From NCBI GenBank assembly GCA_022799355.1, contig JAAWOG010000010.1, forward strand, positions 5,766 through 69,765: 64,000 bases of DNA. Reading direction: 5' to 3'. Source of the stretch: Lachnospiraceae bacterium. GTDB lineage: Bacteria > Bacillota > Clostridia > Lachnospirales > Lachnospiraceae. The position numbers were made by a program, and so were the translations under genes. Of the stretch, positions 1 through 64,000 are shown piece by piece. The first letter of the stretch is position 1; each line of letters starts with the position of its first letter. The notes under the pieces are model-generated. The model did not search any database, had not been told where the DNA came from, and saw only the letters and a program-made list of their open reading frames with translations.

Positions 1-156
1 CGGGGAGTTCCTGTTTTAAAATATGAAGACTTAGAGTCAGGGAGTTATGAGGATTTATTACAAACGGTAGATATGATTCCGGCAAAGAAGCTGATTGAAG
101 AAGAGTATTTTAATAAAGAGTTTCTAGGAAAGTGTTGGGGGATAATTTTCGACTGA
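1..156 (+). CDS. 3' end of an upstream CDS (51 codons plus TGA); function unassigned
   Basis: Frame 1 is open from base 1 to TGA at 154-156 (..GVPVLKYEDLESGSYEDLLQTVDMIPAKKLIEEEYFNKEFLGKCWGIIFD*). It is missing from the ORF track only because its start lies outside the window. 51 residues are too few for a family call. Confidence 0.3.
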   Translation, partial: RGVPVLKYEDLESGSYEDLLQTVDMIPAKKLIEEEYFNKEFLGKCWGIIFD

Positions 157-185
157 CTATAGAAATATTAGGATAAAGGACAGAT

Positions 186-1301
186 GTGGAAATGAGTGAT
201 AAAATATTAGTTACACGTGCCGTGTTACCTGATATCAATGAGTATATGCAAGAACTTCGGGAAGTATGGGATTCTCATTGGTTAACCAATATGGGACCTA
301 AACATGAAATGTTTAGGTCCCATTTAAAAAGCTATTTAAATGTTGAAGATATAGAACTTTTTACTAATGGCCACATGGCGCTTGAATTAACATTACAGGC
401 TTTTAATCTACAGGGAGAAGTTATTACTACTCCCTTTACTTTTGCATCTACAACACATGCAATAGTAAGAAATGGGCTTGAACCAGTATTTTGTGATATT
501 GAGCCTGATAACTATACTATTGATACAAGCAAAATAGAAGAACTGATAACTGATAGAACATGTGCAATTTTACCAGTACATGTATATGGGAATATTTGTA
601 AAATAGAAGAAATAGAAAGAATTGCATGTAAGTATGGGCTTAAGGTTATTTATGATGCTGCTCATGCATTTGGAGAGTATTACAATGGAAAAAGTATTGG
701 ATCATATGGTGATGCTTCCTGCTTCAGCTTTCATGCAACGAAGGTATTTAATACAATAGAAGGCGGGGCGACATGTTATAAAGGCAAGGAGTTAGGAAGC
801 TGCTTATATGAATTAAAAAATTTTGGGATACATGATGCCGAGTGCGTAACGGCAGTAGGGGCGAATGCAAAGATGAATGAGTTTTGTGCGGCTATGGGAA
901 TATGTAATTTGCGGCACATTGAAGATAATATTGAAAAAAGAAAAAAAGTAGTGAACAGATATTATGAAAATTTAAAGGATATTGCAGGCATTTATCTTAA
1001 TGATTTTAGCAAAATTGAAAGACCAAATTATGCATATTTTCCTATTGTCATTGATGAAAAGATTTTTGGAGCAAGTAGAAATGAAGTGTGTGATAAGTTA
1101 TTGAGTAAAGGCATAGAACCAAGAAAATATTTTTATCCATTGACTAACAGTTTTTCTGCGTTTCATAAAAAATATGATATTCAAAAAACGCCTAATGCTC
1201 TGAGAGTGAGTAAACGTGTTTTGACGTTGCCATTATATCCGGACATACAGTTAGATATAGTGGATAGAATATGTGAATTAATAACAAAAAGTGTGGGATG
1301 A
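186..1301 (+). CDS. DegT/DnrJ/EryC1/StrS-family PLP-dependent nucleotide-sugar aminotransferase
   Basis: 371-aa ORF. It shows the typical fold-I sugar aminotransferase pattern (DAAHAFG; PLP-lysine context SFHATKVFNTIEGGA). Start is GTG 186 or ATG 192. Confidence 0.85.
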   Translation: MEMSDKILVTRAVLPDINEYMQELREVWDSHWLTNMGPKHEMFRSHLKSYLNVEDIELFTNGHMALELTLQAFNLQGEVITTPFTFASTTHAIVRNGLEPVFCDIEPDNYTIDTSKIEELITDRTCAILPVHVYGNICKIEEIERIACKYGLKVIYDAAHAFGEYYNGKSIGSYGDASCFSFHATKVFNTIEGGATCYKGKELGSCLYELKNFGIHDAECVTAVGANAKMNEFCAAMGICNLRHIEDNIEKRKKVVNRYYENLKDIAGIYLNDFSKIERPNYAYFPIVIDEKIFGASRNEVCDKLLSKGIEPRKYFYPLTNSFSAFHKKYDIQKTPNALRVSKRVLTLPLYPDIQLDIVDRICELITKSVG

Positions 1302-1309
1302 ATTAGTGT

Positions 1310-2047
1310 ATGAGCATATTTATGATTGTTGATAATCAATATATATATGAAGGCATTAGAAATCTGGTGGAGGAGATTAATCTGAATGAAAAAATAGATT
1401 TTTTTTATTCTTATCATAATGTAGCCTTTAGAAAACGATATTGTAATGATGACATATTTTGTCCGGTTTCCTTAAAAAAATGTACAGAAGACTTTTGGAA
1501 GCAATATGATGTCTTTTTTTCGTTTCATTGTAAGCAATTATTTCCAGATGCACTTGTCAAAAATCATAGATGTATTAATATACATCCGGGATTTAACCCC
1601 TATAATCGTGGGTGGTTTCCTCAGGTTTTTAGTATTCTTAATCAACAACCGATTGGTGTAACAATACATGAAATGGATTCAGAGATTGACCACGGACCTA
1701 TTATATATCAGGAAGAGGTGTTGATAGAGTCTTATGATACTTCATATGATGTATATCAAAAGATTTTACAGAAAGAAATGGAGATGTTGAGGAGAAATTT
1801 ATATAGTTTAGTTAAAGGGGAATATAATGCTGTCTCAGTGAAAGCAATTGGAAATATTAATTATAAAGAGGATTTTAACAGACTATGTAAATTAAAATTG
1901 GACCAGGTGGGGACTTTAGGAGAACATATAAACCTTCTCAGGGCATTGACTTTTGAGGGGTATAAAAATGCTTATTTTGAAGAGGGCAGTAAAAAAATAT
2001 ATACATCTATAAAATTTGAAATAGAGGAAAATCAAATGAGAAATTAA
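1310..2047 (+). CDS. Sugar N-formyltransferase (VioF/WbtJ-like, N10-formyl-THF dependent)
   Basis: 245-aa ORF starting 8 nt after the aminotransferase. It has the formyltransferase core motif CINIHPGFNPYNRGWFPQVFSI followed by HEMDSEIDHGPII (His...Asp catalytic pattern). The pairing with a DegT aminotransferase is typical of formamido-sugar pathways. Confidence 0.7.
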   Translation: MSIFMIVDNQYIYEGIRNLVEEINLNEKIDFFYSYHNVAFRKRYCNDDIFCPVSLKKCTEDFWKQYDVFFSFHCKQLFPDALVKNHRCINIHPGFNPYNRGWFPQVFSILNQQPIGVTIHEMDSEIDHGPIIYQEEVLIESYDTSYDVYQKILQKEMEMLRRNLYSLVKGEYNAVSVKAIGNINYKEDFNRLCKLKLDQVGTLGEHINLLRALTFEGYKNAYFEEGSKKIYTSIKFEIEENQMRN

Positions 2048-2092
2048 TAATTGATTTATAGAGATACCTAAAACAATAGGAAGGAAATTATT

Positions 2093-3280
2093 ATGATTAG
2101 AATTACAGCAGTTTTCAATTTTCCATCGCCGACAACAGTCAGATTATTCCAATTAATTGCTAGACAGGAAGACATAGATTTACAAGTATTATTTTGTAAG
2201 AAACCTTTAAATGAAACAAGTGATGGATACTTTTATTCACGAAAAAATATAAGAAGTGAATGGAATGTTCCTCTTCTTACAGGATATAAATATCATTTTT
2301 TGGAAGATCCATTTGATTTTAACCCGTCTAATGTACTGGGAATTATAAATCCTGAAATTAAGAAATATATCTTTTCTAATGAAATGGATATATTGCTGAT
2401 AGGGACAAGTTTTTGGTCCTGGACTACTTGGGCCGCAATTAATGTAGCTAAAAAGAAAGGCATTGCTTTAATTACTAAATGCACTATAGAAACAGAAAAA
2501 AAAAGAAATCTTATTTTAGATATTATCAGAAGGAATGTTGTAAAAAAGTATTTTAAAAATATGACAGCCGGTATATTTGAAACAGAAGGACAAAAGAAAT
2601 TTATGATTTCTCACGGGTTGAAAGAAAAATCTGTGTTTTGGGCACCAAGTGCAGTGAGTAATGAATTTTTTGATGATAGAATAAAGGAACTTAACAGAGA
2701 TGAGATAAGGTCCGAGTTAGGATTGAAAAAAGAAGATACGGTTTTTGTGTTTCTAGCCAATATTATAGAACGAAAAAGACCAAAAGATCTTTTATTGGCA
2801 TATGAGAGATTGAGAAAAGAAAGAAAGAATATATGCCTATTCTATATTGGTGATGGTGATTTAAGAAATAGATTAGAAGAATATGTTGCGAAAATGGCGA
2901 TAGAGAGAGTTTGCTTTTTAGGATTTTTAAATCATCATGAGATGTGTAAATACTTAATGGCAAGTGACGTATTTGTCCTTCCATCGGAAAATGATGCATC
3001 TCCAAAATCATTAAATGAGGCAATGAATTTTTCATTGCCAATAGTTATTACAGATGGAGTAGGCAGTGCATCAGAATTATTAGAGGAAGGAGTTAATGGG
3101 TTTATTTACCATAGAGGGGACATTGATGAATTGGTTAATATTTTGTCTAAAATGGTAGATAATTCTGACATGAGGAGGGAAATGGGTATCGAGAGTAAGA
3201 GACTGGTTGAGAAAAACGGTATAGATAAAGCGATAGATGGATGGAGGGAGGCTGCTAAGTATTGTTTAGATTTGAGGTAA
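2093..3280 (+). CDS. GT-B glycosyltransferase, family 4-like
   Basis: 395 aa, preceded by AGGAAGGA SD. The C-terminal domain carries the GT4 signature region VLPSENDASPKSLNEAMNFSLPIVITDGVGSASELLEEGVNGFIY. Confidence 0.8.
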   Translation: MIRITAVFNFPSPTTVRLFQLIARQEDIDLQVLFCKKPLNETSDGYFYSRKNIRSEWNVPLLTGYKYHFLEDPFDFNPSNVLGIINPEIKKYIFSNEMDILLIGTSFWSWTTWAAINVAKKKGIALITKCTIETEKKRNLILDIIRRNVVKKYFKNMTAGIFETEGQKKFMISHGLKEKSVFWAPSAVSNEFFDDRIKELNRDEIRSELGLKKEDTVFVFLANIIERKRPKDLLLAYERLRKERKNICLFYIGDGDLRNRLEEYVAKMAIERVCFLGFLNHHEMCKYLMASDVFVLPSENDASPKSLNEAMNFSLPIVITDGVGSASELLEEGVNGFIYHRGDIDELVNILSKMVDNSDMRREMGIESKRLVEKNGIDKAIDGWREAAKYCLDLR

Positions 3281-3295
3281 AGGAAATATAAAACA

Positions 3296-3970
3296 ATGCA
3301 ATATAATTTATGGAGAAAAGAAATTAAACATATATATATAAAAGAAAATAAGCTGTTCACAATAGTTTTGTTATGCATCTATATAGGTTTGTGCATTCAA
3401 GTTTCTGGCATTATTGCGAAAATTGTTTGTGGATCATTACTTTTGTTAACTCTTTTCATAAATAAAAAGCGGGAATATATCATTACATTTTATATGTTAC
3501 TTTTTTCAATGATTATGATATTTTGTTCTATTAAATATATACCAGGTTGGGTGGCACGGACACATAATATTTCTACTGACAGTATTTGGGGACGAAGCAG
3601 TGGATTTGGGGATACTTTGATATTTACGTTGATTAAGGATAAGAAATGTATTTTAAAAAAAGACTGTTGGTATTATGAATATATCGATATATTCGCTGAA
3701 GAAGTTACTACAGATGAGGAATATGAAATTATTATAAATCAGGATACTTATTCTGAATTGCAAGAAAGATGCCGCCGGGTGGGATGGATGCATATAGATG
3801 CGGATTTTCTTTTAATAGAAGAAAAGGCACTTCAACGCTTCCGTAATGGAGACGAGGTTTACTTATATGTTGATCCGGAGGGGCTGGCAGAAGCAGATAC
3901 GGTTATTGTTTTAAATGATGAGGAAGGGAATATCTATATTGAGTCAAAATATGAATGGGAGAAGAAATAG
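3296..3970 (+). CDS. Hypothetical membrane-anchored protein (about 3 N-terminal TM segments plus an acidic soluble C-terminal domain)
   Basis: 224-aa ORF in operon context. The N-terminus is hydrophobic (LFTIVLLCIYIGLCIQVSGIIAKIVCGSLLLLTLFI..). I recognise no family. Confidence 0.45.
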   Translation: MQYNLWRKEIKHIYIKENKLFTIVLLCIYIGLCIQVSGIIAKIVCGSLLLLTLFINKKREYIITFYMLLFSMIMIFCSIKYIPGWVARTHNISTDSIWGRSSGFGDTLIFTLIKDKKCILKKDCWYYEYIDIFAEEVTTDEEYEIIINQDTYSELQERCRRVGWMHIDADFLLIEEKALQRFRNGDEVYLYVDPEGLAEADTVIVLNDEEGNIYIESKYEWEKK

Positions 3971-5585
3971 AATTAAATTAAAGAGTGTCTTGTCTATTAT
4001 ATTGTTCATTTTTTCAATAGTTTTTACTATTATTATGAGACAGAGAGATTACGTAGTCGCATTGTCTGAACCATTATATACGGAAGTTTATAAGATCACG
4101 GAACTATTTCAGGTACGGCAGATTATAGCAAGCCTATTTTTTTTCTTTGTGGGATATCTGATTATAACAGTAATTATACCTGAATTGCCAGATATATTTA
4201 GAATGATTTTAGCAATACCAACGTCAATTGTAGTTTGGGGAACGATTTCAATCATTGTACTTTTACTACGGCTTCCTTATACAAAGCAGTTGATGTTTTT
4301 AATACAGGGTATATTAGCAATTGTTTTCATTTATATTCTTGCACGCAGAAAGACTTTGGCATTGAGGCACTTTCTGCAATTTATAATAAGGCTGGCAGTA
4401 GTTTCATCATTTGTAAATATTATTTCAACAGGAATTATCAGATATACAGTAGCATCAGATACGTATTATTATATATATACTTATGGAAGATTGATTGCAA
4501 AAGCGGGAAAATTATCGGCTGAGAGTATGGGGAATCTTCTTGAGACAACAGGACTGATGATGGCAGTAATGGCGAGTTTTGCAGTATTCTGTGGATTTGA
4601 GACAATTCAGATTATCCATTTTATGTTGATATTTTCTTTTTTAGGACTGTTAGTTTATTATTTGTATCATATAATATGTACATATGGAGCGGATAAGAAA
4701 AAGGCGGGAGTAATTGTGGCATTTATTTTAGGATGCGCAATATCACCTCTTTTTTTAATAAGTAATTTGATTATATCACATTCATGGATGATGGTGTTTT
4801 TATTTATATGTTCCTTTTATATGAAAGAATATATAAATACAATAAATTATAATATAAGACAGAAGATTATAGGGATAATGTCTCTGTATTTATTGTGGAT
4901 GTCTTTTTTACGTATAGAGGCAATTATTACAATTCTATTTTTAATTGTTTGTTTTACATATCTGGGTATTTCACGGAGGGAACTATTGATATTAAGTTTT
5001 CCAACATTAGTTATGAATGCTGTTTTTCATATTGAGATGCAATTTTTAATAAGAAGAGCCAATGATCATTTATCATATGGGACTGTGTTTGTTACCCCTA
5101 AGGCGCTCATAATTATTTTTCTGGCTATTATTCTTATGGGAGGCTATATCGTATTTTATAATATAAAGTTATTAAAAATTATGAGAGGACATCTTCCAGT
5201 TATAATAATAGTATCATTGTTAGCAGCAAGTGTTATAATTTGCCTTCCGGATAAGGAACGGACTATCAATAATTTTCATTCCATTTTTTATAATTTGGCG
5301 AATGAAAGGTGGTATTATTTTCCACATTTAGTCGCACTGCTTACTTTAATCATTTTGAAAGGTAAAAAGAATTATGGGTTCTGGGATATGATAACATTCG
5401 GAATGATTTTACTGAATTTTGCGATGTGTATGGGGAGAGTTCAATATCTTCGAGACGGCTGGGGTGACTCTTTCAACAGATATTTGTTGCAGGCGGTTCC
5501 ATTTATGCTTGTTTTTCTGACAGATAATATTGGGGAAATAGTTTATGGATTAGAGAAGGCGGAGCGTGCTAAAACAAGTATTTAG
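3951..5585 (+). CDS. Large polytopic membrane protein (at least 12 hydrophobic segments); candidate polymerase or GT-C-type enzyme, family unknown
   Basis: The ORF track gives 3915..5585. ATG 3951 (MNGRRNRIKLKSVLSIILFIF..) is the more plausible start. The sequence is almost entirely hydrophobic helices and lies in operon context between a GT4 and a GtrA/GT2 module. Confidence 0.55.
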   Translation: MNGRRNRIKLKSVLSIILFIFSIVFTIIMRQRDYVVALSEPLYTEVYKITELFQVRQIIASLFFFFVGYLIITVIIPELPDIFRMILAIPTSIVVWGTISIIVLLLRLPYTKQLMFLIQGILAIVFIYILARRKTLALRHFLQFIIRLAVVSSFVNIISTGIIRYTVASDTYYYIYTYGRLIAKAGKLSAESMGNLLETTGLMMAVMASFAVFCGFETIQIIHFMLIFSFLGLLVYYLYHIICTYGADKKKAGVIVAFILGCAISPLFLISNLIISHSWMMVFLFICSFYMKEYINTINYNIRQKIIGIMSLYLLWMSFLRIEAIITILFLIVCFTYLGISRRELLILSFPTLVMNAVFHIEMQFLIRRANDHLSYGTVFVTPKALIIIFLAIILMGGYIVFYNIKLLKIMRGHLPVIIIVSLLAASVIICLPDKERTINNFHSIFYNLANERWYYFPHLVALLTLIILKGKKNYGFWDMITFGMILLNFAMCMGRVQYLRDGWGDSFNRYLLQAVPFMLVFLTDNIGEIVYGLEKAERAKTSI

Positions 5586-5587
5586 AG

Positions 5588-6331
5588 GTGAATGAAATGA
5601 GTCAAAATCTGTTGGCTGAAAATTTAACCCATTGGGATTATATAGACCGCTATTCTAAGTGGATGTACGATGTTTATTCGGATTACATCGGAAAAAGTGT
5701 GTTTGATGTTGGAGCAGGCATGGGGCGAATGGTTGACTTTTATATCAGAGAAGTGGAAAAAGTGACTGCAACAGATATTTTTCAGGAACAGGTTGACTTT
5801 ATGAATAAGCGTTTTGAGCAATATCCATATTTTCATGCTGAACTTGTAGATATTTTGAAGGATGCCCTGGAAGAATACGAAGGAAAGTTTGACACGGTCC
5901 TCTGCATTAATGTTTTGGAACATCTTTCGGATGACTATAAAGCGGTAGGAAATATGAAGTATATTCTGCGGGACGGGGGGGTATTGATCCTTATGGTTCC
6001 TGCATTTCAAAAGCTGTATTGCCGGCTCGACAGCGCTGTTAACCACTATAGAAGATATGATCCGGGGCGCCTTGTGGATATTGCTGAAAAAAACAGGATG
6101 GAGATAATAAGGCATCACTATTTTAATATATTGGGGATTATTCCATACTGGCTAAAAGGAAAAAGCAGGAAGGGACAGGCAGGGAGTTTCAGTTTATCGT
6201 TGAATGAGTCCAATTCGAGGATATATAATTTTGCCGCAGGCATTATGGAACCAATAGAAAAGCGCTTTCCGCCCGGGATCGGCTTGACGGAGGTTATCAT
6301 TTTGAGAAAGCAGTATGAAAATCACAATTAG
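5588..6331 (+). CDS. Class I SAM-dependent methyltransferase
   Basis: SAM-binding motif I VFDVGAGMGR, then acidic TD and the post-I/II pattern VLCINVLEHL..GGVLILMVP. Probable start is ATG 5597 after an AGAGG SD. The gene contains a G7 tract at 5975-5981. Confidence 0.8.
   Translation: MNEMSQNLLAENLTHWDYIDRYSKWMYDVYSDYIGKSVFDVGAGMGRMVDFYIREVEKVTATDIFQEQVDFMNKRFEQYPYFHAELVDILKDALEEYEGKFDTVLCINVLEHLSDDYKAVGNMKYILRDGGVLILMVPAFQKLYCRLDSAVNHYRRYDPGRLVDIAEKNRMEIIRHHYFNILGIIPYWLKGKSRKGQAGSFSLSLNESNSRIYNFAAGIMEPIEKRFPPGIGLTEVIILRKQYENHN
5975..5981 (+). repeat. G7 homopolymer inside methyltransferase 5588..6331 (context GAC-GGGGGGG-TA)
   Basis: Codons 130-132 read GGG GGG GTA (Gly-Gly-Val). The tract is in frame. 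Confidence 0.9.
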
Positions 6332-6719
6332 CAGAGAACAAAGGGATTACATAATATGGGGAGCGGCATCTGCCGTATTAAACATAGGGGGTTTTCAACT
6401 CCTTATTTTTATGGGGGCAGATTATAAAACGGCAAATATCATAACCCTGATTGCCAACAGGTTTTTTTGTTATATAACAAATAAAATATTTGTGTTTCGG
6501 ACAAAGTGTGATGGCTGGCAGCAGCTTATAAAAGAAATAGTGCTGTTTATTCTTGCAAGATCCGTGACGCTTCTGATGGATTATTTTGGTGTAGTATTGC
6601 TGGTTGAAGTAATAGGAATAAAGTCTTTTATAAGCAAAGCGGTTCTGATGGTTTTGGTGGTGCTGACAAATTATCTGTCAGGCAAATGGTTCGTATTTAA
6701 AAAAGACAGAGCAAAATAG
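6315..6719 (+). CDS. GtrA-family small membrane protein (putative polyprenol-P-sugar flippase component)
   Basis: 134 aa with 4 hydrophobic helices. It has a GtrA-like N-terminus (YIIWGAASAVLNIGGFQLLIF) and C-terminus (VLTNYLSGKWFVFKK). It lies directly upstream of a polyprenol-phosphate-type GT2. Confidence 0.75.
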   Translation: MKITISREQRDYIIWGAASAVLNIGGFQLLIFMGADYKTANIITLIANRFFCYITNKIFVFRTKCDGWQQLIKEIVLFILARSVTLLMDYFGVVLLVEVIGIKSFISKAVLMVLVVLTNYLSGKWFVFKKDRAK

Positions 6720-6735
6720 GAAAGAAGGTATTGGA

Positions 6736-7701
6736 GTGAAACTGATTATTCAGATTCCATGTTATAACGAAGCGGAAACATTAAAGATTGCCCTGGATGC
6801 TTTGCCAAGGCATATAGAGGGAATAGATAGTATCGAGTACCTTATCATCAATGACGGGAGTAAGGACGGGACCGTAGAGATAGCACGGGAGTGGGGAGTC
6901 CATTATGTGGTGAATTTCAAACAAAATAAGGGGTTGGCAAGGGGATTTATGGCAGGTCTGGATGCCTGCTGCAGGAATGGAGCGGATATCATTGTAAATA
7001 CGGATGCTGATAACCAGTATTGTGCTGATGATATAGAAAAATTAGTGAAGCCGATATTGGATGGGGAGTATGATATTGTGATTGGTGAAAGGCCCATAGA
7101 TGATACGGTACATTTTTCTTTGGTGAAAAAGAAACTGCAGCATTTAGGGAGCTGGGCGGTACGGAAAGCGTCGGCAACGGACATACCGGATGCACCAAGT
7201 GGTTTCAGGGCGTACAGCAGGGAGGCGGCACTGAAGATTAATGTGATAAATGAGTATACATATACGCTTGAGACGATTATCCAGGCGGGGAGGGATAAAA
7301 TAGCAATGACATCCGTTCCGGTCAGGACAAATGAAGAATTGAGAAAATCCCGCCTTTTCCGCAGCATGGGAAGCTATGTGAGAAGGAGCGGGGGGGTAAT
7401 TGTGCGTTCCTTTGTTATGTATAAACCCTTAAAGTTTTTTATCATTTCCGGTCTGATACCATTTACCATGGGAGCCCTGATCAGTATGAGGTTCCTTTTT
7501 TATTATGTAAAAGGATTGGGGGGAGGGCACATACAGTCACTGATCCTTGCGGCGGTATTGATGATGCTGGGGTGGCAGACCATTGTAGCAGGTTTCCAGG
7601 CGGACATCATTGCCGCGAACAGAAAACTTTTACAGGATGTACAATACAGGATAAAAAAACTGGAGATAGGAAATGGGGATAATGGGAAAGAAGGAATATA
7701 A
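6736..7701 (+). CDS. GT2 polyprenol-phosphate glycosyltransferase (DPM1/GtrB/CsbB-like) with C-terminal TM helices
   Basis: IQIPCYNEAETL near the N-terminus, INDGSKDGT, the NTDADNQY acidic motif, and two C-terminal TM helices (FFIISGLIPFTMGALI.., LILAAVLMMLGWQTIVAGF). GTG start after GAAAGAAGG. The gene contains a G7 tract at 7390-7396. Confidence 0.85.
   Translation: MKLIIQIPCYNEAETLKIALDALPRHIEGIDSIEYLIINDGSKDGTVEIAREWGVHYVVNFKQNKGLARGFMAGLDACCRNGADIIVNTDADNQYCADDIEKLVKPILDGEYDIVIGERPIDDTVHFSLVKKKLQHLGSWAVRKASATDIPDAPSGFRAYSREAALKINVINEYTYTLETIIQAGRDKIAMTSVPVRTNEELRKSRLFRSMGSYVRRSGGVIVRSFVMYKPLKFFIISGLIPFTMGALISMRFLFYYVKGLGGGHIQSLILAAVLMMLGWQTIVAGFQADIIAANRKLLQDVQYRIKKLEIGNGDNGKEGI
7390..7396 (+). 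repeat. G7 homopolymer inside GT2 6736..7701 (context AGC-GGGGGGG-TA)
   Basis: Codons 219-221 read GGG GGG GTA (Gly-Gly-Val). The tract is in frame, just before the C-terminal TM helices. Confidence 0.9.
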
Positions 7702-8317
7702 GGAGGCCTGCCAGCCGGAAGGAAATTATTTTGATAAATACGGTTCTAATAATCCTATTGTAAAAAGACTGATGAAAGGGTATTTTGACTCATTCGGGAA
7801 ACTGCTGAGTGAATCCGGAATTTCCCGGGGGGGGTATATCCTGGAAGCCGGATGCGGGGAAGGGCATGTGGCAGCGTTTATGCAGAAGAAGGTAGAGGGT
7901 GTTTTGATAGATGCTTTTGATATTTCTGAAAAGGTTATCAGGGAAGCGGAGGAGGAATATTCAGGGATACATTTTTTTGTGCATAATATATATGACGCAC
8001 AGGAGGGGAAGAAGTATGGCCTTATAGTGTGCAGTGAAGTCTTAGAGCATATGGAACGGCCGCAGGATGCGGTCAGAAGTCTTATGAAAAGCGGAGAGAA
8101 GTTTATTTTCAGTGTACCCCATGAACCGGTCTGGAGGATCATGAATATGGCAAGGGGGAAATATATCAGGAATTTCGGGAATACACCGGGGCATATACAG
8201 CATTTCACTAAGAAAAGCTTTTACAGGATGTTGATGGAATGCGAACTTGAGGTGATCCGATATGAGGAGCCGTTGCCATGGCTTATGGTGTATTGCCGGA
8301 AAATCAATGAAAGTTAG
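7673..8317 (+). CDS. Class I SAM-dependent methyltransferase (second copy, unrelated in sequence to 5588..6331)
   Basis: Motif I ILEAGCGEGH, then DAFD and LIVCSEVLEHM. It overlaps the end of the GT2 gene by 29 nt. The gene contains a G8 tract at 7827-7834, immediately before motif I. Confidence 0.8.
   Translation: MGIMGKKEYKEACQPEGNYFDKYGSNNPIVKRLMKGYFDSFGKLLSESGISRGGYILEAGCGEGHVAAFMQKKVEGVLIDAFDISEKVIREAEEEYSGIHFFVHNIYDAQEGKKYGLIVCSEVLEHMERPQDAVRSLMKSGEKFIFSVPHEPVWRIMNMARGKYIRNFGNTPGHIQHFTKKSFYRMLMECELEVIRYEEPLPWLMVYCRKINES
7827..7834 (+). repeat. G8 homopolymer inside methyltransferase 7673..8317 (context CCC-GGGGGGGG-TA)
   Basis: Codons 52-55 read CGG GGG GGG TAT (Arg-Gly-Gly-Tyr). The tract is in frame, upstream of SAM motif I. 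Confidence 0.9.
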
Positions 8318-8346
8318 TATTTGAAGATGTTTGCCAGAAATGATTA

Positions 8347-8958
8347 TTGGGAGGTAAGGTGAAGGTGAATAATAGTTTTCTTTCGTATGAAGAGTTAGAA
8401 AATATTGGTTTTAAGCGGCTCGGGGGGGTAAAAGACAGAAAGGATATGGATATTTTGATCAGCCGCAAAGCAAGCATTTATAGCCCGGAAAAGATATCGA
8501 TAGGAAATCATGTAAGAATTGATGATTTTTGTATTTTAAGCGGTTGTGTAGATATTGGCAGTTATGTTCACATTGCCGCGTATAGTGCGTTATATGGTGG
8601 GGAGGATGGGATTTATATTAGTGACTTTGCAAATCTTTCATCTCGTGTAACGATATATAGCGTAAATGATGATTACTCAGGTGAGACATTAACAAATCCG
8701 ATGATTTGTGATGAGTATAAAAATGTACATAGTGAAGCGGTAAAGATTGAGAAACATGTTATTATTGGTTCAACAAGTGTAATTCTTCCGGGAGTAAACT
8801 TGGCAGAGGGAAGTGCGTTTGGGAGTTTTTCATTTATAAATCATGATTCGGAAGCCTGGAGTATTAATGCAGGTATACCATTTCAAAAAATATCAGATAG
8901 AAAACGGGAGGTTCTGGTGTGGGAAAGAAAATTTGTAAACAGAAATCAGGAAAGGTGA
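8347..8958 (+). CDS. Left-handed beta-helix (hexapeptide-repeat) O-acetyltransferase
   Basis: Repeated [LIV]-G-x4 hexapeptide pattern (ISIGNHVRIDDFCILSGCVDIGSYVHIAAYSALYGG...KIEKHVIIGSTSVILPGVNLAEGSAFGSFS). The true start is probably GTG 8359 or 8365 after a GGGAGG SD. The gene contains a G7 tract at 8422-8428. Confidence 0.75.
   Translation: MGGKVKVNNSFLSYEELENIGFKRLGGVKDRKDMDILISRKASIYSPEKISIGNHVRIDDFCILSGCVDIGSYVHIAAYSALYGGEDGIYISDFANLSSRVTIYSVNDDYSGETLTNPMICDEYKNVHSEAVKIEKHVIIGSTSVILPGVNLAEGSAFGSFSFINHDSEAWSINAGIPFQKISDRKREVLVWERKFVNRNQER
8422..8428 (+). repeat. G7 homopolymer inside acetyltransferase 8347..8958 (context CTC-GGGGGGG-TA)
   Basis: Codons 26-28 read GGG GGG GTA (Gly-Gly-Val). 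The tract is in frame, near the 5' end of the gene. Confidence 0.9.
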
Positions 8959-8970
8959 AAATATAATATC

Positions 8971-10311
8971 ATGGAAGAAAACAAATTTACTGATTTGTAT
9001 GACAAACTGGTTCATAGAAAGGGAAGCCTGGCTATAGTGGGGTTGGGATATGTCGGAATGCCTTTAGCTGTTGCTTTTGCAGAGAAAAGAATAAATATCA
9101 TCGGATTTGATAACAATAGGACAAAGATTGATTTATATCGTTCCGGCATAGATCCGACAAATGAGGTGGGCGATGAAACAATCAGAAAAACATCAGTGCA
9201 TTTTACATCAAATGAGGACGAGCTGAAAAAAGCTCGTTTTATTATTGTAGCGGTCCCCACACCGGTAAATACAGATCATACGCCGAATCTTGCACCGGTT
9301 GAGGGCGCAAGCGTAGTTGTGGGGCGCAACCTTCGGTGCGGAACGATTGTTGTTTATGAATCAACAGTTTATCCCGGGGTAACAGAAGATGTATGTATTC
9401 CAATTCTGGAAAAAGAATCAGGGCTTAAATGTGGTATTGATTTTAAAGTCGGCTATAGCCCGGAACGTATAAATCCGGGTGATAAAATACATACACTTCC
9501 CAATATTCGGAAAATTGTTTCCGGAATGGATGAGGAGAGCCTGGAGATTATTGGAAAAATCTATGATCTCGTAATAGAAGTTGGGACATTCCCGGTATCA
9601 TCCATTAAAACTGCGGAGGCTGTAAAGGTTGTGGAAAACAGTCAAAGAGACATAAATATTGCCTTTATGAATGAATTGGCAATGGTGTTTGACAGAATGG
9701 GAATAGATACAAATGAAGTCGTTGACGGAATGAATACCAAGTGGAATGCGCTTGGGTTCAGGCCCGGTCTGGTTGGTGGCCATTGTATTGGCGTTGATCC
9801 ATATTATTTTACTTATGAAGCCGAGAAATTAGGATATCACAGTCAGATTATTCTAAACGGGCGTATCGTAAATGATTCTATGGGGACATATGTAGCTGAT
9901 GCGGCAATACGGAAAATGATTGAGGCGGGGCAGGCACCCAAAAAGAGCAAGGTTGCAATTTTGGGATTGACATTTAAAGAGAATTGTCCGGATACGAGAA
10001 ACAGTAAGGTAGATGATATCGTTAAACGTCTTAATACATATGGTATAGTTCCATTAATTGTAGATCCCTGGGCATCGAAAAGGGAGGCAGAGGCGGAATA
10101 TGGTGTTAAACTTACGAATTTTGAGCAGGTAAAAGATGTTGACTGTGTAATTATCGCAGTGGCTCACAATGAGTTTAAGGAAATGAGCCTGGAGGATTTG
10201 AAAGGGCTATACCGAAAGTCAAATGATTGTGAAAAAGTACTGATTGACGTAAAGGGAATATATGATGTTGGAGAATTAGAAGCGAGTGGTATCGGATATT
10301 GGCGGTTGTAG
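8971..10311 (+). CDS. Nucleotide-sugar 6-dehydrogenase (UDP-N-acetylhexosamine dehydrogenase, TviB/WbpO/CapL-like)
   Basis: 446 aa. N-terminal Rossmann motif LAIVGLGYVGMPLAVAFA, catalytic-Cys region GLVGGHCIGVDPYY, and a C-terminal UDP-binding domain (VAILGLTFKENCPDTRNSK). Confidence 0.85.
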   Translation: MEENKFTDLYDKLVHRKGSLAIVGLGYVGMPLAVAFAEKRINIIGFDNNRTKIDLYRSGIDPTNEVGDETIRKTSVHFTSNEDELKKARFIIVAVPTPVNTDHTPNLAPVEGASVVVGRNLRCGTIVVYESTVYPGVTEDVCIPILEKESGLKCGIDFKVGYSPERINPGDKIHTLPNIRKIVSGMDEESLEIIGKIYDLVIEVGTFPVSSIKTAEAVKVVENSQRDINIAFMNELAMVFDRMGIDTNEVVDGMNTKWNALGFRPGLVGGHCIGVDPYYFTYEAEKLGYHSQIILNGRIVNDSMGTYVADAAIRKMIEAGQAPKKSKVAILGLTFKENCPDTRNSKVDDIVKRLNTYGIVPLIVDPWASKREAEAEYGVKLTNFEQVKDVDCVIIAVAHNEFKEMSLEDLKGLYRKSNDCEKVLIDVKGIYDVGELEASGIGYWRL

Positions 10312-10344
10312 GTTGAAAGTTTATCAGTTTAGAGGAGAATAAAC

Positions 10345-11391
10345 ATGGATACACCATTTAAAAACAAAACACTTTTAATTACTGGTGGTACAGGTTCTTT
10401 TGGGCATACTGTTTTGAAACATTTTTTAAATACGGATATAGGAGAAATTCGTATTTTTTCCCGGGATGAAAAAAAACAGGACGATATGCGCCATGAACTG
10501 CAGGCTAATTATCCCAAAGAGGCAACCAAGGTCAAATTTTATATCGGCAATGTCAGGAATCAGCAATCGGTTCATGATGCAATGGTAGGAGTAGATTATA
10601 TTTTTCATGCAGCAGCATTAAAGCAGGTGCCTTCATGTGAATTCTTCCCTATGGAGGCTGTAGAAACAAATGTAATTGGTACAAATAATGTATTGCACGC
10701 GGCTATAGAAGAAAAGGTAAAGAGAGTGGTATGCTTGTCGACTGATAAAGCGGCGTATCCAATCAATGCAATGGGGACATCAAAAGCTATGATGGAGCAT
10801 GTGGCAAGGGCAAACGCAAGAGTGGCGGCGGAGAGGGGGGATACGGTGATCTGCTGTACAAGATACGGGAATGTGATGTGCTCAAGGGGCTCAGTAATCC
10901 CTCTTTTTATTGAGCAGATTAAAGCAGGTAACGCAATTACGATTACAAATCCTGATATGACAAGATTTTTGATGAATCTGGACGAAGCCGTTGATCTTGT
11001 TAAATTTGCTTTTGAACATGCGGAATCAGGAGATATTTTTATCCAGAAATCAGATGCCTGTACTATTGGAATATTAGCGGAAGCTGTCAAAAGGCTTTTT
11101 GGTGATACCGGTATTAATATTATAGGGACCAGACATGGAGAAAAGTTATATGAAACATTGATGACAAAAGAAGAACGGCTTCGTTCCGAAGATATGGGGG
11201 ATTATTATCGAGTTTTTGCGGATAATCGAACACTGAACTATGATAAGTATTTTGTGAAAGGAGAAGTTACAACAGAGGCAGAGGAGGCATATACTTCTCA
11301 TAATACGAATCAACTTGATGTGGAAGAAACCATTGCAAAAATTATGACGACTGATTATGTAAAAGAAGCGTTTAAGGTGGTGAAGCAATGA
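10345..11391 (+). CDS. fnlA: UDP-GlcNAc 4,6-dehydratase/5-epimerase (FnlA/CapE type), first step of UDP-L-FucNAc synthesis
   Basis: 348 aa, AGAGGAG SD. KTLLITGGTGSFGHTVLKHFL, FHAAALKQVPSCEF, CLSTDKAAYPINAMGTSKAMME, TRYGNVMCSRGSVIPLF. A CapF-type gene follows with an ATGA overlap. Confidence 0.85.
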   Translation: MDTPFKNKTLLITGGTGSFGHTVLKHFLNTDIGEIRIFSRDEKKQDDMRHELQANYPKEATKVKFYIGNVRNQQSVHDAMVGVDYIFHAAALKQVPSCEFFPMEAVETNVIGTNNVLHAAIEEKVKRVVCLSTDKAAYPINAMGTSKAMMEHVARANARVAAERGDTVICCTRYGNVMCSRGSVIPLFIEQIKAGNAITITNPDMTRFLMNLDEAVDLVKFAFEHAESGDIFIQKSDACTIGILAEAVKRLFGDTGINIIGTRHGEKLYETLMTKEERLRSEDMGDYYRVFADNRTLNYDKYFVKGEVTTEAEEAYTSHNTNQLDVEETIAKIMTTDYVKEAFKVVKQ

Positions 11392-12668
11392 AAGTATTGG
11401 TAACAGGAAGTAATGGCTTTGTGGGGCGGAATCTTGTATGGAATCTGAAGGAAATACGAGATGGGAAGAACCGAACCAGACCTAATTTGACAATTACTGA
11501 GATATATGGTTTTGATATTGACAGTGATCAGACAGCATTGGATGAGGCGTGCAAACGGGTAGATTTTGTATTTAATCTTGCCGGAGTTAACCGACCAAAA
11601 GAAATATCTGAGTTTATAGAGGGAAATTATGGATTTGCGGACAGGCTCCTGGAGACATTAAAAAAACATCATAATAACTGTCCGGTAATGCTGGCCAGTT
11701 CAGCGCAGGCATCTCTGGCCGGAAGGTTTGCTGATTCTGAATATGGAAAAAGCAAGCTGGCAGGAGAGGAATTGTTTTTTAAATATGCGGAAGAAACGGG
11801 TTCTAAAGTTTTGATATATCGTTTCCCAAATTTGTTTGGAAAGTGGTGCAAGCCAAATTATAATTCGGCGGTGGCAACTTTTTGTCATGCAGTGGCAAAT
11901 GATATGGAATATACAGTGAACGATCCGAGGACGGAGTTGGAACTCCTTTATATTGATGATGTAATAAATGAGATGCTTGATGCGTTAGAGGGGAAAGAGC
12001 ATCGCTGTGACTATACAAAAGATGAACTTCATAATGGACTGGAGGCACAGCCATCATCAACTGGTCGTTATTGCTATGTGCCGATTACGCATAACGCAAC
12101 ATTGGGAGAAATAGTTAATTTATTAAATATATTTAAATCCATGCCGGAAAATCTTGTCATGCCGGAAATACCAGAGGAATCGTTTGCTAAAAAGCTTTAT
12201 TCTACATATCTTTCTTATTTGCCGGTATCTAAAATATCTTATCATTTTAAGTCAAATGTGGATAGCCGCGGGAATTTTACGGAACTTATAAGGACATTGA
12301 ATTGTGGACAGGTGAGTATTAATGTGGCAAAACCAGGGGTGACAAGAGGGCAGCACTGGCATAACAGCAAGTGGGAAATTTTTATAGTAGTCTCCGGCCA
12401 TGGACTGATTCAGCAACGTCGTATCGGGATTGATCCTGAAACAAAAGAAGGATATCCTATGATTGAATTTGAGGTTACAGGAGAGCAAATGAAAGCGGTA
12501 CAGATGCTTCCGGGATATACCCATAATATTATTAATCTGTCAAAAACAGAGAATCTTGTAACAGTTATGTGGGCAAATGAAATGTTTGATGAAAATAATC
12601 CGGATACATTTTATGAACCAGTGATTCCGGGAGAGGACAGATTATCGGCGGAAAAGGGGAATGTATGA
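11388..12668 (+). CDS. fnlB: FnlB/CapF-type bifunctional reductase/epimerase (N-terminal SDR plus C-terminal cupin)
   Basis: 426 aa. MKVLVTGSNGFVGRNL Rossmann motif, YGKSK catalytic pair, and a C-terminal cupin block (DSRGNFTELIR...GVTRGQHWHNSKWEIFIVVSGHG). ATGA coupling occurs at both ends. Confidence 0.8.
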   Translation: MKVLVTGSNGFVGRNLVWNLKEIRDGKNRTRPNLTITEIYGFDIDSDQTALDEACKRVDFVFNLAGVNRPKEISEFIEGNYGFADRLLETLKKHHNNCPVMLASSAQASLAGRFADSEYGKSKLAGEELFFKYAEETGSKVLIYRFPNLFGKWCKPNYNSAVATFCHAVANDMEYTVNDPRTELELLYIDDVINEMLDALEGKEHRCDYTKDELHNGLEAQPSSTGRYCYVPITHNATLGEIVNLLNIFKSMPENLVMPEIPEESFAKKLYSTYLSYLPVSKISYHFKSNVDSRGNFTELIRTLNCGQVSINVAKPGVTRGQHWHNSKWEIFIVVSGHGLIQQRRIGIDPETKEGYPMIEFEVTGEQMKAVQMLPGYTHNIINLSKTENLVTVMWANEMFDENNPDTFYEPVIPGEDRLSAEKGNV

Positions 12669-14652
12669 CATTGTGTAAACCGCTTGCGGATATGAAAAAG
12701 AAAGCAGCTAGTAAAAAAACGATAGTTATTATATGCGTAGTATGGTTAGTTTTGCAGTATATTTTGGTTTTTTATAAAAGTCCACTGGTTTTTATATCGG
12801 ATGAAGTGACATACAAAAGGATTGCATATAATTTATTCCGATCCGAACCAATTGAGTCATTGCATTATCCTTTCCTTTATCCGGCAATAATATCAATGGG
12901 ATTTTTTGGGAAAGAGCATTTTTATGAGGCAATGTTGGGTATAAATATATTGTTTAAAGGAATGTGCCTCATTATCATATGGAGATTGTTGCAAAAAGAG
13001 ACAGATAGAAGAAAAGCAACGTATATATTGGTTCTCATAGCTTTTTCGCCAATATATTTTTTGTATTCCAGATTACTGATGGCAGAGAATCTGGCATGTC
13101 CGCTATTAATTATAAATGTATTGTATCACGAGCACTACAGAAAAGTATTGCTTAGTGGGCACGGGGGGGTAAAACATCCTGCACTGTTTGTGCAGCACTG
13201 TTGTCATTAGGCTTGTTTTGGACAAAGTATTTGATGTTAGTAACACTGCCGGTATTCTGTTTGTTTTGGAGTGTGGAATGTTTTAAAGGGACATCAGGAC
13301 TGAGAAGCAGGATGATGAAGTTTTTTAAGGTTGCAATTTTTTATACCTTTATTGTCATATTTTGTATTGTTATATATGCGTATATCTATGCGGTGAAAAT
13401 AAATCAACCTGTTTCTTTAGGGCTTATTATCGATACAATGGGATTTGGAATTGGATCGGGACCATCTAATAATGGATATGCGATATTGGTGGAGTGGAAA
13501 TGGATAATAAGTTATGTGCTATATGCATTGCTTGGGGCGGCGCCTATAATTGCAGGTATGATTTCAAATGTAAAGTATAATTTACTTAAAGAGAATAAAG
13601 ATATTTTTTGGTTAAGTATTCTGCTTATCATAGTATTAATTTATATTTCGGCCAGACATTCTACTTATATATATTATAATGCAGGTGGGAAAATGATGAA
13701 TTTATGTGGCAGATATGTGGCATATACTACACCACTTTTGGCGATATGCTGGTTCCGGACATGTGATTTGTCAGAAAGGTATATTTTAAAGGTTGCAAGA
13801 AAAATATATGCAGGCATTACAGGTATCGTTATTGTGTGGGGGGCCTATGAATTATTATATGTATTCTCACCAGGAGTAGAACAATCTTCGGGATGGCTGA
13901 CGGGAATCAGAGCGGCAGATAATGCAGGCTTTACGAATCTGGGAATAGTTTTTTGCTGGATGTATTGCGTGGGAATTTGGGTTTTAATTTGTACTGAGCG
14001 AATAATAGGAATATTAATTATTTGTATATTGTTGTCTATTAATAGTTTTTCAGCAGTGCTGACCTGTGAAAAATATCATAGTGCTGCTTTTGTATATTCT
14101 GAATTAATGAAGGAACTTTGTGATAGGGAGGGCAATGGAACGATATCCGTATTATGTACTGAGTTTGCAGATTATGACCGTATGTATCAATTTAAGTGGT
14201 TTTACAATATTGATGGTAAAACGGAGAGGATACGGATAGTCCGTGCTCCAATAGAATTAATTGATCCATGTCGGTTGGAACAGAAGTGTGATGAATATTT
14301 ATTTCTGATTAAGACAGAATTGGTAGATTCGGAAATATATCAGAAGAATATTGATTTAATTACAGGTGATTTAAATAAAGAGTATGTTCTGTTGGAATGG
14401 GACAAGAATAGATTCTATAGAGATGAAAGCAAGTTGGATGTATTGTTTACAGAAGAAAATCAGGTTAGATTGTCGTGTGAAGGTAATAACCAGTTAATGT
14501 TCATTTGTGGCAGGTATTTGCTTCCAGTAGAATATGAGGCAGAAGGAAATCAGGTTTTTGTAGCAGTAGATAAAAAATATTTTGAGGATGATATAGTATG
14601 TGCTTATGATTTAAGTGAATTGAGTTTGAGGGAAGTCGTTTTGGAAAGATAA
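12665..14652 (+). pseudogene. Frameshifted GT-C (PMT_2/ArnT-like) polytopic glycosyltransferase, split into 12665..13210 and 13201..14652 just after a G7 tract
   Basis: The N-terminal fragment has the GT-C first-loop acidic motif (FISDEVTYKRIAYNLF ... HYPFLYP). The downstream frame is open back through the G7 tract at 13163-13169. One extra G would read ..HGGGKTSCTVCAALLSLGLFWTKYLMLV.. and give one ORF of about 663 aa. Confidence 0.7.
13163..13169 (+). repeat. G7 homopolymer at the frameshift point of the split GT-C gene (context CAC-GGGGGGG-TA)
   Basis: The upstream frame reads CAC GGG GGG GTA and reaches a stop at 13208-13210. The downstream ORF frame is open through the tract, so G8 would restore one ORF. 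Confidence 0.9.
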
Positions 14653-14668
14653 ATAGGGAAAGGGAGGT

Positions 14669-15883
14669 GTGGAGGATTTTATGAAAGATATGAAATATCC
14701 GTTGTGGAAAGACAATGGAAGATTGAAATTGCTTATTATTGTTGGTACGAGACCGGAGATCATACGCCTTGCACCAACAATTGCAAAGGCCAGGGAGTAT
14801 TTTGATTGTTTACTGGTACATACAGGCCAGAATTATGATTATAACCTTAATGGAGTATTTTTTAAGAATCTGGGATTATCTGATCCGGATATTTTGCTTA
14901 ATGTAGTTGGAGATGACTTGGGTGAAACGATAGGGAATATTTTAAGTGAATCTTATAAACTTATGTCAGAGCTGAAACCGGAGGCACTACTGATTCTTGG
15001 AGATACTAATTCCTGTTTATCTGCGATAGCGGCAAAACGCCTTCATATACCTATTTTTCATATGGAGGCAGGAAATCGTTGTAAGGATGAGTGTCTGCCG
15101 GAGGAGACGAACAGGAGGATTGTGGATATCATTTCAGATGTGAATCTTGCTTATTCTGAACATGCACGGCGCTATCTCATGGAATGCGGACTGCCAAAGG
15201 AGAGGACTTACGTTACAGGTTCCCCAATGGCAGAGGTATTAAGCAATAATCTGAAGGCGATTATGAATTCTGATGTACATAACAGAATTTCGGAAGAAAT
15301 AGACAAAGAGATTAAAACAGGCAAATACATTCTTTTATCGGCGCATCGAGAGGAAAATATTGATACGGAGGAAAATTTTTTATCTCTTTTTCAGGGAATT
15401 AACGTTATGGCGGAAAAGTATAACATTCCGATTCTGTATTCCTGTCACCCGAGAAGTAGGAAAAGGCTTGTGCAGATGGAAGAAGCAGGAAAATTTAAGC
15501 TACATCCGGAAGTAATAGCTCATGAGCCGCTGGGATTCCATGACTATAATTATCTGCAGATGAATGCTTTTTGTGTGGTTTCGGACAGCGGAACGCTGCC
15601 GGAGGAAAGCAGCTTTTTTACATCAATTGGCAAACCATTCCCGGCCGTATGTATCAGGACGAGTACCGAGAGACCGGAGGCGTTGGATAAAGGATGTTTT
15701 ATTCTATCCGGAATTGATACGGAAGGACTGCTGCAGTCAGTAGAAATGGCGGTAGAGATGAATAGGGACGGGGATTACGGAATACCTGTACCGGATTATA
15801 TGGATGTTAATGTCAGTATGAAGGTTATAAGGATTATCCAGTCCTATACCAGGGTGGTTAATAAAGTGGTGTGGAGGAAATAA
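14669..15883 (+). CDS. fnlC: Non-hydrolysing UDP-HexNAc 2-epimerase (FnlC/CapG type)
   Basis: 404 aa. LKLLIIVGTRPEIIRLAP, HTGQNYDYNL, LILGDTNS, FHMEAGNRC, and the SDSGTLPEES signature of WecB-family epimerases. The likely start is ATG 14681 after GGAGGTGTGGAGG. Confidence 0.85.
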   Translation: MEDFMKDMKYPLWKDNGRLKLLIIVGTRPEIIRLAPTIAKAREYFDCLLVHTGQNYDYNLNGVFFKNLGLSDPDILLNVVGDDLGETIGNILSESYKLMSELKPEALLILGDTNSCLSAIAAKRLHIPIFHMEAGNRCKDECLPEETNRRIVDIISDVNLAYSEHARRYLMECGLPKERTYVTGSPMAEVLSNNLKAIMNSDVHNRISEEIDKEIKTGKYILLSAHREENIDTEENFLSLFQGINVMAEKYNIPILYSCHPRSRKRLVQMEEAGKFKLHPEVIAHEPLGFHDYNYLQMNAFCVVSDSGTLPEESSFFTSIGKPFPAVCIRTSTERPEALDKGCFILSGIDTEGLLQSVEMAVEMNRDGDYGIPVPDYMDVNVSMKVIRIIQSYTRVVNKVVWRK

Positions 15884-15976
15884 AAATTCTCATTATTCTG
15901 TTGTTCAAATAAGAAAACCATGATAAACTAAGCTAGTAATTCTAATTTTTCATATAAGAATTGCAAATGAAAAAAG

Positions 15977-17407
15977 ATGGAGTATAAATATATGAAAGAG
16001 AGAGAAATTAGCATAATCGATTTATTAGTGGAAATTTTATTGCACTGGAGAATGTTTATTATTTGGATGCTGATTGGAGCAGTCCTATTAGGTGCATATA
16101 GTTTCAATCGTTCACGAAGCGCTATAAAAAGCCAGCAGGCACAGACGGTGGAAATGGAGCGGGAGCCGGAAGAATGGCTGTCCGAAGAGGAAATAGAAAA
16201 TGTAAATTATGTAATGGCTTATGAAAAAGCATATCAGGAAAAAAAGGCTTATCAGGAGGAATTGCTGCTGATGCAGGTGGATCATAACAACATCAGCAAG
16301 GCAGAAGCAACTATTGCTATCGATGCAGGAGAGCGGCAGAAAAGCTATGATATAGAAAAAGTCTATGAAGATATTATATTAAGTGGGGAACTCGTTGATA
16401 AAGTGGCGGAAAATACTGATATGAAAGCGGCGGATATTAGCGAGATGCTTTTTCTATGCAGGGAGGGAACCGTAAGCTACAGTTTAGAAGGGGCGGAAGG
16501 GATCAGTACGTTCAGGATTGCGGCGATGCATAGTGACGAGGCTCAAAGCAAAAATATGTTGGATGCGGTTATTGCATTTCTGAAAGAAAAGCAGCCAGAT
16601 TTGGAAAAGAGCCTTGGGGAGCATGAAATTACGATAGTAAATCAGTCTTTTGGCATAGCGCCTGATACATTGATTGCAGAGAAACAAAAAAAGTTATTGG
16701 ATGAAAGAGCCAGCATGAAAAGGATACTTTCTGATACGATAGAAAATTTGTCTGATGTGGAGAAACAATATTATAATCTCTTGTCAAATGACGAAGAATC
16801 TGAGGAAAATGCAGTGGTGGAGGTGGTGTCAGCACCAGGAGTGAGTGTGAAATATGTTCTTCTCGGAGCGGTTATGGCGGCATTCATTTATGCGTTTATT
16901 CTTTTCATGATTTATATTTTTAATACTAAAATACGTGCTACGGATAGTTTGCAGGAATTATATGACATTCCTCAATTGGGTATGGTTCCATCTGAAAAGA
17001 ATGATAAAAAGGTATTTGGGTTTATAGATAAATGGATTATATCTCTGAGAAATCATAATAAACGGCAGTTTACATCAGAGGAAGCATTGGAACTTGCCTC
17101 TGTTGCGGCTAAAATGGCTGCCGGAAAGGAAACGCTTCATGAGCTAAGCCTGATGGGCAGTGGATTAAAAGAGCACTCATTTGATATATGTGAAAAAATT
17201 AAAGAACGTTTGAAAAAAGATGGCATTCAAGTAAATATTTTGAACAATGTGCTATATGATGCTCAAATGATGGGAGAATTGGAGAAGGCGAAAGGCGTAA
17301 TTCTGGTAGAGAGTGCCAATATAACATTATATAACGAGATTTTTGAAGAATTGGAACTTCTGAAAAGACAAGGGATTAAAGTTTTGGGCGGAATTTTAGT
17401 GGGATAG
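15977..17407 (+). CDS. Wzz/CpsC-family chain-length regulator fused to a degenerate BY-kinase-like C-terminal domain
   Basis: The N-terminal Wzz pattern (EISIIDLLVEILLHWRMFIIWMLIGAVLLGAY) plus a second TM (VKYVLLGAVMAAFIYAFILFMIYIF) bracket a coiled periplasm-like domain. The C-terminal 150 aa follow the CpsD/CapB layout (..LSLMGSGLKEHSF...GVILVESANIT...GIKVLGGILVG), but the Walker A position reads GSGLKEHS instead of G-x-GKS/T. Confidence 0.7.
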   Translation: MEYKYMKEREISIIDLLVEILLHWRMFIIWMLIGAVLLGAYSFNRSRSAIKSQQAQTVEMEREPEEWLSEEEIENVNYVMAYEKAYQEKKAYQEELLLMQVDHNNISKAEATIAIDAGERQKSYDIEKVYEDIILSGELVDKVAENTDMKAADISEMLFLCREGTVSYSLEGAEGISTFRIAAMHSDEAQSKNMLDAVIAFLKEKQPDLEKSLGEHEITIVNQSFGIAPDTLIAEKQKKLLDERASMKRILSDTIENLSDVEKQYYNLLSNDEESEENAVVEVVSAPGVSVKYVLLGAVMAAFIYAFILFMIYIFNTKIRATDSLQELYDIPQLGMVPSEKNDKKVFGFIDKWIISLRNHNKRQFTSEEALELASVAAKMAAGKETLHELSLMGSGLKEHSFDICEKIKERLKKDGIQVNILNNVLYDAQMMGELEKAKGVILVESANITLYNEIFEELELLKRQGIKVLGGILVG

Positions 17408-17430
17408 AATAAATCTGTGATGAGGAAAAA

Positions 17431-17462
17431 CCTGCAGGGCTGGACGGCTTTGCAGGTTTTTT
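17431..17462 (+). terminator. Rho-independent terminator closing the AT-rich operon
   Basis: AAAAACCTGCAG-ggctggacggct-TTGCAGGTTTTTTG. The stem is CCTGCA (17431-17436) with TGCAGG (17451-17456), followed by a T6 run, 24 nt after the Wzz stop codon. The A-run upstream and T-run downstream suggest it could act in both directions. Confidence 0.8.
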
Positions 17463-17569
17463 GCTTTTATTATTGCCGCAGTGATTATCTGAAATTTGGA
17501 ATGAGATCGTGTGATACGGATAATTTTAAGAAACTATTGCTGTTTTTATGAGATATTGGCCCGTTTCCC

Positions 17570-17598
17570 TTGCACTGTTATCCTTTGCATGTTATGAT
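17570..17598 (+). promoter_or_regulatory. Sigma-A-like promoter candidate (TTGCAC-17 nt-TATGAT)
   Basis: -35 TTGCAC at 17570-17575, a 17-nt spacer, and -10 TATGAT at 17593-17598. It lies about 170 nt upstream of the degraded ATPase ORFs. Confidence 0.4.
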
Positions 17599-17768
17599 GA
17601 ATAACATGAATTTATATAAAAGAGACGAAAAGTGGCCGCCGCTGCCAGTTCGGAACAAGCAGGAAGAGCAGTAAAATGGTGTGTATTCTAGACAGGGAGG
17701 GGCAGGAGATGTTCCTTTCTACAAGTTGCTTTTATGTTGAGTAAGAGATTACTGTCCTTGTATGGGAT

Positions 17769-19243
17769 ATGGCATTAAAGATAAGGGGAAACTTCATGGG
17801 CAATACAACGGATAAACCTGTTGGTGTCAGTTTTCTGGTGGAAAAATATATTCAGGAATATATAGCACAGGGCGGAAGCAAGATAAAATTCATAACAGGA
17901 TGTGCAAGAAGCGGAAAAACATACCTGCTCCGTTTTATGTGCAGTAAAGTACAGGAGAGTAACTATTGTCCTGTGTTTTTTTCGCCCAAAAGATCTGACT
18001 GCATGATTTTAAGGAGATAGATCTGGAAATTCTTCGTCAGTGTAAATTGAAGGAATATTTAAAGGGCTGTGCTGGAAATCTGGTCAGAGGAATGGGGTAT
18101 GAACCTTCGGAAATTCCGGATGGCCGGACGTTTATCGACTATCTGGCGCAGGAAAATATGAGTGATGCACTGAACTGGCGTGAGATCCACACGCAGTTAA
18201 AGGAAATGTTTTTGGATAATCCGCTTCTGGACAATAATTTTGCACTCGCCTGCAGTATGTTGACAGGCAGCATTTTAGGGTATCCCGTGCTGGAAGATCA
18301 GAGCAGGGACATGCTTTTGGGGTGGCTCTATGGGGACAGGACAGTGAAACTGGCTCAGCTTTGCGCCCTCGGACTTTCAACAACAAGAATCACAAAGTAT
18401 AACGTAAGACACATGCTGCGCTCTTTTGCGAAGGTTATCCGCATGGGCGGATTTTTATGGAGTCGCGCCATATGACAGAGGCGCTTCTCTTTGGCATACC
18501 TTCAAGGATTTTGAGAAGGTGTTTTTCCGGTACGCGTCCAAAGGTACTCAGGGATCTTTCGGAGCATTTAAGCGATGTTTGTGAGAGCAGAAATCTTCAG
18601 GAATGATCATCTGCGGAAAATATGAGGGAGGAAAGACACATCTGCTCAACACGGTTTTTAATATGGCGAGTGAGAACAACATGGTGGTTTCCTACTTATC
18701 TTTGAACAAAGAGACGCCTATAGACAAACTCTATATGCTTTATCCGAAACTGATGGTGAATACTTATCTTCCAAGAAGGCTTCAGCCCGGGTTTATGCAG
18801 GTGTTTGATACCATGACCGCAGGGAGCAGGCTTGCCTCCGAGATGATGGCTTATGTTGCGGGGCATCTTGAGACGGATAAATTGTATTATCTTCTGAGGG
18901 CGTGCCTGAAAACGGAAGATGCGGAGGAGAAGTTTAAGCTGCTGGCTGATCTGGAAGGGGATTCTGTGGAGGAACTGCAATATCAGGTGTATGTGGTTAA
19001 TTCGGCAAGATATCAGCTGGCAAGGACAATTTTAGGCAAGCTAAGAGCCGGCATAATTATGAAATAGCATTGCAGGAAGGCGTTATTTCCGAGGTCAGAC
19101 TGATTCAGATTGCGTTACATTTTCGTGAAGATGAATATGAAGAATACCAGGAGTTGTCAGAACGAATGAAGGCGACTCGGCGGCAATTGTACCTGCGTTA
19201 TCCCCTTCTGAAAAAAGAGGGGGTTTGTATTATCTGTTTATAG
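17769..19243 (+). pseudogene. Decayed P-loop NTPase locus: at least four collinear fragments in alternating frames, carrying two separate Walker A motifs
   Basis: The fragments are 17769..18020 (FITGCARSGKTYLL), 18047..18475, 18603..19067 (IICGKYEGGKTHLL, preceded in another frame by ..RRCFSGTRPKVLRDLSEHL..) and 19067..19243 (..YQELSERMKATRRQLYLRYPLLKKEG..*). Frames run 0, 2, 0, 2 with in-frame stops at the joins. The layout recalls STAND/ORC-like or DUF2791 (BrxD-like) ATPases, but I cannot verify the family. Confidence 0.6.
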
Positions 19244-19315
19244 AGGAGAGCATGGAGGAAAAGAGTTATTTTCCGCTTCAGGGGGAATACTTTCAGGTGG
19301 AGGATTGGGAGTACG

Positions 19316-20881
19316 ATGCTTCAGGAGATTAAAAGAAGGGTGAGTTTAAAAGGATCAAAAGCTGCGGTATGGATCGTATCTGTCTTTTTGCTTTTTGCGT
19401 TGCTGCCGCTTTTTGTGATTGCACATTTTAATTATCCGTGCAGTGATGACTTCGCGTATGCGGGGGCGATTTATTCCGGGATAAAAAACGGATGCAGTTT
19501 TTGGCAGATTTTGAGGGGCTGTTGGGAGACGGCAATGAGTTACTATAGAAACTGGCAGGGGCGCTATTTTGATGATATTGTTTCGGCATTTGGCGTGGGA
19601 ACGGCTGTTCCTGAATTTTACTTTTTGGGAACGTATTTGACACTGGTTCTGTTTGTTATGGCATGTATTGGCTTTGTAAGGACGGTTGCATACAGGCTGT
19701 GCCGTTGGGACTCAGATATTTCCTGGATTGTTTCAATGTTGATAACGGCGATGCTGGTATTATATGTGCCATATCCGTCGGAGGCTTTTTATTGGTATGT
19801 AGGGGCAACAGGCTACACCATGGCATATGCGCTTTTGCTGTTTCTGGGACAGACATTGATTGCCTTTTATTCTGCGAAGAAGGGATGTTCTTTTAAAAGA
19901 TGTCCCCAATCTTTGGATGAACATAGCGGATCAGACAGAGAAACAGAGGTTTCTTATCAGGCAAAAAAAACAGAGAAACAGAAAGTGTTGTTTGGTATAC
20001 TGGCGGTTATTTTAACGGCCATGGTTGGGGGAAGCAATTATTCCACAGGGCTTCTTACTGCGGAAATACTGGTAGTGGTATGTGTCCTTATGTTGGTGCT
20101 GAAAAAAAAATGCGGTTTTCTACTGTTTATTCTGGCGGAATATTTGCTTTGCTTTGTGAAATTTAATGCGTTATCCTCCGGAAATAATGCAAGGATGGGG
20201 AATGTGGAGAGCCTGGGTGCTGTGGGAAGTATTTTGGCATCTCTTAGCCAGGGGGCAGTTTTTTTGAAAGAGTGGTTTCGTTTTCCGGTATTTCTTTTTC
20301 TTGTGGTGGTACTTTTGCTGGGGGCTTATCAGTTGGCAAAGATGGAATATTCTTTCCGGCTGCCGGTTTTGGTGACGGTAATTTCTTTTGGGCTGTATTC
20401 TTCCATGATGACACCGGCATTTTTTGCAGGAGCCACATGGGGGCCCGGACGGTTGATTAATCTGGTATATTTCAGTTATTATTTTCTTTTAGCGGGAAAT
20501 CTGTTATATTGGACAGGGTGGGCAGTTCATAAATATGAAAGACTGCGGCAGATAGCAGGAAGGCAAATAAAAATACTGCCTGTATTTTTCTACTTTTTTG
20601 TGTTACTTCTGGTCAGTCTGAAAATATATGGACTGCAATCTACAAATAGTAGCAGTGCATTGTTGTCTTTGGTAAAGGGAGAGGCAGCAGAATATTTGAG
20701 AGAAAATGAGATTCGCTGGGAGATTTTTATGGATGATTCTATAAGAGATGCGGTAGTAGAGGATTTTTCCGTAAAACCGTATGTGTTGTATCATGATGAT
20801 ATTGTAGAGGATGAGACTGATTGGAGAAATCATGCTGTGGCGAACTTTTTTGGAAAAGATTCAGTCAAGTTGAAAAAATAA
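19316..20881 (+). CDS. Polytopic membrane protein, family A (paralog of 29084..30637; resembles what I recall as DUF6056)
   Basis: 521 aa with at least 10 TM segments. Conserved blocks shared with the paralog are HFNYPCSDDFAY, YRNWQGRYF, SEAFYWY, GGSNYSTG, TWGPGRLIN and a C-terminal soluble tail (..NHAVANFFGKDSV). Confidence 0.6.
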   Translation: MLQEIKRRVSLKGSKAAVWIVSVFLLFALLPLFVIAHFNYPCSDDFAYAGAIYSGIKNGCSFWQILRGCWETAMSYYRNWQGRYFDDIVSAFGVGTAVPEFYFLGTYLTLVLFVMACIGFVRTVAYRLCRWDSDISWIVSMLITAMLVLYVPYPSEAFYWYVGATGYTMAYALLLFLGQTLIAFYSAKKGCSFKRCPQSLDEHSGSDRETEVSYQAKKTEKQKVLFGILAVILTAMVGGSNYSTGLLTAEILVVVCVLMLVLKKKCGFLLFILAEYLLCFVKFNALSSGNNARMGNVESLGAVGSILASLSQGAVFLKEWFRFPVFLFLVVVLLLGAYQLAKMEYSFRLPVLVTVISFGLYSSMMTPAFFAGATWGPGRLINLVYFSYYFLLAGNLLYWTGWAVHKYERLRQIAGRQIKILPVFFYFFVLLLVSLKIYGLQSTNSSSALLSLVKGEAAEYLRENEIRWEIFMDDSIRDAVVEDFSVKPYVLYHDDIVEDETDWRNHAVANFFGKDSVKLKK

Positions 20882-20890
20882 GGTGGGATA

Positions 20891-22723
20891 ATGTTCAAAG
20901 AATTGCTTCAGGATAAAAAGAAGAAATATATAGTGATAGTTTTGCTGCTGGGAAGTTTTTTTGTGGCGTTAAAGTGTATTTTTGTCAGTCTTCATATGGA
21001 TGAAGAATATGCTGTCAGCCTGTCTTATCGGCTCCTCAGAGGGGACAGGCTTTTTACACAAGTATGGGATCCGCATCAGACATCGGCGTTTTTGATGGAG
21101 TTTCTGATGTGGATCTATCTGAAACTTTTTGATACAACAACTTATATTGTGGTCTGGGTGAGAGCAATAGGAGTATTGATACAGTTTGGGATAGCTTATT
21201 ATCTGTATCGGATGCTCTGCTATCTGCTTGAGCCGGAGTATAGTTTTTATTTATCCATACTGTATTTTAATTTATTGCCCAAAACGTATGTGATGCCTGA
21301 ATTTTCCAATATGATGGCATGGGGGCTGACGATGCTTTTGCTGAGCTTTTTCAGGCTGTCGATGCTGGAGAAGAAGGAGGCGGAAGATAGAAAACGGAAT
21401 TTGAAAATAATATTGACAACAATAGAGGCAGGGATGTGGCTCTCTTTTGTGGTACTTTCTTATCCGTCCTGTGTGCTGCTGTTTCCCCTTTTGTTGTGGT
21501 ATCTTTGGAAGTATGATGCTTACCGGAAAAGAACAATAGCCGTATTTGCGGGAACCTGTCTTGCGGCAGGGGGAGCGTATATGGCATATTTATTCAGCTA
21601 TATGACGCTATCGGAGTTGCTTGTCAATATTCGGAGCCTGCTGGCGTCCAACGGTTCTCACAGTGACGGAATAATCGGTAAATGCCAGATTTATGGACTG
21701 AATCTGGTGCCGTTGTTGTTATTTGGGACAGGATATTTGGCGGCGGCTGTTATTGTATATCAATGTATAAAGAGAAAGAAATTACGTGTTCATGAGGCGG
21801 GTATCAGGAAAGCGGGAGCAACAGATAAAGGAGGTCTTGCGGCAGATAGTAAATGCGGTTTTGGCATGGGATTGAAACATATGCCGGAAGAAGAAAAGCT
21901 TACTTTTTATTATATCTTCCTGATTACCTCTTTTGTATTGATGTTTCTGCACTGGATATTTATGTTATGGAAGTATGAGCGTTCTTATCCGTATACCATA
22001 TACTTTTTTATCTTTGCGCTTGCATTTTATTATGTAAGAAAACTGCCGGAAGAAAAAAGAATAGTAGCGGATCTCTGGCTGTGGTCAAATGTAGTAATGT
22101 ATATTGCTATTTTGATGCTTACGAACCTGACATTGTTTACATCCGTAAAATATCTATTGACAGGAGTGATCATGGGGGCGGCGGTCCTTTTGATCTATAC
22201 GAAGGAGAGACAGCCGGAGATTTACCGGAAGTATGCGGGCTGTTTTTTGATCGTATGGTGTTTTGTGGCAGTTTTTATAAAAGGCTGGGCTTATACGGAC
22301 AATGACGGATTGATGAAGAATATTACCTGTGTGGGAAATATCATCTCAGTGGGACCGGGAAAGGGCATTGTCACGGAGTATATGCAGGGGTATATGGCGG
22401 AGTGCAGCCATGAGGAATTTGGGACATATATTGAACTGGGAGAGAGCCTGCTTGCGCTTGATACCAATACGATCTGTTATATGTATCAGGATGTCAATAT
22501 CGGTTCCTGTACCACGATCTGCACCCCATCCTTTGATGAGAATCTGCTGGATTATTGGGAAAGGAATCCTGACAAATATCCGGATGTGATAGCGGTGATG
22601 TGCTGGTATGGAGAACTGCAATGGGATCAGGAGAGCTGGATCATGCATTGGATCGAGAATGAATTTGGAGCAACGCAGGTGATCGACGGAAAGTACTTTA
22701 GATATTATATCAGGAGACCATAG
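20891..22723 (+). CDS. GT-C-like polytopic membrane glycosyltransferase (PMT_2/ArnT-like)
   Basis: 610 aa. The first loop carries the acidic motif SLHMDEEYAVSLSYRLLRGDRLF...WDPHQTS. Many TM helices follow, then a C-terminal soluble domain of about 130 aa. Confidence 0.55.
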   Translation: MFKELLQDKKKKYIVIVLLLGSFFVALKCIFVSLHMDEEYAVSLSYRLLRGDRLFTQVWDPHQTSAFLMEFLMWIYLKLFDTTTYIVVWVRAIGVLIQFGIAYYLYRMLCYLLEPEYSFYLSILYFNLLPKTYVMPEFSNMMAWGLTMLLLSFFRLSMLEKKEAEDRKRNLKIILTTIEAGMWLSFVVLSYPSCVLLFPLLLWYLWKYDAYRKRTIAVFAGTCLAAGGAYMAYLFSYMTLSELLVNIRSLLASNGSHSDGIIGKCQIYGLNLVPLLLFGTGYLAAAVIVYQCIKRKKLRVHEAGIRKAGATDKGGLAADSKCGFGMGLKHMPEEEKLTFYYIFLITSFVLMFLHWIFMLWKYERSYPYTIYFFIFALAFYYVRKLPEEKRIVADLWLWSNVVMYIAILMLTNLTLFTSVKYLLTGVIMGAAVLLIYTKERQPEIYRKYAGCFLIVWCFVAVFIKGWAYTDNDGLMKNITCVGNIISVGPGKGIVTEYMQGYMAECSHEEFGTYIELGESLLALDTNTICYMYQDVNIGSCTTICTPSFDENLLDYWERNPDKYPDVIAVMCWYGELQWDQESWIMHWIENEFGATQVIDGKYFRYYIRRP

Positions 22724-22725
22724 AA

Positions 22726-23784
22726 ATGGGAGAGAACAGAAATTCCGGATATCAGTTTTATATAGACATATTGCGGATTATAGCCTGTTTCAGCGTGATC
22801 ATGCTTCATGCATCGGCACAGGCGTGGTATAGCCTGCCGGTGGACAGCTTCGGATTTAAGGTTGCCAATTCCTATGATGCATTGTTTCGATTTGGTGTGC
22901 CGGTTTTTGTGATGATCAGCGGGGCGCTGTTTCTTGCACCTGAGAAGGAACCGGATGTGAAAAAGCTCTATCGCCATAATATCCTGCGGCTGGCCATTTT
23001 GTATATATTTTGGTCCTGCTTATACGGGCTGATGGACTGCAGGGGATTTGATCCTGCCGGGATCGGATGGAAGGATGTTTTGAGAGAGATGATTCTGGGG
23101 CGGTATCACTTGTGGTTTTTGCCGATGATTATTGGGATTTATGTGTTGCTGCCTGTTTTAAAGGTGTGGCTCCGAAATGCGTCTAAGAAGAATATAGAGT
23201 ATTTTTTGCTGTTGTTTTTTGTCTGTCAGATCTTATGTGAGACGATCAGAGCAATCTGTGCTTCCGGTATGGCGGACTATGTGCTGAATCTTTTTCAGCC
23301 GGAGATGGTGTGCAGTTATCTGGGGTATTTTGTGCTTGGATATTATCTGGTGCATATCGGCGTCGATAAGAGATGGCATAAATTTATATATGTGGGCGCA
23401 CTGGCAGGAGGAGTTTTAAATATTGTGCTGGGAAACTATCTGGCAGAACGTGCCGGAGAACCTACCGGAGCAATCTACGACAGCTTTGGACTGTTTACGG
23501 CATTGATTTCCGTGGCACTTGTAATATGGGCGAAGGAGACTTTTTCACGAAAGGCTTTCGGTGCAGGGATGGAGAAGGTTTTTCATGAAATTTCCGCGGC
23601 TACATTGGGAATTTATGTGATGCATGTAGGATTGATAGAGATTTTGGAAGTCCGGGGGATTCATAGCCAGATGGTATCGCTTGTTTTTGGGATACCGTTT
23701 CTTGCGGTGATATGTTTTATCTGCTGTTTTGCGGTCAGTGCAGTGCTTAGGCGCATTCCGATTGTCGGGAAATATATTTGTTAA
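22726..23784 (+). CDS. Acyltransferase family 3 membrane O-acyltransferase (OafA/WecH-like)
   Basis: 352 aa. YIDILRIIACFSVIMLHA, FRFGVPVFVMISGALFL, HLWFLPMIIGIYVLLP, about 10 TM segments. Confidence 0.85.
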   Translation: MGENRNSGYQFYIDILRIIACFSVIMLHASAQAWYSLPVDSFGFKVANSYDALFRFGVPVFVMISGALFLAPEKEPDVKKLYRHNILRLAILYIFWSCLYGLMDCRGFDPAGIGWKDVLREMILGRYHLWFLPMIIGIYVLLPVLKVWLRNASKKNIEYFLLLFFVCQILCETIRAICASGMADYVLNLFQPEMVCSYLGYFVLGYYLVHIGVDKRWHKFIYVGALAGGVLNIVLGNYLAERAGEPTGAIYDSFGLFTALISVALVIWAKETFSRKAFGAGMEKVFHEISAATLGIYVMHVGLIEILEVRGIHSQMVSLVFGIPFLAVICFICCFAVSAVLRRIPIVGKYIC

Positions 23785-25652
23785 TATACAATATAAACAT
23801 AAATATGATACCAGCTATCTTCCGTCTCAAAAGGGGCTTCCTGCAACAGAGAAAGCCCTTTTTCTTCCGCGTTCATCAGATAAGCGGCAGAAAAGATATA
23901 CTTACAGTTCAGTTCTTTCAGCTTATCGATATTCAGGTCAAGATCATAGACCACACTGTTCCATTTTTTCTCAAAGGTATAGTAATTTGCCTGTTCTGCT
24001 GTGGTGATATAACAACGGTTTCCCCAGTTGTCAAAAAAATCTCTGACATAGTCGTTTTTTTTCAGTTCACCCTCCATAATTTCACGGAAAGTGTGTTTAT
24101 ATTCCAACGGATAATTATTGGAATAGCCGTCCAGACAGTAAAAACCATTGTAAGCGGCAGCGGCAGGGTAGATACCGACACTGATAACACGATAGTTTTC
24201 CTGAGGTTCTCCGATAGCCATATTGATCTGGCTGAAAATATCTTCCGCGAAGAATTTATCCCAGTCAAGAGCGTAGTAATCACTGCCCTTCAGCAGTTTT
24301 GACAGGTTGGGGCGGAGCGGGGAATGAAGCAGTATGGTGATGCCCCAGATTCCTGATACGGCGAAAATAATAACATGTATCAGGAGGGCTTTTCGGTAAT
24401 TTACAGAAACGGAATGTTTAGCATAAGAGGCAGGCTCTGTTCCGGTTTTCCATATATCCGCCAAAAAGCTGAAAAGATATCCTGCCAGAATACACCAAGC
24501 TGTCGGCAGTAGCCAGCAGATGCGGTCCAGGTTAAATGTTTTCAGGATTCCGCCCGAGGTATTTCTGAGTTCTGTGATATAAGATCCATGATAAAAAGCG
24601 TAAAATAAGCAAACAATAAAAATAAAAAGCAATATCCGAAAAGCGTTTAACAAAGTTCGCCGGTTGCTTTGTAAATAAAGGGATTCTTTTTTGCCGGCAG
24701 AACAAAATACTATCAGGCAAAAAACGAAAAGGAAAAAGACAACGGTGTGGTAACTCTGTGCGTAGGAGATCCCCGTTGTAAATGCCTCTTTGAAATAGTC
24801 AGAAAAATTCTGAGGGGAGAGCAGCATTTCGGATTTGTGACTGATATAGGTGGTTTCAGGAAAAAGAACCTGCCTGATCAGTCCTAAATTTGTTATGATA
24901 TATGTTATCAACAGGACAGCAAAGGAGAGCCAGGGAGAGAGAGAAATCTGTCTTTTGGCATGAAGCGCCCTGTATGTTTCGGAAAGCGCAAATATTCCGA
25001 GTATGAACAGGCAGGCGAAGCCAACCAGTACCAGAGAGGAGGAGGCAGCGTAAAATACGATTATAAGGTAACAGGGAAAGCTGCTGCGGCAAAAAATCCT
25101 CGGAATATTTCCGAAAGAGGGGGAATGAGAGCTCTTATCGGTATCTTTCAAAGAAATTTCGCTGCTGAAAAGTGAATGCACAGCATAAATCAACAGAGGC
25201 TGTCCGGGAATGCAAAGCCCATATACCGGATAAAATGGCAGCAGCATAAAAACAACAGCAATCGAAAAAGAAATAAATTCTTTTTCTGTAAGCTTTATCA
25301 AAAGCATATACGTGCCGAGAAAGGCCGTCATGTATATGATCCATTGAGAGATCATAAAAGCGGTAAAAGGGCTGCATATCACATAAAGCAGTACAAACAG
25401 CGGCGCCGGAGGGACTGCTCCTGCGGCAGGAAGTCCGTTCATGATCTCAGGATAGATTCGGATATCAGTGAATAAATATCTGGCGGTCAGCAGGTAGCTG
25501 AAAAGCTCACCGTCTAACTGGTCATGGTAGGTAATGATGCTTCCTGTGCCCAACAGCAGAAAAGGAACCATAAAAAGGCAGGACAAAATAAGTCCCAGTC
25601 CAAGATAACAATTTTTCTTATGTGTATGATACAGAGATAACAATTTATTCAT
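23781..25652 (-). CDS. Large polytopic membrane protein with a C-terminal extracytoplasmic domain (possibly DUF6044-like)
   Basis: 623 aa on the minus strand. The N-terminus is ..GTGSIITYHDQLDGELFSYLLTARYLF, followed by at least 11 TM segments. The C-terminal soluble part is ..GIYPAAAAYNGFYCLDGYSNNYPLEYKHTFREIM... Its stop overlaps the stop of 22726..23784 (shared TTAA at 23781-23784). Confidence 0.6.
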   Translation of the reverse strand: MNKLLSLYHTHKKNCYLGLGLILSCLFMVPFLLLGTGSIITYHDQLDGELFSYLLTARYLFTDIRIYPEIMNGLPAAGAVPPAPLFVLLYVICSPFTAFMISQWIIYMTAFLGTYMLLIKLTEKEFISFSIAVVFMLLPFYPVYGLCIPGQPLLIYAVHSLFSSEISLKDTDKSSHSPSFGNIPRIFCRSSFPCYLIIVFYAASSSLVLVGFACLFILGIFALSETYRALHAKRQISLSPWLSFAVLLITYIITNLGLIRQVLFPETTYISHKSEMLLSPQNFSDYFKEAFTTGISYAQSYHTVVFFLFVFCLIVFCSAGKKESLYLQSNRRTLLNAFRILLFIFIVCLFYAFYHGSYITELRNTSGGILKTFNLDRICWLLPTAWCILAGYLFSFLADIWKTGTEPASYAKHSVSVNYRKALLIHVIIFAVSGIWGITILLHSPLRPNLSKLLKGSDYYALDWDKFFAEDIFSQINMAIGEPQENYRVISVGIYPAAAAYNGFYCLDGYSNNYPLEYKHTFREIMEGELKKNDYVRDFFDNWGNRCYITTAEQANYYTFEKKWNSVVYDLDLNIDKLKELNCKYIFSAAYLMNAEEKGLSLLQEAPFETEDSWYHIYVYIVY

Positions 25653-25788
25653 AGCATTATATTAATAAGGAAAGATTGGGATGTCAACTATAAATCAGCC
25701 TTTCCAGACCAGGCTGATGATTTAAGATGGAAAAACAACGGTACAGGCAGAGGGGGATAAACGATGGGCGTCCATTTATGAATTAACA

Positions 25789-25817
25789 TTGAAATAATAA
25801 ATGAGATAAGTTATAAT
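25789..25817 (+). promoter_or_regulatory. Near-consensus sigma-A promoter for the CotH-VTC-DUF4956 operon
   Basis: TTGAAA (25789-25794), a 17-nt spacer, and TATAAT (25812-25817), 94 nt upstream of ATG 25911. The leader contains the palindrome TTCCATAT-n8-ATATGGAA (25846-25869). Confidence 0.6.
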
Positions 25818-25910
25818 TCGTAACAGACAGAAAGATTATCATATTTTCCATATGTCTGGAAATATGGAATAAATAATAGAATTACGAAGACAATTAAAGA
25901 TGTACCAAAG

Positions 25911-27674
25911 ATGGAGGTGAGTTTCATCAGTCAGTCTAAAAAAATTACGGCAGGATTTATATTACTTTTAACAGTTATAATGGGGGCATTTTTGACTGGT
26001 GATTCTCAAAGAACTGTACATCTTGGCTTTTCTGAAAAGCCGGGATATTATGACGAGGTTATTGAACTGAAAATTTTGGGAAGCGATGGAAACAGGGTAT
26101 ATTATACTCTGGATGGGAGCGATCCCGGAACGGACGGAATATTATATGAACCGGATAAGCCGATTATACTTACGGATGCCAGTGCCAATCCGAATGTTTA
26201 TTCGGCGAGAACGGATACTTCTACCGCGTTTCTTAGTGATCTGGTAGAGACATATTCATCGGGAGCGGAGGAACCCGGATACACGGTTCCCGATTATCCT
26301 GTTGACAAATGCAATGTGGTTCGTGCCGCTGCTTTTGATAAAAAGGGAAATTGCCTTGATACGATAACAGGTGTATATTTTGTGGGATTTCAGGATAAGA
26401 TCGGTTATGATAAAATATATACCGCCTCGATTGTAACAGATCCGGATAATCTGTTTGATTATGACAGGGGGATTTATGTTACGGGAAGTACGTTTGAGGA
26501 AGCAAAAGATACCATTTTTGGTTCCGACGGCGAGGGGAATGATTCGGTTTTGGAACATCGTTCCTGGTACTGGTGGACGTCAAACTACAGTAACAGAGGA
26601 ATCGAGTGGGAAAGGGAAGCGGTAGTAACCATTTTTGATGAGGGAAAAGAGCAGGTTTTGTCAGAAAACTGTGGTATCAGAATACAAGGCGGGGGCAGTA
26701 GGGGAATGCTGCCGAAAAGCATTGGCTGCTATGCGAGAAGAGATTACGGAGGAAGCTATAATTTTCAGACGCCATTGTTTCAGGAAGAGATATATCCTCA
26801 TAAGTTTGTCTTTTTTTCCGGTGGTGATGATAATGTTTTTAAATTAATGGATTATCTGGCGAATACAATGGAAAAGGATCTTGCTTTTTCCACGATGGAT
26901 TTTATTCCCTGCGCGGTTTTTCTGAACGGGGAATACTGGGGAGTTTATTATATGACGGAAAATTACAACCGTGATTTTATCAGCAGCCACTATAATGTGG
27001 AAGAGGATAATGTGATCATGGTAAAGAATGGTGAACTGGCAGAAGGAAAGGGACAGGAGGTAAGGCTTTTTGAGGAAATGGTGTCATTTATTGCCGGTAA
27101 TGACATGACACTGGAGGAAAATTATGAGCGGGCGTGCCGTCTGATCGATGTAGACAGTTACATAGATTACTATGCGGCACAGACATATATTGCGAGATAT
27201 GGTGACTGGCCCGGGGGAAACTATGCGGCGTGGAGGACAAGAAAGAGCGAAGGTTCTGCCTATGGAGACTGCAGGTGGAGATGGATGCTTTTTGATGTGA
27301 ATTCCGGAGCATTGGCTGTTGATATGGTGGAGGCGGATATATTTGTGAGTATTCCGCAGAGTGATGTGGTGTTTCAGTCATTGTATCAAAATGAAGCGTT
27401 TCGGGCAAAATTTGCCGAAAGGTTATTATATATAGGCAGAGAGATATATTCAGAGGAAAACTGTCAGGCTTTTCTGGAGGATTATGTGCAGAGGATGAGG
27501 GAGCCGGTTGCCGCAGGCAGCCTTCGGTTTTATAATGATGCGCGAAGAGAGGAATTTGACAGGAATGTTGAAAATATCAGTTTGTTCTTTGAGGGAAGAT
27601 ATGATGCCATATGGAGTTCGCTGACAGAGAACATGGGAGAAGAATGGCTTAGAAAAAATGGAATACAGAAATGA
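25911..27674 (+). CDS. CotH kinase-family protein with an N-terminal signal anchor (exported)
   Basis: 587 aa. TM anchor ITAGFILLLTVIMGAFLTG. CotH-type blocks are CGIRIQGGGSRGMLPKSIGCYARRDYG, CAVFLNGEYWGVYYMTENYNRDFI and VDSYIDYYAAQTYIARYGDWPGGNYAAWR. Confidence 0.8.
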   Translation: MEVSFISQSKKITAGFILLLTVIMGAFLTGDSQRTVHLGFSEKPGYYDEVIELKILGSDGNRVYYTLDGSDPGTDGILYEPDKPIILTDASANPNVYSARTDTSTAFLSDLVETYSSGAEEPGYTVPDYPVDKCNVVRAAAFDKKGNCLDTITGVYFVGFQDKIGYDKIYTASIVTDPDNLFDYDRGIYVTGSTFEEAKDTIFGSDGEGNDSVLEHRSWYWWTSNYSNRGIEWEREAVVTIFDEGKEQVLSENCGIRIQGGGSRGMLPKSIGCYARRDYGGSYNFQTPLFQEEIYPHKFVFFSGGDDNVFKLMDYLANTMEKDLAFSTMDFIPCAVFLNGEYWGVYYMTENYNRDFISSHYNVEEDNVIMVKNGELAEGKGQEVRLFEEMVSFIAGNDMTLEENYERACRLIDVDSYIDYYAAQTYIARYGDWPGGNYAAWRTRKSEGSAYGDCRWRWMLFDVNSGALAVDMVEADIFVSIPQSDVVFQSLYQNEAFRAKFAERLLYIGREIYSEENCQAFLEDYVQRMREPVAAGSLRFYNDARREEFDRNVENISLFFEGRYDAIWSSLTENMGEEWLRKNGIQK

Positions 27675-28347
27675 ACTGAAATTTATGGTATCTGATTCGG
27701 ATCTGGAAAGGATCAGGTATAGGCTTTTACCGCTGATGAAGCAGGATGAGCATCAGGGAATACGTGGATACCGGGTGAGCAGCGTTTATTTTGATGATAT
27801 TTACGATTCTTATTTATCTGAGAATGAAGCGGGGACAGATAACAGGAAAAAGTACAGAATCAGGTTGTATAACGGAGATTCGGAACTTATTCATCTGGAA
27901 AGGAAGTCTAAATATCGTGGAATGACCGGAAAAATGAAGCAGAAACTGACAAGGGAAGAGGGCGAATTTCTGATAGCCGGAAATTTGGAAGGGCTGCATG
28001 ATAAAATGGCATCTGAAGATGATTTTCTGCTCAGAGAAGTTTGCATGGAAATTTTGAGGAAAAAACTGAGAGCAAAATGCATTGTGGAATATGAGCGGTT
28101 TGCTTTTGTGGAGAGTACGGGTAATGTCAGGATAACATTTGACAGGAATGTATCCGGCAGCAGGCAGGTGGAGAGTTTCTTTGAAGAGGATATTGTCCAT
28201 ATGCCGGTTATGCCCAGAGGCTGGCATATACTGGAGATAAAATACGATGAACTTTTGCCGCACTATATTTTGCAGGCGGTCGACACAGGAACCCTGCGCA
28301 GACAGTCCTTTTCAAAATATTGTGCGGTGAGGCGGATTGTCGGGTAG
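27658..28347 (+). CDS. VTC-domain (CYTH/triphosphate-tunnel, polyphosphate-polymerase-like) protein, soluble
   Basis: 229 aa starting MEYRNELKFMV. Alternating basic/acidic beta-strand motifs are typical of tunnel metalloenzymes (YRVSSVYFDD, KYRIRLY, HLERKSKYRGMTGK, ILEIKYDE). The ATG overlaps the end of the CotH gene by 17 nt. Confidence 0.75.
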   Translation: MEYRNELKFMVSDSDLERIRYRLLPLMKQDEHQGIRGYRVSSVYFDDIYDSYLSENEAGTDNRKKYRIRLYNGDSELIHLERKSKYRGMTGKMKQKLTREEGEFLIAGNLEGLHDKMASEDDFLLREVCMEILRKKLRAKCIVEYERFAFVESTGNVRITFDRNVSGSRQVESFFEEDIVHMPVMPRGWHILEIKYDELLPHYILQAVDTGTLRRQSFSKYCAVRRIVG

Positions 28348-28363
28348 AGGGAGTGAGGATATC

Positions 28364-29038
28364 ATGGGCGTTAAGGATGTGATAAAGAAATCGGTGCTGG
28401 AAGGCTTTGCGGCTAACGATATTTCCAATGTGAAAATTATTGTGACGCTGGGAATTTGTTTTCTGATTGCGGCATATATCTATTTTATATACAGATATAT
28501 AACAAAAGCCACGTTTTATGACAGGAATTTTAACGTTGCGATGGCAATGGTTTCAGTTGTTGTTGCGGGGATTATACTTGCGATGCAATCCAATCTGGTT
28601 ATTTCACTGGGAATGGTAGGAGCCCTATCGATTGTGCGCTTCAGGACGGCAATAAAAGAGCCCATGGATCTGTTGTTTTTGTTCTGGTCGATCGGAACCG
28701 GTATTATCTGCGGCGCCGGTTTATACGAACTGGCAATTATCATAGCGCTTGTGGTGACAATTGGAATCCTGCTTTTGCAGATTATACCGATCAATGCAAG
28801 CCCTTATCTGGTAGTTATCAACGCGAAGGATAAAGGGATGGAAGCTGATATTCTGACAATCGTAAAAAAATATTCTCCGCGTTATCGGATTGACTCAAAA
28901 AATATCCGGGCGTCGGGGATGGATCTGATCATAGAGATACGAAGCAAAAGCGGCAGTACGCTTGTAGATGAGTTGTCCGCGATAGAGGGTGTTGCGTCGG
29001 TTTCTTTATTATATCATGATGCACCGGTAAAAAATTAG
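28364..29038 (+). CDS. DUF4956-family membrane protein (4-5 TM plus a small C-terminal soluble domain)
   Basis: The ORF track starts at TTG 28337. ATG 28364 follows an AGGGAGTGAGGA SD. It carries the characteristic block LGMVGALSIVRFRTAIKEPMDLLFLFWSIGTGIICGAG. It lies 17 nt after the VTC stop codon. Confidence 0.75.
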   Translation: MGVKDVIKKSVLEGFAANDISNVKIIVTLGICFLIAAYIYFIYRYITKATFYDRNFNVAMAMVSVVVAGIILAMQSNLVISLGMVGALSIVRFRTAIKEPMDLLFLFWSIGTGIICGAGLYELAIIIALVVTIGILLLQIIPINASPYLVVINAKDKGMEADILTIVKKYSPRYRIDSKNIRASGMDLIIEIRSKSGSTLVDELSAIEGVASVSLLYHDAPVKN

Positions 29039-29083
29039 AGGAGCGGTTTAACGGAATGACGTTGTGAGTAAACACAACGCGCG

Positions 29084-30637
29084 TTGGGATGCCGGAAGCA
29101 TAACTGCCCCTTGCCCATCCTCCACCCCTATGCTAAAATAGAAAACATGAAAATAATGGATATCGGCAAAATAATCAGGGAAAAGGACAAACTGGCGGCG
29201 GTATTGCTGACGGTGTTTTTTGCGTTGCAGATCATCCCGCTTTTATATCTGGGAAGATTCAACCACCCTACTTCCGATGATTTTAAATATGGTACATATT
29301 CTCATACGGCATGGCAGGAGACAGGCTCTCTGGCAGCGGTACTGGAAGCGGCGGCAAAGGGTGTTGCGGAGGATTATCAGACATGGCAGGGAAGTTATTC
29401 GGCACTTTTTCTGATGAGGCTTGAGCCATCCGTGTTCGGAGAGAAGTATTACGGCCTGGTGCCCTTTATTATGCTGGGGCTTTTGAGCATCGGGACATTG
29501 TATTTTCTGAGGACGATGTTTAAGGTCGTGCTGAAATCGGATTCCCTTCATTATATCAGTATATCGATGCTGATCCTGTCTTTCTGCGTGCAGTTTTCAC
29601 CGGTGGCTTCGGAACAGTTTTTCTGGTACAACAGTTCGGTTTACTATAATGCTTTTCATGCGCTGCTTTTATGCTATCTGGGGTGGCTTGTGCGGTTTGG
29701 CTATGGGGGAGGAAAACGGTATATTGTTTATATGGCGTTCGGCGGATTTTGTCTGGGAGGAGGCAACTATGTGACGGCGCTGCTCCTTGTTATGATTCAT
29801 GCTGCGGCGCTGGCTCTTTTGTGGTATTTGAAGAGAAGAAAAGAGTTTTGGGCGATTCTTTTTTTGTGGCTGGAATTTCTGGCATGTTTTGCAGTGAGTG
29901 CGGCCGCGCCGGGAAATGCGATAAGAGGGGCGGAGATAGCCGGGTACGGCGCGGTTTCTTCCATTGTCAGATCTTTGGTGCAGGGAGTGCGGTACTATAT
30001 GGCATGGCTGGACAAGTGGTGGCTGATAGCGGCTTTGATTATGCTGCCGGTGATGCTGGGACTGATCAGGGAGACGTCTTTTCAGTTTCCCCTGCCGGGC
30101 TTTGTGCTGCTGTATCTCTACGGCGCATTCAGCGCCATGTCCTGTCCGACTTTTTATGCCCTTGGAAGCACGGGGCCGGGGCGGATCATCAATATTATCT
30201 ATGACAGTTTTCTGCTGATAAGTTTTGCTCAGTTGTTTTATCTGCTGGGGTATATCTGCCGCAGATGGGAAGAGGCCGTAGCGGACGGGAGAAGGCAGAA
30301 GGAGCGCCTTGGCATTCTTTTTGCCGGATTGTATAACGGAGCCGTTATCATCCTTGCCAGCATGTTGTTATTGTCGGGAGCGATCCTGGATATGACAACG
30401 GTGACGGCGTGCAAGGTCTGGATAAAAGGTGAAGGAAAGCAGTATCATAAGGAGTATATGGAGCGGCTTGCCGTACTGGAGGATGAGAGTGTTGCGGATG
30501 TGGTGTTTGCGCCCTATACGGTGGAACCCGACCTGGTTTTTATTGCGGATGGAACGGAAGATCCGGAGTTTGTCAATAACAGGGAGTGGGCGGATTTTTA
30601 TGGAAAGAATTCGCTGGTGATCCGGGCGGAAGAATAA
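29084..30637 (+). CDS. Polytopic membrane protein, family A (paralog of 19316..20881)
   Basis: 517 aa, collinear with 19316..20881 (RFNHPTSDDFKYG, YQTWQGSYSALF, SEQFFWY, GGGNYVTA, STGPGRIIN, ..NREWADFYGKNSL). The start is uncertain: TTG 29084, or ATG 29147/29156 (MKIMDIGKII..). A TTGCCC-17-TAAAAT promoter-like element lies at 29111-29139. Confidence 0.6.
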   Translation: MGCRKHNCPLPILHPYAKIENMKIMDIGKIIREKDKLAAVLLTVFFALQIIPLLYLGRFNHPTSDDFKYGTYSHTAWQETGSLAAVLEAAAKGVAEDYQTWQGSYSALFLMRLEPSVFGEKYYGLVPFIMLGLLSIGTLYFLRTMFKVVLKSDSLHYISISMLILSFCVQFSPVASEQFFWYNSSVYYNAFHALLLCYLGWLVRFGYGGGKRYIVYMAFGGFCLGGGNYVTALLLVMIHAAALALLWYLKRRKEFWAILFLWLEFLACFAVSAAAPGNAIRGAEIAGYGAVSSIVRSLVQGVRYYMAWLDKWWLIAALIMLPVMLGLIRETSFQFPLPGFVLLYLYGAFSAMSCPTFYALGSTGPGRIINIIYDSFLLISFAQLFYLLGYICRRWEEAVADGRRQKERLGILFAGLYNGAVIILASMLLLSGAILDMTTVTACKVWIKGEGKQYHKEYMERLAVLEDESVADVVFAPYTVEPDLVFIADGTEDPEFVNNREWADFYGKNSLVIRAEE

Positions 30638-30674
30638 CTATGTTGTTTGGGGATTTTGAGAGGATTGAACTTTT

Positions 30675-32990
30675 TTGACAGGAAATAAACAGAGAAGCAA
30701 ACATAATAAAATAACAGTGATTCTGGCAGTTCAGTTTGTTGTATTATTTATTTTGGGATGGCAGCTTGCAAACAAAGGCCAGGAATACGCGCTGGAGATG
30801 ACGCCGGTATCACGGATGGAGGAAACAGGAGAAAGGATTGACTATATAAGTCAAAATATATCTCTCGAAACCGGCTCTTACCGGGTGCTTGTGGATTATG
30901 CGGCATCTTCGGATATGACGAATGCGGTCGATATACTTTCTGCAGACGCCGGATATGGAGGGTTAAAGACAAATACAACGCCTCTGTATGCGGGGGAGAG
31001 GCAGACTTCTTATCTGTTCTGGCTGAAGGGCTCGGTTTCTGATCTCCAGGTGAAAGTAACGGCAGGGGAAGAGGGAAGTCTTGATGTTTCCGGCGGAAGG
31101 CTGGTGCGGACAAACCATTTGGAACGCCAAAGGCTATTGTGTGTATTATTGTTTTTCCTGATTTTGGATGTGCTGCTTTACCTGCTTTCCGAATGGAACC
31201 GGGCGGAAATAAAGAAAAAGCGAGATGCAGGGATGACGGCGGTTTTATTGGCCGGTATTATCCTTGGGGTTTCCCTACCGCTTTTTACGGACTATCTGCT
31301 GACGGGAGCGGATATGACATTCCATTTGCTCCGCATAGAGGGAGTGAAGGATGCTCTGGCATCAGGGCAGTTTCCGGTACGTATTCAGCCGAACTGGCTG
31401 CAGGGACACGGTTATGCGGTGGGCATATTTTACTGTGATCTGTTTTTGTATCTGCCCGCATTTTTGCGTATCATGGGTTTTACCGTGCAGACGGCATACC
31501 AATGTTACAAATTGTCCGTGAATATTGCGACCTGCCTGATCTCCTGGTACAGTTTTCGGAAAATGTTCCGAAGCAATAAAATAGGAGTATTTGGGAGCTT
31601 TCTATATACTTTTTATATTACGAGGCTGGTATTCCTGTATGCAGTAGACGGTGTGGGGCAGTATACGGCAATGACGTTTTTACCTCTTGTGGTTTATGGC
31701 TTTTACCGGATACTGACGGAGGATCAGAACAAACCGGAGGAAAAGTACGGCTATATACCGCTTGCGCTTGGGATTTCAGGCGTTTTGTGCAGCCATGTGC
31801 TGAGCTGTGAGCTTCTGTTGTTTTTTATATTGCTTCTCTGTGTAGTCTGCATCAAAAGAATATGCAGGAGGGAGGTATTCCTGCAGCTTTGCAGGGCGGC
31901 GGCAGTGACGATACTGCTGAATCTGTGGTATCTGGTTCCTTTTCTGGAATATATGCTTGGCACGGACCTTGCGGTGACAAAGGGCGGCGCAGCGTATAAA
32001 CAGATTCAAACCTGGGGAATGTATATACCACAGTTGTTTGAGCCCTTCCCTTCGGGCGGACTGGACGGAGCAAGGCAGGCGCAGAGCGGCATGATAGGTG
32101 AGACCGGGTACGGGATCGGACTTGGACTTGGACTGGGGCTTCTGCTGATTGCTTTTCTGTTGACGGTGGTCAAAAGTGTTCCTGAGAAGATGCCGGGAGG
32201 AGAAAACCGGCAGGGGATTTTTTGGAAAGCTGGAAAAACGGTTCTCGGTTTCGGGCTGTTGTCCATGTGGATGGGGACCATCTATTTTCCCTGGGACAGG
32301 CTGGCGAAGTGGGGCGGTGTTTTGCGGCAGCTTATTGCAACCCTGCAGTTTCCCTATCGTATGCTGACTTTCAGCGGCGTCTTTCTTGTGGCGGCATGCT
32401 GCTTTGCAGTATGTGACCTGAACGGTATGAAGGCGGCAGGAAGGCTGAGGCCCGTACTGTTTTATGGGATAGTGTTTACGATCGGCATAGGGCACCTGCT
32501 GACAGCCGCATATTTTAACAATACCGCATTTGCCAAAAGCGGCGGGTTTTTCCGTCTGTACGACGAGACGGCAATGGGAAACAGTTATATTTCCGGCGGA
32601 GAATATATACTGCTTGGCACGGACACCGGGAAGCTGACTTATAAAGGGCCTGTCTGCAGTGAGAAAATCGCGCTGAACAGTTATGAGAAAGAGGGCTGTT
32701 ATGTAAGGATCGATTGTGACTGCGGTGCCGATGGGCAATATATTGAACTGCCGCTGTTATATTATAAAGGGTATAGGGCAAAAGAGAGCGGCGGTGAGAC
32801 ATTGCAGGTGGTTTGCGGTGAAAACAATGTGGTGAGGGTGCTGGTTCCTTCGGGCTTTCAGGGGATCATTGAGGTAGATTTTGCCGGTTTCTGGTATTGG
32901 AGAGCGGCGGAACTGATCTCTTTTGGAACGTTGTGCCTGATCGTGTTACCGACCATCCGAAAGCATTTTCGGAGAGGCAGAATAAGTTAG
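30675..32990 (+). CDS. YfhO-like GT-C membrane glycosyltransferase (family B; paralog of 61777..>64000)
   Basis: 771 aa. An N-terminal anchor is followed by an extracytoplasmic domain of about 120 aa. The core starts GADMTFHLLRIEGVKDALASGQFPVRIQPNWLQGHGYAVGIFYCDLFLYLPAFLRIMGF and has at least 12 TM segments. The C-terminal domain has the YfhO-like ELPLLYYKGYRA block. Confidence 0.65.
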   Translation: MTGNKQRSKHNKITVILAVQFVVLFILGWQLANKGQEYALEMTPVSRMEETGERIDYISQNISLETGSYRVLVDYAASSDMTNAVDILSADAGYGGLKTNTTPLYAGERQTSYLFWLKGSVSDLQVKVTAGEEGSLDVSGGRLVRTNHLERQRLLCVLLFFLILDVLLYLLSEWNRAEIKKKRDAGMTAVLLAGIILGVSLPLFTDYLLTGADMTFHLLRIEGVKDALASGQFPVRIQPNWLQGHGYAVGIFYCDLFLYLPAFLRIMGFTVQTAYQCYKLSVNIATCLISWYSFRKMFRSNKIGVFGSFLYTFYITRLVFLYAVDGVGQYTAMTFLPLVVYGFYRILTEDQNKPEEKYGYIPLALGISGVLCSHVLSCELLLFFILLLCVVCIKRICRREVFLQLCRAAAVTILLNLWYLVPFLEYMLGTDLAVTKGGAAYKQIQTWGMYIPQLFEPFPSGGLDGARQAQSGMIGETGYGIGLGLGLGLLLIAFLLTVVKSVPEKMPGGENRQGIFWKAGKTVLGFGLLSMWMGTIYFPWDRLAKWGGVLRQLIATLQFPYRMLTFSGVFLVAACCFAVCDLNGMKAAGRLRPVLFYGIVFTIGIGHLLTAAYFNNTAFAKSGGFFRLYDETAMGNSYISGGEYILLGTDTGKLTYKGPVCSEKIALNSYEKEGCYVRIDCDCGADGQYIELPLLYYKGYRAKESGGETLQVVCGENNVVRVLVPSGFQGIIEVDFAGFWYWRAAELISFGTLCLIVLPTIRKHFRRGRIS

Positions 32991-33133
32991 CATATAAACT
33001 TTTTGTAAAATTTCCGCATCCCAAATAAGAGAAACAGATTTCCGGAAAATTTGTTTGGAGAAAAAGCGATAACAAAGCGATCCCGCAGCAGCCTGGCAGG
33101 GGTTGAATGGATATAAAAGAAACGGAGGCAGAC

Positions 33134-34135
33134 ATGTTAAACAATAAAACAATTTTGATCACCGGAGGAACCGGGACTTTTGGAAAAGCTTTTGTAAGTT
33201 ATGTGTTAGAGCATTATGAGTCGAAAAAGCTGATCATCTATTCCAGGGATGAGTTCAAACAGTTTCTGATGAAGAATGAATTTCAGAAATATGCGGACAA
33301 ACTGCGCTTTTTTATCGGCGATGTGCGGGATAAAGAGCGGCTTGAGAGGGCGTTTGAGGATGTGGACTATGTGATTCATGCGGCGGCGATGAAGCAGGTG
33401 CCCGCCTGTGAGTATAACCCTGATGAGGCTATCAAGACCAATATCCACGGCGCCCAGAATGTGACGGCGGCGGCGTTGGATGCAGGCGTGAAAAAGGTGG
33501 TGGCGTTATCTACGGATAAGGCGGTGAATCCTGTGAATCTGTACGGTGGGACAAAGTTGGTATCGGACAAGCTGTTTATTGCGGCGAACGCCTATGCGGG
33601 GAAAAAGGAAACCTGCTTTTCCATAGTCCGTTACGGCAACGTGGCGGGCAGCAGGGGTTCCGTGATCCCGTTTTTTAAGAATATTCTGGACAATGGGGGA
33701 ACGGAACTGCCGATCACGGATTACCGCATGACTCGTTTCTGGATCAGTATCACACAGGGCGTGGAACTGGTGATCAAGGCGCTGGAAGAGGCAAACGGCG
33801 GCGAGACCTTTATTTCAAAAATTCCTTCCTTTAAGATTACGGATCTGGCGGAGGCGATGCTGCCGGGATGTAAGATGCCTGAGGTGGGGATCAGGGAAGG
33901 CGAAAAGCTGCATGAGATCATGGTGACGGAGGAGGATGCGCCCAACACCTATGAGTATGATAAACATTTTATTATTTTCCCGCAGATGGTCTGGAATAAC
34001 CGGCAGATGCCCAATCCGAACGGACTCGGGAAGAAAGTGCCGGAGAGATTTTCTTACAGTTCGGGCAACAATGAGCAGTGGCTGTCGGTGGAGGAGATTC
34101 GTGAACTTCTGCAGCATCTGGAGCTGGAACACTGA
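33134..34135 (+). CDS. pseB: UDP-GlcNAc 4,6-dehydratase (inverting), PseB/FlaA1 type
   Basis: The ORF track starts at 33107. ATG 33134 follows a GGAGG SD. MLNNKTILITGGTGTFGKAFV, IIYSRDEFKQ, FFIGDVRD, HAAAMKQVPACEYNPDEAIKTNIHGAQNV, ALSTDKAVNPVNLYGGTKLVSDKLF, VRYGNVAGSRGSVIPFF, MTRFWI, GEKLHEIM. Confidence 0.8.
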   Translation: MLNNKTILITGGTGTFGKAFVSYVLEHYESKKLIIYSRDEFKQFLMKNEFQKYADKLRFFIGDVRDKERLERAFEDVDYVIHAAAMKQVPACEYNPDEAIKTNIHGAQNVTAAALDAGVKKVVALSTDKAVNPVNLYGGTKLVSDKLFIAANAYAGKKETCFSIVRYGNVAGSRGSVIPFFKNILDNGGTELPITDYRMTRFWISITQGVELVIKALEEANGGETFISKIPSFKITDLAEAMLPGCKMPEVGIREGEKLHEIMVTEEDAPNTYEYDKHFIIFPQMVWNNRQMPNPNGLGKKVPERFSYSSGNNEQWLSVEEIRELLQHLELEH

Positions 34136-34137
34136 GT

Positions 34138-35379
34138 ATGCCTAAGATGGATCAAAACAGGAGAGCAAACTATATAACGTGCCTTGTTTTTGCGGCATGC
34201 CTGATCGGGTATTCTGTGCTGATGTACCGGCTGTTTTACCTGCAGGCTGTCCACTGCGGAACGAGAGAGCTGTATTTTTCCGATATCAAAGCTTATCTGG
34301 AGACGATTCTGGGTGTGGAGTGTGATTATGATTTTCCTTATCCGGTCTTTTTCTGGCTGGGGAGGTTTTTTCTGCGTTTTGTGAATGTGGCGGTGGCGGC
34401 TTCTCTGGCAGCTTCTTTGCTTAACTCATTGGGGATTGCCGTACTGTTTTACTATATGAACCGATCCATGGGGATATATGACAGGGAGAAGGGATTTTGC
34501 GGATATCGGGGACTTTTTTCAACGTTTTTGACATTCGGCATGTTTTTTGTTTCCATGCTGTACCTGCCGGGGCGAATACATCTGCCGGGTATCACAAACA
34601 GCTATCTTGGCGTCTTTACACCGAATCCGTATCACAATATCACTTATATGGCAACCAGGCCCTTTGCGATTCTGGCGTTTTTCCTCTATGTCAGGATTCT
34701 GGACTATTATGAGGAGAGAACGGATGCCGTGGAGTTTATCTGGTTTGGTCTTAGTCTTTTGCTGACGACTATGACAAAGCCCAGCTATACGCTGATACTG
34801 GTGTCTACGGCGGGGCTTGTTATGCTGTATCGGTTGTTCCGGCAAAAATGGAAGAATTTTAAACGTTCCTTTTATCTGGGACTTGCGTTTGTTCCCACAT
34901 TTATCGATCTGCTTTATCAGTTTGGCGGCGTGTTCGGGGAACATTCTCAGGCGGGTGAAATGGGCGGGATCGGATTCGGGATCGGCTCGGTGTGGAAGCT
35001 TTACACGAATAATATTCCGCTGGCGGTGCTGCTGGCGTTGGGGTTTCCTCTTTTGGTCCTTGCGTTTCATTTGAAGGAGATAAAGGCAAATACATTGTAC
35101 CGTTTTTCCTGGGCACAATTGGTTGTCAGCGCGCTGGAGTTGTTTTTGCTCTATGAGAACGGGCGGCGGTTTTCGGATGCGAACTTTTCCTGGGGATATA
35201 TGCACGGGCTCTTTTTTGTTTTTGTGACAAGCCTGATATTGCTGGCGGAAGATACGATGGAAAAGCGCGGAAAGAAATGGGCTTTGTGTATACAATGGGC
35301 TTTATACGGGATGCATCTGGCTTGCGGGATAGGGTATTTTCTGTATATCTGGGGCGGAAACGGTTTTCATGAGTTTTAA
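34138..35379 (+). CDS. Polytopic membrane protein, family C (tandem paralog of 35414..36676); function unknown
   Basis: 413 aa with at least 10 TM segments. Blocks shared with the neighbour are PNPYHNITYMATRPF / IWHNSTYIAMKMM, TMTKPSYTLILV / TAIKPSFLLVFA, and GRRFSDANFSWGYMHGLFFVF / GSRAGDGNFMWGYSFAILMIF. Confidence 0.55.
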   Translation: MPKMDQNRRANYITCLVFAACLIGYSVLMYRLFYLQAVHCGTRELYFSDIKAYLETILGVECDYDFPYPVFFWLGRFFLRFVNVAVAASLAASLLNSLGIAVLFYYMNRSMGIYDREKGFCGYRGLFSTFLTFGMFFVSMLYLPGRIHLPGITNSYLGVFTPNPYHNITYMATRPFAILAFFLYVRILDYYEERTDAVEFIWFGLSLLLTTMTKPSYTLILVSTAGLVMLYRLFRQKWKNFKRSFYLGLAFVPTFIDLLYQFGGVFGEHSQAGEMGGIGFGIGSVWKLYTNNIPLAVLLALGFPLLVLAFHLKEIKANTLYRFSWAQLVVSALELFLLYENGRRFSDANFSWGYMHGLFFVFVTSLILLAEDTMEKRGKKWALCIQWALYGMHLACGIGYFLYIWGGNGFHEF

Positions 35380-35413
35380 GGGCGAAAGCGGGAAAACAAA
35401 TATTTGAGGGAAT

Positions 35414-36676
35414 ATGGATCGATATAAAAAGTATTGTAATGCGAAGGGAATACTGCACATCCTTATTTTTGCTTACGGTCTCAGTATGGTGTTTTTATTT
35501 TATAAACAGACCGGATGGAGCGGCGGTGCCGTGTATGAATCGGATCTGCCGGTGCACATCAGGATGATCGTGGAGGACGGGTGGTATTACAGCCTGACGG
35601 CGTTTGTCTATAAAGCGTTTTATTCGGTGCCGGTCACGCTGCCCGGGGGAGCGGTTTTCGGGGACGCTGCGGTGGCGGTTTTCCTTGCACTCTGCGGTGT
35701 GGCATCGGTGTATCTGACGGCGGTGCTGCTGCGGGATATGGAGAAGGCGCCTGCAGCCGGAGAAAAGGGTGTGCCGTTGGAGCTTACCGCATGGCATTTG
35801 CTGGGCGGGCTGATCCTGAATCTGGTGATGCCCTGTTATGTGAGGGGGATTGCGGATGGCAGATATATCGGTATGGAATCAGCGTCTATCTGGCATAATT
35901 CAACTTATATTGCGATGAAAATGATGGGGCTGCTCTGCGTAATTTATTGCGGGCGACTCGCGAAAAAATACAGGGATGGGATAACAGGGAGAGAATGGCT
36001 GCTGTTTACGGGATATCTTTCCATCTGCACGGCGATAAAACCCAGTTTTTTGCTGGTGTTTGCCCCTGCGATGGCAGTATTTTTGCTGATCGATTTTTTG
36101 GATGGCCTGGGGCGGAAGTTATCCTTTAAAGCGGTATTTGGGAGAGCGTTTGTGTTCGGTTCCGTAGTATTTTTACCGCTGTTTGTGGTACTGTTTCAGA
36201 ATATGGTCTTATTTGGCTCGGATACCGGAAACGGATGGGAGGTACGTCCGGGATACGCGCTGTCCCTGCACAGCGGTTATCCGCATCTTTCAGCGATATT
36301 TTCGATTCTTTTTCCTCTTGCCATACTCGCGGCTTTTCTGAGAGAACTTTGGGATGACAGATGGTTTTCGGGAGCGTGGCTGATGGCGCTTATCGGCTTT
36401 CTGGAAGTATTCCTGTTCACGGAGACGGGCAGCAGGGCAGGGGACGGAAATTTTATGTGGGGTTACAGCTTCGCGATACTGATGATTTTTGCGGCAGCCC
36501 TGGTAAAATGGGCGCAGTTCGGAAAGAAGGTATTAAAAAAAGAATATCGCGCGGGGCATTTTTTCAGGACAGGATTTTTCGTCGGTTCAGGTTTGATACT
36601 TGGATGGCACCTGTACTGTGGGGTATATTTTTATATGAATTTACTTAGAGGCGTTTCCTATTACATGTGGGATTAA
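35414..36676 (+). CDS. Polytopic membrane protein, family C (tandem paralog of 34138..35379); function unknown
   Basis: 420 aa, collinear with the upstream gene (see the shared blocks there). Confidence 0.55.
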   Translation: MDRYKKYCNAKGILHILIFAYGLSMVFLFYKQTGWSGGAVYESDLPVHIRMIVEDGWYYSLTAFVYKAFYSVPVTLPGGAVFGDAAVAVFLALCGVASVYLTAVLLRDMEKAPAAGEKGVPLELTAWHLLGGLILNLVMPCYVRGIADGRYIGMESASIWHNSTYIAMKMMGLLCVIYCGRLAKKYRDGITGREWLLFTGYLSICTAIKPSFLLVFAPAMAVFLLIDFLDGLGRKLSFKAVFGRAFVFGSVVFLPLFVVLFQNMVLFGSDTGNGWEVRPGYALSLHSGYPHLSAIFSILFPLAILAAFLRELWDDRWFSGAWLMALIGFLEVFLFTETGSRAGDGNFMWGYSFAILMIFAAALVKWAQFGKKVLKKEYRAGHFFRTGFFVGSGLILGWHLYCGVYFYMNLLRGVSYYMWD

Positions 36677-36727
36677 GGACAGGAAGGCATCGAACGAAAC
36701 AAAATAAATACGGTAAAAGGAACAAAT

Positions 36728-38410
36728 ATGCTTTATATTTTATTAAACTGGCTGTACATTTTCATAACAACCCTGATCACCGGCTTTGGAATCCTGTTTC
36801 TTTTGCGGAAAGCCTTCGGCTATTCTCCCCGCAATATTCATACCTGTGTGATGACAGGGCTTGTGGCGCTTACTGCCTATGCGCAGTGGTTTTCTCTGTT
36901 CTACAGGGTAAATATTGAGGCAAATCTGATCCTGATCCTGGTTGATATCGTGATTTTTATTTTGCTGAGAAAGCCGCTTTGGCAGTTTTTGATCAGTTCG
37001 CTGAGAGAGGTAAGCAGAGGAAAAAAAATTGCTGTCTTTTTGCTGATCTTAGTCTGTGCCTATTTTACATCCAGAGGAAGTTATATATCCGATACCGGTC
37101 TGTATCATGCACAGTGTATCCGCTGGCTGGAGGAATATGGTATTTTGAAGGGGCTTGCCAATATTCAGTCCAGAGCGGCTTATAACAGTTCGGCGTTCTG
37201 CCTGTCGGCGCTTTACAGCATGAAATACATATTCGGGCAGTCCATGCATGCGGTGCAGGGATTTATGGCGCTTCTGCTTTGCGGCGTCTGTCTGGATATC
37301 GGGGCGGTTTTTAAACGGAGAACGCTGCTTCTTTCGGATTTTCTGCGGCTGGGGGCAATTTATTATCTGACGCTTCTGCACCGGGAAATCCTGTCTCCTT
37401 CTTCTGATTTTGCCGTTATGATCACGCTGTTTTATATTCTGATTAACTGGCTGGACCTTCTGGAGAGAAAGGAAGCGTCGACTGTGCCTTATGCGCTATT
37501 GTGTGTGGCGGGAGTTTACACGGTGACTTTGAAGCTGACCGCAGGACTGATACTGGTTCTGCTGGTAAAACCTGTGGTAATGCTGGTGCGGGAGAAGAAG
37601 TGGAAGGAAATAATAACATATGTTATGCTAGGAAGCATTGTGATAGCGCCTTTTTTGATACGGAATGTGATCATTTCCGGGTGGCTGATTTATCCGCTGA
37701 CGGCGCTGGACCTTTTTGATGTGGACTGGAAGGTGCCGGCAGAACTGGTAGATGCGGACTCTTACCAGATCAGGACCTGGGGGAAGGGGATTCATGAATA
37801 TGAATTGTACGGCGGTCCAACGAAGTGGTGGCCAAACTGGTTTAAGACCACGCTCTCCACTACGGAAAAAGGGCTGATCCTGGCGGACGGAGCGGCGCTT
37901 TTGCTGCTGATCGGGATGATTGTAAAGCAGGGGAAGGAAAAAAGAGCAAATGAGTGGGACAAGCTGCTTGTTATGATAACGGCGGCGGTTTCATTTTTGT
38001 TCTGGCAGTTCAGCGCGCCTCTTGTGAGATATGGGTATGCCTATGTATTATCGCTGGCGCTTTTGGTATTTGGAGAAATATATATTAGGTTGTCTGAGAG
38101 CAGAAGGCAGAGAATAATACTTATATTGATCAGTATGTTTTTCATATGGAAGGGAGCGACTCTGACACAGGGTATATGGTCCCAGCGGCTTTTGCCGTAT
38201 TATATTGCGCAGGCGGACTATGACCATAATGAGGGCGGCGAGGATGTCCGGGAGCATCAGGTAAACGGAATCACCTTCTATTATAATGTTATGGGGTATC
38301 ATAAACTGCCCGGCGGGGGCTCCATGTTTACGTTGCGGAGCGACAGGCTCGAGGATGGATTTCGTTATGAATATCATGACTGGAAAGAAATATTCGGAGT
38401 GGCTGAGTGA
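36728..38410 (+). CDS. Polytopic membrane protein (candidate polymerase/ligase-like); family uncertain
   Basis: 560 aa with at least 11 TM segments. A conserved-looking loop reads DTGLYHAQCIRWLEEYGILKGLANIQSRAAYNSSAF. A C-terminal soluble segment of about 80 aa follows. Confidence 0.5.
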   Translation: MLYILLNWLYIFITTLITGFGILFLLRKAFGYSPRNIHTCVMTGLVALTAYAQWFSLFYRVNIEANLILILVDIVIFILLRKPLWQFLISSLREVSRGKKIAVFLLILVCAYFTSRGSYISDTGLYHAQCIRWLEEYGILKGLANIQSRAAYNSSAFCLSALYSMKYIFGQSMHAVQGFMALLLCGVCLDIGAVFKRRTLLLSDFLRLGAIYYLTLLHREILSPSSDFAVMITLFYILINWLDLLERKEASTVPYALLCVAGVYTVTLKLTAGLILVLLVKPVVMLVREKKWKEIITYVMLGSIVIAPFLIRNVIISGWLIYPLTALDLFDVDWKVPAELVDADSYQIRTWGKGIHEYELYGGPTKWWPNWFKTTLSTTEKGLILADGAALLLLIGMIVKQGKEKRANEWDKLLVMITAAVSFLFWQFSAPLVRYGYAYVLSLALLVFGEIYIRLSESRRQRIILILISMFFIWKGATLTQGIWSQRLLPYYIAQADYDHNEGGEDVREHQVNGITFYYNVMGYHKLPGGGSMFTLRSDRLEDGFRYEYHDWKEIFGVAE

Positions 38411-40032
38411 GGATGAGGGGAGAGAAGAGAACAAGGATCATTGTACTCGTGCTTGCGGTTCTTTTTACGTTTATGCAGCTTGCGGGCTGGCAGATCAGTA
38501 TGCGTTACGGAACAAGCGTGCACAGAAATGGTATTTTTCAGAGCATCGGGATGCTGAACGGGTATCAGCTTGTTTTTGCGGCGGTTTTTGAGACGGCGTT
38601 CTGGTATGCCGTTATTGATTTTGCTTTTTATTTTCTTGGGAAGCGGAAGAGAAGGCGTGCATCGAAAGCGGAAATGCCGGGAAGGCGGATGTGGCTGACG
38701 GTTGGCGTGCTGCTGTTTTTTGGTCTGTTTATCGGACTGCTGGCATGCTGGCCGGGGATTTATTCCTATGACGCGCAGGGGCAGCTCGGGCAGGCAATGT
38801 ACCCGGAGACGGTATATACGATGCATCATCCGCTCCTGCACACACTGTTTATGGGAAAGATCATCACTTTCGGTTATCGGGTATCCGGGGAGAACCTCGG
38901 GGTGGGTATTTTGCTGCACAGTATTGTGCAGATGCTGATCTGTACGATGATTTTTACATATGCCGTTTATTTTATCAGAAAAGTGACAGGGAAGAACGGG
39001 CTGGCAGCGGCGGCTTTTTTGTATTACGCATTTTTCCCCGTAGTAGTCTTATTTTCTTTCTGTACCACAAAAGATGTGCTTTGCGGCGCATTTTTACATC
39101 TTATGGTGATCCTGACATATGAGCTGTATCAGGATGGGGAGGAGTTCTTTGCACGGAAAGGGAAAGTTTTTTTACTGATTCTTTCAGGTGTTCTGATGTG
39201 CCTGTTCAGAAATAACGGCGTTTATGCGGTGGCGTTGATGGCGCTTTTTGCCGTTATATTTTTCCGGCAGAATCTGAGAGCGGTATGTTTTATTTTGCTT
39301 CCGGTTATTGTATTATCCGTGTTTTCCAACAAAGGACTGCAGATAGTGCTGCAGGCAAGAGGCGCCAGCATGGTGGAAGCATCTTCCGTGCCGATCCAGC
39401 AGATCGCACGAGTGTATTATGAGGAGGGGGAGGCGGGCTTTACCGAGGAGGAGTTGGAACTGTTGTATCAGGCGGTTTCGGCGGAAACGTTGCTTGGATA
39501 TGATCCGACTACTTCTGATAGTGTTAAGAATTTCACAAATTTTGACGATGTTGTCATGGAACAAAAAGGTGCTTATCTGAAATTGTGGCTTGGGGTTGGA
39601 ATCAGGCATCCCGGGAAATATATTGCCGCTTTTCTGGATAACACTTATCAGGCGTGGTATCCCGGCACATCCATTATGAGATACCCGGAAAGCGGGGACT
39701 ATGATTATCTTGAGATAGAGGGGTTTGACACAGTAATTAAGGAACCGAAGATCCCGGGACTGTATGAGTTCTATGATAAGATTGCCGCGGATTATTTTTA
39801 TCAGAAGATTCCCGGATTACGTCTTCTGTTCTCCATTGGTGCAATGTTCTGGATCATGCTTTTTACATTTTTTTACGGAATCCGTAAAAAGGATGAGGGC
39901 GTTACCGCCGCTCTTTTGCTCACTTTGTGTTTTTGTGCCACCTGCTTTTTGGGACCGGTGGTTCTGGTGAGGTATTATCTGAATTTATTTTATTTGTTTC
40001 CGGTCTGCATCGCGTTTATATCCGGGAGATAA
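38407..40032 (+). CDS. Polytopic membrane protein (possibly DUF6020-like); function unknown
   Basis: 541 aa. The start overlaps the previous stop. The first external loop reads GIYSYDAQGQLGQAMYPETVYTMHHPLLHTLFMG. A central soluble insert (..VPIQQIARVYYEEGEAGFTEEELELLYQ..) sits between TM bundles. Confidence 0.5.
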   Translation: MRMRGEKRTRIIVLVLAVLFTFMQLAGWQISMRYGTSVHRNGIFQSIGMLNGYQLVFAAVFETAFWYAVIDFAFYFLGKRKRRRASKAEMPGRRMWLTVGVLLFFGLFIGLLACWPGIYSYDAQGQLGQAMYPETVYTMHHPLLHTLFMGKIITFGYRVSGENLGVGILLHSIVQMLICTMIFTYAVYFIRKVTGKNGLAAAAFLYYAFFPVVVLFSFCTTKDVLCGAFLHLMVILTYELYQDGEEFFARKGKVFLLILSGVLMCLFRNNGVYAVALMALFAVIFFRQNLRAVCFILLPVIVLSVFSNKGLQIVLQARGASMVEASSVPIQQIARVYYEEGEAGFTEEELELLYQAVSAETLLGYDPTTSDSVKNFTNFDDVVMEQKGAYLKLWLGVGIRHPGKYIAAFLDNTYQAWYPGTSIMRYPESGDYDYLEIEGFDTVIKEPKIPGLYEFYDKIAADYFYQKIPGLRLLFSIGAMFWIMLFTFFYGIRKKDEGVTAALLLTLCFCATCFLGPVVLVRYYLNLFYLFPVCIAFISGR

Positions 40033-40171
40033 TAATATTTATTATTAATTACAGCGCAGAGGGAGTGCGATACCTCCGTCTGCGCTGTTGTATCATCCGG
40101 CTAAAATGGATAACCGGCAGTGATGGCGTCAGGAACTTTTTCCTAAATACTGTGAGGGGCAAGCCGCCGCA

Positions 40172-41365
40172 TTATTTGTGATAATATGCACATATTTTCC
40201 GAACGGCCAGGATTACATCCTCCACCTGCCGGTCCGTCAGGGAATAGTACAGGGGAATGCTGAGAATCCGTTCATAAAGCCTTTCCGCTTTTGGGCAAAG
40301 CCCTTTCGGATAACCAAGCCTCTGGTAATAGGGCAGGCGGTAGACAGGAATATAGTGTACCTGACAGTGGATATTCTCAGCCGTCATAGCGTCAAAAAAC
40401 TGGCGTCTGCTGCAGGTGAGGATATCCGGATCAAGCTGTATCATGTATAAATGTCTTGTGGTATCTGATGAGGGAATCTCTTTTTGGACAATAATGCCCT
40501 CCACATCCCGGAATGCTTCATTATAACGTTTTACAATCTCCTTCCGGCGCTTCGAGAAAACGGGAAGCTTGTCAAGCTGGCTGGAGAACAGAGCTGCCTG
40601 TATTTCGGTGAGCCGGTAGTTATATCCCAGAGAAATCATCTCATAGTACCAGGGATCATCACAGGGCTCGCTCATCTGGGAGTGGTCTCTGGTGATGCCG
40701 TGGCTTCTTGCCAGAAGGAGTTTTTGGTAGAGAACTTCATCGTTGGTCGTGACAACGCCGCCCTCGCCTGAGGTGACCGTTTTTACCGGGTGGGAAGAAA
40801 AACAGGTCATGTCGGCAAGAGAGCCGATTGGCTGTCCCTTATAAAGAGTACCGATAGCATGGGCGGCGTCCTGAATCAGCAGCAGCCCGTGCTTTTGGCA
40901 GATGGCTGCGATCTCATCGTATGCCACAGCCTGTCCTGTGTAATGGACGGGGATAACGGCCTTTGTTTTCGGGGTAATACAGGCTTCCATGGCAGCCGGG
41001 TCCATATTGTAAGTCTCAGGATCAATATCGGCAAAGACAGGCGTGCCGCCGCAGTAGGATACGCAGTTGGCAGAGGCGGCAAAGGTGATGGGCGTGGTGA
41101 TCACTTCATCCCCCGGTCCGATGCCTGCCGCAATGCAGGCAATGTGCAGGGCGGCGGTACCGTTGCTCACCGCTACGGCGTACTTTGCGCCGGTCACTTT
41201 GCAGAATTTCTCCTCCAGGGCCGGGATCTGGGGACCACATGTTAAAAAATCACTTCGTAAAACATCCGAGACGGCACGGATATCGGCATCATCGATGTAT
41301 TGTCTTCCATATTGAATGGGGGTATCGCAGGCGGGACTGCCGCCGCAGATTGCAGGTTTTTCCAT
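40172..41365 (-). CDS. pseC: UDP-4-amino-4,6-dideoxy-N-acetyl-beta-L-altrosamine transaminase-type DegT aminotransferase (PseC-like)
   Basis: The ORF track extends to 41452. ATG at 41365 (MEKPAICGG..) follows an AGGAG SD. IQYGRQYIDDADIRAV, LTCGPQIPALEEKF, AVAVSNGTAALHIA, VITTPITFAASAN, DAAHAIG, PLP-lysine context FSSHPVKTVTSGEGG, GYNYRLTEIQAAL. Confidence 0.8.
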   Translation of the reverse strand: MEKPAICGGSPACDTPIQYGRQYIDDADIRAVSDVLRSDFLTCGPQIPALEEKFCKVTGAKYAVAVSNGTAALHIACIAAGIGPGDEVITTPITFAASANCVSYCGGTPVFADIDPETYNMDPAAMEACITPKTKAVIPVHYTGQAVAYDEIAAICQKHGLLLIQDAAHAIGTLYKGQPIGSLADMTCFSSHPVKTVTSGEGGVVTTNDEVLYQKLLLARSHGITRDHSQMSEPCDDPWYYEMISLGYNYRLTEIQAALFSSQLDKLPVFSKRRKEIVKRYNEAFRDVEGIIVQKEIPSSDTTRHLYMIQLDPDILTCSRRQFFDAMTAENIHCQVHYIPVYRLPYYQRLGYPKGLCPKAERLYERILSIPLYYSLTDRQVEDVILAVRKICAYYHK

Positions 41366-41673
41366 GATAGTTCTCCTGTTGTAAGCTGTTACTCTACAGC
41401 AATATATCGTATCATAACCTGAAAAAATTTGCAGGAAAGAATATAATATCATTTATTCTGCTATATCAGGTGTTAAATTTGCTCCATTTACGATAGCACA
41501 TAATCATGTGATTGGCAAGAAGCCGCCGTTCTTTATTTAAGAACCGGCTTCAGTTGAAGCAGTCATAAGGATTTGGCGGCAGGTGGGGAACTATGATGTG
41601 GAACAGATATGCCGGATTTTACGGAAAGAGCAGGATAATATTGGAGGCTAAGGGATTTATAACGGAGAGTATG

Positions 41674-41702
41674 TTGACAGAAACAGGCATAACGGTTATA
41701 TT
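41674..41702 (+). promoter_or_regulatory. Consensus-like sigma-A promoter for the GT2/heptose operon
   Basis: TTGACA (41674-41679), a 17-nt spacer, and TATATT (41697-41702), 60 nt upstream of ATG 41762. Confidence 0.6.
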
Positions 41703-41761
41703 TATTAAAGAGATTTTGGGGGATTCTGCCCTTGGGAAGAAAGGGGAGCTTGATATATAAT

Positions 41762-42751
41762 ATGAAAAGCGATTTTTTACTGTCTGTTGTTGTGCCTGTC
41801 TATAAAGAGGAAGATAATATTGTTCCTTTTCTGGAGAGATGCGTAAAGGTTATGGAAGAAAATGACTATCGATATGAGATTATTTTCTGCTTAGATCCAT
41901 CGCCTGACCGTTCTTATGAAGTAATCTGTGAGAGTATCCGGAAGAATAAACATATAAGGCTGATTCAGTTCAGCCGTAGGTTCGGTCAGCCCTCCGCTAC
42001 CTATGCGGGAATTTGTACCTGTCGGGGGGATGCCTGCATTATAACGGATGTGGACCTGCAGGATCCGCCGGAACTGATGAAGGAGATGGTGGACAGATGG
42101 CAGAAGAACGGCAGTGATGTGGTCTATGCCCAGAGAAAGACAAGGGCGGGGGAAACGCTGATCAAGAAGATCGTGGCGCGTTCCGGCTATGCGCTGATCA
42201 ACCGGATGGGCGATGTGGACATTCCGGTGAATACCGGGGATTTCAGGCTGATTGACAGGGTTATGATAGAGGAATTGAAAAAGTCAAAAGAGCACCATGG
42301 TTTTCTGAGGGGTATGGTGGCTTTTGTCGGTTTTAAGCAGGAAGCTATTTTATATGACAGAGATGCCAGGCATTCCGGGAAGGGCAATTATAACCGGTTT
42401 TTCGGTTCTCTGAGGATCGGATTAAACGGACTGATCTGCTATTCCACAAAACCGCTGGAGTTTGTGACGGTATTTGGCAGCATATGTTCGGGGATGGGCG
42501 GATTGTTTCTGGTGTATTATATTGTGCAAAGTATTTTACGGCTCTGCTCGGTTTCCATCCCGTATATACCCTTTACGGTGGTATTGATCCTGCTGCTGGG
42601 TGGGCTGAATTTTCTTTTTATCGGTCTGCTCGGGGAGTATATCGGGCGGATCTATGAGGAAGTTCGGGAGAGACCGAGATATATTGTGGACCGCATAATC
42701 GATGCGGACAATGTGGACGGAAGCGGTAAAGAGTGGAGAGGAGGAGAATAA
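41762..42751 (+). CDS. GT2 polyprenol-phosphate glycosyltransferase (ArnC/GtrB/CsbB-like) with two C-terminal TM helices
   Basis: The ORF track starts at TTG 41732; ATG 41762 gives MKSDFLLSVVVPVYKEEDNI. Motifs are FCLDPSPDRS, DVDLQDPPELM, GDFRLIDR and C-terminal helices (FVTVFGSICSGMGGLFLVYYIV, VVLILLLGGLNFLFIGLLGEYIGRIY). Confidence 0.85.
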   Translation: MKSDFLLSVVVPVYKEEDNIVPFLERCVKVMEENDYRYEIIFCLDPSPDRSYEVICESIRKNKHIRLIQFSRRFGQPSATYAGICTCRGDACIITDVDLQDPPELMKEMVDRWQKNGSDVVYAQRKTRAGETLIKKIVARSGYALINRMGDVDIPVNTGDFRLIDRVMIEELKKSKEHHGFLRGMVAFVGFKQEAILYDRDARHSGKGNYNRFFGSLRIGLNGLICYSTKPLEFVTVFGSICSGMGGLFLVYYIVQSILRLCSVSIPYIPFTVVLILLLGGLNFLFIGLLGEYIGRIYEEVRERPRYIVDRIIDADNVDGSGKEWRGGE

Positions 42752-42752
42752 C

Positions 42753-43712
42753 GTGCGTTATTTTGTTACGGGAGGAGCCGGATTTATCGGTTCCAATATG
42801 GTGGATCGGCTACTTGGCCTTGGGAATGAAGTGGTGGTTTATGATAATTTTTCCACAGGCAGGCGGGAATTTCTGGAAAATGCCATGAAGTATGACAGTT
42901 TTACTTTGATAGAAGGCGATACGCTGGATCAGGAGAGGCTTAAACAGTCCATGGCGGGTTGTGAGTTTGTATTTCATTTTGCGGCAAATGCGGATGTGCG
43001 GATGGGATGTGAGCACCCTGAAAAGGACCTTAAGCAGAATACGATTGCTACGTTCCATGTGCTGGAGGCGATGCGGGAAAACGGTATTAAAAGGATTGGC
43101 TTCTCATCCACAGGTTCCGTGTATGGGGAGGCGGAGGTGATTCCGACGCCGGAGGATGCGCCTTTTCCGGTGCAGACTTCGTTGTATGCGGCATCCAAAC
43201 TGGCAGGGGAGGGGATGATCGCTGCCTATTGCGAGGGTTTTGGCTTTACGGCTTATATCTTCCGGTTTGTATCCATCCTGGGAGAGCGTTATACCCATGG
43301 ACATGTCTTTGATTTTTACAAAAAGCTGCGGGAGGATTCCGGCAGGCTCTATATTCTCGGAAACGGAAAACAACGGAAATCCTATCTCTATGTGCAGGAC
43401 TGTCTGGATGCCATCCTGACTGTTGTTGAGAAGGCGCAGGAGAAAGTAAATATTTACAATCTGGGAACGGATGAATATTGTGAGGTAAATGATTCCGCCG
43501 GCTGGATTGCCGGAAAGATGGGAGTTTCCCCCGTATTTGAGTATGCGGGCGGAGAGCGCGGCTGGATCGGGGATAATCCGTTTATTTATCTGGATACGTC
43601 GAAGGTAAGAAGTCTTGGCTGGAAGCCGAAATACGATATTCGGGAAGGCGTGTTAAAGACGGTGGAGTTTCTGGAAAAAAATATCTGGGTTTTTGACGTG
43701 AGAGATTCATGA
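42753..43712 (+). CDS. NAD-dependent nucleotide-sugar epimerase/dehydratase (extended SDR)
   Basis: GTG 42753 after a GAGGAGGAG SD. YFVTGGAGFIGSNMVDRLL, FHFAANADV, the SSTGSVYG ... YAASKLAGE catalytic triad pattern, and RFVSILGER. Confidence 0.8.
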   Translation: MRYFVTGGAGFIGSNMVDRLLGLGNEVVVYDNFSTGRREFLENAMKYDSFTLIEGDTLDQERLKQSMAGCEFVFHFAANADVRMGCEHPEKDLKQNTIATFHVLEAMRENGIKRIGFSSTGSVYGEAEVIPTPEDAPFPVQTSLYAASKLAGEGMIAAYCEGFGFTAYIFRFVSILGERYTHGHVFDFYKKLREDSGRLYILGNGKQRKSYLYVQDCLDAILTVVEKAQEKVNIYNLGTDEYCEVNDSAGWIAGKMGVSPVFEYAGGERGWIGDNPFIYLDTSKVRSLGWKPKYDIREGVLKTVEFLEKNIWVFDVRDS

Positions 43713-43749
43713 GAGGACAGTATCGGAAGAACGGCAGGGGGAACGGAAA

Positions 43750-44721
43750 ATGAACATAGGAATCATAGGCTGCGGGCTGATCGGAAAAAAGAGGGCGAAG
43801 TCCATTCCGGCAGCGCATACCATAGCGGGAGTGTGTGATATTCGGATGGACCGTGCCAGTGAACTGGCAGAAATGACGGGTTGTCATTTTATGACGGATG
43901 ATTATAAAGAACTGATAGAACGGCCGGGGCTCGAACTGGTGATTGTTTCAACCCTGAACAACCAGCTTGCGCCGATTACCTTGTATGCCGTGGAACATGG
44001 TAAGCATGTTATCGTGGAAAAGCCCGGCGGGATCTGTTCCGCTGAGTTGCTGCCGATTATGGAAGCGGCGGAAAAAAATCATGTGCTGGTCAAGGTAGGC
44101 TTTAATCACAGATATCATCCGGCAATGCTGAAAGCGAAAGAGCTTATGGAAAAGGAAGAAGTCGGTGAAGTAATGTTTATACGGGGGCGTTACGGACACG
44201 GCGGCAGAGTGGGCTATGACAGGGAATGGAGGGCGGATGCCTCCCTTTCCGGCGGCGGCGAGACCATTGATCAGGGAGTGCATCTGATCGATCTGGCGCG
44301 TTGGTATATGGGAGAATTTGAGGAGGTGTCCGGGTTTGCGGCTACCTACTTCTGGGATATGCCGGTGGATGACAACGGTTTTATCAGCCTGCGGAAGAAG
44401 GACGGCCGGGCGGCCTGGCTGCAGGTGAGCTGTACCGAGTGGAAAAATATGTTTTCGCTGGAAATCTACTGTAAGAATGCGAAACTGGCGATTGAGGGGT
44501 TGGGGGGCAGTTACGGAGTAGAGAAATTATACTATTATCAGATGCTGCCAAAGATGGGACCGCCGGATACGGTTATTTATGAATATCCGAGAGGCGACAG
44601 ATCCTGGGAACTGGAATTCAGCGAAGTCGAGGAAGCAATCCGGACGGGAAAAGGATTGAACATGGGCGATATCAGGGATGCATACGAGGCGCTGAAGATC
44701 GTGGAGAAGATTTACCGGTGA
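43750..44721 (+). CDS. Gfo/Idh/MocA-family NAD(P)-dependent sugar oxidoreductase
   Basis: MNIGIIGCGLIGKKRA Rossmann start, the VIVEKPGG (EKP) motif, and GFNHRYHP. Confidence 0.8.
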   Translation: MNIGIIGCGLIGKKRAKSIPAAHTIAGVCDIRMDRASELAEMTGCHFMTDDYKELIERPGLELVIVSTLNNQLAPITLYAVEHGKHVIVEKPGGICSAELLPIMEAAEKNHVLVKVGFNHRYHPAMLKAKELMEKEEVGEVMFIRGRYGHGGRVGYDREWRADASLSGGGETIDQGVHLIDLARWYMGEFEEVSGFAATYFWDMPVDDNGFISLRKKDGRAAWLQVSCTEWKNMFSLEIYCKNAKLAIEGLGGSYGVEKLYYYQMLPKMGPPDTVIYEYPRGDRSWELEFSEVEEAIRTGKGLNMGDIRDAYEALKIVEKIYR

Positions 44722-44867
44722 TGGAGAAGGTCTGAGTCCTGACATCAGCGGGCGAAGGGCATGGCATGGAGAAGTGAAGCCGAAGGGCTGAACTATTGCG
44801 ATAAATATGCTTATGACAAAGGTGTCATAATACATATTACGCATATAAGAGAGGAGAAAAGCACAAA

Positions 44868-45845
44868 ATGATCATTGTGAGAAGTCCCTTAAGGATTTCC
44901 CTTGGCGGCGGCGGAACAGATCTGCCTTCCTATTATGAAGAAAACGAAGGGTTCCTGATCGCGGGAGCTATCAATAAATTTGTCTATATCACAATGCATG
45001 AGAATTTTCAGGATGAAATCTGGGTGAAATACTCGAGGACGGAGAAGGTGCGGGATATCCGAAAGCTGGAGCACCCGATTTTCAGGGAGAGTATCAGCAT
45101 GCTGGGGATGGAGAATGAGAGTTTTGAGATACAGTCCATGGCGGATATTCCGGCAGGGACGGGGCTTGGCTCCTCCAGCAGTTTTACAACGGCAGTGCTG
45201 AAATGTCTGCATGAATATAAGGGAGAACTGGTCGGAACGGAAACGCTGGCTGAGGAGGCCTGCGATATTGAGATGAACCGTCTTAACGAGCCGATTGGGA
45301 AACAGGATCAGTACATAGCGGCGTACGGCGGCATAAAGGCAATGTATTTCAGAAAAGACGGCCATGTGGATGTGGAGCCGCTGAATATGTCGAAGGAGAC
45401 CTGCTACAATCTGGAAGATAATCTGGTACTTTATTTTACGGGTTTTGAGCGGTCCGCCTCTCAGATATTGAAAGAGCAGGATGTCAAAACGAGAAGTTCC
45501 GATCAGGAAATGAAGCGGAATCTGGATATGGTAAAGCAGATGGGGCTGGACAGCAAGAGAGCTTTTGAGAGGGGAGATCTGCGGGAGTTTGCGGCGATCA
45601 TGAAGCATCACTGGGAGATCAAGAAAAAACGTTCCAGTCATATGTCCAATCCCAGGATCGATGAATGGTATGATCATGCGATGAAAAACGGGGCGCTGGG
45701 CGGAAAGCTGATCGGTGCCGGCGGCGGCGGTTTTCTGATGTTTTACGCGGAGGATAAGGTGAGCCTGCGCAGGGCAATGCAGAAGACAGGCCTGAGGGAA
45801 GTAAGGTTCCGGTTTGAGAACCAGGGGACAAGACTGGTATATTAA
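44868..45845 (+). CDS. hddA: GHMP kinase, D-glycero-alpha-D-manno-heptose-7-phosphate kinase type (HddA-like)
   Basis: MIIVRSPLRISLGGGGTDLPSYY start, GHMP motif II PAGTGLGSSSSFTTA, and C-terminal GGKLIGAGGGGFLMFY. Confidence 0.8.
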   Translation: MIIVRSPLRISLGGGGTDLPSYYEENEGFLIAGAINKFVYITMHENFQDEIWVKYSRTEKVRDIRKLEHPIFRESISMLGMENESFEIQSMADIPAGTGLGSSSSFTTAVLKCLHEYKGELVGTETLAEEACDIEMNRLNEPIGKQDQYIAAYGGIKAMYFRKDGHVDVEPLNMSKETCYNLEDNLVLYFTGFERSASQILKEQDVKTRSSDQEMKRNLDMVKQMGLDSKRAFERGDLREFAAIMKHHWEIKKKRSSHMSNPRIDEWYDHAMKNGALGGKLIGAGGGGFLMFYAEDKVSLRRAMQKTGLREVRFRFENQGTRLVY

Positions 45846-47254
45846 TGTATTATCGGTACGGAAAGCCGGAGGGAGGAATCGGTATCGACATGGGAAAAGC
45901 GGTGTATAAAATGGAGTGCCCTGCCTGTGAAGATATGCAGGTGGCAGTTTTGATGGGCGGTTTGGGGAGCAGGCTGAAAGAGCAGACGGCAGGCTGTCCG
46001 AAGCCCCTTATACCGATCCACGGGAAGCCGTTTTTTGAGTATGAATTTATGCTGCTTCTGCAGGCAGGATTCAAAAAATTTGTTTTTCTGGTGGGTTACC
46101 GGGCGAATATGATCGAGGAGTATTTCGGGGACGGGAGCCGTTATGGTGCGGACATATCCATACGGTACAGCTATGACGGAGAAAAGCTTCTGGGGACGGG
46201 CGGCGCCGTGATCAGGGCGCTTCCGATGCTGGAGGAAAACTTTATGCTGCTCTACGCGGACTCTTTTATGGATGTGGATTACTTTCAGATCGTATACCGT
46301 TATTTTGCGGGTAAAGCGGCAGGCCGCACTGCGCTGATGACCGTGATGGAGAACGGCAACCGGTTTGATAAAAGCAATGTGATCTATCAGGGCGGAGAGA
46401 TCAAGGTATATGACAAGAAAAACAGTACGCCTGATATGTCCTGTATTGATTATGGGATAGAGGTGTTTTCCAAAGAGATATTTTCTTCTCTGGCAGAATC
46501 GGCCGGGGAAGAAGCGGTGGATCTTGCGGATATCCAGAAAAAGCTGGTGGAAGAGGGAAAATGCACGGCATGTGAGGAAACCCGCAGATTTTATGAGATA
46601 GGGACGCCGTCTTCGCTGGCGGAATTTACGGAATATGCCGGGAGGCGGTTTATGGAGTCCGGGGGCGCCTGTTTTTTGGACAGGGACGGAGTGATCAATG
46701 AGATTGTCTATAATGAAGATACGGAGCAGCTTGATTCTCCGCTTGCGGTTTCTGAGTTTACGTTTTTGCCCGGAGCCGTGGAGGGGCTGAAAAAATTATA
46801 TGAGAGCGGCATGATGCTCTTTATTGTCTCAAACCAGCCGGCGGCAGCAAAGGGGAAGACAGCTCTCTCGGCGCTTTATGATATCAATGTCCATATGATA
46901 AAAGAACTGCAGAAGGAGGGGATTGAGGTTGCGGAGGCCGCAATCTGTCCTCATCATCCGGTTGGGAGCGGGAAAACAAAAGAAAGTTTCCTGATCCGGG
47001 AATGTGACTGCAGAAAGCCGAAGGCAGGACTGCTTTTGGGGATTATGAAAAAGTACAATATAGATCCGGGGCGTTCCTATATGATAGGGGACTCCTATAC
47101 GGATATGCTGGCAGGCAGGAAGGCAGGGGTAAAGACTGCCTTTGCAGGAGATTATAAATGCGATGTGTGCAGCCGGCTTGCATATATAAAACCGGATATC
47201 ACAGGGAGGAATCTGGCTGAGATTGCACAGATGATTGTGGAATCAAAAGGGTGA
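45845..47254 (+). CDS. Bifunctional fusion: sugar-1-phosphate nucleotidyltransferase (HddC-like) plus D,D-heptose-1,7-bisphosphate phosphatase (GmhB, HAD)
   Basis: The N-terminal half has VAVLMGGLGSRLKE..PKPLIPIHGKPF (G-G-x-G-x-R-L NTP-transferase loop). The C-terminal half has HAD motif I CFLDRDGVINE, motif II IVSNQPAAAKG, the Zn-finger insert CPHHP...CDCRKPKAG and motif III GDSYTDMLAGRKAG. The start is uncertain (45845, or ATG 45935 at MQVAVLMGG). Confidence 0.8.
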   Translation: MYYRYGKPEGGIGIDMGKAVYKMECPACEDMQVAVLMGGLGSRLKEQTAGCPKPLIPIHGKPFFEYEFMLLLQAGFKKFVFLVGYRANMIEEYFGDGSRYGADISIRYSYDGEKLLGTGGAVIRALPMLEENFMLLYADSFMDVDYFQIVYRYFAGKAAGRTALMTVMENGNRFDKSNVIYQGGEIKVYDKKNSTPDMSCIDYGIEVFSKEIFSSLAESAGEEAVDLADIQKKLVEEGKCTACEETRRFYEIGTPSSLAEFTEYAGRRFMESGGACFLDRDGVINEIVYNEDTEQLDSPLAVSEFTFLPGAVEGLKKLYESGMMLFIVSNQPAAAKGKTALSALYDINVHMIKELQKEGIEVAEAAICPHHPVGSGKTKESFLIRECDCRKPKAGLLLGIMKKYNIDPGRSYMIGDSYTDMLAGRKAGVKTAFAGDYKCDVCSRLAYIKPDITGRNLAEIAQMIVESKG

Positions 47255-47330
47255 CGGACGCCGGGATAAAAATATCCGCATGATAGGAACAGGTTAGAAA
47301 TACGCAATGGTGGAAAACAGGGAGAGGAAT

Positions 47331-48197
47331 ATGCTGAGTGGAAAAAAAGCGCTGATTACGGGGGCGGATCAGGGGCTTGGGAAGGAAATCGCGAAGGAAT
47401 TTCTTGAGCAGGGCGCATCAGTCTGCATTTGTTCCAGGGATGAAGGCAGACTCCGGGAGGCTGCGAAAGAGCTGGAATGCTGCAGGAAAGAAGAAAAGGG
47501 GAAGGTGATTTTCCGCCGTGCCGATGTGGGGATTACGGAAGATTTAGACGGGCTGTACGAATATATGCTGAGTGAGTTCGGAACGCTGGATTGTGTTGTA
47601 AATAACGCGGGAATCCAGGGACCGATCGGCGATTCGGCGGAGGTTTCCTGGGGGAAGATCGAAGAGGTGATCAGAATCAATCTGCTGGGGACTCTGTACG
47701 GTATGCGGAAAGCGGTATCTGTGTTCAGGGCACAGAAAAAGCAGGGCAGGATTGTCAATCTTTCCGGCGGCGGCGCAACGGGACCGAGAGAAAATTTTAT
47801 GGGATATGCCCTCTCAAAAACCGGTGTTGTGCGTGCCACGGAAATCATGGCGAAAGAGACGGAAAAAGACGGTATTTATATCAATGCTATTGCACCCGGC
47901 GCCATGAATACGAGAATGCTGGATGAAGTTTTAAAGGCGGGGGAAGAGGCGATGGGAGCAGGAGCCTATGCGCAGGCGCTGAAGCAGAAGGAAAGCGGCG
48001 GCGTATCTCCGAAGAAGGCGGCGCATCTGGCGGCATATCTTGCATCTGACAGAAGCGGGAAGATAAGCGGCAGGCTGATCAGTGCCCTGTGGGACGGCTG
48101 GGAGAGTTTCGGGACTCATGAGCAGGAAATTATGGGCAGTGATATTTACACACTGCGGCGCATCGTGCCGAAGGACAGAGGATTTGCGTGGGAGTGA
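47331..48197 (+). CDS. Classical short-chain dehydrogenase/reductase
   Basis: The ORF track starts at 47307. ATG 47331 follows a GGGAGAGGA SD. KKALITGADQGLGKEIA (TGxxxGxG), NNAG, and the YALSKTG catalytic Y-x3-K. Confidence 0.8.
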   Translation: MLSGKKALITGADQGLGKEIAKEFLEQGASVCICSRDEGRLREAAKELECCRKEEKGKVIFRRADVGITEDLDGLYEYMLSEFGTLDCVVNNAGIQGPIGDSAEVSWGKIEEVIRINLLGTLYGMRKAVSVFRAQKKQGRIVNLSGGGATGPRENFMGYALSKTGVVRATEIMAKETEKDGIYINAIAPGAMNTRMLDEVLKAGEEAMGAGAYAQALKQKESGGVSPKKAAHLAAYLASDRSGKISGRLISALWDGWESFGTHEQEIMGSDIYTLRRIVPKDRGFAWE

Positions 48198-48281
48198 TAC
48201 GGGATATGGCGGATACCCGGCGATAAGAGGAAAAGTAACGGCCTGGCAGGAATGCTTTGCAGTGGAAATAAAGGAGAAGAA

Positions 48282-48845
48282 ATGGAAAAAAGAGAGTATA
48301 TTGATCTGTATTTAAAGGAGACGGCGGAAATCATCGAAAAGCTGGACAGAGAGGCGATCGCGGACGCGGTTTCGGTTCTGGAGAAGATAAAGAAAGACGG
48401 CGGACGGCTGTTTGTTTTAGGCGTGGGGGGCAGTGCGGCAAATGCTTCCCATGCGGTAAATGATTTCAGGAAGATCGGCGGGATTGAAACCTATGCGCCT
48501 ACGGATAACGTGTCGGAACTGACGGCGAGGACCAACGATGAGGGGTGGGAGACGACTTTTTCGGAATGGCTGAAAACGTCCGGACTCTGTGAAAAGGATG
48601 TGCTTATGGTGTTTTCCGTGGGCGGCGGCAGTGAAACGACATCGCTGAATATCGTGAATGCTTTGAAACTGGGGCAGGAGCGGGGAACAAAGATCATCTC
48701 CATCGTTTCCAGAGACGGAGGATACGCAGGGCTGGTGTCGGATGCCTGTATTTTGGTACCGGTGGTATCGAAGGAGAGGATCACACCTCATGCGGAAGGC
48801 TGGCAGGGCGTGCTCTGGCATCTACTGGTCAATGCGTTACATTGA
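48282..48845 (+). CDS. gmhA: SIS-domain sedoheptulose-7-phosphate isomerase (GmhA)
   Basis: The ORF track starts at 48252. ATG 48282 follows an AAAGGAGAAG SD. GRLFVLGVGGSAANASHAVNDFRK, VLMVFSVGGGS, and ISIVSRDGG. Confidence 0.8.
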   Translation: MEKREYIDLYLKETAEIIEKLDREAIADAVSVLEKIKKDGGRLFVLGVGGSAANASHAVNDFRKIGGIETYAPTDNVSELTARTNDEGWETTFSEWLKTSGLCEKDVLMVFSVGGGSETTSLNIVNALKLGQERGTKIISIVSRDGGYAGLVSDACILVPVVSKERITPHAEGWQGVLWHLLVNALH

Positions 48846-48846
48846 T

Positions 48847-49587
48847 ATGGTTTATTCGGAGAACAATAGCGTGAAGATAGAAGATTTAAAGATTGCGATC
48901 TATGCGGACGGCGCCAATATTGAAAAGATGAAACAGATGAGCCGGCTGTCCTATATTAAGGGGTTTACCACGAATCCTACACTGATGAAAAAAGCCGGGG
49001 TGGCTGACTATGTGTCCTTTGCAAAGGAAGCTCTTGCCGAAATACCGGACCGTCCCGTCTCCATGGAAGTTTTTGCCGATGATTTTGACAAAATGGAGCG
49101 GGAAGCAAAAGAAATTGCCTCCTGGGGAGAAAACGTATTCGTAAAGATACCCGTTATGAATACAAAAGGAGACTCCGCCATACCACTGATCAAAAAACTT
49201 TCGGCAGAAGGATTGCACCTTAACGTTACGGCGGTTTTTACAATAGAACAGGTTCACAGCGTAGTGGAGGCATTCTCGGAAGGGACCGAAAACATTGTCT
49301 CGGTTTTTGCCGGCCGTATACTGGATGCGGGAGTAGACGCAGAAGAGATTATGAAACAAGCCCTGCCTATCTGCAGAGCCAAAAGAGGCACAAAACTCCT
49401 CTGGGCAAGCGTCAGGGAAGTGTTCAACATCGTTCAGGCTGACCGCTGCGGTGCAGATATTATCACAGTACCCGATGAAATCATCACAAAACTCCATAAC
49501 TTCGGGAAAGATCTGACAGAATTTTCGAGAGAGACCGTGGAAATGTTTGTGAGAGATGGGAAAAGCCTTGGTTTTTCCATTCTGTAA
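48847..49587 (+). CDS. Transaldolase-family protein (short TalC/FSA-like class)
   Basis: ATG 48847 lies 1 nt after the gmhA stop (the ORF track starts at 48742 inside gmhA). IAIYADGAN, the GFTTNPTLMKK signature, SMEVFADD, VFVKIPV (Schiff-base Lys context), LNVTAVFT, and SVFAGRI. Confidence 0.75.
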   Translation: MVYSENNSVKIEDLKIAIYADGANIEKMKQMSRLSYIKGFTTNPTLMKKAGVADYVSFAKEALAEIPDRPVSMEVFADDFDKMEREAKEIASWGENVFVKIPVMNTKGDSAIPLIKKLSAEGLHLNVTAVFTIEQVHSVVEAFSEGTENIVSVFAGRILDAGVDAEEIMKQALPICRAKRGTKLLWASVREVFNIVQADRCGADIITVPDEIITKLHNFGKDLTEFSRETVEMFVRDGKSLGFSIL

Positions 49588-49618
49588 AATACGAATAAAG
49601 CAATTATACATAAGAGAC

Positions 49619-49651
49619 GGTTATATGCTGCAGTTCTCACAGCATATAACC
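49619..49651. terminator. Perfect 12-bp hairpin between convergent genes (probable bidirectional terminator)
   Basis: GGTTATATGCTG (49619-49630), loop cagttctca, CAGCATATAACC (49640-49651). It lies 32 nt after the transaldolase stop and 40 nt after the stop of the minus-strand lipoprotein gene. There is no U-run on either side, so its efficiency is uncertain. Confidence 0.55.
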
Positions 49652-49690
49652 GCCTCTGACAGCGTATCATTTAAAATCTAAAAGTTAAGA

Positions 49691-50194
49691 TTATTCCCCT
49701 AAAGCCAGAAAAGCACTCCTGATCGCATTTGTCGTATTTGTATCCCCCATAACAAACAGGATAACTTCCCCTACATTTTCCACGACAACACTTTCTGCTT
49801 CCACACAGATCCATTTTCTCGGATCGGCATTGTCGGAGATAGTCTGTTTTGCCGCTTCCACATCAGCGCCTTCCGGCAGCCTTAACAGAATACACTGATA
49901 AGGAACGGCATTTATCATCGGCATGGAATAATAGCTTTCCGCATACTCCACATCCGCTGTTCCGATCATGTATTCGGCTGAATCTGCGGGAATCTCCCCG
50001 GAATCAAAACTGCCTTCCATGGAATCCCTGAAATCCTGCGAAAGATCTGCGTTTTCATAGACGGTGTCCATGATGTCAGAGAGAGGCCCGATCAAATTTA
50101 CATCAGCGGCATCACCGCTGCCGGATTTACCGCAGGATGTGAGCAAAAGAGCCGCCGTAAGCACAGACAATAATAATGTTCTTTTTTTTCTCAT
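49691..50194 (-). CDS. Small secreted lipoprotein (possibly DUF4358-like)
   Basis: 167 aa. Signal peptide plus lipobox MRKKRTLLLSVLTAALLLTSC|GKSGS. The mature part is acidic. Confidence 0.65.
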   Translation of the reverse strand: MRKKRTLLLSVLTAALLLTSCGKSGSGDAADVNLIGPLSDIMDTVYENADLSQDFRDSMEGSFDSGEIPADSAEYMIGTADVEYAESYYSMPMINAVPYQCILLRLPEGADVEAAKQTISDNADPRKWICVEAESVVVENVGEVILFVMGDTNTTNAIRSAFLALGE

Positions 50195-50302
50195 AATAAT
50201 TCTCCTCGTCTTTTATAATTTTTAGATATGCCGCACCCTGCAATCATCTTTTTCGCCAGGTGCTGATATGATATCTGTCAGCATTTTACCATATTCCGGA
50301 AA

Positions 50303-52651
50303 TTAAGATACCCCATTCACAGATATTTCATAAAATTCTCCCGAAAAAGGATCTCTTACATAATCACTGTCCTCCCGTCCCATGCCGGGTATCAGGATTT
50401 CTTCCAGAACCGCACCGGTTTCATCGGAAAAGTATATCGTCTCCCCTTTTCGGAGATTAAAGTCCAGCGGGAGAGCGCTGTTATTTGGCGCCTGCCTGTT
50501 TTTCTTCCCGTAGAGAACAAGAGATTCACCGGGAGCAAGGACTTTGCCGGGAAGTCCGGTTTTTTTCAGCGCCGCGGGATCATCGCTGAGATACAGCCCG
50601 CTAAGGGAGATGTCATGGCCTGAGGGATTGGTGATCTCTATCAGATCATTTGTCCCCTGAACATGGATGCGGGAGATAATGGGAAGGGCATCGGGCTTAT
50701 CTTCCAGAACAAGGGAAATCTTCAGCCGGGGATTATTTTCCGACTCCGCGTAGCCCTGGGTTCCAAAATTTTCCGGTGGAGTAAAATCCTGCATATTCTG
50801 TATCGGAATTTCCAGCAATTGTTTTAGGTCTTCGGATGAAAAAGTAAGTTCTTTTTCTCTATATTGTACACCGTTTACGAGCCAGTATGCAAAGTTGTGT
50901 CCCTCATTTGCGGAAGCCTTCAGTGTGAGGGCATTGTCCGCATAGTAGATACCCGAAAAACTGCTGCCCGTGTCCGCAATGGAATTTACCGAAATCCTGG
51001 CGTTTTCCGGACAATCTACCTGCAGATGGTAAGGATAAAATAAAGCAAAATCCCGCTGCAGGAAAGTGTGCATGTAGCCCGGGCGGTTTGCGGCGAAGGT
51101 TAAGATGGAGGCGGTTTCGGCATGCACCATTTCCATGGTGGTAATATCCGGCAGCATATTTTCCACATAATAACCGAGTTCCCGATCCCTCAAAAGAGAG
51201 AGTTCCTGCACCGTTTCGGAGACGGATTCATAGGAAAAGGTTTTGTTCATCAGATCGCACACATAAGTAGAAAACATTTCCCGGCAGTCCGCCCTTGCCA
51301 TCAGGTTGCAGAAAAGAGGGGACTGATAGTTATTTAACAGCACGGCAATATTGTCCTCTTCGCAGGCATACCCCGGCACATCGTCGGTTAACCCAAAACC
51401 ATAATCGGTATCGTAAAACAGATATCGATATCTTCCGTCAAAAACAGTCCCTTTCGTGTAATGCCCGTCATCGGCAATATACCGATAAGCGCGGACATTG
51501 TTGTAGGGCCAGTCTTTATTGGCAATATAGATTTCCATCGCGTAATAGGAGAGATAGTTTTCCACATCAATTTTTTCACGGAGCGCCTGATAGAGGGTAT
51601 CATCCGTCAGGTCGGCTTCCGCGTAAGTATCATAGATGTCCTGATACTCTTCAATGATCGGACTCATTTCCTCCCCTTCTTCTCCCGCCGTCTTATAGAA
51701 TTCCCACAGCGTAACCCGATCAAAATGTCCGTTTGCGCTGCCGTAGAGTTCCTCCATCTGTCCGGCGGAAAAAGGCTCTTTGATCCAGTAAAAGCCGGCG
51801 TACTCACCATTGATATAGACCGCGGCGGGAACATAAGGCGTTGTGAGCAAAAAGCCGTAGTCTGTGGCTAACTGCTGGAACAGGGTATCCCGAAGAAATG
51901 CCTTGCCGAAATCATTGCCGCTGTTGCGAAAGACAAGGCGGTTACTGCGGTCCGAAATGGTATTGTCCGTCTCCCGGCGGACGGAGGGAAACAGGGAGAG
52001 ATGGAATTTCCCGTATTCATCATAGTCCTTTCGGGCAAAAAGCTGGAAAGATTTCTGAGCCTTACCCCTGGAAAAATTGCCGAAAATCCGCAGGCCGCAG
52101 TTCTGGGAGGCAAGGAGCTTTCCGTCCCTGTCAAAAATCTGGAAATGGACAGGGCGTTCCGAAACTTCTCCGGATAGTGTATAATTCGTAAAAACCCCCT
52201 CTTCTTCACCGTAGAGATCCGAAGGATTTCCCAGAATATTGACCACATATGTATCATATCTGGAACGGACAAAGAAACCCAAAATATAGTTGTAACTGTA
52301 AACCTTTGAACTTGTTCCGTCATCAAAATAAAGACGGAAACGCAGAGGGTAGGATTTCTCTTTTAATGCCGCTTTTAAGGCAATGGGACGCTCGTACAGG
52401 ACGGAAGCGGAAGAAGTACTGGAGGGTTCGGAACCGTCTGTGGTATAATATATATCGGCATTTTTGACAGGCGTAATGCGGATTCGCAGGGAATGACGGT
52501 AAAAACCGCTTTCATGGCTGATCATAAAAGCGGAATCGGTAAGGGAGCCGCCTTTTTTAACATCATCCTGCATGAAGAGGGCAAAAGGAAGTACAAAGGC
52601 GGCGGAAAGCAGAAATATAACAATCATAATAAAGGAATGTAACTTTTTCAT
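50303..52651 (-). CDS. CotH kinase-family protein with an N-terminal signal anchor and a C-terminal lamin-tail-like (LTD) domain
   Basis: The ORF track extends to 52780. ATG at 52651 gives MKKLHSFIMIVIFLLSAAFVLPF. CotH blocks are CGLRIFGNFSRGKAQKSFQLFARKDYD, VPAAVYINGEYAGFYWIKEPFS and VENYLSYYAMEIYIANKDWPYNNVRAYR. The C-terminus reads IHVQGTNDLIEITNPSGHDISLSGLYLSDD...LAPGESLVLYG. Confidence 0.75.
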   Translation of the reverse strand: MKKLHSFIMIVIFLLSAAFVLPFALFMQDDVKKGGSLTDSAFMISHESGFYRHSLRIRITPVKNADIYYTTDGSEPSSTSSASVLYERPIALKAALKEKSYPLRFRLYFDDGTSSKVYSYNYILGFFVRSRYDTYVVNILGNPSDLYGEEEGVFTNYTLSGEVSERPVHFQIFDRDGKLLASQNCGLRIFGNFSRGKAQKSFQLFARKDYDEYGKFHLSLFPSVRRETDNTISDRSNRLVFRNSGNDFGKAFLRDTLFQQLATDYGFLLTTPYVPAAVYINGEYAGFYWIKEPFSAGQMEELYGSANGHFDRVTLWEFYKTAGEEGEEMSPIIEEYQDIYDTYAEADLTDDTLYQALREKIDVENYLSYYAMEIYIANKDWPYNNVRAYRYIADDGHYTKGTVFDGRYRYLFYDTDYGFGLTDDVPGYACEEDNIAVLLNNYQSPLFCNLMARADCREMFSTYVCDLMNKTFSYESVSETVQELSLLRDRELGYYVENMLPDITTMEMVHAETASILTFAANRPGYMHTFLQRDFALFYPYHLQVDCPENARISVNSIADTGSSFSGIYYADNALTLKASANEGHNFAYWLVNGVQYREKELTFSSEDLKQLLEIPIQNMQDFTPPENFGTQGYAESENNPRLKISLVLEDKPDALPIISRIHVQGTNDLIEITNPSGHDISLSGLYLSDDPAALKKTGLPGKVLAPGESLVLYGKKNRQAPNNSALPLDFNLRKGETIYFSDETGAVLEEILIPGMGREDSDYVRDPFSGEFYEISVNGVS

Positions 52652-52739
52652 ACTGCTATCATAATATAAAATCTTAAAAAAATACAGAGCGAAAGGCTGA
52701 AAATTAAAAATTTTAAACAGCGCAGAAACAGGAGAAACT

Positions 52740-54437
52740 ATGAAAAAGCAGATGTGGCATAAAAAACTGGGGAGGATCATTTACAGCAGTCGGTTTTATA
52801 CGGGAGTGTTGCTGTTGCTCATGATGATTCCGGGCATTTTGTTCACAAAACGGGTAGTGCGGGCGGATGAGATCGATATGGTTTCGGATAAGGAATTTCA
52901 GGAAATACTGAATAACTACAGAGAGAATCAGGAACTTTTATCGGAGGGGGAAGTCCTGCTGACACTCAATGACTGTCCATTGCCCTATGACAGAGGGGAA
53001 AATATCTGGTATGTGGCACAGAACCCGGAGAACAGAGCGTGGGAGGGTGTGCTGGGGCTCAGTGAAAGAGATGCCGTGCTCTACCTGTTAGATGACGGTT
53101 ATCTGAGAAAAAAGGAAGAAGTGATCCGGGAGGGACATCTGTTTCAGGCGGTAATCGTAAAAGGGGAGGAATATGCGCAGGCTTCCATTGCGGTATCGGG
53201 TATGCCTGTTGTTTCTATTGAAACAAAAGATACCTGGCAGCCAGTGTATCCGATCGAGGATATTGATAACTATGTATTTAATTCGGAACTCCGTTGCCTC
53301 GGGGATATCACGATATTCCATGCAAACGGAAATTCGGGCACATATAAAGCGCTGAAGGACCATGCAGGTTCTGATTACCGCATCGTGAAGGCAAAGGTCA
53401 GTTATCATACAAGAGGTAATACATCGGACAACTTTGAGAAGAAGAGTTATGCCCTGAAACTGACGGATGAGGAGGGGGAAGGAAAAAAAGTAAATCTGTT
53501 CGGGCTGGGGGAGAGTGCGGACTGGAAACTTCTTGCCGGGGCAGGGGATGTAACGAAGGTGCGGGAAAAGACCGCCTGGCAGCTCTGGCAGGAGATAGCG
53601 GACAGGCAGAGCCTGACCTCGGAAGGGGCTTCAGCCATGGAATACTGCGAGGTTGTCCTGGACGGCAGTTATATCGGGATGTATCAGGTACTGAAAAGCC
53701 CGGATAAGAATACGCTGAATCTGGAGACAACGGACGTGCTGTACAAATTTTTACAGGCGGAGATGCCTCTTGAGGCGGATATTCAGAGCAGTATCGATGC
53801 TGCCTATCCGGTTTGTTATCCGATCAGGATACGCTATCCGGGGCAGGATACGGTAAGCTTAGATCCTGCGGGGTACTGGGAGCCGCTGCGGCAGTATCTG
53901 GGGGCGGCGTATTGGCATATTGACTTTGAAAGGCTGTATTTACTGATCGATTTGGAAAACACAATGGACTACTACCTGTTTCTGGAGGCGACATCGGCGT
54001 GGGACAATGCCTGCAAAAATACCTATCATATAGCCAGAAGGACGAAAGAAGGGGAAGTAAGGATGCTGACGATCCCATGGGATTTAAACTATACTTTCGG
54101 GGATGAGTATACCACGGAGATAGAACTGGGAAAGACGAGGTTCAATCCGGATACGACGCAGCTTTACACGGAACCCGTGATCAGACAGCTTTTTATGAAT
54201 AATACACACGGAGAAGAAGACATATTGAAAAGCAGATGGGCGGCGTACAGGCAGGATATTTTCAGCGATGAGCATGTTTTGGGGCTGATGCGGGAAAATA
54301 TGGAATATATGCAAAAGACCGGCGCGTTTGAGAGAGATTCCGCAAGGTGGCCCATGCAGAACAATGACAGCGATCTGACAAAGATTATGGAGTATGAAAG
54401 AGAAAGGCTGAGGTTTTTGGATGAATATTTCGGGTAA
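52740..54437 (+). CDS. CotH kinase-family protein, exported (tandem paralog 1)
   Basis: 565 aa, TM anchor FYTGVLLLLMMIPGILF. VSYHTRGNTSDNFEKKSYALKL, ADWKLLAGAGDVTKVREKTAWQLW, YCEVVLDGSYIGMYQVLKSPDKNTL, and LTIPWDLNYTFG. Confidence 0.7.
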   Translation: MKKQMWHKKLGRIIYSSRFYTGVLLLLMMIPGILFTKRVVRADEIDMVSDKEFQEILNNYRENQELLSEGEVLLTLNDCPLPYDRGENIWYVAQNPENRAWEGVLGLSERDAVLYLLDDGYLRKKEEVIREGHLFQAVIVKGEEYAQASIAVSGMPVVSIETKDTWQPVYPIEDIDNYVFNSELRCLGDITIFHANGNSGTYKALKDHAGSDYRIVKAKVSYHTRGNTSDNFEKKSYALKLTDEEGEGKKVNLFGLGESADWKLLAGAGDVTKVREKTAWQLWQEIADRQSLTSEGASAMEYCEVVLDGSYIGMYQVLKSPDKNTLNLETTDVLYKFLQAEMPLEADIQSSIDAAYPVCYPIRIRYPGQDTVSLDPAGYWEPLRQYLGAAYWHIDFERLYLLIDLENTMDYYLFLEATSAWDNACKNTYHIARRTKEGEVRMLTIPWDLNYTFGDEYTTEIELGKTRFNPDTTQLYTEPVIRQLFMNNTHGEEDILKSRWAAYRQDIFSDEHVLGLMRENMEYMQKTGAFERDSARWPMQNNDSDLTKIMEYERERLRFLDEYFG

Positions 54438-56106
54438 GAGAGGACTGTCAGTGCGTTTTTATCAATATGGCGGTCTGCTGCTTTTTAGCATCTGGCTGCT
54501 GCTTGGCTCTTTGTGGGCACAGGGGAAGAAGGAGGAAGTCTGTCCCATTACGGATTATGTGGTCAGTTCGGAGGTTTTAGGAGAGCTGGCGGCGGGGAGA
54601 GAAGAGGGCGACCTTTTGGAGCAAAAAGAAGCGGGACTTTATCTGAACGGATATCATGTGCCTTTGGAGAAAGAAAAAAAGCTCTTTTATATTTCCCAGC
54701 CGGCGGAGGCCGGGGAATGGAGAGGGGATCTGAAACCCTATGGCGCGGAACTGTATGTTTCGGAGGATGAGTATCTGGCAAAACTCCCTCAGGCGATCGG
54801 AGAGGGACATATTTTTAAAGCGCTGCTTTGTACGAAAGACAGGTATCAGGAGATCGGTATCGTGCTTACGGGGATGCCGGTAGTCGATATAGAGACGGAA
54901 AGGGAGGAGACCCAGGAGTATCCGATTGAGGACATTGATAATTATGTGTTCAATTCGGAGACTCGCTATTATGGCGATATCACTGTTTTTCAGTCAGGAA
55001 ATTCGGCGCTGCCGGGGAAAGAGGGAGAGGTAAAGGGAGAATATCAGATTTTGCGGCGGAAGGTCTGCTATCATGAGAGAGGACAAAATTCCGCGCTGTT
55101 CGGGAAAAAGAGTTATGCGGTAAAACTTCTGGATCAAAAAGAGAAGGGTATTTCGGAGCCGTTATTTGGTATGCAGCGCAGTGCGGACTGGAAGCTGCTT
55201 GCCATGTATTCCGATCCCAATAAACTCAGAGATAAGGTCTCCATGGATCTATGGGAGGAGATAGCAAAAGGGGAGGAACGGTTTAACGAGAGGGGCCCGG
55301 AGATGGAATACTGTGAAGTGATTTTGGACGGACAGTATATGGGACTCTACGGTATGATGCTTCCTGTGGATGAGAATACGCTGGAACTCGGGGAGCAGGA
55401 TGTGCTGTACAAGGTGCTGGACTGGTATATGCCGGAGGAGGCGGATATTCAGGCTTCCGTGGATCAGAACTATGAGGTATGCTATCCTGTGCGCGTCAGA
55501 TACCCGAAGAAGGAAGATGTACCGGTCGGAAAGCTGTGGGAGCCTGTCAGGGAGTATTTTACCTGTAAATACTGGAGGATGGATTTTAACGCTTATTCGG
55601 AGATTACCTGCACGGAAAATCTGGCGGATTATTATATTTTTATTCAGGCGGTTTCGGGATTTGACAATTATCTGAAAAATACGTATATTTTAGCTAAAAA
55701 GGTGGATGGGACGCCGGAATGGAAAATGCTCACGATTCCCTGGGATCTGAATTATACTTTTGGGAACTGCTATGATTATGACGCCGATAAAAACTATACG
55801 GCATTCAATTCTGACACAAGTGTCAACTATGTGGAGCCTGTGCTGGAACAGCTCTTCCGCTCGAGTTTTAACGGGGAAGCGGAGATTTTGAAAGCAAGAT
55901 GGGAAAAATATCGCGCCGGCACGCTCAGTACGGAGCATATTATCGATCTTTTGCAGGAGAATATGGACTATCTGTGTAACACAGGGGCTTTTCGGAGGGA
56001 TACCGAAAAGTGGGAGGACGCAGGAAACAGCGCGGATCTGACGGAAGTGAAGGCGTATGTGGAAGGGCGGATGGAGTATCTGGACGGATATTTCGGAAAT
56101 TTTTGA
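54421..56106 (+). CDS. CotH kinase-family protein, exported (tandem paralog 2)
   Basis: 561 aa, collinear with 52740..54437 (YPIEDIDNYVFNSETRYYGDITVF, VCYHERGQNSALFGKKSYAVKL, ADWKLLAMYSDPNKLRDK, YCEVILDGQYMGLYGMMLPVDENTL, LTIPWDLNYTFG). The start overlaps the upstream stop by 17 nt. Confidence 0.7.
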   Translation: MNISGKRGLSVRFYQYGGLLLFSIWLLLGSLWAQGKKEEVCPITDYVVSSEVLGELAAGREEGDLLEQKEAGLYLNGYHVPLEKEKKLFYISQPAEAGEWRGDLKPYGAELYVSEDEYLAKLPQAIGEGHIFKALLCTKDRYQEIGIVLTGMPVVDIETEREETQEYPIEDIDNYVFNSETRYYGDITVFQSGNSALPGKEGEVKGEYQILRRKVCYHERGQNSALFGKKSYAVKLLDQKEKGISEPLFGMQRSADWKLLAMYSDPNKLRDKVSMDLWEEIAKGEERFNERGPEMEYCEVILDGQYMGLYGMMLPVDENTLELGEQDVLYKVLDWYMPEEADIQASVDQNYEVCYPVRVRYPKKEDVPVGKLWEPVREYFTCKYWRMDFNAYSEITCTENLADYYIFIQAVSGFDNYLKNTYILAKKVDGTPEWKMLTIPWDLNYTFGNCYDYDADKNYTAFNSDTSVNYVEPVLEQLFRSSFNGEAEILKARWEKYRAGTLSTEHIIDLLQENMDYLCNTGAFRRDTEKWEDAGNSADLTEVKAYVEGRMEYLDGYFGNF

Positions 56107-56174
56107 CGAAATGACAGGATAATTTGTGTTATTCGGGAAATTATGGTAAACTGTTATTTCATAGGGAAACGGTG

Positions 56175-57341
56175 ATGAACGACAGAATTTATGTATGCCA
56201 TACATACTATCATGCGTATGTGGCATTTTTGAAAGAACTAAAACTGCGCCGGGAGAAGGCGGACAGCGGAGAGGCTGCACTGGTACTGAGCAGCATGTCC
56301 AATGATTTTGAACAGTTCGGGGAGCGGGTAAGGGGCACCGGACTGTTTGCTGATGTTATTTCCTTCGATGAGAAGCGTGAGGACTATTTTCCGGAACTTG
56401 CGTCCTTTCGGCAGGATAAGGGAAATATTGTTTTGAATATGTGGCAGCGCATTCGCTTTACAAAGCGCTATGCGGAGCTGGAAGCGCCCTTTGTCCCGGT
56501 AGATTTCAGAAAATACCGGGAAATTTTTGTGTTCTGCGATTCCGATCCCATAGGTTATTATCTGAATCAGAATAAGATTTATTATCATGCGCTGGAGGAC
56601 GGGCTGAACTGCCTTGTCCATTTTGATGCGGCGAGATATGATAACAGGGGGCATTTCGGGCTGAAAGCCTTTTTATCCAAAAAGCTGAACCTGATCTTTG
56701 TGCAGAACGGTTATGGAAAATACTGTCTGGATATGGAAGTCAACAGTATTTCCGCAATTACCATGCCCTGTCCTTACTATAAAGAACTGCCCAGGCAGAT
56801 GCTGGTGGATGCGCTGACGGGAGAGGATAAGAATATTATATTGCGGGCTTTTGTCAGGGATATGGATGGACTAGTGAGAAAGATCAGGGAGTGCGGCGCA
56901 GGTTCCTCCGAAATGGAAGAGGCGCCGGATAAACGGAAAGAAGAGACAAAGAAAACAGGGACAGGCGGTAAAAAGCGGGATAAAATACTGCTTCTGACCG
57001 ATCCGCTCTGTACACTCGATGTCAGGGAACGGATTTTCCGGGATATCGTTGCGGAGTATGAAAAACAGGGACAGATTTTCATAAAGCCCCATCCGCGGGA
57101 CGAGCTGGATTATCGAAAGGTATTTCCCGGTTATCCCATGTTTGATGCGACGGTCCCGATGGAAATGCTGAACTTTTTCCCCGACCTGCATTTTGAACAG
57201 GTAGTCACGGTCTTTACGGATTTAAAGGGAATCCGTTTTGCGGATAAGCTGGTCCGCCTTGGAGATGAATTTATGGACAAGTATGAAGATCCGGAGATCC
57301 ATAACCAGAATAAGCGGATCGGTATTATCGAGAAGGATTGA
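56175..57341 (+). CDS. GT-B glycosyltransferase with bacterial sialyltransferase-type motifs (GT52-like; candidate nonulosonic-acid or other keto-sugar transferase)
   Basis: The ORF track starts at 56124; ATG 56175 gives MNDRIYVCHTYYHAYVAF. It carries a D/E-D/E-G motif (YYHALEDGLN) and an HP motif (IFIKPHPRDE) in the order and spacing typical of GT52/GT38/GT80 sialyltransferases. A Lys/Glu-rich low-complexity linker (..EEAPDKRKEETKKTGTGGKKRDK..) lies between the two halves. Confidence 0.5.
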   Translation: MNDRIYVCHTYYHAYVAFLKELKLRREKADSGEAALVLSSMSNDFEQFGERVRGTGLFADVISFDEKREDYFPELASFRQDKGNIVLNMWQRIRFTKRYAELEAPFVPVDFRKYREIFVFCDSDPIGYYLNQNKIYYHALEDGLNCLVHFDAARYDNRGHFGLKAFLSKKLNLIFVQNGYGKYCLDMEVNSISAITMPCPYYKELPRQMLVDALTGEDKNIILRAFVRDMDGLVRKIRECGAGSSEMEEAPDKRKEETKKTGTGGKKRDKILLLTDPLCTLDVRERIFRDIVAEYEKQGQIFIKPHPRDELDYRKVFPGYPMFDATVPMEMLNFFPDLHFEQVVTVFTDLKGIRFADKLVRLGDEFMDKYEDPEIHNQNKRIGIIEKD

Positions 57342-57362
57342 AAACCAGGGAGTTGATATACT

Positions 57363-59111
57363 ATGCAAGAAATCTTAAAAAAACTGAATGTCCTGCTGGA
57401 TAAAAAACAGAAGCAGACCATGTTGTTTATGGTTCTGATGATGATATTCGGCGCTGTTTTGGAGGCGTGCAGCGTGTCTATGGTCATTCCGGTGGTGGGA
57501 GTGGTCATTGATGAAAATTCCATTCAGAAATACGATATTGTGGGGAGAGTATACAATGCACTCCATATGCAGAGTGTGATGCAGTTTGCCCTTTTGATGA
57601 TGGCTGCGCTTATTTTGATCTTTATCGTGAAAAATATTTATCTTTACTGGCAAATGAAGTTTATGTATCGGTTTGTTTATACGAACCAGTTCCGGACTTC
57701 TGAGCGGATGATGAAAAACTATCTGCGGAAGGGGTATGAGTTTTACTTAAATGCGGATACTGCGGTCATTCAGAGAAATATCACCTCCGATGTCAATAAT
57801 ATGTATGCGCTGATTCTGTCCCTGCTGCAGCTTATCTCGGAGATTATTGTGTTTGTGGTACTGCTCGGCGTGATGGTGGCTTCGGACTGGAAGATGACGA
57901 TAGTGATCGCCCTTCCTCTGCTTCTGACGCTCTTTATCATCAAAAAAGTGGTAAAGCCTATTATGAACAGGGCGGGGAAGGAAAATCAGGATTTTTACAG
58001 TGGTTTATTTAAGTGGATATCCCAGACCGTGCAGGGGATTAAAGAGGTGAAGATCGCCGGAAAAGAGCAGTATTTTACGGAAGAATATATCAAGTGCGGT
58101 AGGGGCTATGTGAATGCGGTCCAGAAATACACGCTCTATAACAGCATCCCCCGGCTTTTGATCGAGACAGTCTGTATTGCCAGCCTTGTGGGCTATATGA
58201 TGATCCTTGTGAGCCAGGGAGAGAGCGTGAAGGAAGTGACGGCAGTGCTCTCCGCCTTTGTGGTGGCGGCGGTGCGGATGATGCCCTGCGCAAACAGGAT
58301 CAACAACCAGCTCACGTCCATGGCCTTTTACCAGCCCTTCTTTATGGGCGTCAGCGATAATCTGCAGGATGAGATCTCAGGGGAAAATACAGATATGAGC
58401 TTTGCGGTGGTGGCAAAGGAAAAACTGCCCGTGAAAAAGAGCATTGAGCTGCGGGATATCACTTACCATTATCCGGGAGCGGAGCCGCTTATTTTCGACC
58501 ATGCGAATATGGAAATTCCGGTGGGCGCGGCGGTAGGCATAGTGGGAACATCCGGCGCCGGAAAGACTACGATAGTGGATATTCTGTTGGGGCTTTTGGA
58601 GATCAGGACCGGCGGGGTTTACGCTGACGGTGTCAGCATCAAAGAAAACTACAGAAGCTGGCTGAAGAATGTGGGCTATATTCCCCAGATGATCTTTATG
58701 CTGGATGATACGATCCGCAAGAATGTGGCGTTTGGCATCGCGGAAGAGGAGATTGATGAGAAGAGACTCTGGGAGGTACTGAAGGAAGCACAGCTCGATG
58801 AGTTTGTGAGGAGCCTGCCGGATGGCGTAAACACGAGTATCGGAGAGCGGGGCATCCGCATTTCCGGCGGACAGAGGCAGCGTATCGGCATTGCGAGAGC
58901 GCTCTACTATGATCCGGAGGTGCTGATCCTGGATGAGGCGACGTCTGCGCTGGATAATGACACGGAGGCGGCGATCATGGATTCCATCAACAGCCTGCAC
59001 GGCAGAAAGACGCTGATTATCATTGCCCACAGGCTGCAGACGATAGAGAAGTGCGATATGATCTATCGTGTGGAAGGCGGGAAGGCGGTTTTGGAGAGAG
59101 GCAGGAATTAA
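57363..59111 (+). CDS. ABC exporter, fused permease-ATPase half-transporter (MsbA/PglK-like)
   Basis: 582 aa. Six N-terminal TM helices, Walker A GTSGAGKTT, signature ISGGQRQR, Walker B LILDEATSALD, and H-loop IIIAHRL. Confidence 0.85.
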   Translation: MQEILKKLNVLLDKKQKQTMLFMVLMMIFGAVLEACSVSMVIPVVGVVIDENSIQKYDIVGRVYNALHMQSVMQFALLMMAALILIFIVKNIYLYWQMKFMYRFVYTNQFRTSERMMKNYLRKGYEFYLNADTAVIQRNITSDVNNMYALILSLLQLISEIIVFVVLLGVMVASDWKMTIVIALPLLLTLFIIKKVVKPIMNRAGKENQDFYSGLFKWISQTVQGIKEVKIAGKEQYFTEEYIKCGRGYVNAVQKYTLYNSIPRLLIETVCIASLVGYMMILVSQGESVKEVTAVLSAFVVAAVRMMPCANRINNQLTSMAFYQPFFMGVSDNLQDEISGENTDMSFAVVAKEKLPVKKSIELRDITYHYPGAEPLIFDHANMEIPVGAAVGIVGTSGAGKTTIVDILLGLLEIRTGGVYADGVSIKENYRSWLKNVGYIPQMIFMLDDTIRKNVAFGIAEEEIDEKRLWEVLKEAQLDEFVRSLPDGVNTSIGERGIRISGGQRQRIGIARALYYDPEVLILDEATSALDNDTEAAIMDSINSLHGRKTLIIIAHRLQTIEKCDMIYRVEGGKAVLERGRN

Positions 59112-59126
59112 AAAGGTGTCAGAAAA

Positions 59127-60716
59127 ATGAATCGAAAATTTGCTGCGAATATAAAAAGAATAGTTGTAGGAATAGTGACGGTAATTGGGCTTACAATTTT
59201 TGGATATTTGACATGGTACAGCTTTAGATTTACTTATAATTTTATTCCTGAATATAGTGAATTATTTGATATAGAAAAGGATAATCTGTTTTTGCATTGT
59301 ATTACACTTGTGATCTGTATTTTATCACTAAGCTTTTTCGGTAATATTGGAAAAGATGTATCAGAAAATACAAAGTTAAAAGCAGAAAAATTTGTGTTAA
59401 TTTTTGCTATGTTGTCTATGACAATTGCCGGAATCTTGTGGGTTTCCGTTGTTCACGCTCAGCCCTGTACCGATCAGAGGTGGGTGGTGGAAGGCGCATG
59501 TTCACTTATGGATGGAGATTATAGAATATTGGAGCCGGATCAGTATTTTGGAACATATACTTATCAGCTTTGTCTTGCGGTGATATTTCGTTTTTTATTT
59601 ACGATAAGCGGAGTACGGGACTATCATATAATACAATACTGTAATGTGCTCTGCATTCCTGTTATTGTTTTGGCTGGATATAAGATTGTAAAGAATTTGG
59701 GTGGCAGAAGTAAATCAGGTATTTTTTATTGCCTGCTCATTATGACATGTTTCCCTTTGCTATTGTATACACCATTTGTTTATGGAGAAATTTTCTCAGT
59801 AATGGCAGGTATGGTTTTTGTATGGGGGCTGATGGCATTTGTACGAGGAAGGCAGAAAAAGTGGATGCCACTGGTTGTTGTGAGTGCGGTTTTCGGGGTG
59901 CTTACAAGAGGAAATTTTTGGATAGTAATTATAGCTGCCTGCATTATTTTAATGTTATGTGGACTGTGGAGGAAGAATGGGGCGATGTTATTGCTTATGC
60001 TGCTTATTGTAGTAATGCCCATCTGTATGAAAAACGGAATTGAACTGATTTACGAGCAGCGATCTGGTTTGAGACTGGATCAGGGAACGCCATTTATCAG
60101 TACGATTGCAATGGGAGTGCATGATGAAGGAAATCAGCCGGCGGGCTGGAGTAATCTTCATGACTATTATGCGTATGCATTGAACGATTGTGACAGAGAA
60201 AAAGCTGCAGAATTTTCTAAAGAATACCTGCGGATCCGCATGGCGGCGTTTCGTGAGGGAAGTGCTGATTGGAAAGCTTTTTATAAAGAGAAACTTTTAA
60301 CCCAATGGGAGGAACCTACCTGGCAGAGCCTTTTGGCAAATCATGACTTTGCAGAAGAACCGGGAGAGGTTGTCAACAGTATTTATTATGGAAATCTGAA
60401 AAATATTCTTTTGGGATTTTTAAATGAGTACCAGTGGTTGCTGTATGTGGGAGTGTGTTTATTTTTCTGGTATTGTTTTATAAAAAAAGTACCGTTTTAT
60501 ATGTTGCTTCCAGAAATAATTTTGATTGGGGGAGTACTGTTTAGTCTATTGTGGGAAGCTAAAACAAGGTATAGTTTTCCGTATATGATATATATGTTGC
60601 CCTGCATGTCAATAGGGTTAGTGGAAGTCTCAGAAATGATTTTTGACAAAATCCAAAAAAACAGAAAATGGAAAATAAAAAAGAAAGATGAGATATTGGG
60701 AGAAAAGATGGCATGA
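59127..60716 (+). CDS. GT-C-like polytopic membrane protein encoded by a sharply AT-rich gene
   Basis: 529 aa with at least 11 TM segments. An external loop reads ..HAQPCTDQRWVVEGACSLMDGDYRILEPDQYFGTYTYQL... My hand count gives 28% GC at 59281-59340, against 52% at 58981-59040 and 50% at 60901-60960. It shares an ATGA overlap with the next gene. Confidence 0.55.
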   Translation: MNRKFAANIKRIVVGIVTVIGLTIFGYLTWYSFRFTYNFIPEYSELFDIEKDNLFLHCITLVICILSLSFFGNIGKDVSENTKLKAEKFVLIFAMLSMTIAGILWVSVVHAQPCTDQRWVVEGACSLMDGDYRILEPDQYFGTYTYQLCLAVIFRFLFTISGVRDYHIIQYCNVLCIPVIVLAGYKIVKNLGGRSKSGIFYCLLIMTCFPLLLYTPFVYGEIFSVMAGMVFVWGLMAFVRGRQKKWMPLVVVSAVFGVLTRGNFWIVIIAACIILMLCGLWRKNGAMLLLMLLIVVMPICMKNGIELIYEQRSGLRLDQGTPFISTIAMGVHDEGNQPAGWSNLHDYYAYALNDCDREKAAEFSKEYLRIRMAAFREGSADWKAFYKEKLLTQWEEPTWQSLLANHDFAEEPGEVVNSIYYGNLKNILLGFLNEYQWLLYVGVCLFFWYCFIKKVPFYMLLPEIILIGGVLFSLLWEAKTRYSFPYMIYMLPCMSIGLVEVSEMIFDKIQKNRKWKIKKKDEILGEKMA

Positions 60717-61729
60717 AATGCAGCGTGATCGTACCGGTCTTTAATATGGCGGCGGACGGAAAACTGGAATATTGTTTAAATTCTCTGATGCACCAGACGT
60801 TGCGGGATCTGGAGATCATTGCGGTGGATGATGCTTCAACGGATGGTTCTCTGGAGATATTAAGGCGCTATGAGGCGGATTATCCGGAAAGATGCAAGGT
60901 GATTCATTATGAAAAGAACAAGCGGCAGGGCGGCGCCAAGAATGAAGGGCTGAAGATTGCTTCCGGTGAGTGGATCGGTTTTTTGGACAGCGATGACTGG
61001 GTATCACCTGATTTTTATGAGAGGCTGATTAAAAAGGCGGAGGAAACAAAAGCCGATGTGGTCGGATGTGATTATTCACTTGTGTCGGAACATACGATGG
61101 AAGTCGGGAGAATTGTGAAAAACAACACCGATGATCAGACCGGCATCTGTGATGAGGCGCAGCACAGAAAGCTTGTGATGCGGCCGGGCAGTATGGTTAT
61201 TAAGGTATACCGGGGCAGTATGATCCGTGAGAACGGACTGGATTTTCCGGAGGGGATCTTTTATGAAGATAACTGCGCGGGAACGGTCTGGATGTTGTAC
61301 TGCGGGCGTTTTGAAAAGATAAATGAGCCGCTTTACTATTATTATCAGCATGATGTGTCCACGGTACATTATATTTCGGAGGAAAAGTGCAGAGACCGGA
61401 TGAAAGCCGGGGAGCTGATGGTGATGGAGTGCAGCAGCCGGGGATTTATAACAAAATACCGCCCGGAGATCGAGTTTCGCTTTGCGGAGACTTATTATAT
61501 CACGACATTGTTCTCCTACATGTCCGGTGTCAGGCACAGAAAACTTTCCTTCCTTGCGGAGCTGCGGGACGGGATGAAGAAATACTTCCCGGATTTTCAG
61601 GACAATCCGTATTATTTAAGAGAGATCGGGGCGGAGGAGAGAAAACTAGCAAAGCTTCATCAAAGGAGTAATCTCGGATTTTATTGTTACTATATTGCAT
61701 TAAATACATGGAGAAAACTGAGAAAGTAA
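60713..61729 (+). CDS. GT2 glycosyltransferase (soluble, GT-A fold)
   Basis: CSVIVPVFNMA, EIIAVDDASTDGS, the FLDSDDW DxD motif, and 338 aa with no TM segment. Confidence 0.85.
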   Translation: MKCSVIVPVFNMAADGKLEYCLNSLMHQTLRDLEIIAVDDASTDGSLEILRRYEADYPERCKVIHYEKNKRQGGAKNEGLKIASGEWIGFLDSDDWVSPDFYERLIKKAEETKADVVGCDYSLVSEHTMEVGRIVKNNTDDQTGICDEAQHRKLVMRPGSMVIKVYRGSMIRENGLDFPEGIFYEDNCAGTVWMLYCGRFEKINEPLYYYYQHDVSTVHYISEEKCRDRMKAGELMVMECSSRGFITKYRPEIEFRFAETYYITTLFSYMSGVRHRKLSFLAELRDGMKKYFPDFQDNPYYLREIGAEERKLAKLHQRSNLGFYCYYIALNTWRKLRK

Positions 61730-61776
61730 TGGTAATAGCGATGCCGTGAGAGCAGTTACGGAACTGGAACTAAAAT

Positions 61777-64000
61777 ATGAAAAAATGGATCTTATTCCTG
61801 CAGGCGTTGGTGGTGATCATCTGCATTGCGGGGCTGTTTGGGAAAAACAGAATATGGACTGTGGAGAGCGATGGTTTTTTGGCTGTGCAGCAGGATAACG
61901 GGCGGCTTTATTTGGAAAGTGAAGCCTTTTCTCTGCGTCCCGGAGTTTATAAGGCGCTTCTTTCTTATGAGACGCAGGAAGATATGATAAATGCCTGGGA
62001 GGTGGGGGCGGACGGGCTCTCTTTTGACGGGCTCCTTGCAAATGCCTGTATGCTGTACAGTGGGCTGACGGAGACGGATATGTATTTCTGGCTGCTGGAG
62101 GAAACGGATACTCTGCGTGTAAGGATTATGTGTGATGCTTCCGGTGCGGTGACAGTACGTAATGTCCAGGTATCGGAGACAAATCTTGGCGCACGGGCAT
62201 TTCTGGTGACATGTATCACGTTGTTTATATGTTGGGATATCGTATGGTATCGGAGAGAAAAGGCGAAGTCCGGGATGGTGCCGGGGATACTTTCTGCGGA
62301 GAAAGAGATGGAGCGCCGCAGTATACTCTTTGGGATGATAGTGCTTATTGTGGTATCTTCCGTGCCTCTTCTGACAGGATATGAGATTGCGACAGCAGAT
62401 CTGAACGGTCATCTGCAGCGCCTGGAGGGAACGAAGGATGCGCTGCTTGCAGGGCAGTTTCCGGTGCGTATCCATCCGAACTGGCTGCAGGGCTATGGGT
62501 ATGCTACGGGGGTATTTTACTGTGATACCTTTCTCTATATTCCGGCATTTCTGCGCATGATGGGCTTTCCGCTGGGGGCGGCTTATCTGATTTATAAGTT
62601 TCTGGTGAACGTGGGGACAGTGGTGATCGCCTGTGAGAGTTTTGGCAGGATATTTAAAAACAGGCTCATCGGATTGTTTGCGGCCGCACTTTATACGCTG
62701 AACATTTATCGGCTGGCGGTCATGTATTTGAAAGACCATCTGGGACAGTACACCGCGGCAATGTTTCTGCCGATGTTTGCCTACGGGGTATGGAGGCTGC
62801 TGGCGGAAGAGGCGGAGGGGAAGGAATACAAAAGAATATGGATCATACTGGTACTGAGTGTGACGGGGATTATTCAGAGCCATATCCTGACATGTGAGAT
62901 GACAGCGGTTTTCAGTGTGGCCGTGGGCATTGTTTTTATCAGGAGAGTGTTCAGGAGAGGGACGCTTTTGGAAGTCGGCAAGGCGTTTCTTGGCATACTG
63001 TTATTAAATTTCTGGTTTATTGTACCTTTTCTGGATTTTATGACAACACAGAAGCTGATTATCACAGGAGAGCAGGTCTATACCAGAGAGATACAGGGGT
63101 ATGGAAGCCTTTTGCCCCAGATGTTCGGGATATTTGCCCTGTCCGGTTCGGGGGATCATGATATGGCGTCGGGGATGCAGGGGGAGATTCCGTTTACACT
63201 GGGTGCAGGGCTGATGATAGGGCTGTTTTACTATGGTTATCTTTGCCTGATCGGGCGTATCAGACAGCAGGAGAAGGGGGCGGTAAAAACCCTGGGGATT
63301 TTTTCCGCAGTGCTTTCGGTGGTCTCTTTGTTTATGGCAAGTGTGTACTTTCCGTGGAATAAATTGCAGGGGCTGGGCGGTTTTGTGGCAAAGGGTGTTT
63401 CCGCGATACAGTATCCGACCAGGATCTTTGTTATTGCGGCACTGTTTCTTGCTCTGGTGGGAGGCTGTATTTTACTGCTGGAATATAAAAGCGGAAGGAA
63501 AAAGAGCCTGTGGCTTTATGCCGCAGGGACGCTGATTACGCTTTTTCTTGTGGCAGGAATGTTTTTCAGCGGGCTTCTTTCGGAGTCGCCGTTTTATAAA
63601 ATTTATGAGGAGGAGTCTTTCGGAAATTCGTACCTTTCGGGGAGGGAATATCTGCCTCTTGGGACGGATGAGAGTCTCTTAAAAGCGGGGCGGGTGGTTT
63701 TCCCGGAGGGAATTTCAGTCGGCGGATTGAAAAAGGACCATGCGGGGGCGGAACTTTATTGTGAAAACAGGAAAGACATCGACGGGTATGTGGAACTGCC
63801 GCTTTTATATTACCGGGGATATCAGGCGCGGGATATGGAGACGGGAGAGAATCTGCCGGTTGTGGATGGAGAAAACCATGTGGTAAGGGTGGAGCTTCCG
63901 GCGGGCTATAGTGGAACGACTTACACTTCTTTTGTCAGTCCGTGGTACTGGAGAGTGTCGGAAGTGGTGACATTGCTTTCGTGGTGTGCGGGGTTCGTAT
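61777..64000 (+). CDS. YfhO-like GT-C membrane glycosyltransferase (family B paralog of 30675..32990), 3' end beyond the window
   Basis: It is missing from the ORF track because no stop falls inside the window. ATG 61777 (MKKWILFLQALVVIICIAGLFG..) opens a frame that stays open to base 64000. My own translation gives ..DLNGHLQRLEGTKDALLAGQFPVRIHPNWLQGYGYATGVFYCDTFLYIPAFLRMMGFPL.. and ..ELPLLYYRGYQARDMETGE.., collinear with 30675..32990. Confidence 0.7.
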   Translation, partial: MKKWILFLQALVVIICIAGLFGKNRIWTVESDGFLAVQQDNGRLYLESEAFSLRPGVYKALLSYETQEDMINAWEVGADGLSFDGLLANACMLYSGLTETDMYFWLLEETDTLRVRIMCDASGAVTVRNVQVSETNLGARAFLVTCITLFICWDIVWYRREKAKSGMVPGILSAEKEMERRSILFGMIVLIVVSSVPLLTGYEIATADLNGHLQRLEGTKDALLAGQFPVRIHPNWLQGYGYATGVFYCDTFLYIPAFLRMMGFPLGAAYLIYKFLVNVGTVVIACESFGRIFKNRLIGLFAAALYTLNIYRLAVMYLKDHLGQYTAAMFLPMFAYGVWRLLAEEAEGKEYKRIWIILVLSVTGIIQSHILTCEMTAVFSVAVGIVFIRRVFRRGTLLEVGKAFLGILLLNFWFIVPFLDFMTTQKLIITGEQVYTREIQGYGSLLPQMFGIFALSGSGDHDMASGMQGEIPFTLGAGLMIGLFYYGYLCLIGRIRQQEKGAVKTLGIFSAVLSVVSLFMASVYFPWNKLQGLGGFVAKGVSAIQYPTRIFVIAALFLALVGGCILLLEYKSGRKKSLWLYAAGTLITLFLVAGMFFSGLLSESPFYKIYEEESFGNSYLSGREYLPLGTDESLLKAGRVVFPEGISVGGLKKDHAGAELYCENRKDIDGYVELPLLYYRGYQARDMETGENLPVVDGENHVVRVELPAGYSGTTYTSFVSPWYWRVSEVVTLLSWCAGFV

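Follow-up and report, generated by a model that had tools for sequence, protein, structure and literature searches.

Length-variable G tracts in five glycan-modification genes of a gut Lachnospiraceae bacterium as probable slipped-strand contingency loci

Gene content and G tracts of the locus

A low-GC gene string (31–42% GC, below the remainder of the sequence) lies within the 64-kb stretch of DNA analysed here (the window), which belongs to an uncultured gut Lachnospiraceae bacterium. Identical proteins carry the name 'Lachnospiraceae bacterium' (MAG) at NCBI, in agreement with the placement in Clostridia by an earlier inspection of the DNA alone. MT1 (5588–6331, on the plus strand like all genes and tracts described below) encodes a class I SAM methyltransferase of 247 aa (Pfam Methyltransf_11/12/25). 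It is followed by a gene without a tract for a GtrA-family membrane protein (6315–6719; Pfam GtrA_DPMS_TM, E 1.7e-17), a presumed flippase acting with GT2 and GT-C. GT2 (6736–7701) encodes a GtrB/DPMS-like glycosyltransferase of 321 aa (Pfam Glycos_transf_2, E 1e-25) that ends in a C-terminal membrane segment, and MT2 (7673–8317) a second class I SAM methyltransferase of 214 aa (Pfam Methyltransf_23, E 2.7e-17). The acyltransferase gene AcT (8347–8958) encodes a left-handed β-helix protein of 203 aa, counted from a TTG start (Pfam Hexapep). It aligns with PDB entry 3vbi (E 2.5e-56), and because this alignment begins at residue 9, the sequence 5' of the AcT tract is coding.

The GT-C-fold glycosyltransferase gene (12665–14652) is frameshifted in the window. 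By sequence alone, its product remains under the Pfam PMT_2 threshold. The AlphaFold model (pLDDT 78.5, pTM 0.78) has ArnT (5ezm) as its top PDB match (E 9e-7, TM 0.46–0.56) and also matches STT3, PglB, Pmt4 and ALG12, while residues 43–47 form a conserved F-I-S-D-E motif. The model thus predicts the architecture that marks a GT-C enzyme, namely a polytopic membrane domain whose first outer loop carries an acidic motif. With these Pfam and structure matches, the identities assigned to the five genes by an earlier inspection of the DNA alone (the sequence-only reading), namely two methyltransferases, a GT2, an acetyltransferase and a GT-C, hold. The GtrA_DPMS_TM gene adjoins GT2, the same gene string reaches the GT-C gene 5 kb further downstream, and the trio is also present in orthologous loci. 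Judged by gene content, a three-component module of the GtrA/GtrB/GtrC type is encoded together, an assignment that does not include the lipid and sugar substrates.

Each of the five enzyme genes contains one G run: G7 in MT1 (5975–5981, codons 130–132), GT2 (7390–7396, codons 219–221), AcT (8422–8428, codons 26–28) and GT-C (13163–13169, codon 167), and G8 in MT2 (7827–7834, codons 52–54). These five G7–G8 runs in five frames have the location typical of contingency loci, a homopolymer within the reading frame. All are on the coding strand and are flanked by C on the 5' side and TA on the 3' side (C-Gn-TA). Four are in phase 0 and use the codons GGG GGG GTA (Gly-Gly-Val), and the MT2 tract is read as CGG GGG GGG TAT (Arg-Gly-Gly-Tyr). 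Besides these tracts, a scan of the whole window found no run of more than six Gs or of more than six Cs; there are six G6 runs, and C runs reach at most 5. The scan and the codons match in full what the sequence-only reading had claimed for tract positions, flanks, coding strand, Gly-Gly-(Val/Tyr) reading and the lack of further long runs.

The tracts occupy different places in the encoded proteins. That of MT1 belongs to the L-x-x-G-G motif with which the methyltransferase domain closes, that of GT2 lies between the catalytic domain and the C-terminal hydrophobic helices, and that of MT2 directly 5' of SAM-binding motif I. The AcT tract falls inside a 7-residue insertion absent from 3vbi, and the GT-C tract in a loop that is variable in sequence and length among homologues.

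At the lengths found in the window, MT1, GT2, MT2 and AcT are in frame (ON) and GT-C is out of frame (OFF), its frame being closed by a stop at 13208–13210, 38 nt past the tract, so that two ORFs result (12665–13210 and 13201–14652). Addition of one G to the tract yields a continuous 662-aa protein in the frame check, which agrees with the earlier proposal of four ON genes and a GT-C gene repairable by a +1 slip. In silico, alleles from G5 to G11 are ON at every third length (including G7 for MT1, GT2 and AcT, and G8 for MT2 and GT-C), and both wrong frames stop 0–22 codons past the tract in all five genes.

Tract length among metagenome assemblies

Twenty-seven independent metagenome assemblies (samples) contain the locus, and tract lengths were taken from assembled contigs, not from read pile-ups. 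Relative to the window, 22 of the 27 samples show no substitution over a summed 194 kb, and the DNA around the tracts (10–17 kb) is identical. All five tracts are nevertheless polymorphic in length, with two to four alleles each: G7 in 16 samples and G8 in one for MT1; G7 in 13 and G8 in seven for GT2; G7 in four, G8 in 12, G9 in two and G10 in two for MT2; G7 in nine, G8 in eight and G9 in two for AcT; and G7 in nine and G8 in five for GT-C. The G8 count at MT2 is inflated, because ten contigs were found by look-up with the intact protein. Alleles below G7 were not seen at any of the five tracts in the 27 assemblies. Each gene thus has both ON and OFF alleles in a zero-substitution background, and since indels outside the five tracts occur in none of the 27 assemblies, the tracts are the only indel-variable sites of the locus across this set. 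Repeat length that is polymorphic in near-identical genomes with invariant flanking DNA is a further property of contingency loci. Invariant tract lengths, named beforehand as an outcome that would refute this reading, were thus not encountered in a proxy test on assemblies instead of reads.

Independent gene callers split exactly those genes whose tract is off-length. MT1 is divided into 148 + 112 aa in ERZ12802778, where its tract is G8, GT2 into 229 + 99 aa where the tract is G8, and MT2 into 73 + 137/149 aa or 82 + 145/149 aa where the tract is G7, G9 or G10. Conversely, GT-C is intact (G8, 662 aa) in five of 14 samples (L011, L024, L025, L145 and L148). Gene calls and in silico frames together connect a change in repeat number with full-length (ON) or truncated (OFF) products, as in known contingency genes. 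The variation at MT1 rests on one of 17 samples.

Homopolymers are the commonest place for indel errors, and several of the ENA contigs have low coverage (2.9–10x by name), so that miscalled G runs might account for both the length differences and the split GT-C gene. Such sequencing or assembly artefacts are very hard to reconcile with the confinement of all differences to the five runs of at least seven G: 22 A/T runs of 7–9 nt and the G6 runs at 7518 and 10835, examined as controls in up to 16 contigs each, never vary. Moreover, alleles are reproducible across assemblers (Logan, SPAdes and MEGAHIT-style ENA contigs, JGI) and within studies, SRR25119225 and SRR25119237 both being 7-8-10-8 and SRR11792748 and SRR11792753 both carrying G7 at MT2, a concordance that makes random error unlikely. 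Orthologous tracts in related species vary likewise. Both GT-C alleles were assembled many times, and their independent recovery in nine (G7) and five (G8) samples indicates that both are real. The split GT-C gene therefore represents an OFF phase rather than a G8 miscalled in the consensus at 13163, an alternative that had been raised as potentially refuting and was assessed here, again by proxy, on assemblies. As a general explanation, an artefact can be very nearly discounted.

The length differences might also be real and of little consequence, if the G runs served as slippery sites for ribosomal frameshifting or transcriptional slippage and OFF alleles were still expressed. By inference only, GGG GGG G would let tRNA-Gly re-pair in the -1 frame, and the stop that a Gn-1 allele places 0–1 codons past the run in four of the five genes would provide a context that can stimulate slippage. 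The alleles actually observed (G8, G9 and G10), however, lack a stop at the run, and the directly observed variation in DNA length suffices for the split genes. Recoding is thus highly improbable as the main explanation and could at most leave OFF states leaky.

The tract states occur in many combinations. Among 17 assemblies, 10 distinct four-site haplotypes occur, and the pairs GT2–MT2, GT2–AcT and MT2–AcT each show all four ON/OFF combinations. In the absence of substitutions, this diversity points to recurrent changes or recombination, an inference from combinations across assemblies and not from reversal within a lineage. For the high switching rate expected of contingency loci (about 1e-5 to 1e-2 per division) and for mixed lengths inside a clonal population, the evidence is indirect only. 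Per site, tracts change roughly >10^4-fold faster than substitutions accrue, which is a relative bound only, because zero substitutions still permits decades of separation. Only two contigs end at a tract, both at AcT (L005 within the tract, L010 9 nt past it), which is weak evidence for mixed lengths.

Enrichment and conservation of the tracts

Over-representation was assessed within the window only, not genome-wide. Between 5.5 and 14.7 kb, five runs of at least seven G are observed against 0.5–1.8 expected from composition models, while the remaining ~55 kb contain none against 3–10 expected. The earlier estimate of fewer than one such run in this region is met by the zero-order and second-order models (0.5 and 0.7) and exceeded by the first-order and third-order models (1.3–1.8). 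The share of these long runs among all runs of at least three G differs between the region and the rest of the window (Fisher test, p = 3e-5), and GGG-GGG encodes five of the 13 Gly-Gly pairs inside the region and 0 of 81 outside. The tracts are thus over-represented at the locus and avoided elsewhere in the window; within this scope they also share with contingency repeats a location in surface or host-interaction genes, here those for glycan modification. A T/TA flank on the 3' side of the G tracts is likewise enriched: TA follows 5.9% of the G4–G6 runs in the window and all five tracts (p ~7e-7).

For GT2, four orthologous loci from other species, picked by a protein motif (77–82% amino-acid identity), were compared. 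The site is G7 in all four, and hence in five of five loci, while 4-fold synonymous sites are only 29–39% identical and thus saturated. Retention of the run despite this saturation calls for selection on the DNA run itself, and the sequences of the orthologues therewith add another attribute of contingency loci, a repeat maintained at the DNA level by selection. Tract length varies among related loci as well. Locus L131, one of the four, carries, besides its GT2 tract, a G8 at the MT1 site (G8-TA) and a G8 at the MT2 site, the latter corresponding to G7 in L132; the orthologous MT1 site in L125 is G6 and the gene is split; and the GtrA orthologue in L135/L136 bears a variable G8/G7 tract. More distant loci contain G7–G11 tracts in GT2, methyltransferase, Acyl_transf_3 and DUF6798 genes, several of them out of frame.

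At the GT2 site, Gly-Gly never occurs in 80 homologues of 64–74% identity, which have K/R-S-M-L-T-I instead. It is also absent from the MT2 site in distant homologues, and from the GT-C site in distant homologues, although several proteins of 50–55% identity have G-G there. As far as these alignments indicate, the Gly-Gly of GT2 is derived, and the tract sites in GT2, AcT and GT-C are tolerant. Orthologues with Gly-Gly in non-homopolymeric codons, which would have spoken against contingency loci, were not the outcome: closer orthologues keep G7, and distant GT2 and MT2 homologues lack Gly-Gly.

These data bear on the possibility that the tracts are non-adaptive hot spots, that is, chance G runs in horizontally acquired low-GC DNA whose frameshifts reflect ordinary decay of accessory glycan genes. 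Loci of such low GC content turn over fast, in the majority of assemblies one gene or more is OFF, a single assembly of the nine that span GT2 and GT-C has the two genes ON together, and a sixth G7, located upstream with a different flank, shows no variation in four contigs. One-way decay is contradicted, however, by the occurrence of ON and OFF alleles in all combinations without substitutions, and the OFF alleles are free of any further inactivating lesion (no other indels, no substitutions). Chance runs are likewise at odds with the conserved GT2 tract, the avoidance of GGG-GGG elsewhere, and the position of Gly-Gly at a non-conserved site in GT2 and in inserted or variable loops in AcT and GT-C. 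Non-adaptive variation is therefore unlikely, but it retains some weight.

Slipped-strand switching and comparison with known systems

The five tracts are probably genuine slipped-strand contingency loci; their mechanism, a high per-generation rate and mixed alleles within a population are inferred. Population length variation supports this reading, and neither of the outcomes named in advance as refuting it occurred in the proxy tests. The G tracts would act as hypermutable simple-sequence repeats, in which nascent and template strands misalign at replication and one G is gained or lost. Because each run sits within a reading frame, such a change would shift the frame and end the protein shortly past the tract (OFF), until a further change restores it (ON). 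The switches are proposed to be independent and to act on enzymes that decorate cell-wall polysaccharide or capsule: two O/N-methyltransferases, an acyltransferase, and the GT2 and GT-C parts of a GtrA/GT2/GT-C side-chain glycosylation module. Five independent switches would generate up to 32 surface glycoforms within a clonal population, from which phage, secretory IgA or other selection could enrich a surviving form. Phenotypic effect, glycan chemistry and selective agent are all inferred, the effect on the glycan being entirely predicted.

The closest parallels are found in the poly-G genes for capsule, LOS and flagellar glycosylation of Campylobacter jejuni, where coding-strand G runs in clustered methyltransferase and glycosyltransferase genes switch independently by ±1 G, mostly in single-unit changes, and yield combinatorial glycoforms. 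C. jejuni is, however, an epsilonproteobacterial pathogen that lacks mismatch repair, whereas the host here is a Gram-positive-type gut commensal. The modal ON length of G7–G8 is shorter than in Campylobacter, whose tracts span G8–G13, and we know of no description there of the strong 3' T/TA bias seen here. The shortness of G7–G8 relative to the classic tracts of Campylobacter or Neisseria counts against the contingency reading, as does the mismatch repair that would be expected in Lachnospiraceae.

The gtrABC O-antigen glucosylation operons of Salmonella and Shigella follow the same three-part logic as the module described here: GtrA is flippase-like, the GT2 charges polyprenol phosphate with a sugar, and outside the membrane a transferase of the GT-C fold acts. 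These operons are phase variable and linked to phage resistance. They are switched as whole operons by an epigenetic mechanism (Dam/OxyR at the promoter), in contrast to separate intragenic G tracts in GT2 and GT-C. Neisseria tracts, at G8–G17, are again longer than those found here. The lgtA, lgtC, lgtD and pgtA genes of N. gonorrhoeae and N. meningitidis resemble the present locus in having poly-G in glycosyltransferase frames and several tracts per locus; they differ in targeting LOS or pilin glycan of a Gram-negative mucosal pathogen and in lacking a GtrA/GT2/GT-C module. Poly-G in these genes switches surface glycan structure (PMC2192423, PMC2193922).

A review of phase variation lists only invertible switches for Clostridia and Bacteroidales (PMC11868660). 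The invertible capsular promoters of Bacteroides and the invertible switches of Clostridioides difficile likewise let gut anaerobes vary their surface stochastically and reversibly, but through recombinase inversion of promoters controlling whole loci, not through frameshifts in single decoration genes. Full-text searches, as far as the literature was accessible, found no report of slipped-strand poly-G phase variation in Clostridia, in accordance with the remark in the sequence-only reading that it is not an established mechanism there. The locus would represent a Campylobacter- or Neisseria-style switch in gut Clostridia. Another gut commensal, Bifidobacterium breve, turns pilus expression ON and OFF through replication slippage in an intragenic G run (PMC9187656); this actinobacterium switches single pilus loci, in contrast to the five-gene glycan phasome proposed here.

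Poly-G tracts and the genes that carry them

Five long G runs lie within five glycan-modification genes, all on the coding strand of plus-strand genes. A run scan of the window places them in the SAM methyltransferase gene MT1 (5588-6331; G7 at 5975-5981), the glycosyltransferase gene GT2 (6736-7701; G7 at 7390-7396), a second SAM methyltransferase gene, MT2 (7673-8317; G8 at 7827-7834), the left-handed beta-helix acyltransferase gene AcT (8347-8958; G7 at 8422-8428) and GT-C, which encodes a large membrane protein and is split into two plus-strand ORFs (12665-13210 and 13201-14652; G7 at 13163-13169). These are exactly the positions and strands of the sequence-only reading, and in each case C stands just before the run and TA just after it. 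Other runs in the 64 kb reach at most six G or five C; that reading had claimed none longer than six. Its translation as Gly-Gly is likewise correct: four runs are in codon phase 0 (NNC GGG GGG GTA), and the MT2 run is read as CGG GGG GGG TAT. No RNA family was found in the window with Rfam.

When tract lengths were varied in silico, every third length kept the frame (ON) in all five genes, and both wrong frames ended at a stop codon 0-22 codons past the tract (OFF), in the five genes alike. The GT2 tract, at codon 219, lies 3' of the catalytic domain and 5' of the C-terminal hydrophobic helices, while the MT2 tract immediately precedes SAM motif I and the AcT tract is located at codon 26. The GT-C tract occupies codon 167 of 662; as anticipated, one extra G at 13163-13169 fuses the two ORFs into a protein of 662 aa.

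The GT-C label, first based on a sub-threshold PMT_2 match, is upheld by structure comparison. An AlphaFold model computed with 11 homologues as input (pLDDT 78.5, pTM 0.78) has as top PDB matches ArnT (E 9e-7), STT3, PglB, Pmt4 and ALG12, each of which has the GT-C fold, and an F-I-S-D-E motif close to the N-terminus is conserved among homologues. GT2, GT-C and a GtrA-family gene directly 5' of GT2 (6315-6719) belong to one side-chain glycosylation module.

The plus strand of the window is rich in G (27%, against 16% for C). Composition models of order 0-3 predict 0.5-1.8 runs of at least seven G inside 5.5-14.7 kb, where five are observed, and 3-10 in the 55 kb outside, where none is observed. 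The counts of G3 to G8 are bimodal inside (85, 28, 4, 3, 4, 1) and fall steeply outside (608, 199, 50, 3, 0, 0), a contrast in run length with a Fisher p of 3e-5. GGG makes up 27.5% of Gly codons, yet GGG-GGG encodes 0 of 81 Gly-Gly pairs outside this stretch vs 5 of 13 inside. Model counts, run spectrum and codon usage thus demonstrate that long G runs are generally avoided and are concentrated at this locus.

Length polymorphism confined to the tracts

Contigs of the locus were retrieved by exact-protein look-ups with tract-free neighbour genes and MT2, which yielded 27 metagenome samples from Logan, ENA and JGI, belonging to at least eight accession series. Runs that contain the locus include SRR25119203, SRR25119225, SRR25119237, SRR11195276, SRR11195277, SRR11195283, SRR11195287, SRR11195290, SRR11195291, SRR11792748, SRR11792753, SRR23275257, SRR23275261, SRR23275290, SRR35286950, SRR31560079 and SRR15730558. 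An exact-protein look-up with AcT from its TTG start gave no match, because gene callers choose other starts. A scan of genome contigs for MT2 returned only a match of 36% identity in an unrelated MAG, and no isolate genome carrying the locus was found in the collections searched.

In alignments, 22 samples (194 kb summed) show no substitution relative to the window and the remaining five show 1-71; over window positions 1-17600, no indel occurs outside the five tracts in any of the 27 samples. Within the tracts, lengths vary. MT1 is G7 in 16 samples and G8 in one, GT2 is G7 in 13 and G8 in seven, and GT-C is G7 in nine and G8 in five. AcT occurs as G7 (nine samples), G8 (eight) and G9 (two), and MT2, itself among the look-up queries, as G7 (four), G8 (12), G9 (two) and G10 (two). 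Invariant lengths, named beforehand as an outcome that would refute phase variation, are therefore not what the assemblies contain. That these differences are mere artefacts of assembly can hardly be entertained: samples of the same series share alleles (SRR25119225 and SRR25119237 are both 7-8-10-8 at MT1, GT2, MT2 and AcT), which argues against random miscalls. Control runs, namely 22 A/T stretches (7-9 nt) and two G6 runs (at 7518 and at 10835), show no length change (at most 16 contigs each). Contig ends were also considered as a proxy for within-sample heterogeneity; only L005 and L010, two of the retrieved contigs, stop at a tract, and most Logan contigs break at window positions 10950-10977, with an unrelated cause. 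There, Logan contigs of at least eight samples start or end inside a Polysacc_synt_2 (CapD/FnlA-like) gene, probably owing to a k-mer common to another genome in those samples.

In independent gene calls on these contigs, only the gene with an off-length tract appears split, for example GT2 into 229+99, MT2 into 73+137, AcT into 41+170 and MT1 into 148+112. The intact 662-aa GT-C is present in five samples, and the C-terminal GT-C fragment is annotated by NCBI as a separate protein of the MAG. The GT-C split is one of two common alleles, which excludes the consensus error that had been raised as an alternative. Recoding, by which the frame would be corrected through ribosomal or transcriptional slippage, is very improbable in view of a polymorphism that resides in the DNA itself.

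Ten haplotypes occur among the 17 assemblies with four sites covered, and the pairs GT2-MT2, GT2-AcT and MT2-AcT each show all four ON/OFF combinations. The presence of all combinations without lineage-marking substitutions requires repeated length changes or recombination. GT2 and GT-C are jointly ON in only one of the nine assemblies spanning both.

A further G7 of the same locus, the sixth, lies about 2.5 kb before window base 1 (contig L030, 1174-1180), within the gene of a third SAM methyltransferase of 259 aa. Read in frame as W-G-G-K and flanked as T-G7-CA, it has the length G7 in each of the four contigs that cover it.

Conservation and flanks of the tracts in related species

In 80 GT2 homologues (64-74% identity) the tract position reads K/R-S-[MVSAI]-[LVST]-[TV]-I, and Gly-Gly occurs in none. 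AcT aligns with PDB 3vbi from residue 9 (E 2.5e-56), placing its tract within the coding sequence, inside a 7-residue insertion absent from 3vbi; a position 5' of the true start codon is ruled out by the same alignment, which begins upstream of the tract. The GT-C tract falls within a loop whose sequence and length differ among homologues. A protein-level requirement for Gly-Gly was rejected for GT2, MT2, AcT and GT-C on the basis of the homologue comparison and the 3vbi insertion. In MT1, the least variable of the five tracts, Gly-Gly falls on L-x-x-G-G, the conserved motif with which class I methyltransferase domains end, as follows from the known features of the family and the Pfam coordinates, so that only its codon choice is unusual. 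PDB 3vbi, a close relative of AcT, was deposited as 'galactoside O-acetyltransferase'; we take it to be the Bacillus cereus AntD sugar N-acyltransferase, in which case AcT may N-acylate an amino sugar instead of O-acetylating.

About 30 of the 120 closest GT2 clusters (77-83% identity) carry S/G-G-G-V at the tract site. Four of these loci (L115, L125, L131 and L135), selected by protein motif only, were compared at the DNA level, and all four contain G7 at the orthologous codons, although four-fold synonymous sites of these genes are only 29-39% identical and hence saturated. The homopolymer is thus conserved in DNA at this site, which answers the question of whether orthologues keep it. At the orthologous sites of MT1 and MT2, L131 carries G8 tracts too; in L132, two substitutions away, the MT2 tract is G7 and the gene is split. 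A GtrA tract differs by one G between L135 and L136, and the MT1-like gene of L125 is broken at a G6. More distant loci (GT2 65-73% identity) contain G7-G11 runs in GT2, methyltransferase, Acyl_transf_3 and DUF6798 genes, several of them visibly out of frame. Tracts and length variation in other species indicate that the phenomenon is not private to one strain. Against this background, non-adaptive hot spots or gene decay, which would account for broken genes without a selected switch, appear unlikely. Identical dehydrogenase, dehydratase and ABC-transporter proteins bear the NCBI label 'MAG: ... [Lachnospiraceae bacterium]', a GT2 homologue of 75% identity belongs to Hungatella, and the assignment of the DNA to Clostridia stands. 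A more distant member of the 90%-identity cluster that includes the window's ABC transporter comes from 'bacterium 1XD8-76', a mouse-gut isolate, from which a mouse-gut origin can merely be guessed. In one related locus (L053), two GT2 genes meet at a pair of G9 runs (10579-10587 and 10671-10679) spaced by 92 nt; the second run is 9 codons inside the downstream gene and is out of frame in that assembly.

The survey of flanks took in the window plus 85 related loci, 1.1 Mb in all, some orthologous duplicates being counted. All 30 runs of at least seven G are on the gene strand, and no C run of that length was found in the 1.1 Mb. The 3' base is T in 20 of the 30 runs and is followed by A in 16; for runs of at least eight G, T follows in 10 of 12 and TA in 9 of 12. 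After G4-G6, T follows at a baseline of 18% and TA at one of 5.6% (binomial p of 6e-9 and 7e-13, duplicates included). An upstream C, present in 5/5 tracts of the window, fails as a general rule in other loci, and an upstream pyrimidine (24/30 vs 69% baseline) is not significantly enriched (p = 0.14). The T/TA flank might immediately terminate one wrong frame, ease strand realignment beside weak base pairs or shield run ends from transitions. If the switching is confirmed, this bias would offer a new lead, open to testing, on the features that let a short G run switch well.

Inferred mechanism, wider meaning and adjoining regions

Classical slipped-strand mispairing at intragenic homopolymers is the best explanation for these data, a mechanism shared with the contingency loci of Campylobacter and Neisseria (e.g. 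PMC2192423). The slippage step and its rate are inferred, as are mixtures within populations, the phenotype and the selective agent. Each of the five tracts would serve as a reversible ON/OFF switch, independent of the others, for an enzyme that decorates a cell-wall polysaccharide or capsule, and together they would give up to 32 glycoforms. The case is well supported and can be tested directly on public reads.

Studies of how gut commensals vary their surfaces have dealt mainly with DNA inversions, those of Bacteroidales and of C. difficile, and Gardnerella is among the nearest commensal examples of repeat-based variation. For Lachnospiraceae and other Clostridia, full-text searches, which are of incomplete coverage and cannot prove absence, turned up no description of phase variation by simple-sequence repeats. 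The only elements that a 2025 review gives for C. difficile and Bacteroidales are invertible ones (PMC11868660), and the pilus G tract of Bifidobacterium breve is also among the nearest commensal examples (PMC9187656). Pathogen-style poly-G switching appears to operate in an uncultured Lachnospiraceae bacterium and in several species related to it, on at least five glycan-decoration genes at once, which makes the case clearly interesting for the biology of the gut microbiome.

Confirmation would imply sequence-predictable strain-level heterogeneity in a very abundant gut family, with effects on the adsorption of phages and on recognition by IgA. Among the 'frameshifted pseudogenes' of Clostridia MAGs, many would then be OFF phases, not errors or decay, and tract lengths would serve as simple markers, readable from existing metagenomes, to track in vivo selection. 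More tentatively, poly-G phasomes could be a general, selection-maintained Lachnospiraceae strategy for the combinatorial decoration of cell-wall polysaccharides, with tracts kept at orthologous codons across species and a mechanistic rule of a 3' T, usually TA; this remains a possibility that the evidence does not yet favour. The flank could then act by fast wrong-frame termination or by promoting strand realignment, and such a strategy would constitute a second major route by which surfaces vary in the gut microbiota, alongside promoter inversion in Bacteroides.

Downstream of the glycan locus the strains diverge, and window positions 17600-19100 contain short ORFs with weak ATPase_2 and BrxC_BrxD matches. 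Two contigs from strains 0.45-0.55% diverged, L022 (from about 16250) and L025 (from about 6690), carry intact BrxC/BrxD-like genes and a DEAD/ResIII helicase, and the region looks like a variable defence island adjoining the glycan locus. A second, GC-richer glycan region without long G runs (33000-62000) encodes a LIC_10190-family membrane protein, a PseC-type aminotransferase, a heptose-type nucleotidyltransferase/phosphatase and a PglK-like ABC transporter. In a related species, three loci (L118, L120 and L121) show a paired +C/-A indel 13 nt apart (L115 positions 12845 and 12858), which is not located at a homopolymer of at least six nt. Further 3', a RelA_SpoT-domain gene is called whole (340 aa) in some strains and split (54+280 aa) in others.

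Follow-up and report, generated by a model that had tools for sequence, protein, structure and literature searches.

The DNA analysed here (the window, a stretch of 64,000 nucleotides) probably forms the central part of a composite surface-glycan super-locus that exceeds 85 kb. The locus belongs to an uncultured gut Lachnospiraceae, and most of its polytopic membrane proteins would be outward-facing GT-C glycosyltransferases. The locus is an expanded variant of known multi-component transmembrane glycosylation and not a new system.

Polytopic proteins and their acidic loop motif

An earlier note on this DNA had claimed 13 large polytopic proteins occupying about one third of the window. All 13 ORFs are present and polytopic (Table 1), and their roughly 7,460 codons make up 35% of the 64 kb. 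The soluble inventory of that note, which lists two polyprenol-phosphate GT2 synthases, a GtrA, a GT4, a soluble GT2 and a GT52-like enzyme, is likewise confirmed. Polytopic proteins of at least 400 aa account for 13 of about 50 genes here, far more than the few per cent that bacterial genomes usually have, a general figure and not one computed for this comparison. Nine polytopic genes fill about 72% of the segment from 19316 to 40032. The gene previously placed at 3951 has its first in-frame ATG at 3915, and gene callers take either start (556 or 544 aa).

Multiple hydrophobic segments are found in all 13 proteins, in agreement with the 8-13 TM helices taken as the mark of GT-C enzymes, and AlphaFold2 (AF2) predicts a helical bundle for both 20891 and 34138. 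At least nine sequence families are represented among the 13 proteins and two more just downstream, and at least four families of the GT-C-like arrays have no Pfam model. Profile searches of six polytopic families found nothing among PDB sequences, and none of the 13 proteins matches a transporter model in Pfam or NCBIfam.

The first long loop, which follows a K/R-rich N-terminal segment and TM1, carries an acidic motif in 19316 and 29084 (DD, in an SDDF motif after TM1), 20891 (DEE, with D37 of MDEEY invariant in the alignment), 12665 (SDE, with the acidic pair DE), 34138 (SD, with S48 and D49 invariant) and 35414 (ESD, sharing SD with 34138). The motif of 23781 near TM1 is HDQLDGE, and a conserved Asp follows TM3/TM4 in 30675, 38407, 59127 and 36728. 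The DxD-like motif near TM1, which is characteristic of GT-C enzymes, is invariant wherever alignments exist. The predicted extracytoplasmic orientation of the loop follows from the positive-inside rule only. Several proteins carry one of the two GT-C hallmarks named earlier, the acidic first-loop motif; as to the other, YfhO-like blocks, neither 30675 nor 61777 matches the YfhO model above threshold.

Table 1. Genes and gene groups in order along the window; genes are named by their first coordinate.
Coordinates	Strand	Length (aa)	Assignment	Model or match
2093			GT4	
3915-5585	+	556	Polytopic, about 14 hydrophobic segments; upstream of GtrA and DPMS-like GT2	
6315-6719	+		GtrA-family small membrane protein, putative flippase for polyprenol-P-sugar	GtrA_DPMS_TM PF04138
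6736-7701	+		GT2 with two C-terminal TM helices; DPMS/AglJ-like polyprenol-phosphate sugar synthase	Glycos_transf_2 E 1e-25; PDB 5MLZ (DPMS) E 6e-11; best NCBIfam matches AglJ, PpgS
12665-14652	+	662 (G8 form)	Polytopic, GT-C-like	PMT_2 E 1.8e-4, below threshold
19316-20881	+	521	Predicted GtrC-type GT-C glycosyltransferase	DUF6056, renamed GT_STM0557_N; PF19528, 37.1 bits (cut-off 27)
20891-22723	+	610	Predicted GT-C-fold glycosyltransferase; C-terminal alpha/beta domain about 467-610	No Pfam model
22726-23784	+		Membrane acyltransferase (Acyl_transf_3), likely glycan O-acetyltransferase	PF01757 E 4e-38
23781-25652	-	623	DUF6044 polytopic; C-terminal extracytoplasmic domain of about 185 aa	PF19510 E 6e-112
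25911-29038	+		Accessory trio: CotH-like, VTC (polyphosphate polymerase-like), DUF4956	
29084-30637	+	517	Putative GtrC-type, paralog of 19316	BLASTP 27% identity over 531 aa, E 2e-48
30675-32990	+	771	Polytopic, YfhO/DUF6541/PTPS_related-like; N-terminal extracytoplasmic domain of about 120 aa and C-terminal domain	No Pfam match of its own
33107-34135	+		PseB, inverting UDP-GlcNAc 4,6-dehydratase	TIGR03589, 533 bits (cut-off 408)
34138-35379	+	413	Small GT-C-like membrane protein, family C	No Pfam model
35414-36676	+	420	Paralog of 34138, family C	BLASTP 26% identity, E 1e-19; hhalign probability 100%
36728-38410	+	560	Polytopic, LIC_10190/DUF8201 family	NF047510 E 4e-89; PF26626
38407-40032	+	541	DUF6020 polytopic, PMT_2-like	PF19484 E 3e-30
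40172-41452	-		PseC, UDP-4-amino-4,6-dideoxy-AltNAc transaminase	TIGR03588, 474 bits (cut-off 423.5); ArnB 9e-92
41732-42751	+		GtrB/ArnC/PgfS-type polyprenol-phosphate glycosyltransferase; GT2 with C-terminal TM helices	PDB 5EKP (GtrB) E 3.5e-72, full length; ArnC E ~1e-33
56124-61729	+	529 (59127)	Module: GT52-like transferase (56124), PglK-like ABC exporter (57363), polytopic 59127, soluble GT2 (60713)	
61777-64000	+	>741 in window; 758 in full	Paralog of 30675, cut by window end	BLASTP 35% identity

Fold and family evidence for GT-C enzymes

Structure prediction followed by Foldseek, as the earlier note had proposed, was run on two families and gave a clear GT-C result for 20891 and a weaker one for 34138. 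The 20891 model (pLDDT 90.6, pTM 0.91) has STT3, AglB, PglB, AftA or ArnT in all of its best 19 matches (prob 1.0, E 2e-7 to 5e-3), and its significant matches are GT-C enzymes only. The PDB entries matched are those given as diagnostic for Gram-positive GT-Cs in the review of Rismondo and Gründling (PMC8035078). The WWD string of the WWD(YG) motif of oligosaccharyltransferases (OST; STT3/PglB/AglB) is absent from 20891, and the modelled resemblance to these enzymes is at the fold level only. The 34138 model (pLDDT 85, pTM 0.90) matches AftA (prob 1.0, E 0.015, TM 0.49), followed by DPY19, AftB and Pmt1/2 at prob 0.9-0.96, so its predicted likeness to GT-C enzymes is weaker than that of 20891.

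The 19316 protein belongs to the family of STM0557, which is gtrC (PMC2909390), and a 72%-identical allele stands in its place in L008 and L011. Its paralog 29084 would qualify for this GtrC family only by paralogy. The hhalign links among the polytopic families are mostly insignificant, so the GT-C status of 23781, 30675/61777, 38407, 59127 and 12665 depends on weaker links, which are sub-threshold or indirect matches. The 23781 family aligns with that of 30675 at an hhalign probability of 29%, co-linear over the N-terminal core. Among 36 homologs of 30675, DUF6541 is matched by four, PTPS_related by three, and DUF6044 (1.3e-7), GT-C_AftD and YfhO (E 0.063) by one each; D213, H217, R220 and E222 of 30675 are invariant in the alignment. 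YfhO (PF09586) is matched by neither 30675 nor 61777 at E<0.1, and a 781-aa paralog downstream reaches 17.6 bits with this model, for which the cut-off is 28.5. The 38407 protein scores 24.4 bits with PMT_2, below the cut-off of 26.1, and is linked by hhalign (87%) to the family of 59127, which is PMT_2-like and also touches this model below threshold. The models suggested in the earlier note were found in part: DUF6056 (19316), DUF6044 (23781) and DUF6020 (38407) are matched, PMT_2 is sub-threshold and YfhO is not matched by 30675/61777.

For two proteins no GT-C link was found. The family of 36728 has 4,748 relatives, and its invariant residues D122, Y126, H127 and E135 fall in a loop predicted to lie outside; it has no PDB match, aligns with the other families at hhalign values below 17%, and among 40 homologs there are isolated sub-threshold matches only (DUF2142 0.0026, TMEM260-like 0.076). 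The 3915 protein has no Pfam match at E<0.1.

Donor genes, flanking DNA and conserved neighbourhood

On the donor side, the PF04138 match of the GtrA gene is recorded on contigs that share 99.8-99.99% identity with the window. A GalE-type epimerase comes after 41732. A pseudaminic-acid-type pathway is represented by the PseB and PseC equivalogs, a NeuB (E 2.5e-85) and a CMP-nonulosonate synthetase (CTP_transf_3, E 2e-27) 6-9 kb past the window end, with a PseG-like gene also downstream; PseH was not identified. The CotH-like/VTC/DUF4956 trio is also found with Gram-positive pel loci (PMC7112168), and L038 and L053 contain the GT52-ABC-GT2 trio as well.

No window ORF of at least 170 aa matches Wzx, Wzy, EpsG or Bac_transf models. 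The upstream flank was read from contigs that overlap the window at 99.97-100% identity, and its 0-9.8 kb contain a Bac_transf phosphoglycosyltransferase (PGT, 199 bits), an EpsG-type polymerase (110 bits), a Wzx/Polysacc_synt protein (67 bits), two GT4 and a GT56. The reported lack of Wzx, Wzy and PGT is therefore true of the window, but it is an edge effect, since all three lie within 9.8 kb upstream; the window's left third is accordingly the 3' portion of a conventional Wzx/Wzy locus.

The architecture is the same in 55 related Lachnospiraceae loci, with up to nine polytopic genes per 21 kb. The neighbours of family-C genes in 80 Lachnospiraceae loci are DUF6020-like proteins (51), GtrB-like GT2 (47), PseC-like aminotransferases (47), DPMS-like GT2 (40), 59127-like proteins (38) and PseB (29), and no PGT, Wzx, EpsG or NeuB lies within 10 kb of these genes.

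Proposed scheme, alternatives and known systems

From gene content, the fold of two families, the other family memberships and the conserved neighbourhood, we infer donors, acceptors and a division of labour. Nucleotide sugars would be made by cytoplasmic enzymes (PseB/PseC, FnlABC-like, a heptose pathway and a formamido sugar), and the membrane-anchored GT2s 6736 (DPMS-like) and 41732 (GtrB-like) would put single sugars onto polyprenol phosphate. The lipid-linked sugars would cross the membrane via GtrA and possibly the PglK-like exporter, and GT-Cs, each specific for its own acceptor or linkage, would transfer them to wall polysaccharide, capsule or surface protein. Conventional assembly of the backbone glycan would fall to the PGT, Wzx and EpsG-type polymerase directly upstream. 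Many acceptor-specific GT-Cs would draw on few shared lipid donors; as two polyprenol-P sugar synthases stand against 13-15 putative GT-Cs, Und-PP-oligosaccharides may be the donors for some of them. The products of PseB/PseC could simply enter the NeuB/CMP-synthetase pathway encoded downstream, and the GT52-like enzyme could be a transferase of the cytoplasm. The earlier view that most of the chemistry happens outside the membrane agrees with the mostly GT-C-like polytopic proteins, the two synthases and GtrA. As a decoration-only view it was overstated, given the upstream PGT/Wzx/EpsG and the substantial cytoplasmic chemistry encoded by the PglK-like exporter, PseB/PseC and the downstream NeuB, CMP-synthetase and PseG-like genes.

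Tentatively, an expansion of the GT-C superfamily in Lachnospiraceae into arrays of up to nine genes per 21 kb might also have produced a combinatorial, partly poly-G phase-variable toolkit, in which many outward-facing, acceptor-specific transferases are served by few polyprenol-P-sugar donors, one of them possibly a PseB/PseC-derived 4-amino-4,6-dideoxy sugar in an Arn-like manner. If so, the toolkit would generate strain-level and within-population diversity of commensal surface glycans.

It is rather unlikely that a sizeable share of the polytopic proteins serve assembly and not decoration, as polymerases, ligases or OST-like enzymes that act on polyprenol-diphosphate-linked oligosaccharides built in the cytoplasm by GT4, GT2, GT52 and GT56 and flipped by Wzx or the PglK-like transporter. 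Oligosaccharyltransferases are the best structural matches of 20891, which lacks their motif. Wzy_C, the O-antigen ligase model, is matched by four of 21 distant relatives of 59127, whereas no window protein matches Wzy_C, EpsG or O-ag_pol at E<0.1. The 34138 and 35414 proteins are Wzy-sized and have no soluble domain, but no WaaL or SEDS structures are present in the Foldseek lists of 20891 and 34138. The PglK-like exporter in a conserved module beside 59127, the upstream PGT, Wzx and EpsG, and the small number of Und-P-sugar synthases also fit assembly, while family-C neighbourhoods carry GtrB-like GT2 and no PGT or Wzx.

Another reading differs only in the acceptor and agrees with GT-C enzymes of the kind preferred here: in a Pgf-like extracytoplasmic protein O-glycosylation, surface or membrane proteins (Ser/Thr-rich disordered regions, adhesins, S-layer) would be modified instead of polysaccharides. 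The streptococcal PgfS is the best NCBIfam match of 41732, and the epimerase follows as in pgfS-pgfE, but the score of 227 bits is far under the equivalog cut-off of 500. The streptococcal YfhO-type GT-Cs PgfM1 and PgtC2 glycosylate proteins outside the membrane (PMC12041528), a TMEM260-like protein O-mannosyltransferase model is matched by five of 39 homologs of 34138 (best 3.7e-6), and 20891 resembles OSTs and PMT-type enzymes; however, the window has no candidate acceptor gene (adhesin or Ser/Thr-rich protein) and polysaccharide-type genes dominate the locus. Protein acceptors are improbable. That the orphan polytopic proteins are mostly transporters, or else membrane proteins without a part in glycosyl transfer that are merely co-located with glycan genes, is hardly credible. 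The profile searches of six families gave no significant match to a solved GT-C, and 36728 and 3915 have no functional link, but in the two modelled families transporter folds appear only at Foldseek prob <0.35 and TM-score <0.2 against GT-C at prob 1.0, transporter models are matched by none of the 13, and the proximity to GtrB-like GT2 genes is maintained in 80 genomes.

The multi-component GtrABC/CsbB-GtcA-YfhO systems carry out O-antigen glucosylation in Salmonella and Shigella and glycosylate LTA, WTA and wall polysaccharide in Bacillus, Listeria, Lactococcus and Streptococcus (PMC8035078). With these systems the locus shares GtrA, GtrB/DPMS-type GT2s with C-terminal TM helices and polytopic GT-C-like proteins with an outside-loop acidic motif, which include the STM0557 GtrC family. 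Known genomes have 1-3 GT-A/GT-C pairs, whereas 13-15 GT-C-like genes of at least nine families, several without a Pfam model, are found here beside two GT2 synthases and one GtrA. The GtrABC-style glycosylation proposed earlier holds for the components, namely GtrB-type 41732, GtrA and GtrC-type 19316, but not for operon structure, since the GT-C genes stand in arrays: GtrA adjoins only 6736, 41732 has no adjacent GtrA, and 19316 and 29084 lie 12-22 kb from either GT2.

The module 33107-42751 follows the logic of the Arn pathway (ArnB, ArnC, ArnT; lipid A aminoarabinose), with a dehydratase and a DegT-family aminotransferase for an amino sugar, an ArnC/GtrB-like GT2 and GT-C proteins. It differs in that the sugar genes are PseB/PseC equivalogs and not ArnA/ArnB, may feed the NeuB pathway and have no adjacent formyltransferase/deformylase pair, in a Gram-positive host without lipid A. 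With the Streptococcus mutans Pgf operon (PgfS, PgfE, PgfM1, PgfM2) the locus has in common a PgfS-like GT2 ahead of an epimerase, as well as YfhO-like GT-C membrane proteins whose site of action would be outside the membrane, but here there are no equivalogs or adhesin genes, many more membrane enzymes and a polysaccharide-locus setting. As in conventional Firmicutes Wzx/Wzy capsule/EPS loci, the left cluster and the upstream 10 kb have a PGT, GT4s, an EpsG-type polymerase, Wzx, a Wzz-like protein and nucleotide-sugar genes; they differ by embedded GtrA/GT2/GT-C decoration genes with poly-G tracts and by fusion to a 45-kb GT-C-rich region.

The left cluster has five poly-G tracts, four of which differ in length from one near-identical contig to another; these four turn a GT-C gene, a GT2 and a methyltransferase on or off. 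In the window, a G7 tract (13163-13169) shifts the frame of 12665 and divides it into 181 and 483 aa, and G8 at this position, which is present in other contigs, restores the single ORF. The GT2 6736 has a G7 tract at 7390-7396, which is G7 or G8 in other contigs.

Polytopic proteins and the GT-C fold

ORF listing and translation recovered every gene named in the earlier note, and its figure of about 7,450 codons, roughly one third of the window, for 13 large polytopic proteins agrees with the approximately 7,460 codons (35%) counted here. The gene assigned to 3951 can begin at 3915, a frameshift at a G7 tract breaks the 12665 gene into 181 and 483 aa, and 61777 is truncated by the window end, its remaining part being found directly downstream. 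BLASTP groups the proteins into three paralog pairs (19316/29084, 30675/61777 and 34138/35414) and seven singletons. The source is an uncultured Lachnospiraceae bacterium, and a Lachnospiraceae MAG encodes a protein 100% identical to the 20891 product. Searching by exact match for the 483-aa C-terminal part of 12665 gave nothing because gene callers take a later start.

In Pfam, 23781 matches DUF6044 (E 6e-112) and 38407 matches DUF6020, with a PMT_2 match slightly under threshold; sub-threshold PMT_2 matches were also obtained for 59127 and for the N-terminal part of 12665. The NCBIfam search of the membrane proteins had a sole match, that of 36728 to the LIC_10190 family, which is PF26626 (DUF8201). 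Four polytopic families have no direct family match at all. The 30675/61777 proteins of the window have no family match, their homologs are spread over DUF6541, PTPS_related, DUF6044, GT-C_AftD and YfhO, and their profile gives a weak co-linear hhalign alignment with the DUF6044 family. DUF6044, DUF6020, DUF6541 and PTPS_related are presumably members of the GT-C clan. 19316 is above threshold for PF19528 (DUF6056), whose present Pfam name is GT_STM0557_N, and STM0557 is the gtrC of the Salmonella gtr LT2_I cluster (PMC2909390). A literature search found no functional studies on DUF6056, DUF6044, DUF6020, LIC_10190 or DUF8201.

Two of the four families that lack a match, 20891 and 34138, were modelled, and their predicted structures place both in the GT-C fold. 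The 20891 model, built from a 38-sequence alignment, has pLDDT 90.6 and pTM 0.91, and Foldseek against the PDB gives GT-C enzymes for each of its best 19 matches (STT3A/B, yeast Stt3, AglB, PglB, AftA and ArnT; prob 1.0, E 2e-7 to 5e-3), while transporters appear only with prob <0.35 and TM <0.2. These are the usual structural top hits of known Gram-positive GT-Cs in the review of Rismondo, Gillis and Gründling (PMC8035078). The 34138 model (pLDDT 85, pTM 0.90) matches AftA (prob 1.0, TM 0.49), DPY19, AftB and Pmt1/2, and 5 of 39 homologs of 34138 match a TMEM260-like O-mannosyltransferase model, at best with 3.7e-6. 36728 and 3915 were not placed in GT-C.

Conserved acidic residues follow a K/R-rich N-terminus and TM1, in the first long loop, in 20891 (D37-E-E), 34138 (S48-D49) and 19316/29084 (DD); in other families their place is a later, predicted outside loop. 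When the alignments of six families (A1-A6) were searched as HMMs against the whole set of PDB sequences, only chance matches came up, such as GTP cyclohydrolase, nanobodies and designed proteins, so sequence alone is unable to place these six families. Among nine family profiles, hhalign links only 34138 with 35414 (100%), 38407 with 59127 (87%) and, weakly, 23781 with 30675 (29%), the other comparisons being mostly insignificant; one recent common origin of the array is unsupported.

Putative lipid-linked donors and flanking pathways

41732 aligns over its full length with the solved GtrB (5EKP; E 3.5e-72) and with ArnC structures at about 1e-33, and its best NCBIfam model, under the cut-off, is streptococcal PgfS. 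6736 matches DPMS and AglJ/PpgS-type enzymes and is preceded by a GtrA-family gene. As the earlier note had proposed, these similarities suggest that the window supplies two lipid-monophosphate sugar donors and has one candidate for a small flippase. A 55-aa ORF upstream of 41732, considered as a GacJ-like partner, was rejected for lack of a TM segment.

Pfam scans covering nearly every ORF of at least 170 aa bore out the GT4, the soluble GT2 and the GT52-like enzyme and found two GT2 proteins with C-terminal TM helices; the many nucleotide-sugar genes in the window include FnlABC-like and UDP-ManNAc-dehydrogenase-like genes, two DegT, an N-formyltransferase and a heptose pathway. In the same scans the window has no Wzx, Wzy/EpsG or PGT, as previously noted, but this does not extend to the locus, since all three occur within 9.8 kb upstream, on a metagenome contig. 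Contigs of this kind, which match the window at 99.97-100% identity where they overlap it, continue it in either direction (L095 upstream, L098 downstream). With the upstream PGT, EpsG and Wzx, window 1-17407 belongs, as its 3' part, to a conventional Wzx/Wzy locus. The first 6 kb have a G+C of 31-33%, compared with 44-50% starting at 18 kb. This left, serotype-type cluster looks foreign in composition, or else fast-evolving. All 2-kb bins but one have a positive GC skew; the exception, slightly negative, is at 50-52 kb, the site of a long minus-strand gene.

Features of the window and its flanking contigs (window positions unless a contig is named)
Feature	Position	Description
Wzx/Wzy cassette	L095 1-9815	Directly upstream of window position 1: Bac_transf PGT, FemAB-like acyltransferase, two GT4, EpsG-type polymerase, methyltransferase, Wzx, GT56
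Poly-G tract	5975-5981	G7 only
GtrA-family gene	6315-6719	Immediately ahead of 6736
Poly-G tract	7390-7396	G7, G8
Poly-G tract	7827-7834	G7, G8, G9, G10
Poly-G tract	8422-8428	G7, G8, G9
Poly-G tract	13163-13169	G7, G8; frameshift in the 12665 gene
Last gene of left operon	15977-17407	476 aa; N-terminal and central TM segment, Wzz/CpsC-like layout; no Pfam match at E<0.01
Terminator closing left operon	17425-17462	Strong; 17-bp stem
BrxC/BrxD-like ATPase remnants	17769-19243	ORFs of 83, 142 and 154 aa, between two glycan clusters
Polytopic gene array	19316-40032	Nine polytopic genes, about 72% of the DNA
CotH-family protein	within 25911-29038	
Heptose nucleotide-sugar pathway	44868-49587	HddA-like kinase, fused nucleotidyltransferase/GmhB-type phosphatase, SDR, SIS-domain (GmhA-like), transaldolase-family protein
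CotH-family protein	50303-52780 (-)	
CotH-family protein	52740-54437	
CotH-family protein	54421-56106	
GT52-like / PglK-like ABC exporter / soluble GT2 module	56124-61729	Polytopic 59127 between ABC and GT2
Downstream flank	L098 13289-21017	Directly downstream of window position 64000: two 30675-family paralogs (781, 500 aa), then CMP-nonulosonate synthetase, ATP-grasp, HAD, NeuB, PseG-like gene

33107 and 40172 are PseB and PseC equivalogs, which together with the downstream genes make a pseudaminic-acid-type pathway spread over about 35 kb. An Arn-like lipid-linked amino sugar, considered as the leading reading of PseB and PseC, is downgraded to one possibility because NeuB, the CMP-synthetase and the PseG-like gene lie downstream; it is kept because related loci have PseB/PseC and a GtrB-like GT2 without NeuB within 10 kb. 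Alternatively, the two enzymes possibly feed the nonulosonate pathway only. The module of GT52-like enzyme, ABC exporter and GT2, in which 57363 is closest to the lipid-linked-oligosaccharide flippase PglK, recurs in two related loci (L038 and L053), where it adjoins a PseC-like gene, and may serve as a unit that transfers and exports nonulosonate. The heptose genes suggest heptose or modified heptose in the glycan.

Related loci and competing readings

Scanning species-representative genomes with an alignment of the 34138/35414 family gave 80 Lachnospiraceae loci, from Acetatifactor, Roseburia/Blautia-labelled MAGs, Waltera, mouse isolates and rumen MAGs. Within 10 kb of the family gene, a DUF6020-like gene is found in 51 of the 80, a GtrB-like GT2 and a PseC-like aminotransferase in 47 each, a DPMS-like GT2 in 40, a 59127-like gene in 38 and PseB in 29; a PGT, Wzx, EpsG or NeuB homolog is found in none. 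The 55 loci of at least 18 kb have a median of 4 and a maximum of 9 large polytopic ORFs per approximately 21 kb, taking up to 70% of the DNA, a density biased because these loci were chosen for having the family gene. In the closest species the core from 23781 to PseC is collinear, and PseB is 95-98% identical whereas identity among the membrane proteins is only 63-85%. These species vary at the 19316/20891 end, and two contigs otherwise 99.4-99.5% identical over the shared left-hand region carry a 72%-identical allele in place of 19316. The recurring neighbourhoods and the conserved core show the GT-C array as an architecture shared across the lineage and closely tied to polyprenol-phosphate sugar synthases, which is the best contextual support for a three-component (GtrABC / CsbB-YfhO-type) reading.

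The locus probably adds an expanded system of multi-component transmembrane glycosylation to a conventional pathway of glycan assembly. The earlier statement that most of the encoded chemistry happens outside the membrane is too strong, because backbone synthesis, a nonulosonate pathway with its GT52-like transferase and an ABC flippase are also present. That several polytopic proteins are instead polymerase-, ligase- or OTase-type enzymes acting on diphosphate-linked oligosaccharides is favoured by the PglK-like exporter, the OST-like structural matches of 20891, the Wzy_C matches among distant 59127 relatives and the enzyme-to-donor ratio of 13:2, and is a tentative, less probable reading. 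Protein acceptors, as in the streptococcal Pgf/PgtC2 systems (PMC12041528), are rather improbable, and polytopic proteins mostly unrelated to glycosyl transfer would be very surprising.

A transmembrane glycosylation system of this kind is already known. New are its scale, with 13-15 GT-C-like genes from at least nine families versus two donor synthases, its recurrence across Lachnospiraceae and the model-based fold placement of two families previously without a model. Surface glycans of gut Firmicutes influence immune recognition, phage susceptibility and colonisation, yet what has been characterised is almost confined to a few model species. This locus and the 55 related ones point to a heavy reliance of a major gut family on glycosyl transfer outside the membrane, by enzyme families mostly unnamed. 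The conserved Asp, the two lipid-sugar synthases and cultured relatives in which the syntenic core is present (strain 1XD8-76, Lachnospiraceae A24_16, Acetatifactor muris) are targets for asking how many GT-Cs share one donor.

Poly-G tracts and neighbouring genes

The window has five G runs of at least seven, all coding and all in the left cluster. Four of these runs are of unequal length in contigs whose identity to the window, in the region they share with it, is otherwise 99.4-99.99%. The changes toggle between intact and truncated forms a DPMS-like GT2, a methyltransferase, the start of an acetyltransferase and a 662-aa GT-C-like gene. To judge from the sequences, these glycan-modification genes are candidates for slipped-strand phase variation; assembly errors, or polymorphism fixed between strains, are another possible source of the length differences. 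Phase variation in gut commensals is described mostly as DNA inversion, and the poly-G switches point to contingency loci of the Campylobacter type in this commensal Firmicute.

Two of the four CotH-family proteins have Fn3_assoc/CHB_HEX_C domains and one has a lamin-tail domain. The CotH gene within 25911-29038 is accompanied by genes for VTC (polyphosphate polymerase-like) and DUF4956, a trio known as an unexplained accessory set of Gram-positive pel loci (PMC7112168). At the junction equivalent to that of the BrxC/BrxD-like remnants, contigs of other strains (L008 and L011) have intact BrxC/D-like genes and a DEAD/ResIII helicase; the window strain therefore carries a decayed defence-like module.

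Follow-up and report, generated by a model that had tools for sequence, protein, structure and literature searches.

A widespread CotH-VTC-DUF4956 gene trio in a Lachnospiraceae wall-glycan locus as a candidate module of surface phosphate chemistry

What would bring together, in one gene cluster, a kinase predicted to face the cell exterior, a soluble protein resembling a eukaryotic polyphosphate polymerase and a DUF4956 membrane protein? The question is raised by three co-oriented genes (25911-29038, + strand) in the ORF list of a 64,000-nt stretch of DNA from a gut Lachnospiraceae bacterium, the whole of which is referred to here as the window. The cotH gene (25911..27674, +) encodes a membrane-anchored, predicted outward-facing atypical kinase of 587 aa. 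It is overlapped by 17 nt by a gene for a stand-alone, soluble, Vtc4-like triphosphate-tunnel protein of 229 aa (27658..28347, +), which is followed after a 16-nt gap by the ATG of the 224-aa DUF4956 gene (28364..29038, +). An earlier note, made from the sequence alone, had assigned the products to these families, and the Pfam matches bear this out, all exceeding the curated cut-offs: CotH (PF08757) at 6e-29 and 102 bits against 23.8, VTC (PF09359) at 7.7e-39 and 134 bits against 23, and DUF4956 (PF16316) at 2.7e-12 and 47.2 bits against 30.6. The 17-nt overlap reported in the same note likewise stands. For a metagenome copy, an independent gene prediction placed the VTC start nine codons further downstream; because R4, E6 and K8 are invariant in 86 homologues, the start that overlaps cotH is the correct one. 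An in-frame TTG at 28337 was considered as the DUF4956 start and rejected, since nearly all of the homologues listed have 224 aa; relatives of the protein are near-uniform in length (~224 aa).

Direct reading of the sequence located a sigma-70-type promoter (TTGAAA-17 nt-TATAAT; 25789..25817, +), as claimed earlier, 94 nt upstream of cotH in a divergent intergenic region common to cotH and a DUF6044 gene. The site matches at 11 of 12 positions, is the top-scoring one in 25400-33200 (7.8 kb) and occurs a single time in the window against 0.04 occurrences expected by chance; it is the predicted promoter for the trio. The weak hairpin described 3′ of the DUF4956 gene is also present (29060..29079, +), with a 7-bp stem that folds marginally better than shuffled sequences (z = -1.8). 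It has no T-run, was not called in the terminator scan and does not look convincing as a terminator, so transcription may continue into two downstream genes (29147-30637 and 30675-32990, both +), which encode multi-TM proteins with at least nine hydrophobic segments each and no match in the Pfam search. The terminator scan called nothing between the trio and these genes, which may lie in the same transcription unit.

The grouping of the three genes stood up to a survey of 86 VTC genes from 81 sources, and the trio is a real, widespread unit. In 83 of the 86 cases DUF4956 was the co-oriented neighbour of VTC, with a median gap of 12 nt, and the other three were cut by contig ends; the adjacency is obligate wherever the contig does not end. 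CotH adjacency to the pair was frequent (78/86) and spanned four phyla, the full trio being found in 70 of the 81 sources, while eight pairs had no CotH within 10 kb. The VTC-DUF4956 pairing recurred in five of five distant replicons, including Actinomycetota and Bacilli, and the same trio layout was also found in Bacilli, Actinomycetota and Bacteroidales. No fusion of VTC and DUF4956 was detected among the 150 best family representatives. The identity matrices of VTC and DUF4956 correlate (rho 0.55), as against a rho of 0.20 for VTC and CotH.

The VTC protein is predicted, from sequence and model, to be a polyphosphate polymerase of the yeast Vtc4 type. Its residues 4-223 cover positions 2-229 of the 235 in the Pfam profile, that is, the full length, and the Pfam search and a hydropathy scan detected neither a second domain nor a TM segment. 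The family profile also picks up 3g3q, the catalytic domain of Vtc4 (4e-06). The AF2 model (pLDDT 91) shows a closed beta-barrel tunnel with eight long strands, and a Foldseek search with this model returned Vtc4, Vtc3 and Vtc2 structures at ranks 1-13, the best being Vtc4 (E 8e-15, TM 0.71); the next tunnel enzyme was ygiF (1e-08), and triphosphatases and cyclases ranked well below Vtc4. In Vtc4, triphosphate is bound by K200, R264, R266, K281, Y359, R361, S457 and K458, and Mn by E426 (10.1101/2023.01.27.525886). R67/R69, K83, K92, Y145/R147 and R158 of the window protein align to Vtc4 R264/R266, K281, K294, Y359/R361 and R373. R4/K8, E193/K195 and S219/K220 are spaced like Vtc4 R196/K200, E426/K428 and S457/K458, the counterparts of K200, E426 and S457/K458 being assigned by this conserved spacing only, without explicit alignment; a search with the C-terminal VTC sub-profile gave no match. 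The tunnel residues are invariant or near-invariant, being conserved in 85-86 of 86 homologues. K220 is present in 85 of the 86, and its presumed counterpart K458 separates active Vtc4 from inactive Vtc2 and Vtc3 (10.1101/2023.01.27.525886).

The DUF4956 protein had been described as having four or five TM segments. Its AF2 model, of moderate quality (pLDDT 72, pTM 0.52), contains five TM helices and, beyond that description, a C-terminal cytoplasmic ACT-like domain (beta-alpha-beta-beta-alpha-beta). Foldseek with this model matched ACT domains and the C-terminal domain of MgtC (7qa5), and found no fold match to the membrane part or pore of Vtc1/3/4. The MgtC profile (PF02308) was weakly matched by 40 of 40 aligned DUF4956 members, at 14-22 bits against a cut-off of 31.4. 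Judged by sequence and model, DUF4956 resembles MgtC but lies outside that family. Its core (S81-K98, D102, W108, G113 and G117) is near-invariant and includes an invariant Arg-Phe-Arg-Thr-Ala-x-Lys loop; the invariant basic residues R92, R94 and K98 are predicted to lie at the cytoplasmic face.

CotH is predicted to face outward. The hydropathy scan recovered the N-terminal signal anchor claimed earlier as a hydrophobic segment at residues 10-32 preceded by Lys-Lys (25938..26006, +), and an N-terminal anchor is found in 82 of 86 CotH homologues of related loci, the remaining four being cut by contig ends. Residues 43-156 form an Fn3_assoc / CHB_HEX_C_1 domain (26037..26378, +; Pfam 5.6e-08 and 4.8e-06), a type common to a beta-hexosaminidase (weak profile match, structure 6q63). 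The family profile matches CotH of B. cereus (structure 5jd9) at 2e-17, and K269, D432, N437 and D462 are counterparts of the catalytic set that includes B. subtilis D228 and D251 (PMC7821199). In an alignment of 29 homologues K269 and D462 never vary, N437 shows at least 90% conservation, and D432 aligns if a one-residue shift is allowed; the Asp/Asn/Asp/Lys set is retained. CotH homologues are highly divergent (mean identity 21%). A role for the window protein as a mother-cell spore-coat kinase was considered and rejected in view of the signal anchor, the beta-hexosaminidase-type domain and the glycan-locus context. The window holds three further CotH paralogues (50303-52780, -; 52740-54437, +; 54421-56106, +; Pfam CotH 1e-26, 4e-24 and 9e-30). 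N-terminal hydrophobic segments are clear in the first two and weaker, under the scan threshold, in the third. These paralogues have no VTC-DUF4956 pair of their own and could use the product of the trio's pair too. They and the eight pairs lacking CotH within 10 kb were counted against a CotH-coupled model.

In keeping with the earlier designation as a surface-glycan locus, the trio has genes for cell-wall glycans as neighbours (GT2, Bac_transf, LCP, GtrA, CWB2 and GT-C-like DUFs), and GT2, Bac_transf, LCP, GtrA and CWB2 are recurrent annotated neighbours in related loci. No pel genes or DUF4832 hydrolase were detected among the ORFs scanned across the window, and no pel-like family was recognised among the annotated neighbour clusters of 80 related loci. 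The trio itself has been described before, without mechanism, as an accessory cluster of Gram-positive pel operons (Whitfield 2020, PMC7112168) and in 2025 as SIR_1594-1592 of Streptococcus intermedius, the cotH, poly-phosphate polymerase and DUF4956 genes at pel (PMC12345266). The locus is a further example of a known, uncharacterised module: the earlier note was essentially right that no function had been assigned, but the trio had already been reported beside pel and deletion mutants exist. Contrary to the 2025 statement that the trio was not found outside pel loci (PMC12345266), the window and related loci show that it commonly is. In S. intermedius, deleting the CotH or the DUF4956 homologue changed the Pel level and halved aggregation, whereas the VTC deletion mutant had no clear phenotype and still aggregated, which fits poorly with a strictly linear pathway; the authors suggest that the polymer may stay cytoplasmic (PMC12345266).

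We propose, tentatively and at somewhat less than an even chance, that the three products act as one module in surface phosphate chemistry, with VTC as polymerase, DUF4956 as conduit and CotH as user. The earlier note had suggested such a polymerase-channel pair supplying an extracytoplasmic CotH, and the three checks by which it could have been refuted went in its favour: the families are confirmed, the trio is syntenic in other genomes and the tunnel residues are conserved. Direct support comes from the assignments of family and fold, the intact catalytic residues of VTC and CotH, the predicted outward orientation of CotH, the gene adjacencies and the wall-glycan context; the correlated identity matrices of VTC and DUF4956 and the S. 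intermedius phenotypes on loss of CotH or DUF4956 also speak for it. From these we infer that the soluble VTC protein would polymerise polyphosphate from nucleoside triphosphate in the cytoplasm while docked on the DUF4956 protein, with its ACT-like domain and Arg-Phe-Arg-Thr-Ala-x-Lys loop. DUF4956, probably as an oligomer, would pass the polymer to the outer membrane face. There the anchored CotH kinase, which would have no access to ATP, would draw on the polymer's phosphoanhydride bonds and either phosphorylate its target, a wall glycopolymer or a surface protein, or attach phosphate chains to it. We know of no protein-kinase-fold enzyme that has polyphosphate as donor. Counted against a channel role are the lack of DUF4956 similarity to the Vtc1/Vtc4 pore and the description of MgtC, its characterised distant relative, as a regulator (PMC12345266). 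The moderate DUF4956 model, the lack of a VTC-DUF4956 fusion among the 150 representatives, the spacing-based counterparts in VTC and the absence of a clear phenotype on VTC deletion in S. intermedius also weigh against the proposal. A broader generalisation is doubtful: that many bacteria possess a two-protein polyphosphate synthase-exporter, made of a Vtc4-like enzyme and an oligomeric MgtC-like DUF4956 pore, whose conduit evolved independently of eukaryotes and which feeds exported CotH kinases acting on wall glycans or surface proteins. If true, extracytoplasmic chemistry would be energised in a new way, and PPK1 and PPK2 would be joined by a third bacterial route to polyphosphate.

The same evidence can be read as a matter of cytoplasmic phosphate economy, which we regard as unlikely, although the most probable of the rivals. 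VTC would make or turn over internal polyphosphate, DUF4956 would regulate or sense in the manner of MgtC, with a metabolite bound by its ACT domain, and the pair would tune phosphate and ATP supply while phosphate-rich wall polymers are built; CotH would obtain its donor from elsewhere, for example from undecaprenyl pyrophosphate or released ATP. Bacteria tolerate cytoplasmic polyphosphate, and the eight pairs without nearby CotH fit such a role. The weak MgtC match of all 40 DUF4956 members and the shared architecture point in the same direction, as do the description of MgtC as acting on ATP synthase and PhoR, not as a transporter, and the S. intermedius authors' suggestion of a cytoplasmic polymer (PMC12345266). 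The MgtC similarity, however, falls under the Pfam threshold, and internal use leaves unexplained both the constant, closely spaced membrane partner of a soluble polymerase (83/86) and the position of the pair beside an exported kinase (78/86, four phyla).

Alternatively, polyphosphate could itself be the surface product, an anionic wall or matrix component serving as a teichoic-acid-like charge carrier or as a cross-linker of cationic polysaccharides such as Pel, with CotH anchoring, trimming or ligating the polymer. This shares the export evidence of our favoured model, and equally its lack of a DUF4956 match to the Vtc pore. It would account for the streptococcal trios that lie with cationic Pel loci (PMC7112168) and for the aggregation defects of the S. 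intermedius CotH and DUF4956 mutants, although the VTC mutant still aggregates (PMC12345266). The presence of LCP ligases and CWB2 wall-binding proteins in the neighbourhood is consistent with a wall polymer, and the divergence of CotH (21% mean identity) would be expected of an enzyme matched to variable surface polymers; its complete kinase catalytic set nevertheless argues for phosphoryl transfer, and we consider a structural role improbable. We think it very unlikely that the VTC protein is a different triphosphate-tunnel enzyme, for instance a triphosphatase, polyphosphatase or nucleotide cyclase, that would for example degrade imported polyphosphate or make a signal for the DUF4956 ACT domain. 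Vtc4 is by far its best structural and sequence match, and the Lys that distinguishes active Vtc4 is apparently kept (K220, 85/86). On the other side, the one tunnel fold supports diverse reactions (PMC4641920), other tunnel enzymes also match the VTC model significantly, and no activity measurement is known for any bacterial VTC member.

The favoured model is most readily compared with the eukaryotic VTC complex (Vtc4/Vtc3/Vtc1), a vacuolar polyphosphate polymerase-translocase. Tunnel-domain family, fold and substrate-binding residues are the same, and in both the polymerase is linked to a membrane protein, in the trio through obligate gene adjacency. DUF4956 R92, R94 and K98 recall the rings of Lys and Arg found at the VTC channel mouth. 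The eukaryotic enzyme, however, has an SPX domain and a catalytic domain fused to the membrane part, whereas the window VTC is a free 229-aa protein without SPX; the eukaryotic pore consists of five copies of a three-TM subunit, whereas the window partner has five TM helices and an ACT-like domain and resembles MgtC. The polymer is destined for the vacuole in eukaryotes and would be destined for the cell exterior in bacteria, where a kinase gene is attached.

Bacillus CotH (5jd9/5jda), which phosphorylates the coat proteins CotB and CotG with ATP as donor in vitro (PMC7821199), shares with the window protein the Pfam family, the 2e-17 profile match and the catalytic Asp/Asn/Asp and Lys; the latter differs in its signal anchor, beta-hexosaminidase-type N-terminal domain, glycan locus and predicted extracytoplasmic position. 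MgtC proteins (Salmonella MgtC, P. aeruginosa PA4635) share with DUF4956 the sub-threshold TM-domain similarity (40/40) and the layout of a hydrophobic N-terminal and an ACT-like C-terminal part, but DUF4956 has its own invariant motif, scores under the MgtC cut-off and is always paired with a VTC gene, a pairing not reported for the MgtC homologue of PMC12345266, where MgtC is described as a regulator and not a channel.

The closest relatives of the locus are other trios. The pel accessory cluster contains the same three families, contiguous and co-oriented, and its published domain descriptions agree with those of the window trio: CotH is secreted and has the catalytic residues, the polymerase resembles Vtc4, and the TM protein is MgtC-like and bears an ACT domain. 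The cluster is contiguous with pelDEADAFG, with or without the DUF4832 hydrolase, whereas the window trio lies beside GT2, GT-C-like, LCP and GtrA-type wall-glycan genes. NELoc-2 of Clostridium perfringens reads VTC - membrane protein - resolvase - VTC - membrane protein - CotH, with VTC and CotH annotated, and continues with genes for a hypothetical protein of ~685 aa, a HEAT-repeat protein and a glycosyltransferase; its ~225-aa cytoplasmic-membrane proteins, annotated 'tubulin/FtsZ', are presumably DUF4956. On a Planococcus plasmid, VTC, DUF4956 and CotH likewise stand in this order, and the genes that come next are of the same kinds. NELoc-2 thus carries VTC-DUF4956-CotH with a duplicated pair, whereas the window carries CotH-VTC-DUF4956 with a single one.

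The CotH-family gene (25911-27674, 587 aa), the VTC gene (27658-28347, 229 aa) and the DUF4956 gene (28364-29038, 224 aa, ATG start) are co-oriented on the plus strand. An ORF scan returned all three at the coordinates proposed in the earlier note, including the 17-nt overlap that places the VTC ATG inside the end of cotH. The family assignments were upheld, as each protein exceeded the curated Pfam threshold (CotH, 6e-29; VTC, 7.7e-39 over its full length; DUF4956, 2.7e-12); none of the three has an NCBIfam model. The candidate promoter (TTGAAA-17-TATAAT, 25789-25817) scored highest in the region and occurs once in the window, against 0.04 occurrences expected by chance. A second good promoter-like sequence, TTGACA-17-TAATAT (25687-25659), lies on the minus strand of the divergent intergenic region (25653-25910) and faces a DUF6044 gene. 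The hairpin described at 29060-29079 exists, and it was rejected as a terminator because it lacks a T-run and folds barely better than shuffled sequences. For this reason, two unclassified multi-TM genes further on (29147-32990) may share the transcript; a terminator scan found no terminator between them and the trio.

Searches of PDB sequences with single sequences gave nothing useful for any trio protein, and profiles were needed. A profile of 37 VTC sequences matched the catalytic domain of yeast Vtc4 (4e-06). The AlphaFold model of the VTC protein is confident (pLDDT 91), and its top 13 Foldseek matches were all Vtc4, Vtc3 or Vtc2 (best E 8e-15, TM 0.71), with the next tunnel enzyme scoring just 1e-08. 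In Vtc4, synthesis needs the triphosphate-holding residues K200, R264, R266, K281, Y359, R361, S457 and K458 as well as the Mn ligand E426, and K458 is substituted in inactive paralogues (10.1101/2023.01.27.525886). The profile alignment pairs R67/R69 with R264/R266, K83 with K281, Y145/R147 with Y359/R361, K92 with K294 and R158 with R373. Three further groups recur with the same spacing (R4-x3-K8 for R196/K200, E193-x-K195 for E426/K428 and S219-K220 for S457/K458), and this spacing, together with their conservation, suggests that they are equivalent; a C-terminal sub-profile built to align E426, S457 and K458 returned only spurious RsbU fragments and no Vtc4 alignment. All of the listed residues are kept in 85-86 of 86 VTC homologues, which bears out the conservation of the Vtc4 tunnel in the bacterial protein, and the polymerase looks catalytically complete. 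The lysine diagnostic of active Vtc4 occurs in 85 of the 86 copies, and so a split into active and inactive forms like that of Vtc4 and Vtc3 is not evident among duplicated VTC copies. A near-identical metagenome copy of the trio (L086) has the same gene order; there the automatic VTC gene call (3322-3984) begins nine codons downstream of the window's start at 27658, which removes the invariant R4/E6/K8 strand. The 220-aa database entries of the family may be truncated.

The DUF4956 family comprises 5,669 clusters at 50% identity, and the relatives listed are nearly all 224 aa long. No VTC-DUF4956 fusion was present among the best 150 of these clusters; one 386-aa representative, perhaps chimeric, includes part of a citrate synthase. 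The AlphaFold model, moderate in quality at pLDDT 72, begins with a short helix at the N-terminus, continues with five membrane helices, in agreement with the four to five previously described, and ends in a beta-alpha-beta-beta-alpha-beta domain. Only this last domain found Foldseek matches, to ACT domains and the MgtC C-terminal domain, and a weak, sub-threshold Pfam match to MgtC was seen in 40 of 40 aligned members. The transmembrane part had no structural match and none to the Vtc1/Vtc4 pore, and homology of DUF4956 to the yeast VTC channel was rejected on this basis. The positive-inside rule would place the N-terminus outside; the ACT-like domain and an invariant loop, R92-F-R94-T-A-x-K98, would then lie in the cytoplasm, where VTC is also located.

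For CotH, a profile of 29 homologues matched the B. cereus protein in the PDB (2e-17), and Pfam placed an additional Fn3_assoc/CHB_HEX_C_1 domain at the N-terminus. Mutations at D228 and D251 inactivate the B. subtilis kinase (PMC7821199). The counterparts of these residues in the window protein are D432 and D462, and N437 and K269 are conserved too. A hydropathy scan located a signal anchor at residues 10-32, preceded by Lys-Lys; such an anchor is present in 82 of 86 CotH homologues of related loci, the remaining four being cut by contig ends. Given this anchor, CotH should act outside the membrane, on the ATP-free side. ATP is not available outside the bacterial membrane, and exported bacterial kinases therefore have, to our knowledge, no obvious phosphoryl donor. 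Three CotH paralogues (825, 565 and 561 aa) are clustered at 50303-56106, with an N-terminal hydrophobic anchor that is clear in two and weaker in the third, beside a GT52/polysialyltransferase-like gene and an ABC exporter (56124-59111). Together with the CotH of the trio, the window therefore holds four apparently exported CotH kinases against one VTC-DUF4956 pair.

A Pfam scan of ORFs confirmed that the operon sits in a large surface-glycan region spanning the 64 kb. Here, the trio is surrounded by aminotransferases, a formyltransferase, GT1/GT2/GT52-like transferases, sugar dehydratases and epimerases, an acyltransferase and an ABC exporter; pel genes were absent from the ORFs scanned across the window. 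A DegT-type aminotransferase followed by a sugar N-formyltransferase (186-2047) suggests that the polymer contains a formylated amino sugar, and a row of genes at 44868-49587 (GHMP kinase, NTP-transferase/HAD fusion, short-chain dehydrogenase, SIS-domain protein and transaldolase-like protein) resembles a pathway that would supply the glycan with nucleotide-heptose. Large multi-TM proteins are numerous at 19316-25652, 29147-32990 and 38407-40032; those assigned to DUF6056, DUF6044 and DUF6020/PMT_2 are probably GT-C-like, and several, including the two directly 3' of the trio, have no Pfam family.

A synteny scan with one genome per species yielded 80 loci, mostly from Lachnospiraceae and Oscillospiraceae, plus Erysipelotrichaceae and one Bacteroidales, and the counts rest on 86 VTC genes from 81 sources. 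The trio proved syntenic: DUF4956 is the same-strand neighbour of VTC in 83 of 86 cases (the other three stop at a contig edge), with a median gap of 12 nt, and CotH adjoins the pair in 78 of 86. CotH neighbours were counted by clustering and Pfam, a narrow single profile having matched only 43; they include two highly divergent groups, both Pfam-confirmed. The order CotH-VTC-DUF4956 was found 60 times, DUF4956-VTC-CotH seven times and VTC-DUF4956-CotH four times, while eight pairs had no CotH within 10 kb. Mean identity across related loci is 49% for DUF4956, 45% for VTC and 21% for CotH. Correlation between identity matrices is rho 0.55 for VTC with DUF4956 and weak, at 0.20, for VTC with CotH. 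These sequence comparisons indicate that the pair is the conserved core and CotH a variable client. The pattern recurs in distant replicons: a Pseudobutyrivibrio plasmid carries CotH-VTC-DUF4956 within a glycan locus, Nonomuraea has VTC-DUF4956-CotH, an Enterococcus faecalis plasmid has the pair with CotH 2.3 kb beyond, and Paenibacillus has the pair only. The recurring neighbours (GT2, Bac_transf, LCP, GtrA, CWB2 and NTP-transferase genes) point to wall-glycopolymer functions. In a Bacteroidales MAG (L079, 4379-9305) the trio is not part of a glycan cluster and directly follows an LPG_synthase_C-domain gene (aminoacyl-phosphatidylglycerol synthase-like) and a 177-aa protein of no assigned function.

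According to the model of the earlier note, a VTC polymerase and a DUF4956 channel supply the exported CotH. Its families, synteny and tunnel residues were all upheld, and the interpretation as a whole is partly supported. Since the model came through each test set for it, it is the best available explanation, and in its broad form, in which the pair would make polyphosphate at the membrane and CotH would use it at the cell surface, we hold it tentatively, at somewhat below even chances. The case is circumstantial. It draws on the apparent completeness of the polymerase, on its obligate partnership with a membrane protein, which cytoplasmic storage of polyphosphate would not require, on a third partner that is a kinase placed where ATP is lacking, and on a locus whose other genes serve to modify wall polymers outside the cytoplasm, a setting in which activated donors must cross the membrane, as undecaprenyl-phosphate sugars do by GtrA-type systems.

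Against the broad model count the regulator-like character of DUF4956 and its lack of relation to the yeast pore. The absence of fusions among the DUF4956 representatives examined, the lack of a clear phenotype in a streptococcal VTC mutant and the pairs that occur without CotH also weigh against it, as does the fact that we know of no kinase-fold enzyme that uses polyphosphate. The main rival, a cytoplasmic role in phosphate economy with an MgtC-like regulator, is rather unlikely but the strongest of the alternatives; that polyphosphate is itself the surface product is unlikely, and that the VTC protein is a tunnel enzyme other than a polymerase slightly more so. If the broad model is true, a polymerase wired to a membrane protein beside exported kinases would be a concrete answer to the missing phosphoryl donor. 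Bacteria would be using a eukaryote-type VTC polymerase, the large DUF4956 family would gain a function, and a new kind of cell-wall polymer modification would be present in abundant gut Clostridia, streptococci and C. perfringens virulence loci.

The trio has been described before. In streptococci, clostridia and bifidobacteria, accessory genes for CotH, a poly-phosphate polymerase, DUF4956 and DUF4832 were reported to adjoin pel operons (Whitfield 2020, PMC7112168). A study of S. intermedius (bioRxiv 2024, mBio 2025) gave identical domain descriptions, suggested a role in phosphate metabolism and reported finding no such trio beyond pel loci; there, deletion of the CotH or DUF4956 homologue altered the amount of Pel and cut aggregation in sputum medium by half, and a VTC deletion mutant still aggregated (PMC12345266). 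In the literature searched, we found no test of activity, of export or of the donor used by exported CotH. The window locus is thus a member of a recognised, uncharacterised module, in a non-pel context that the literature had denied; because the module is common, this instance is ordinary. Mechanism aside, the window and related loci correct the published view of the trio as confined to pel operons. C. perfringens NELoc-2 carries VTC and CotH genes with membrane proteins of ~225 aa between them, presumably DUF4956. As in NELoc-2, the pair is duplicated in five related loci (L003, L005, L008, L012 and L038), for example as VTC-DUF4956-CotH-VTC-DUF4956. The Planococcus maritimus plasmid NZ_CP059541 (L081, 4470-12087) has the order VTC-DUF4956-CotH, followed in turn by genes for a 689-aa protein without a Pfam family, for a HEAT-repeat protein and for a glycosyltransferase. 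The agreement of this order with that published for NELoc-2 points to a larger second form of the module that is also conserved.
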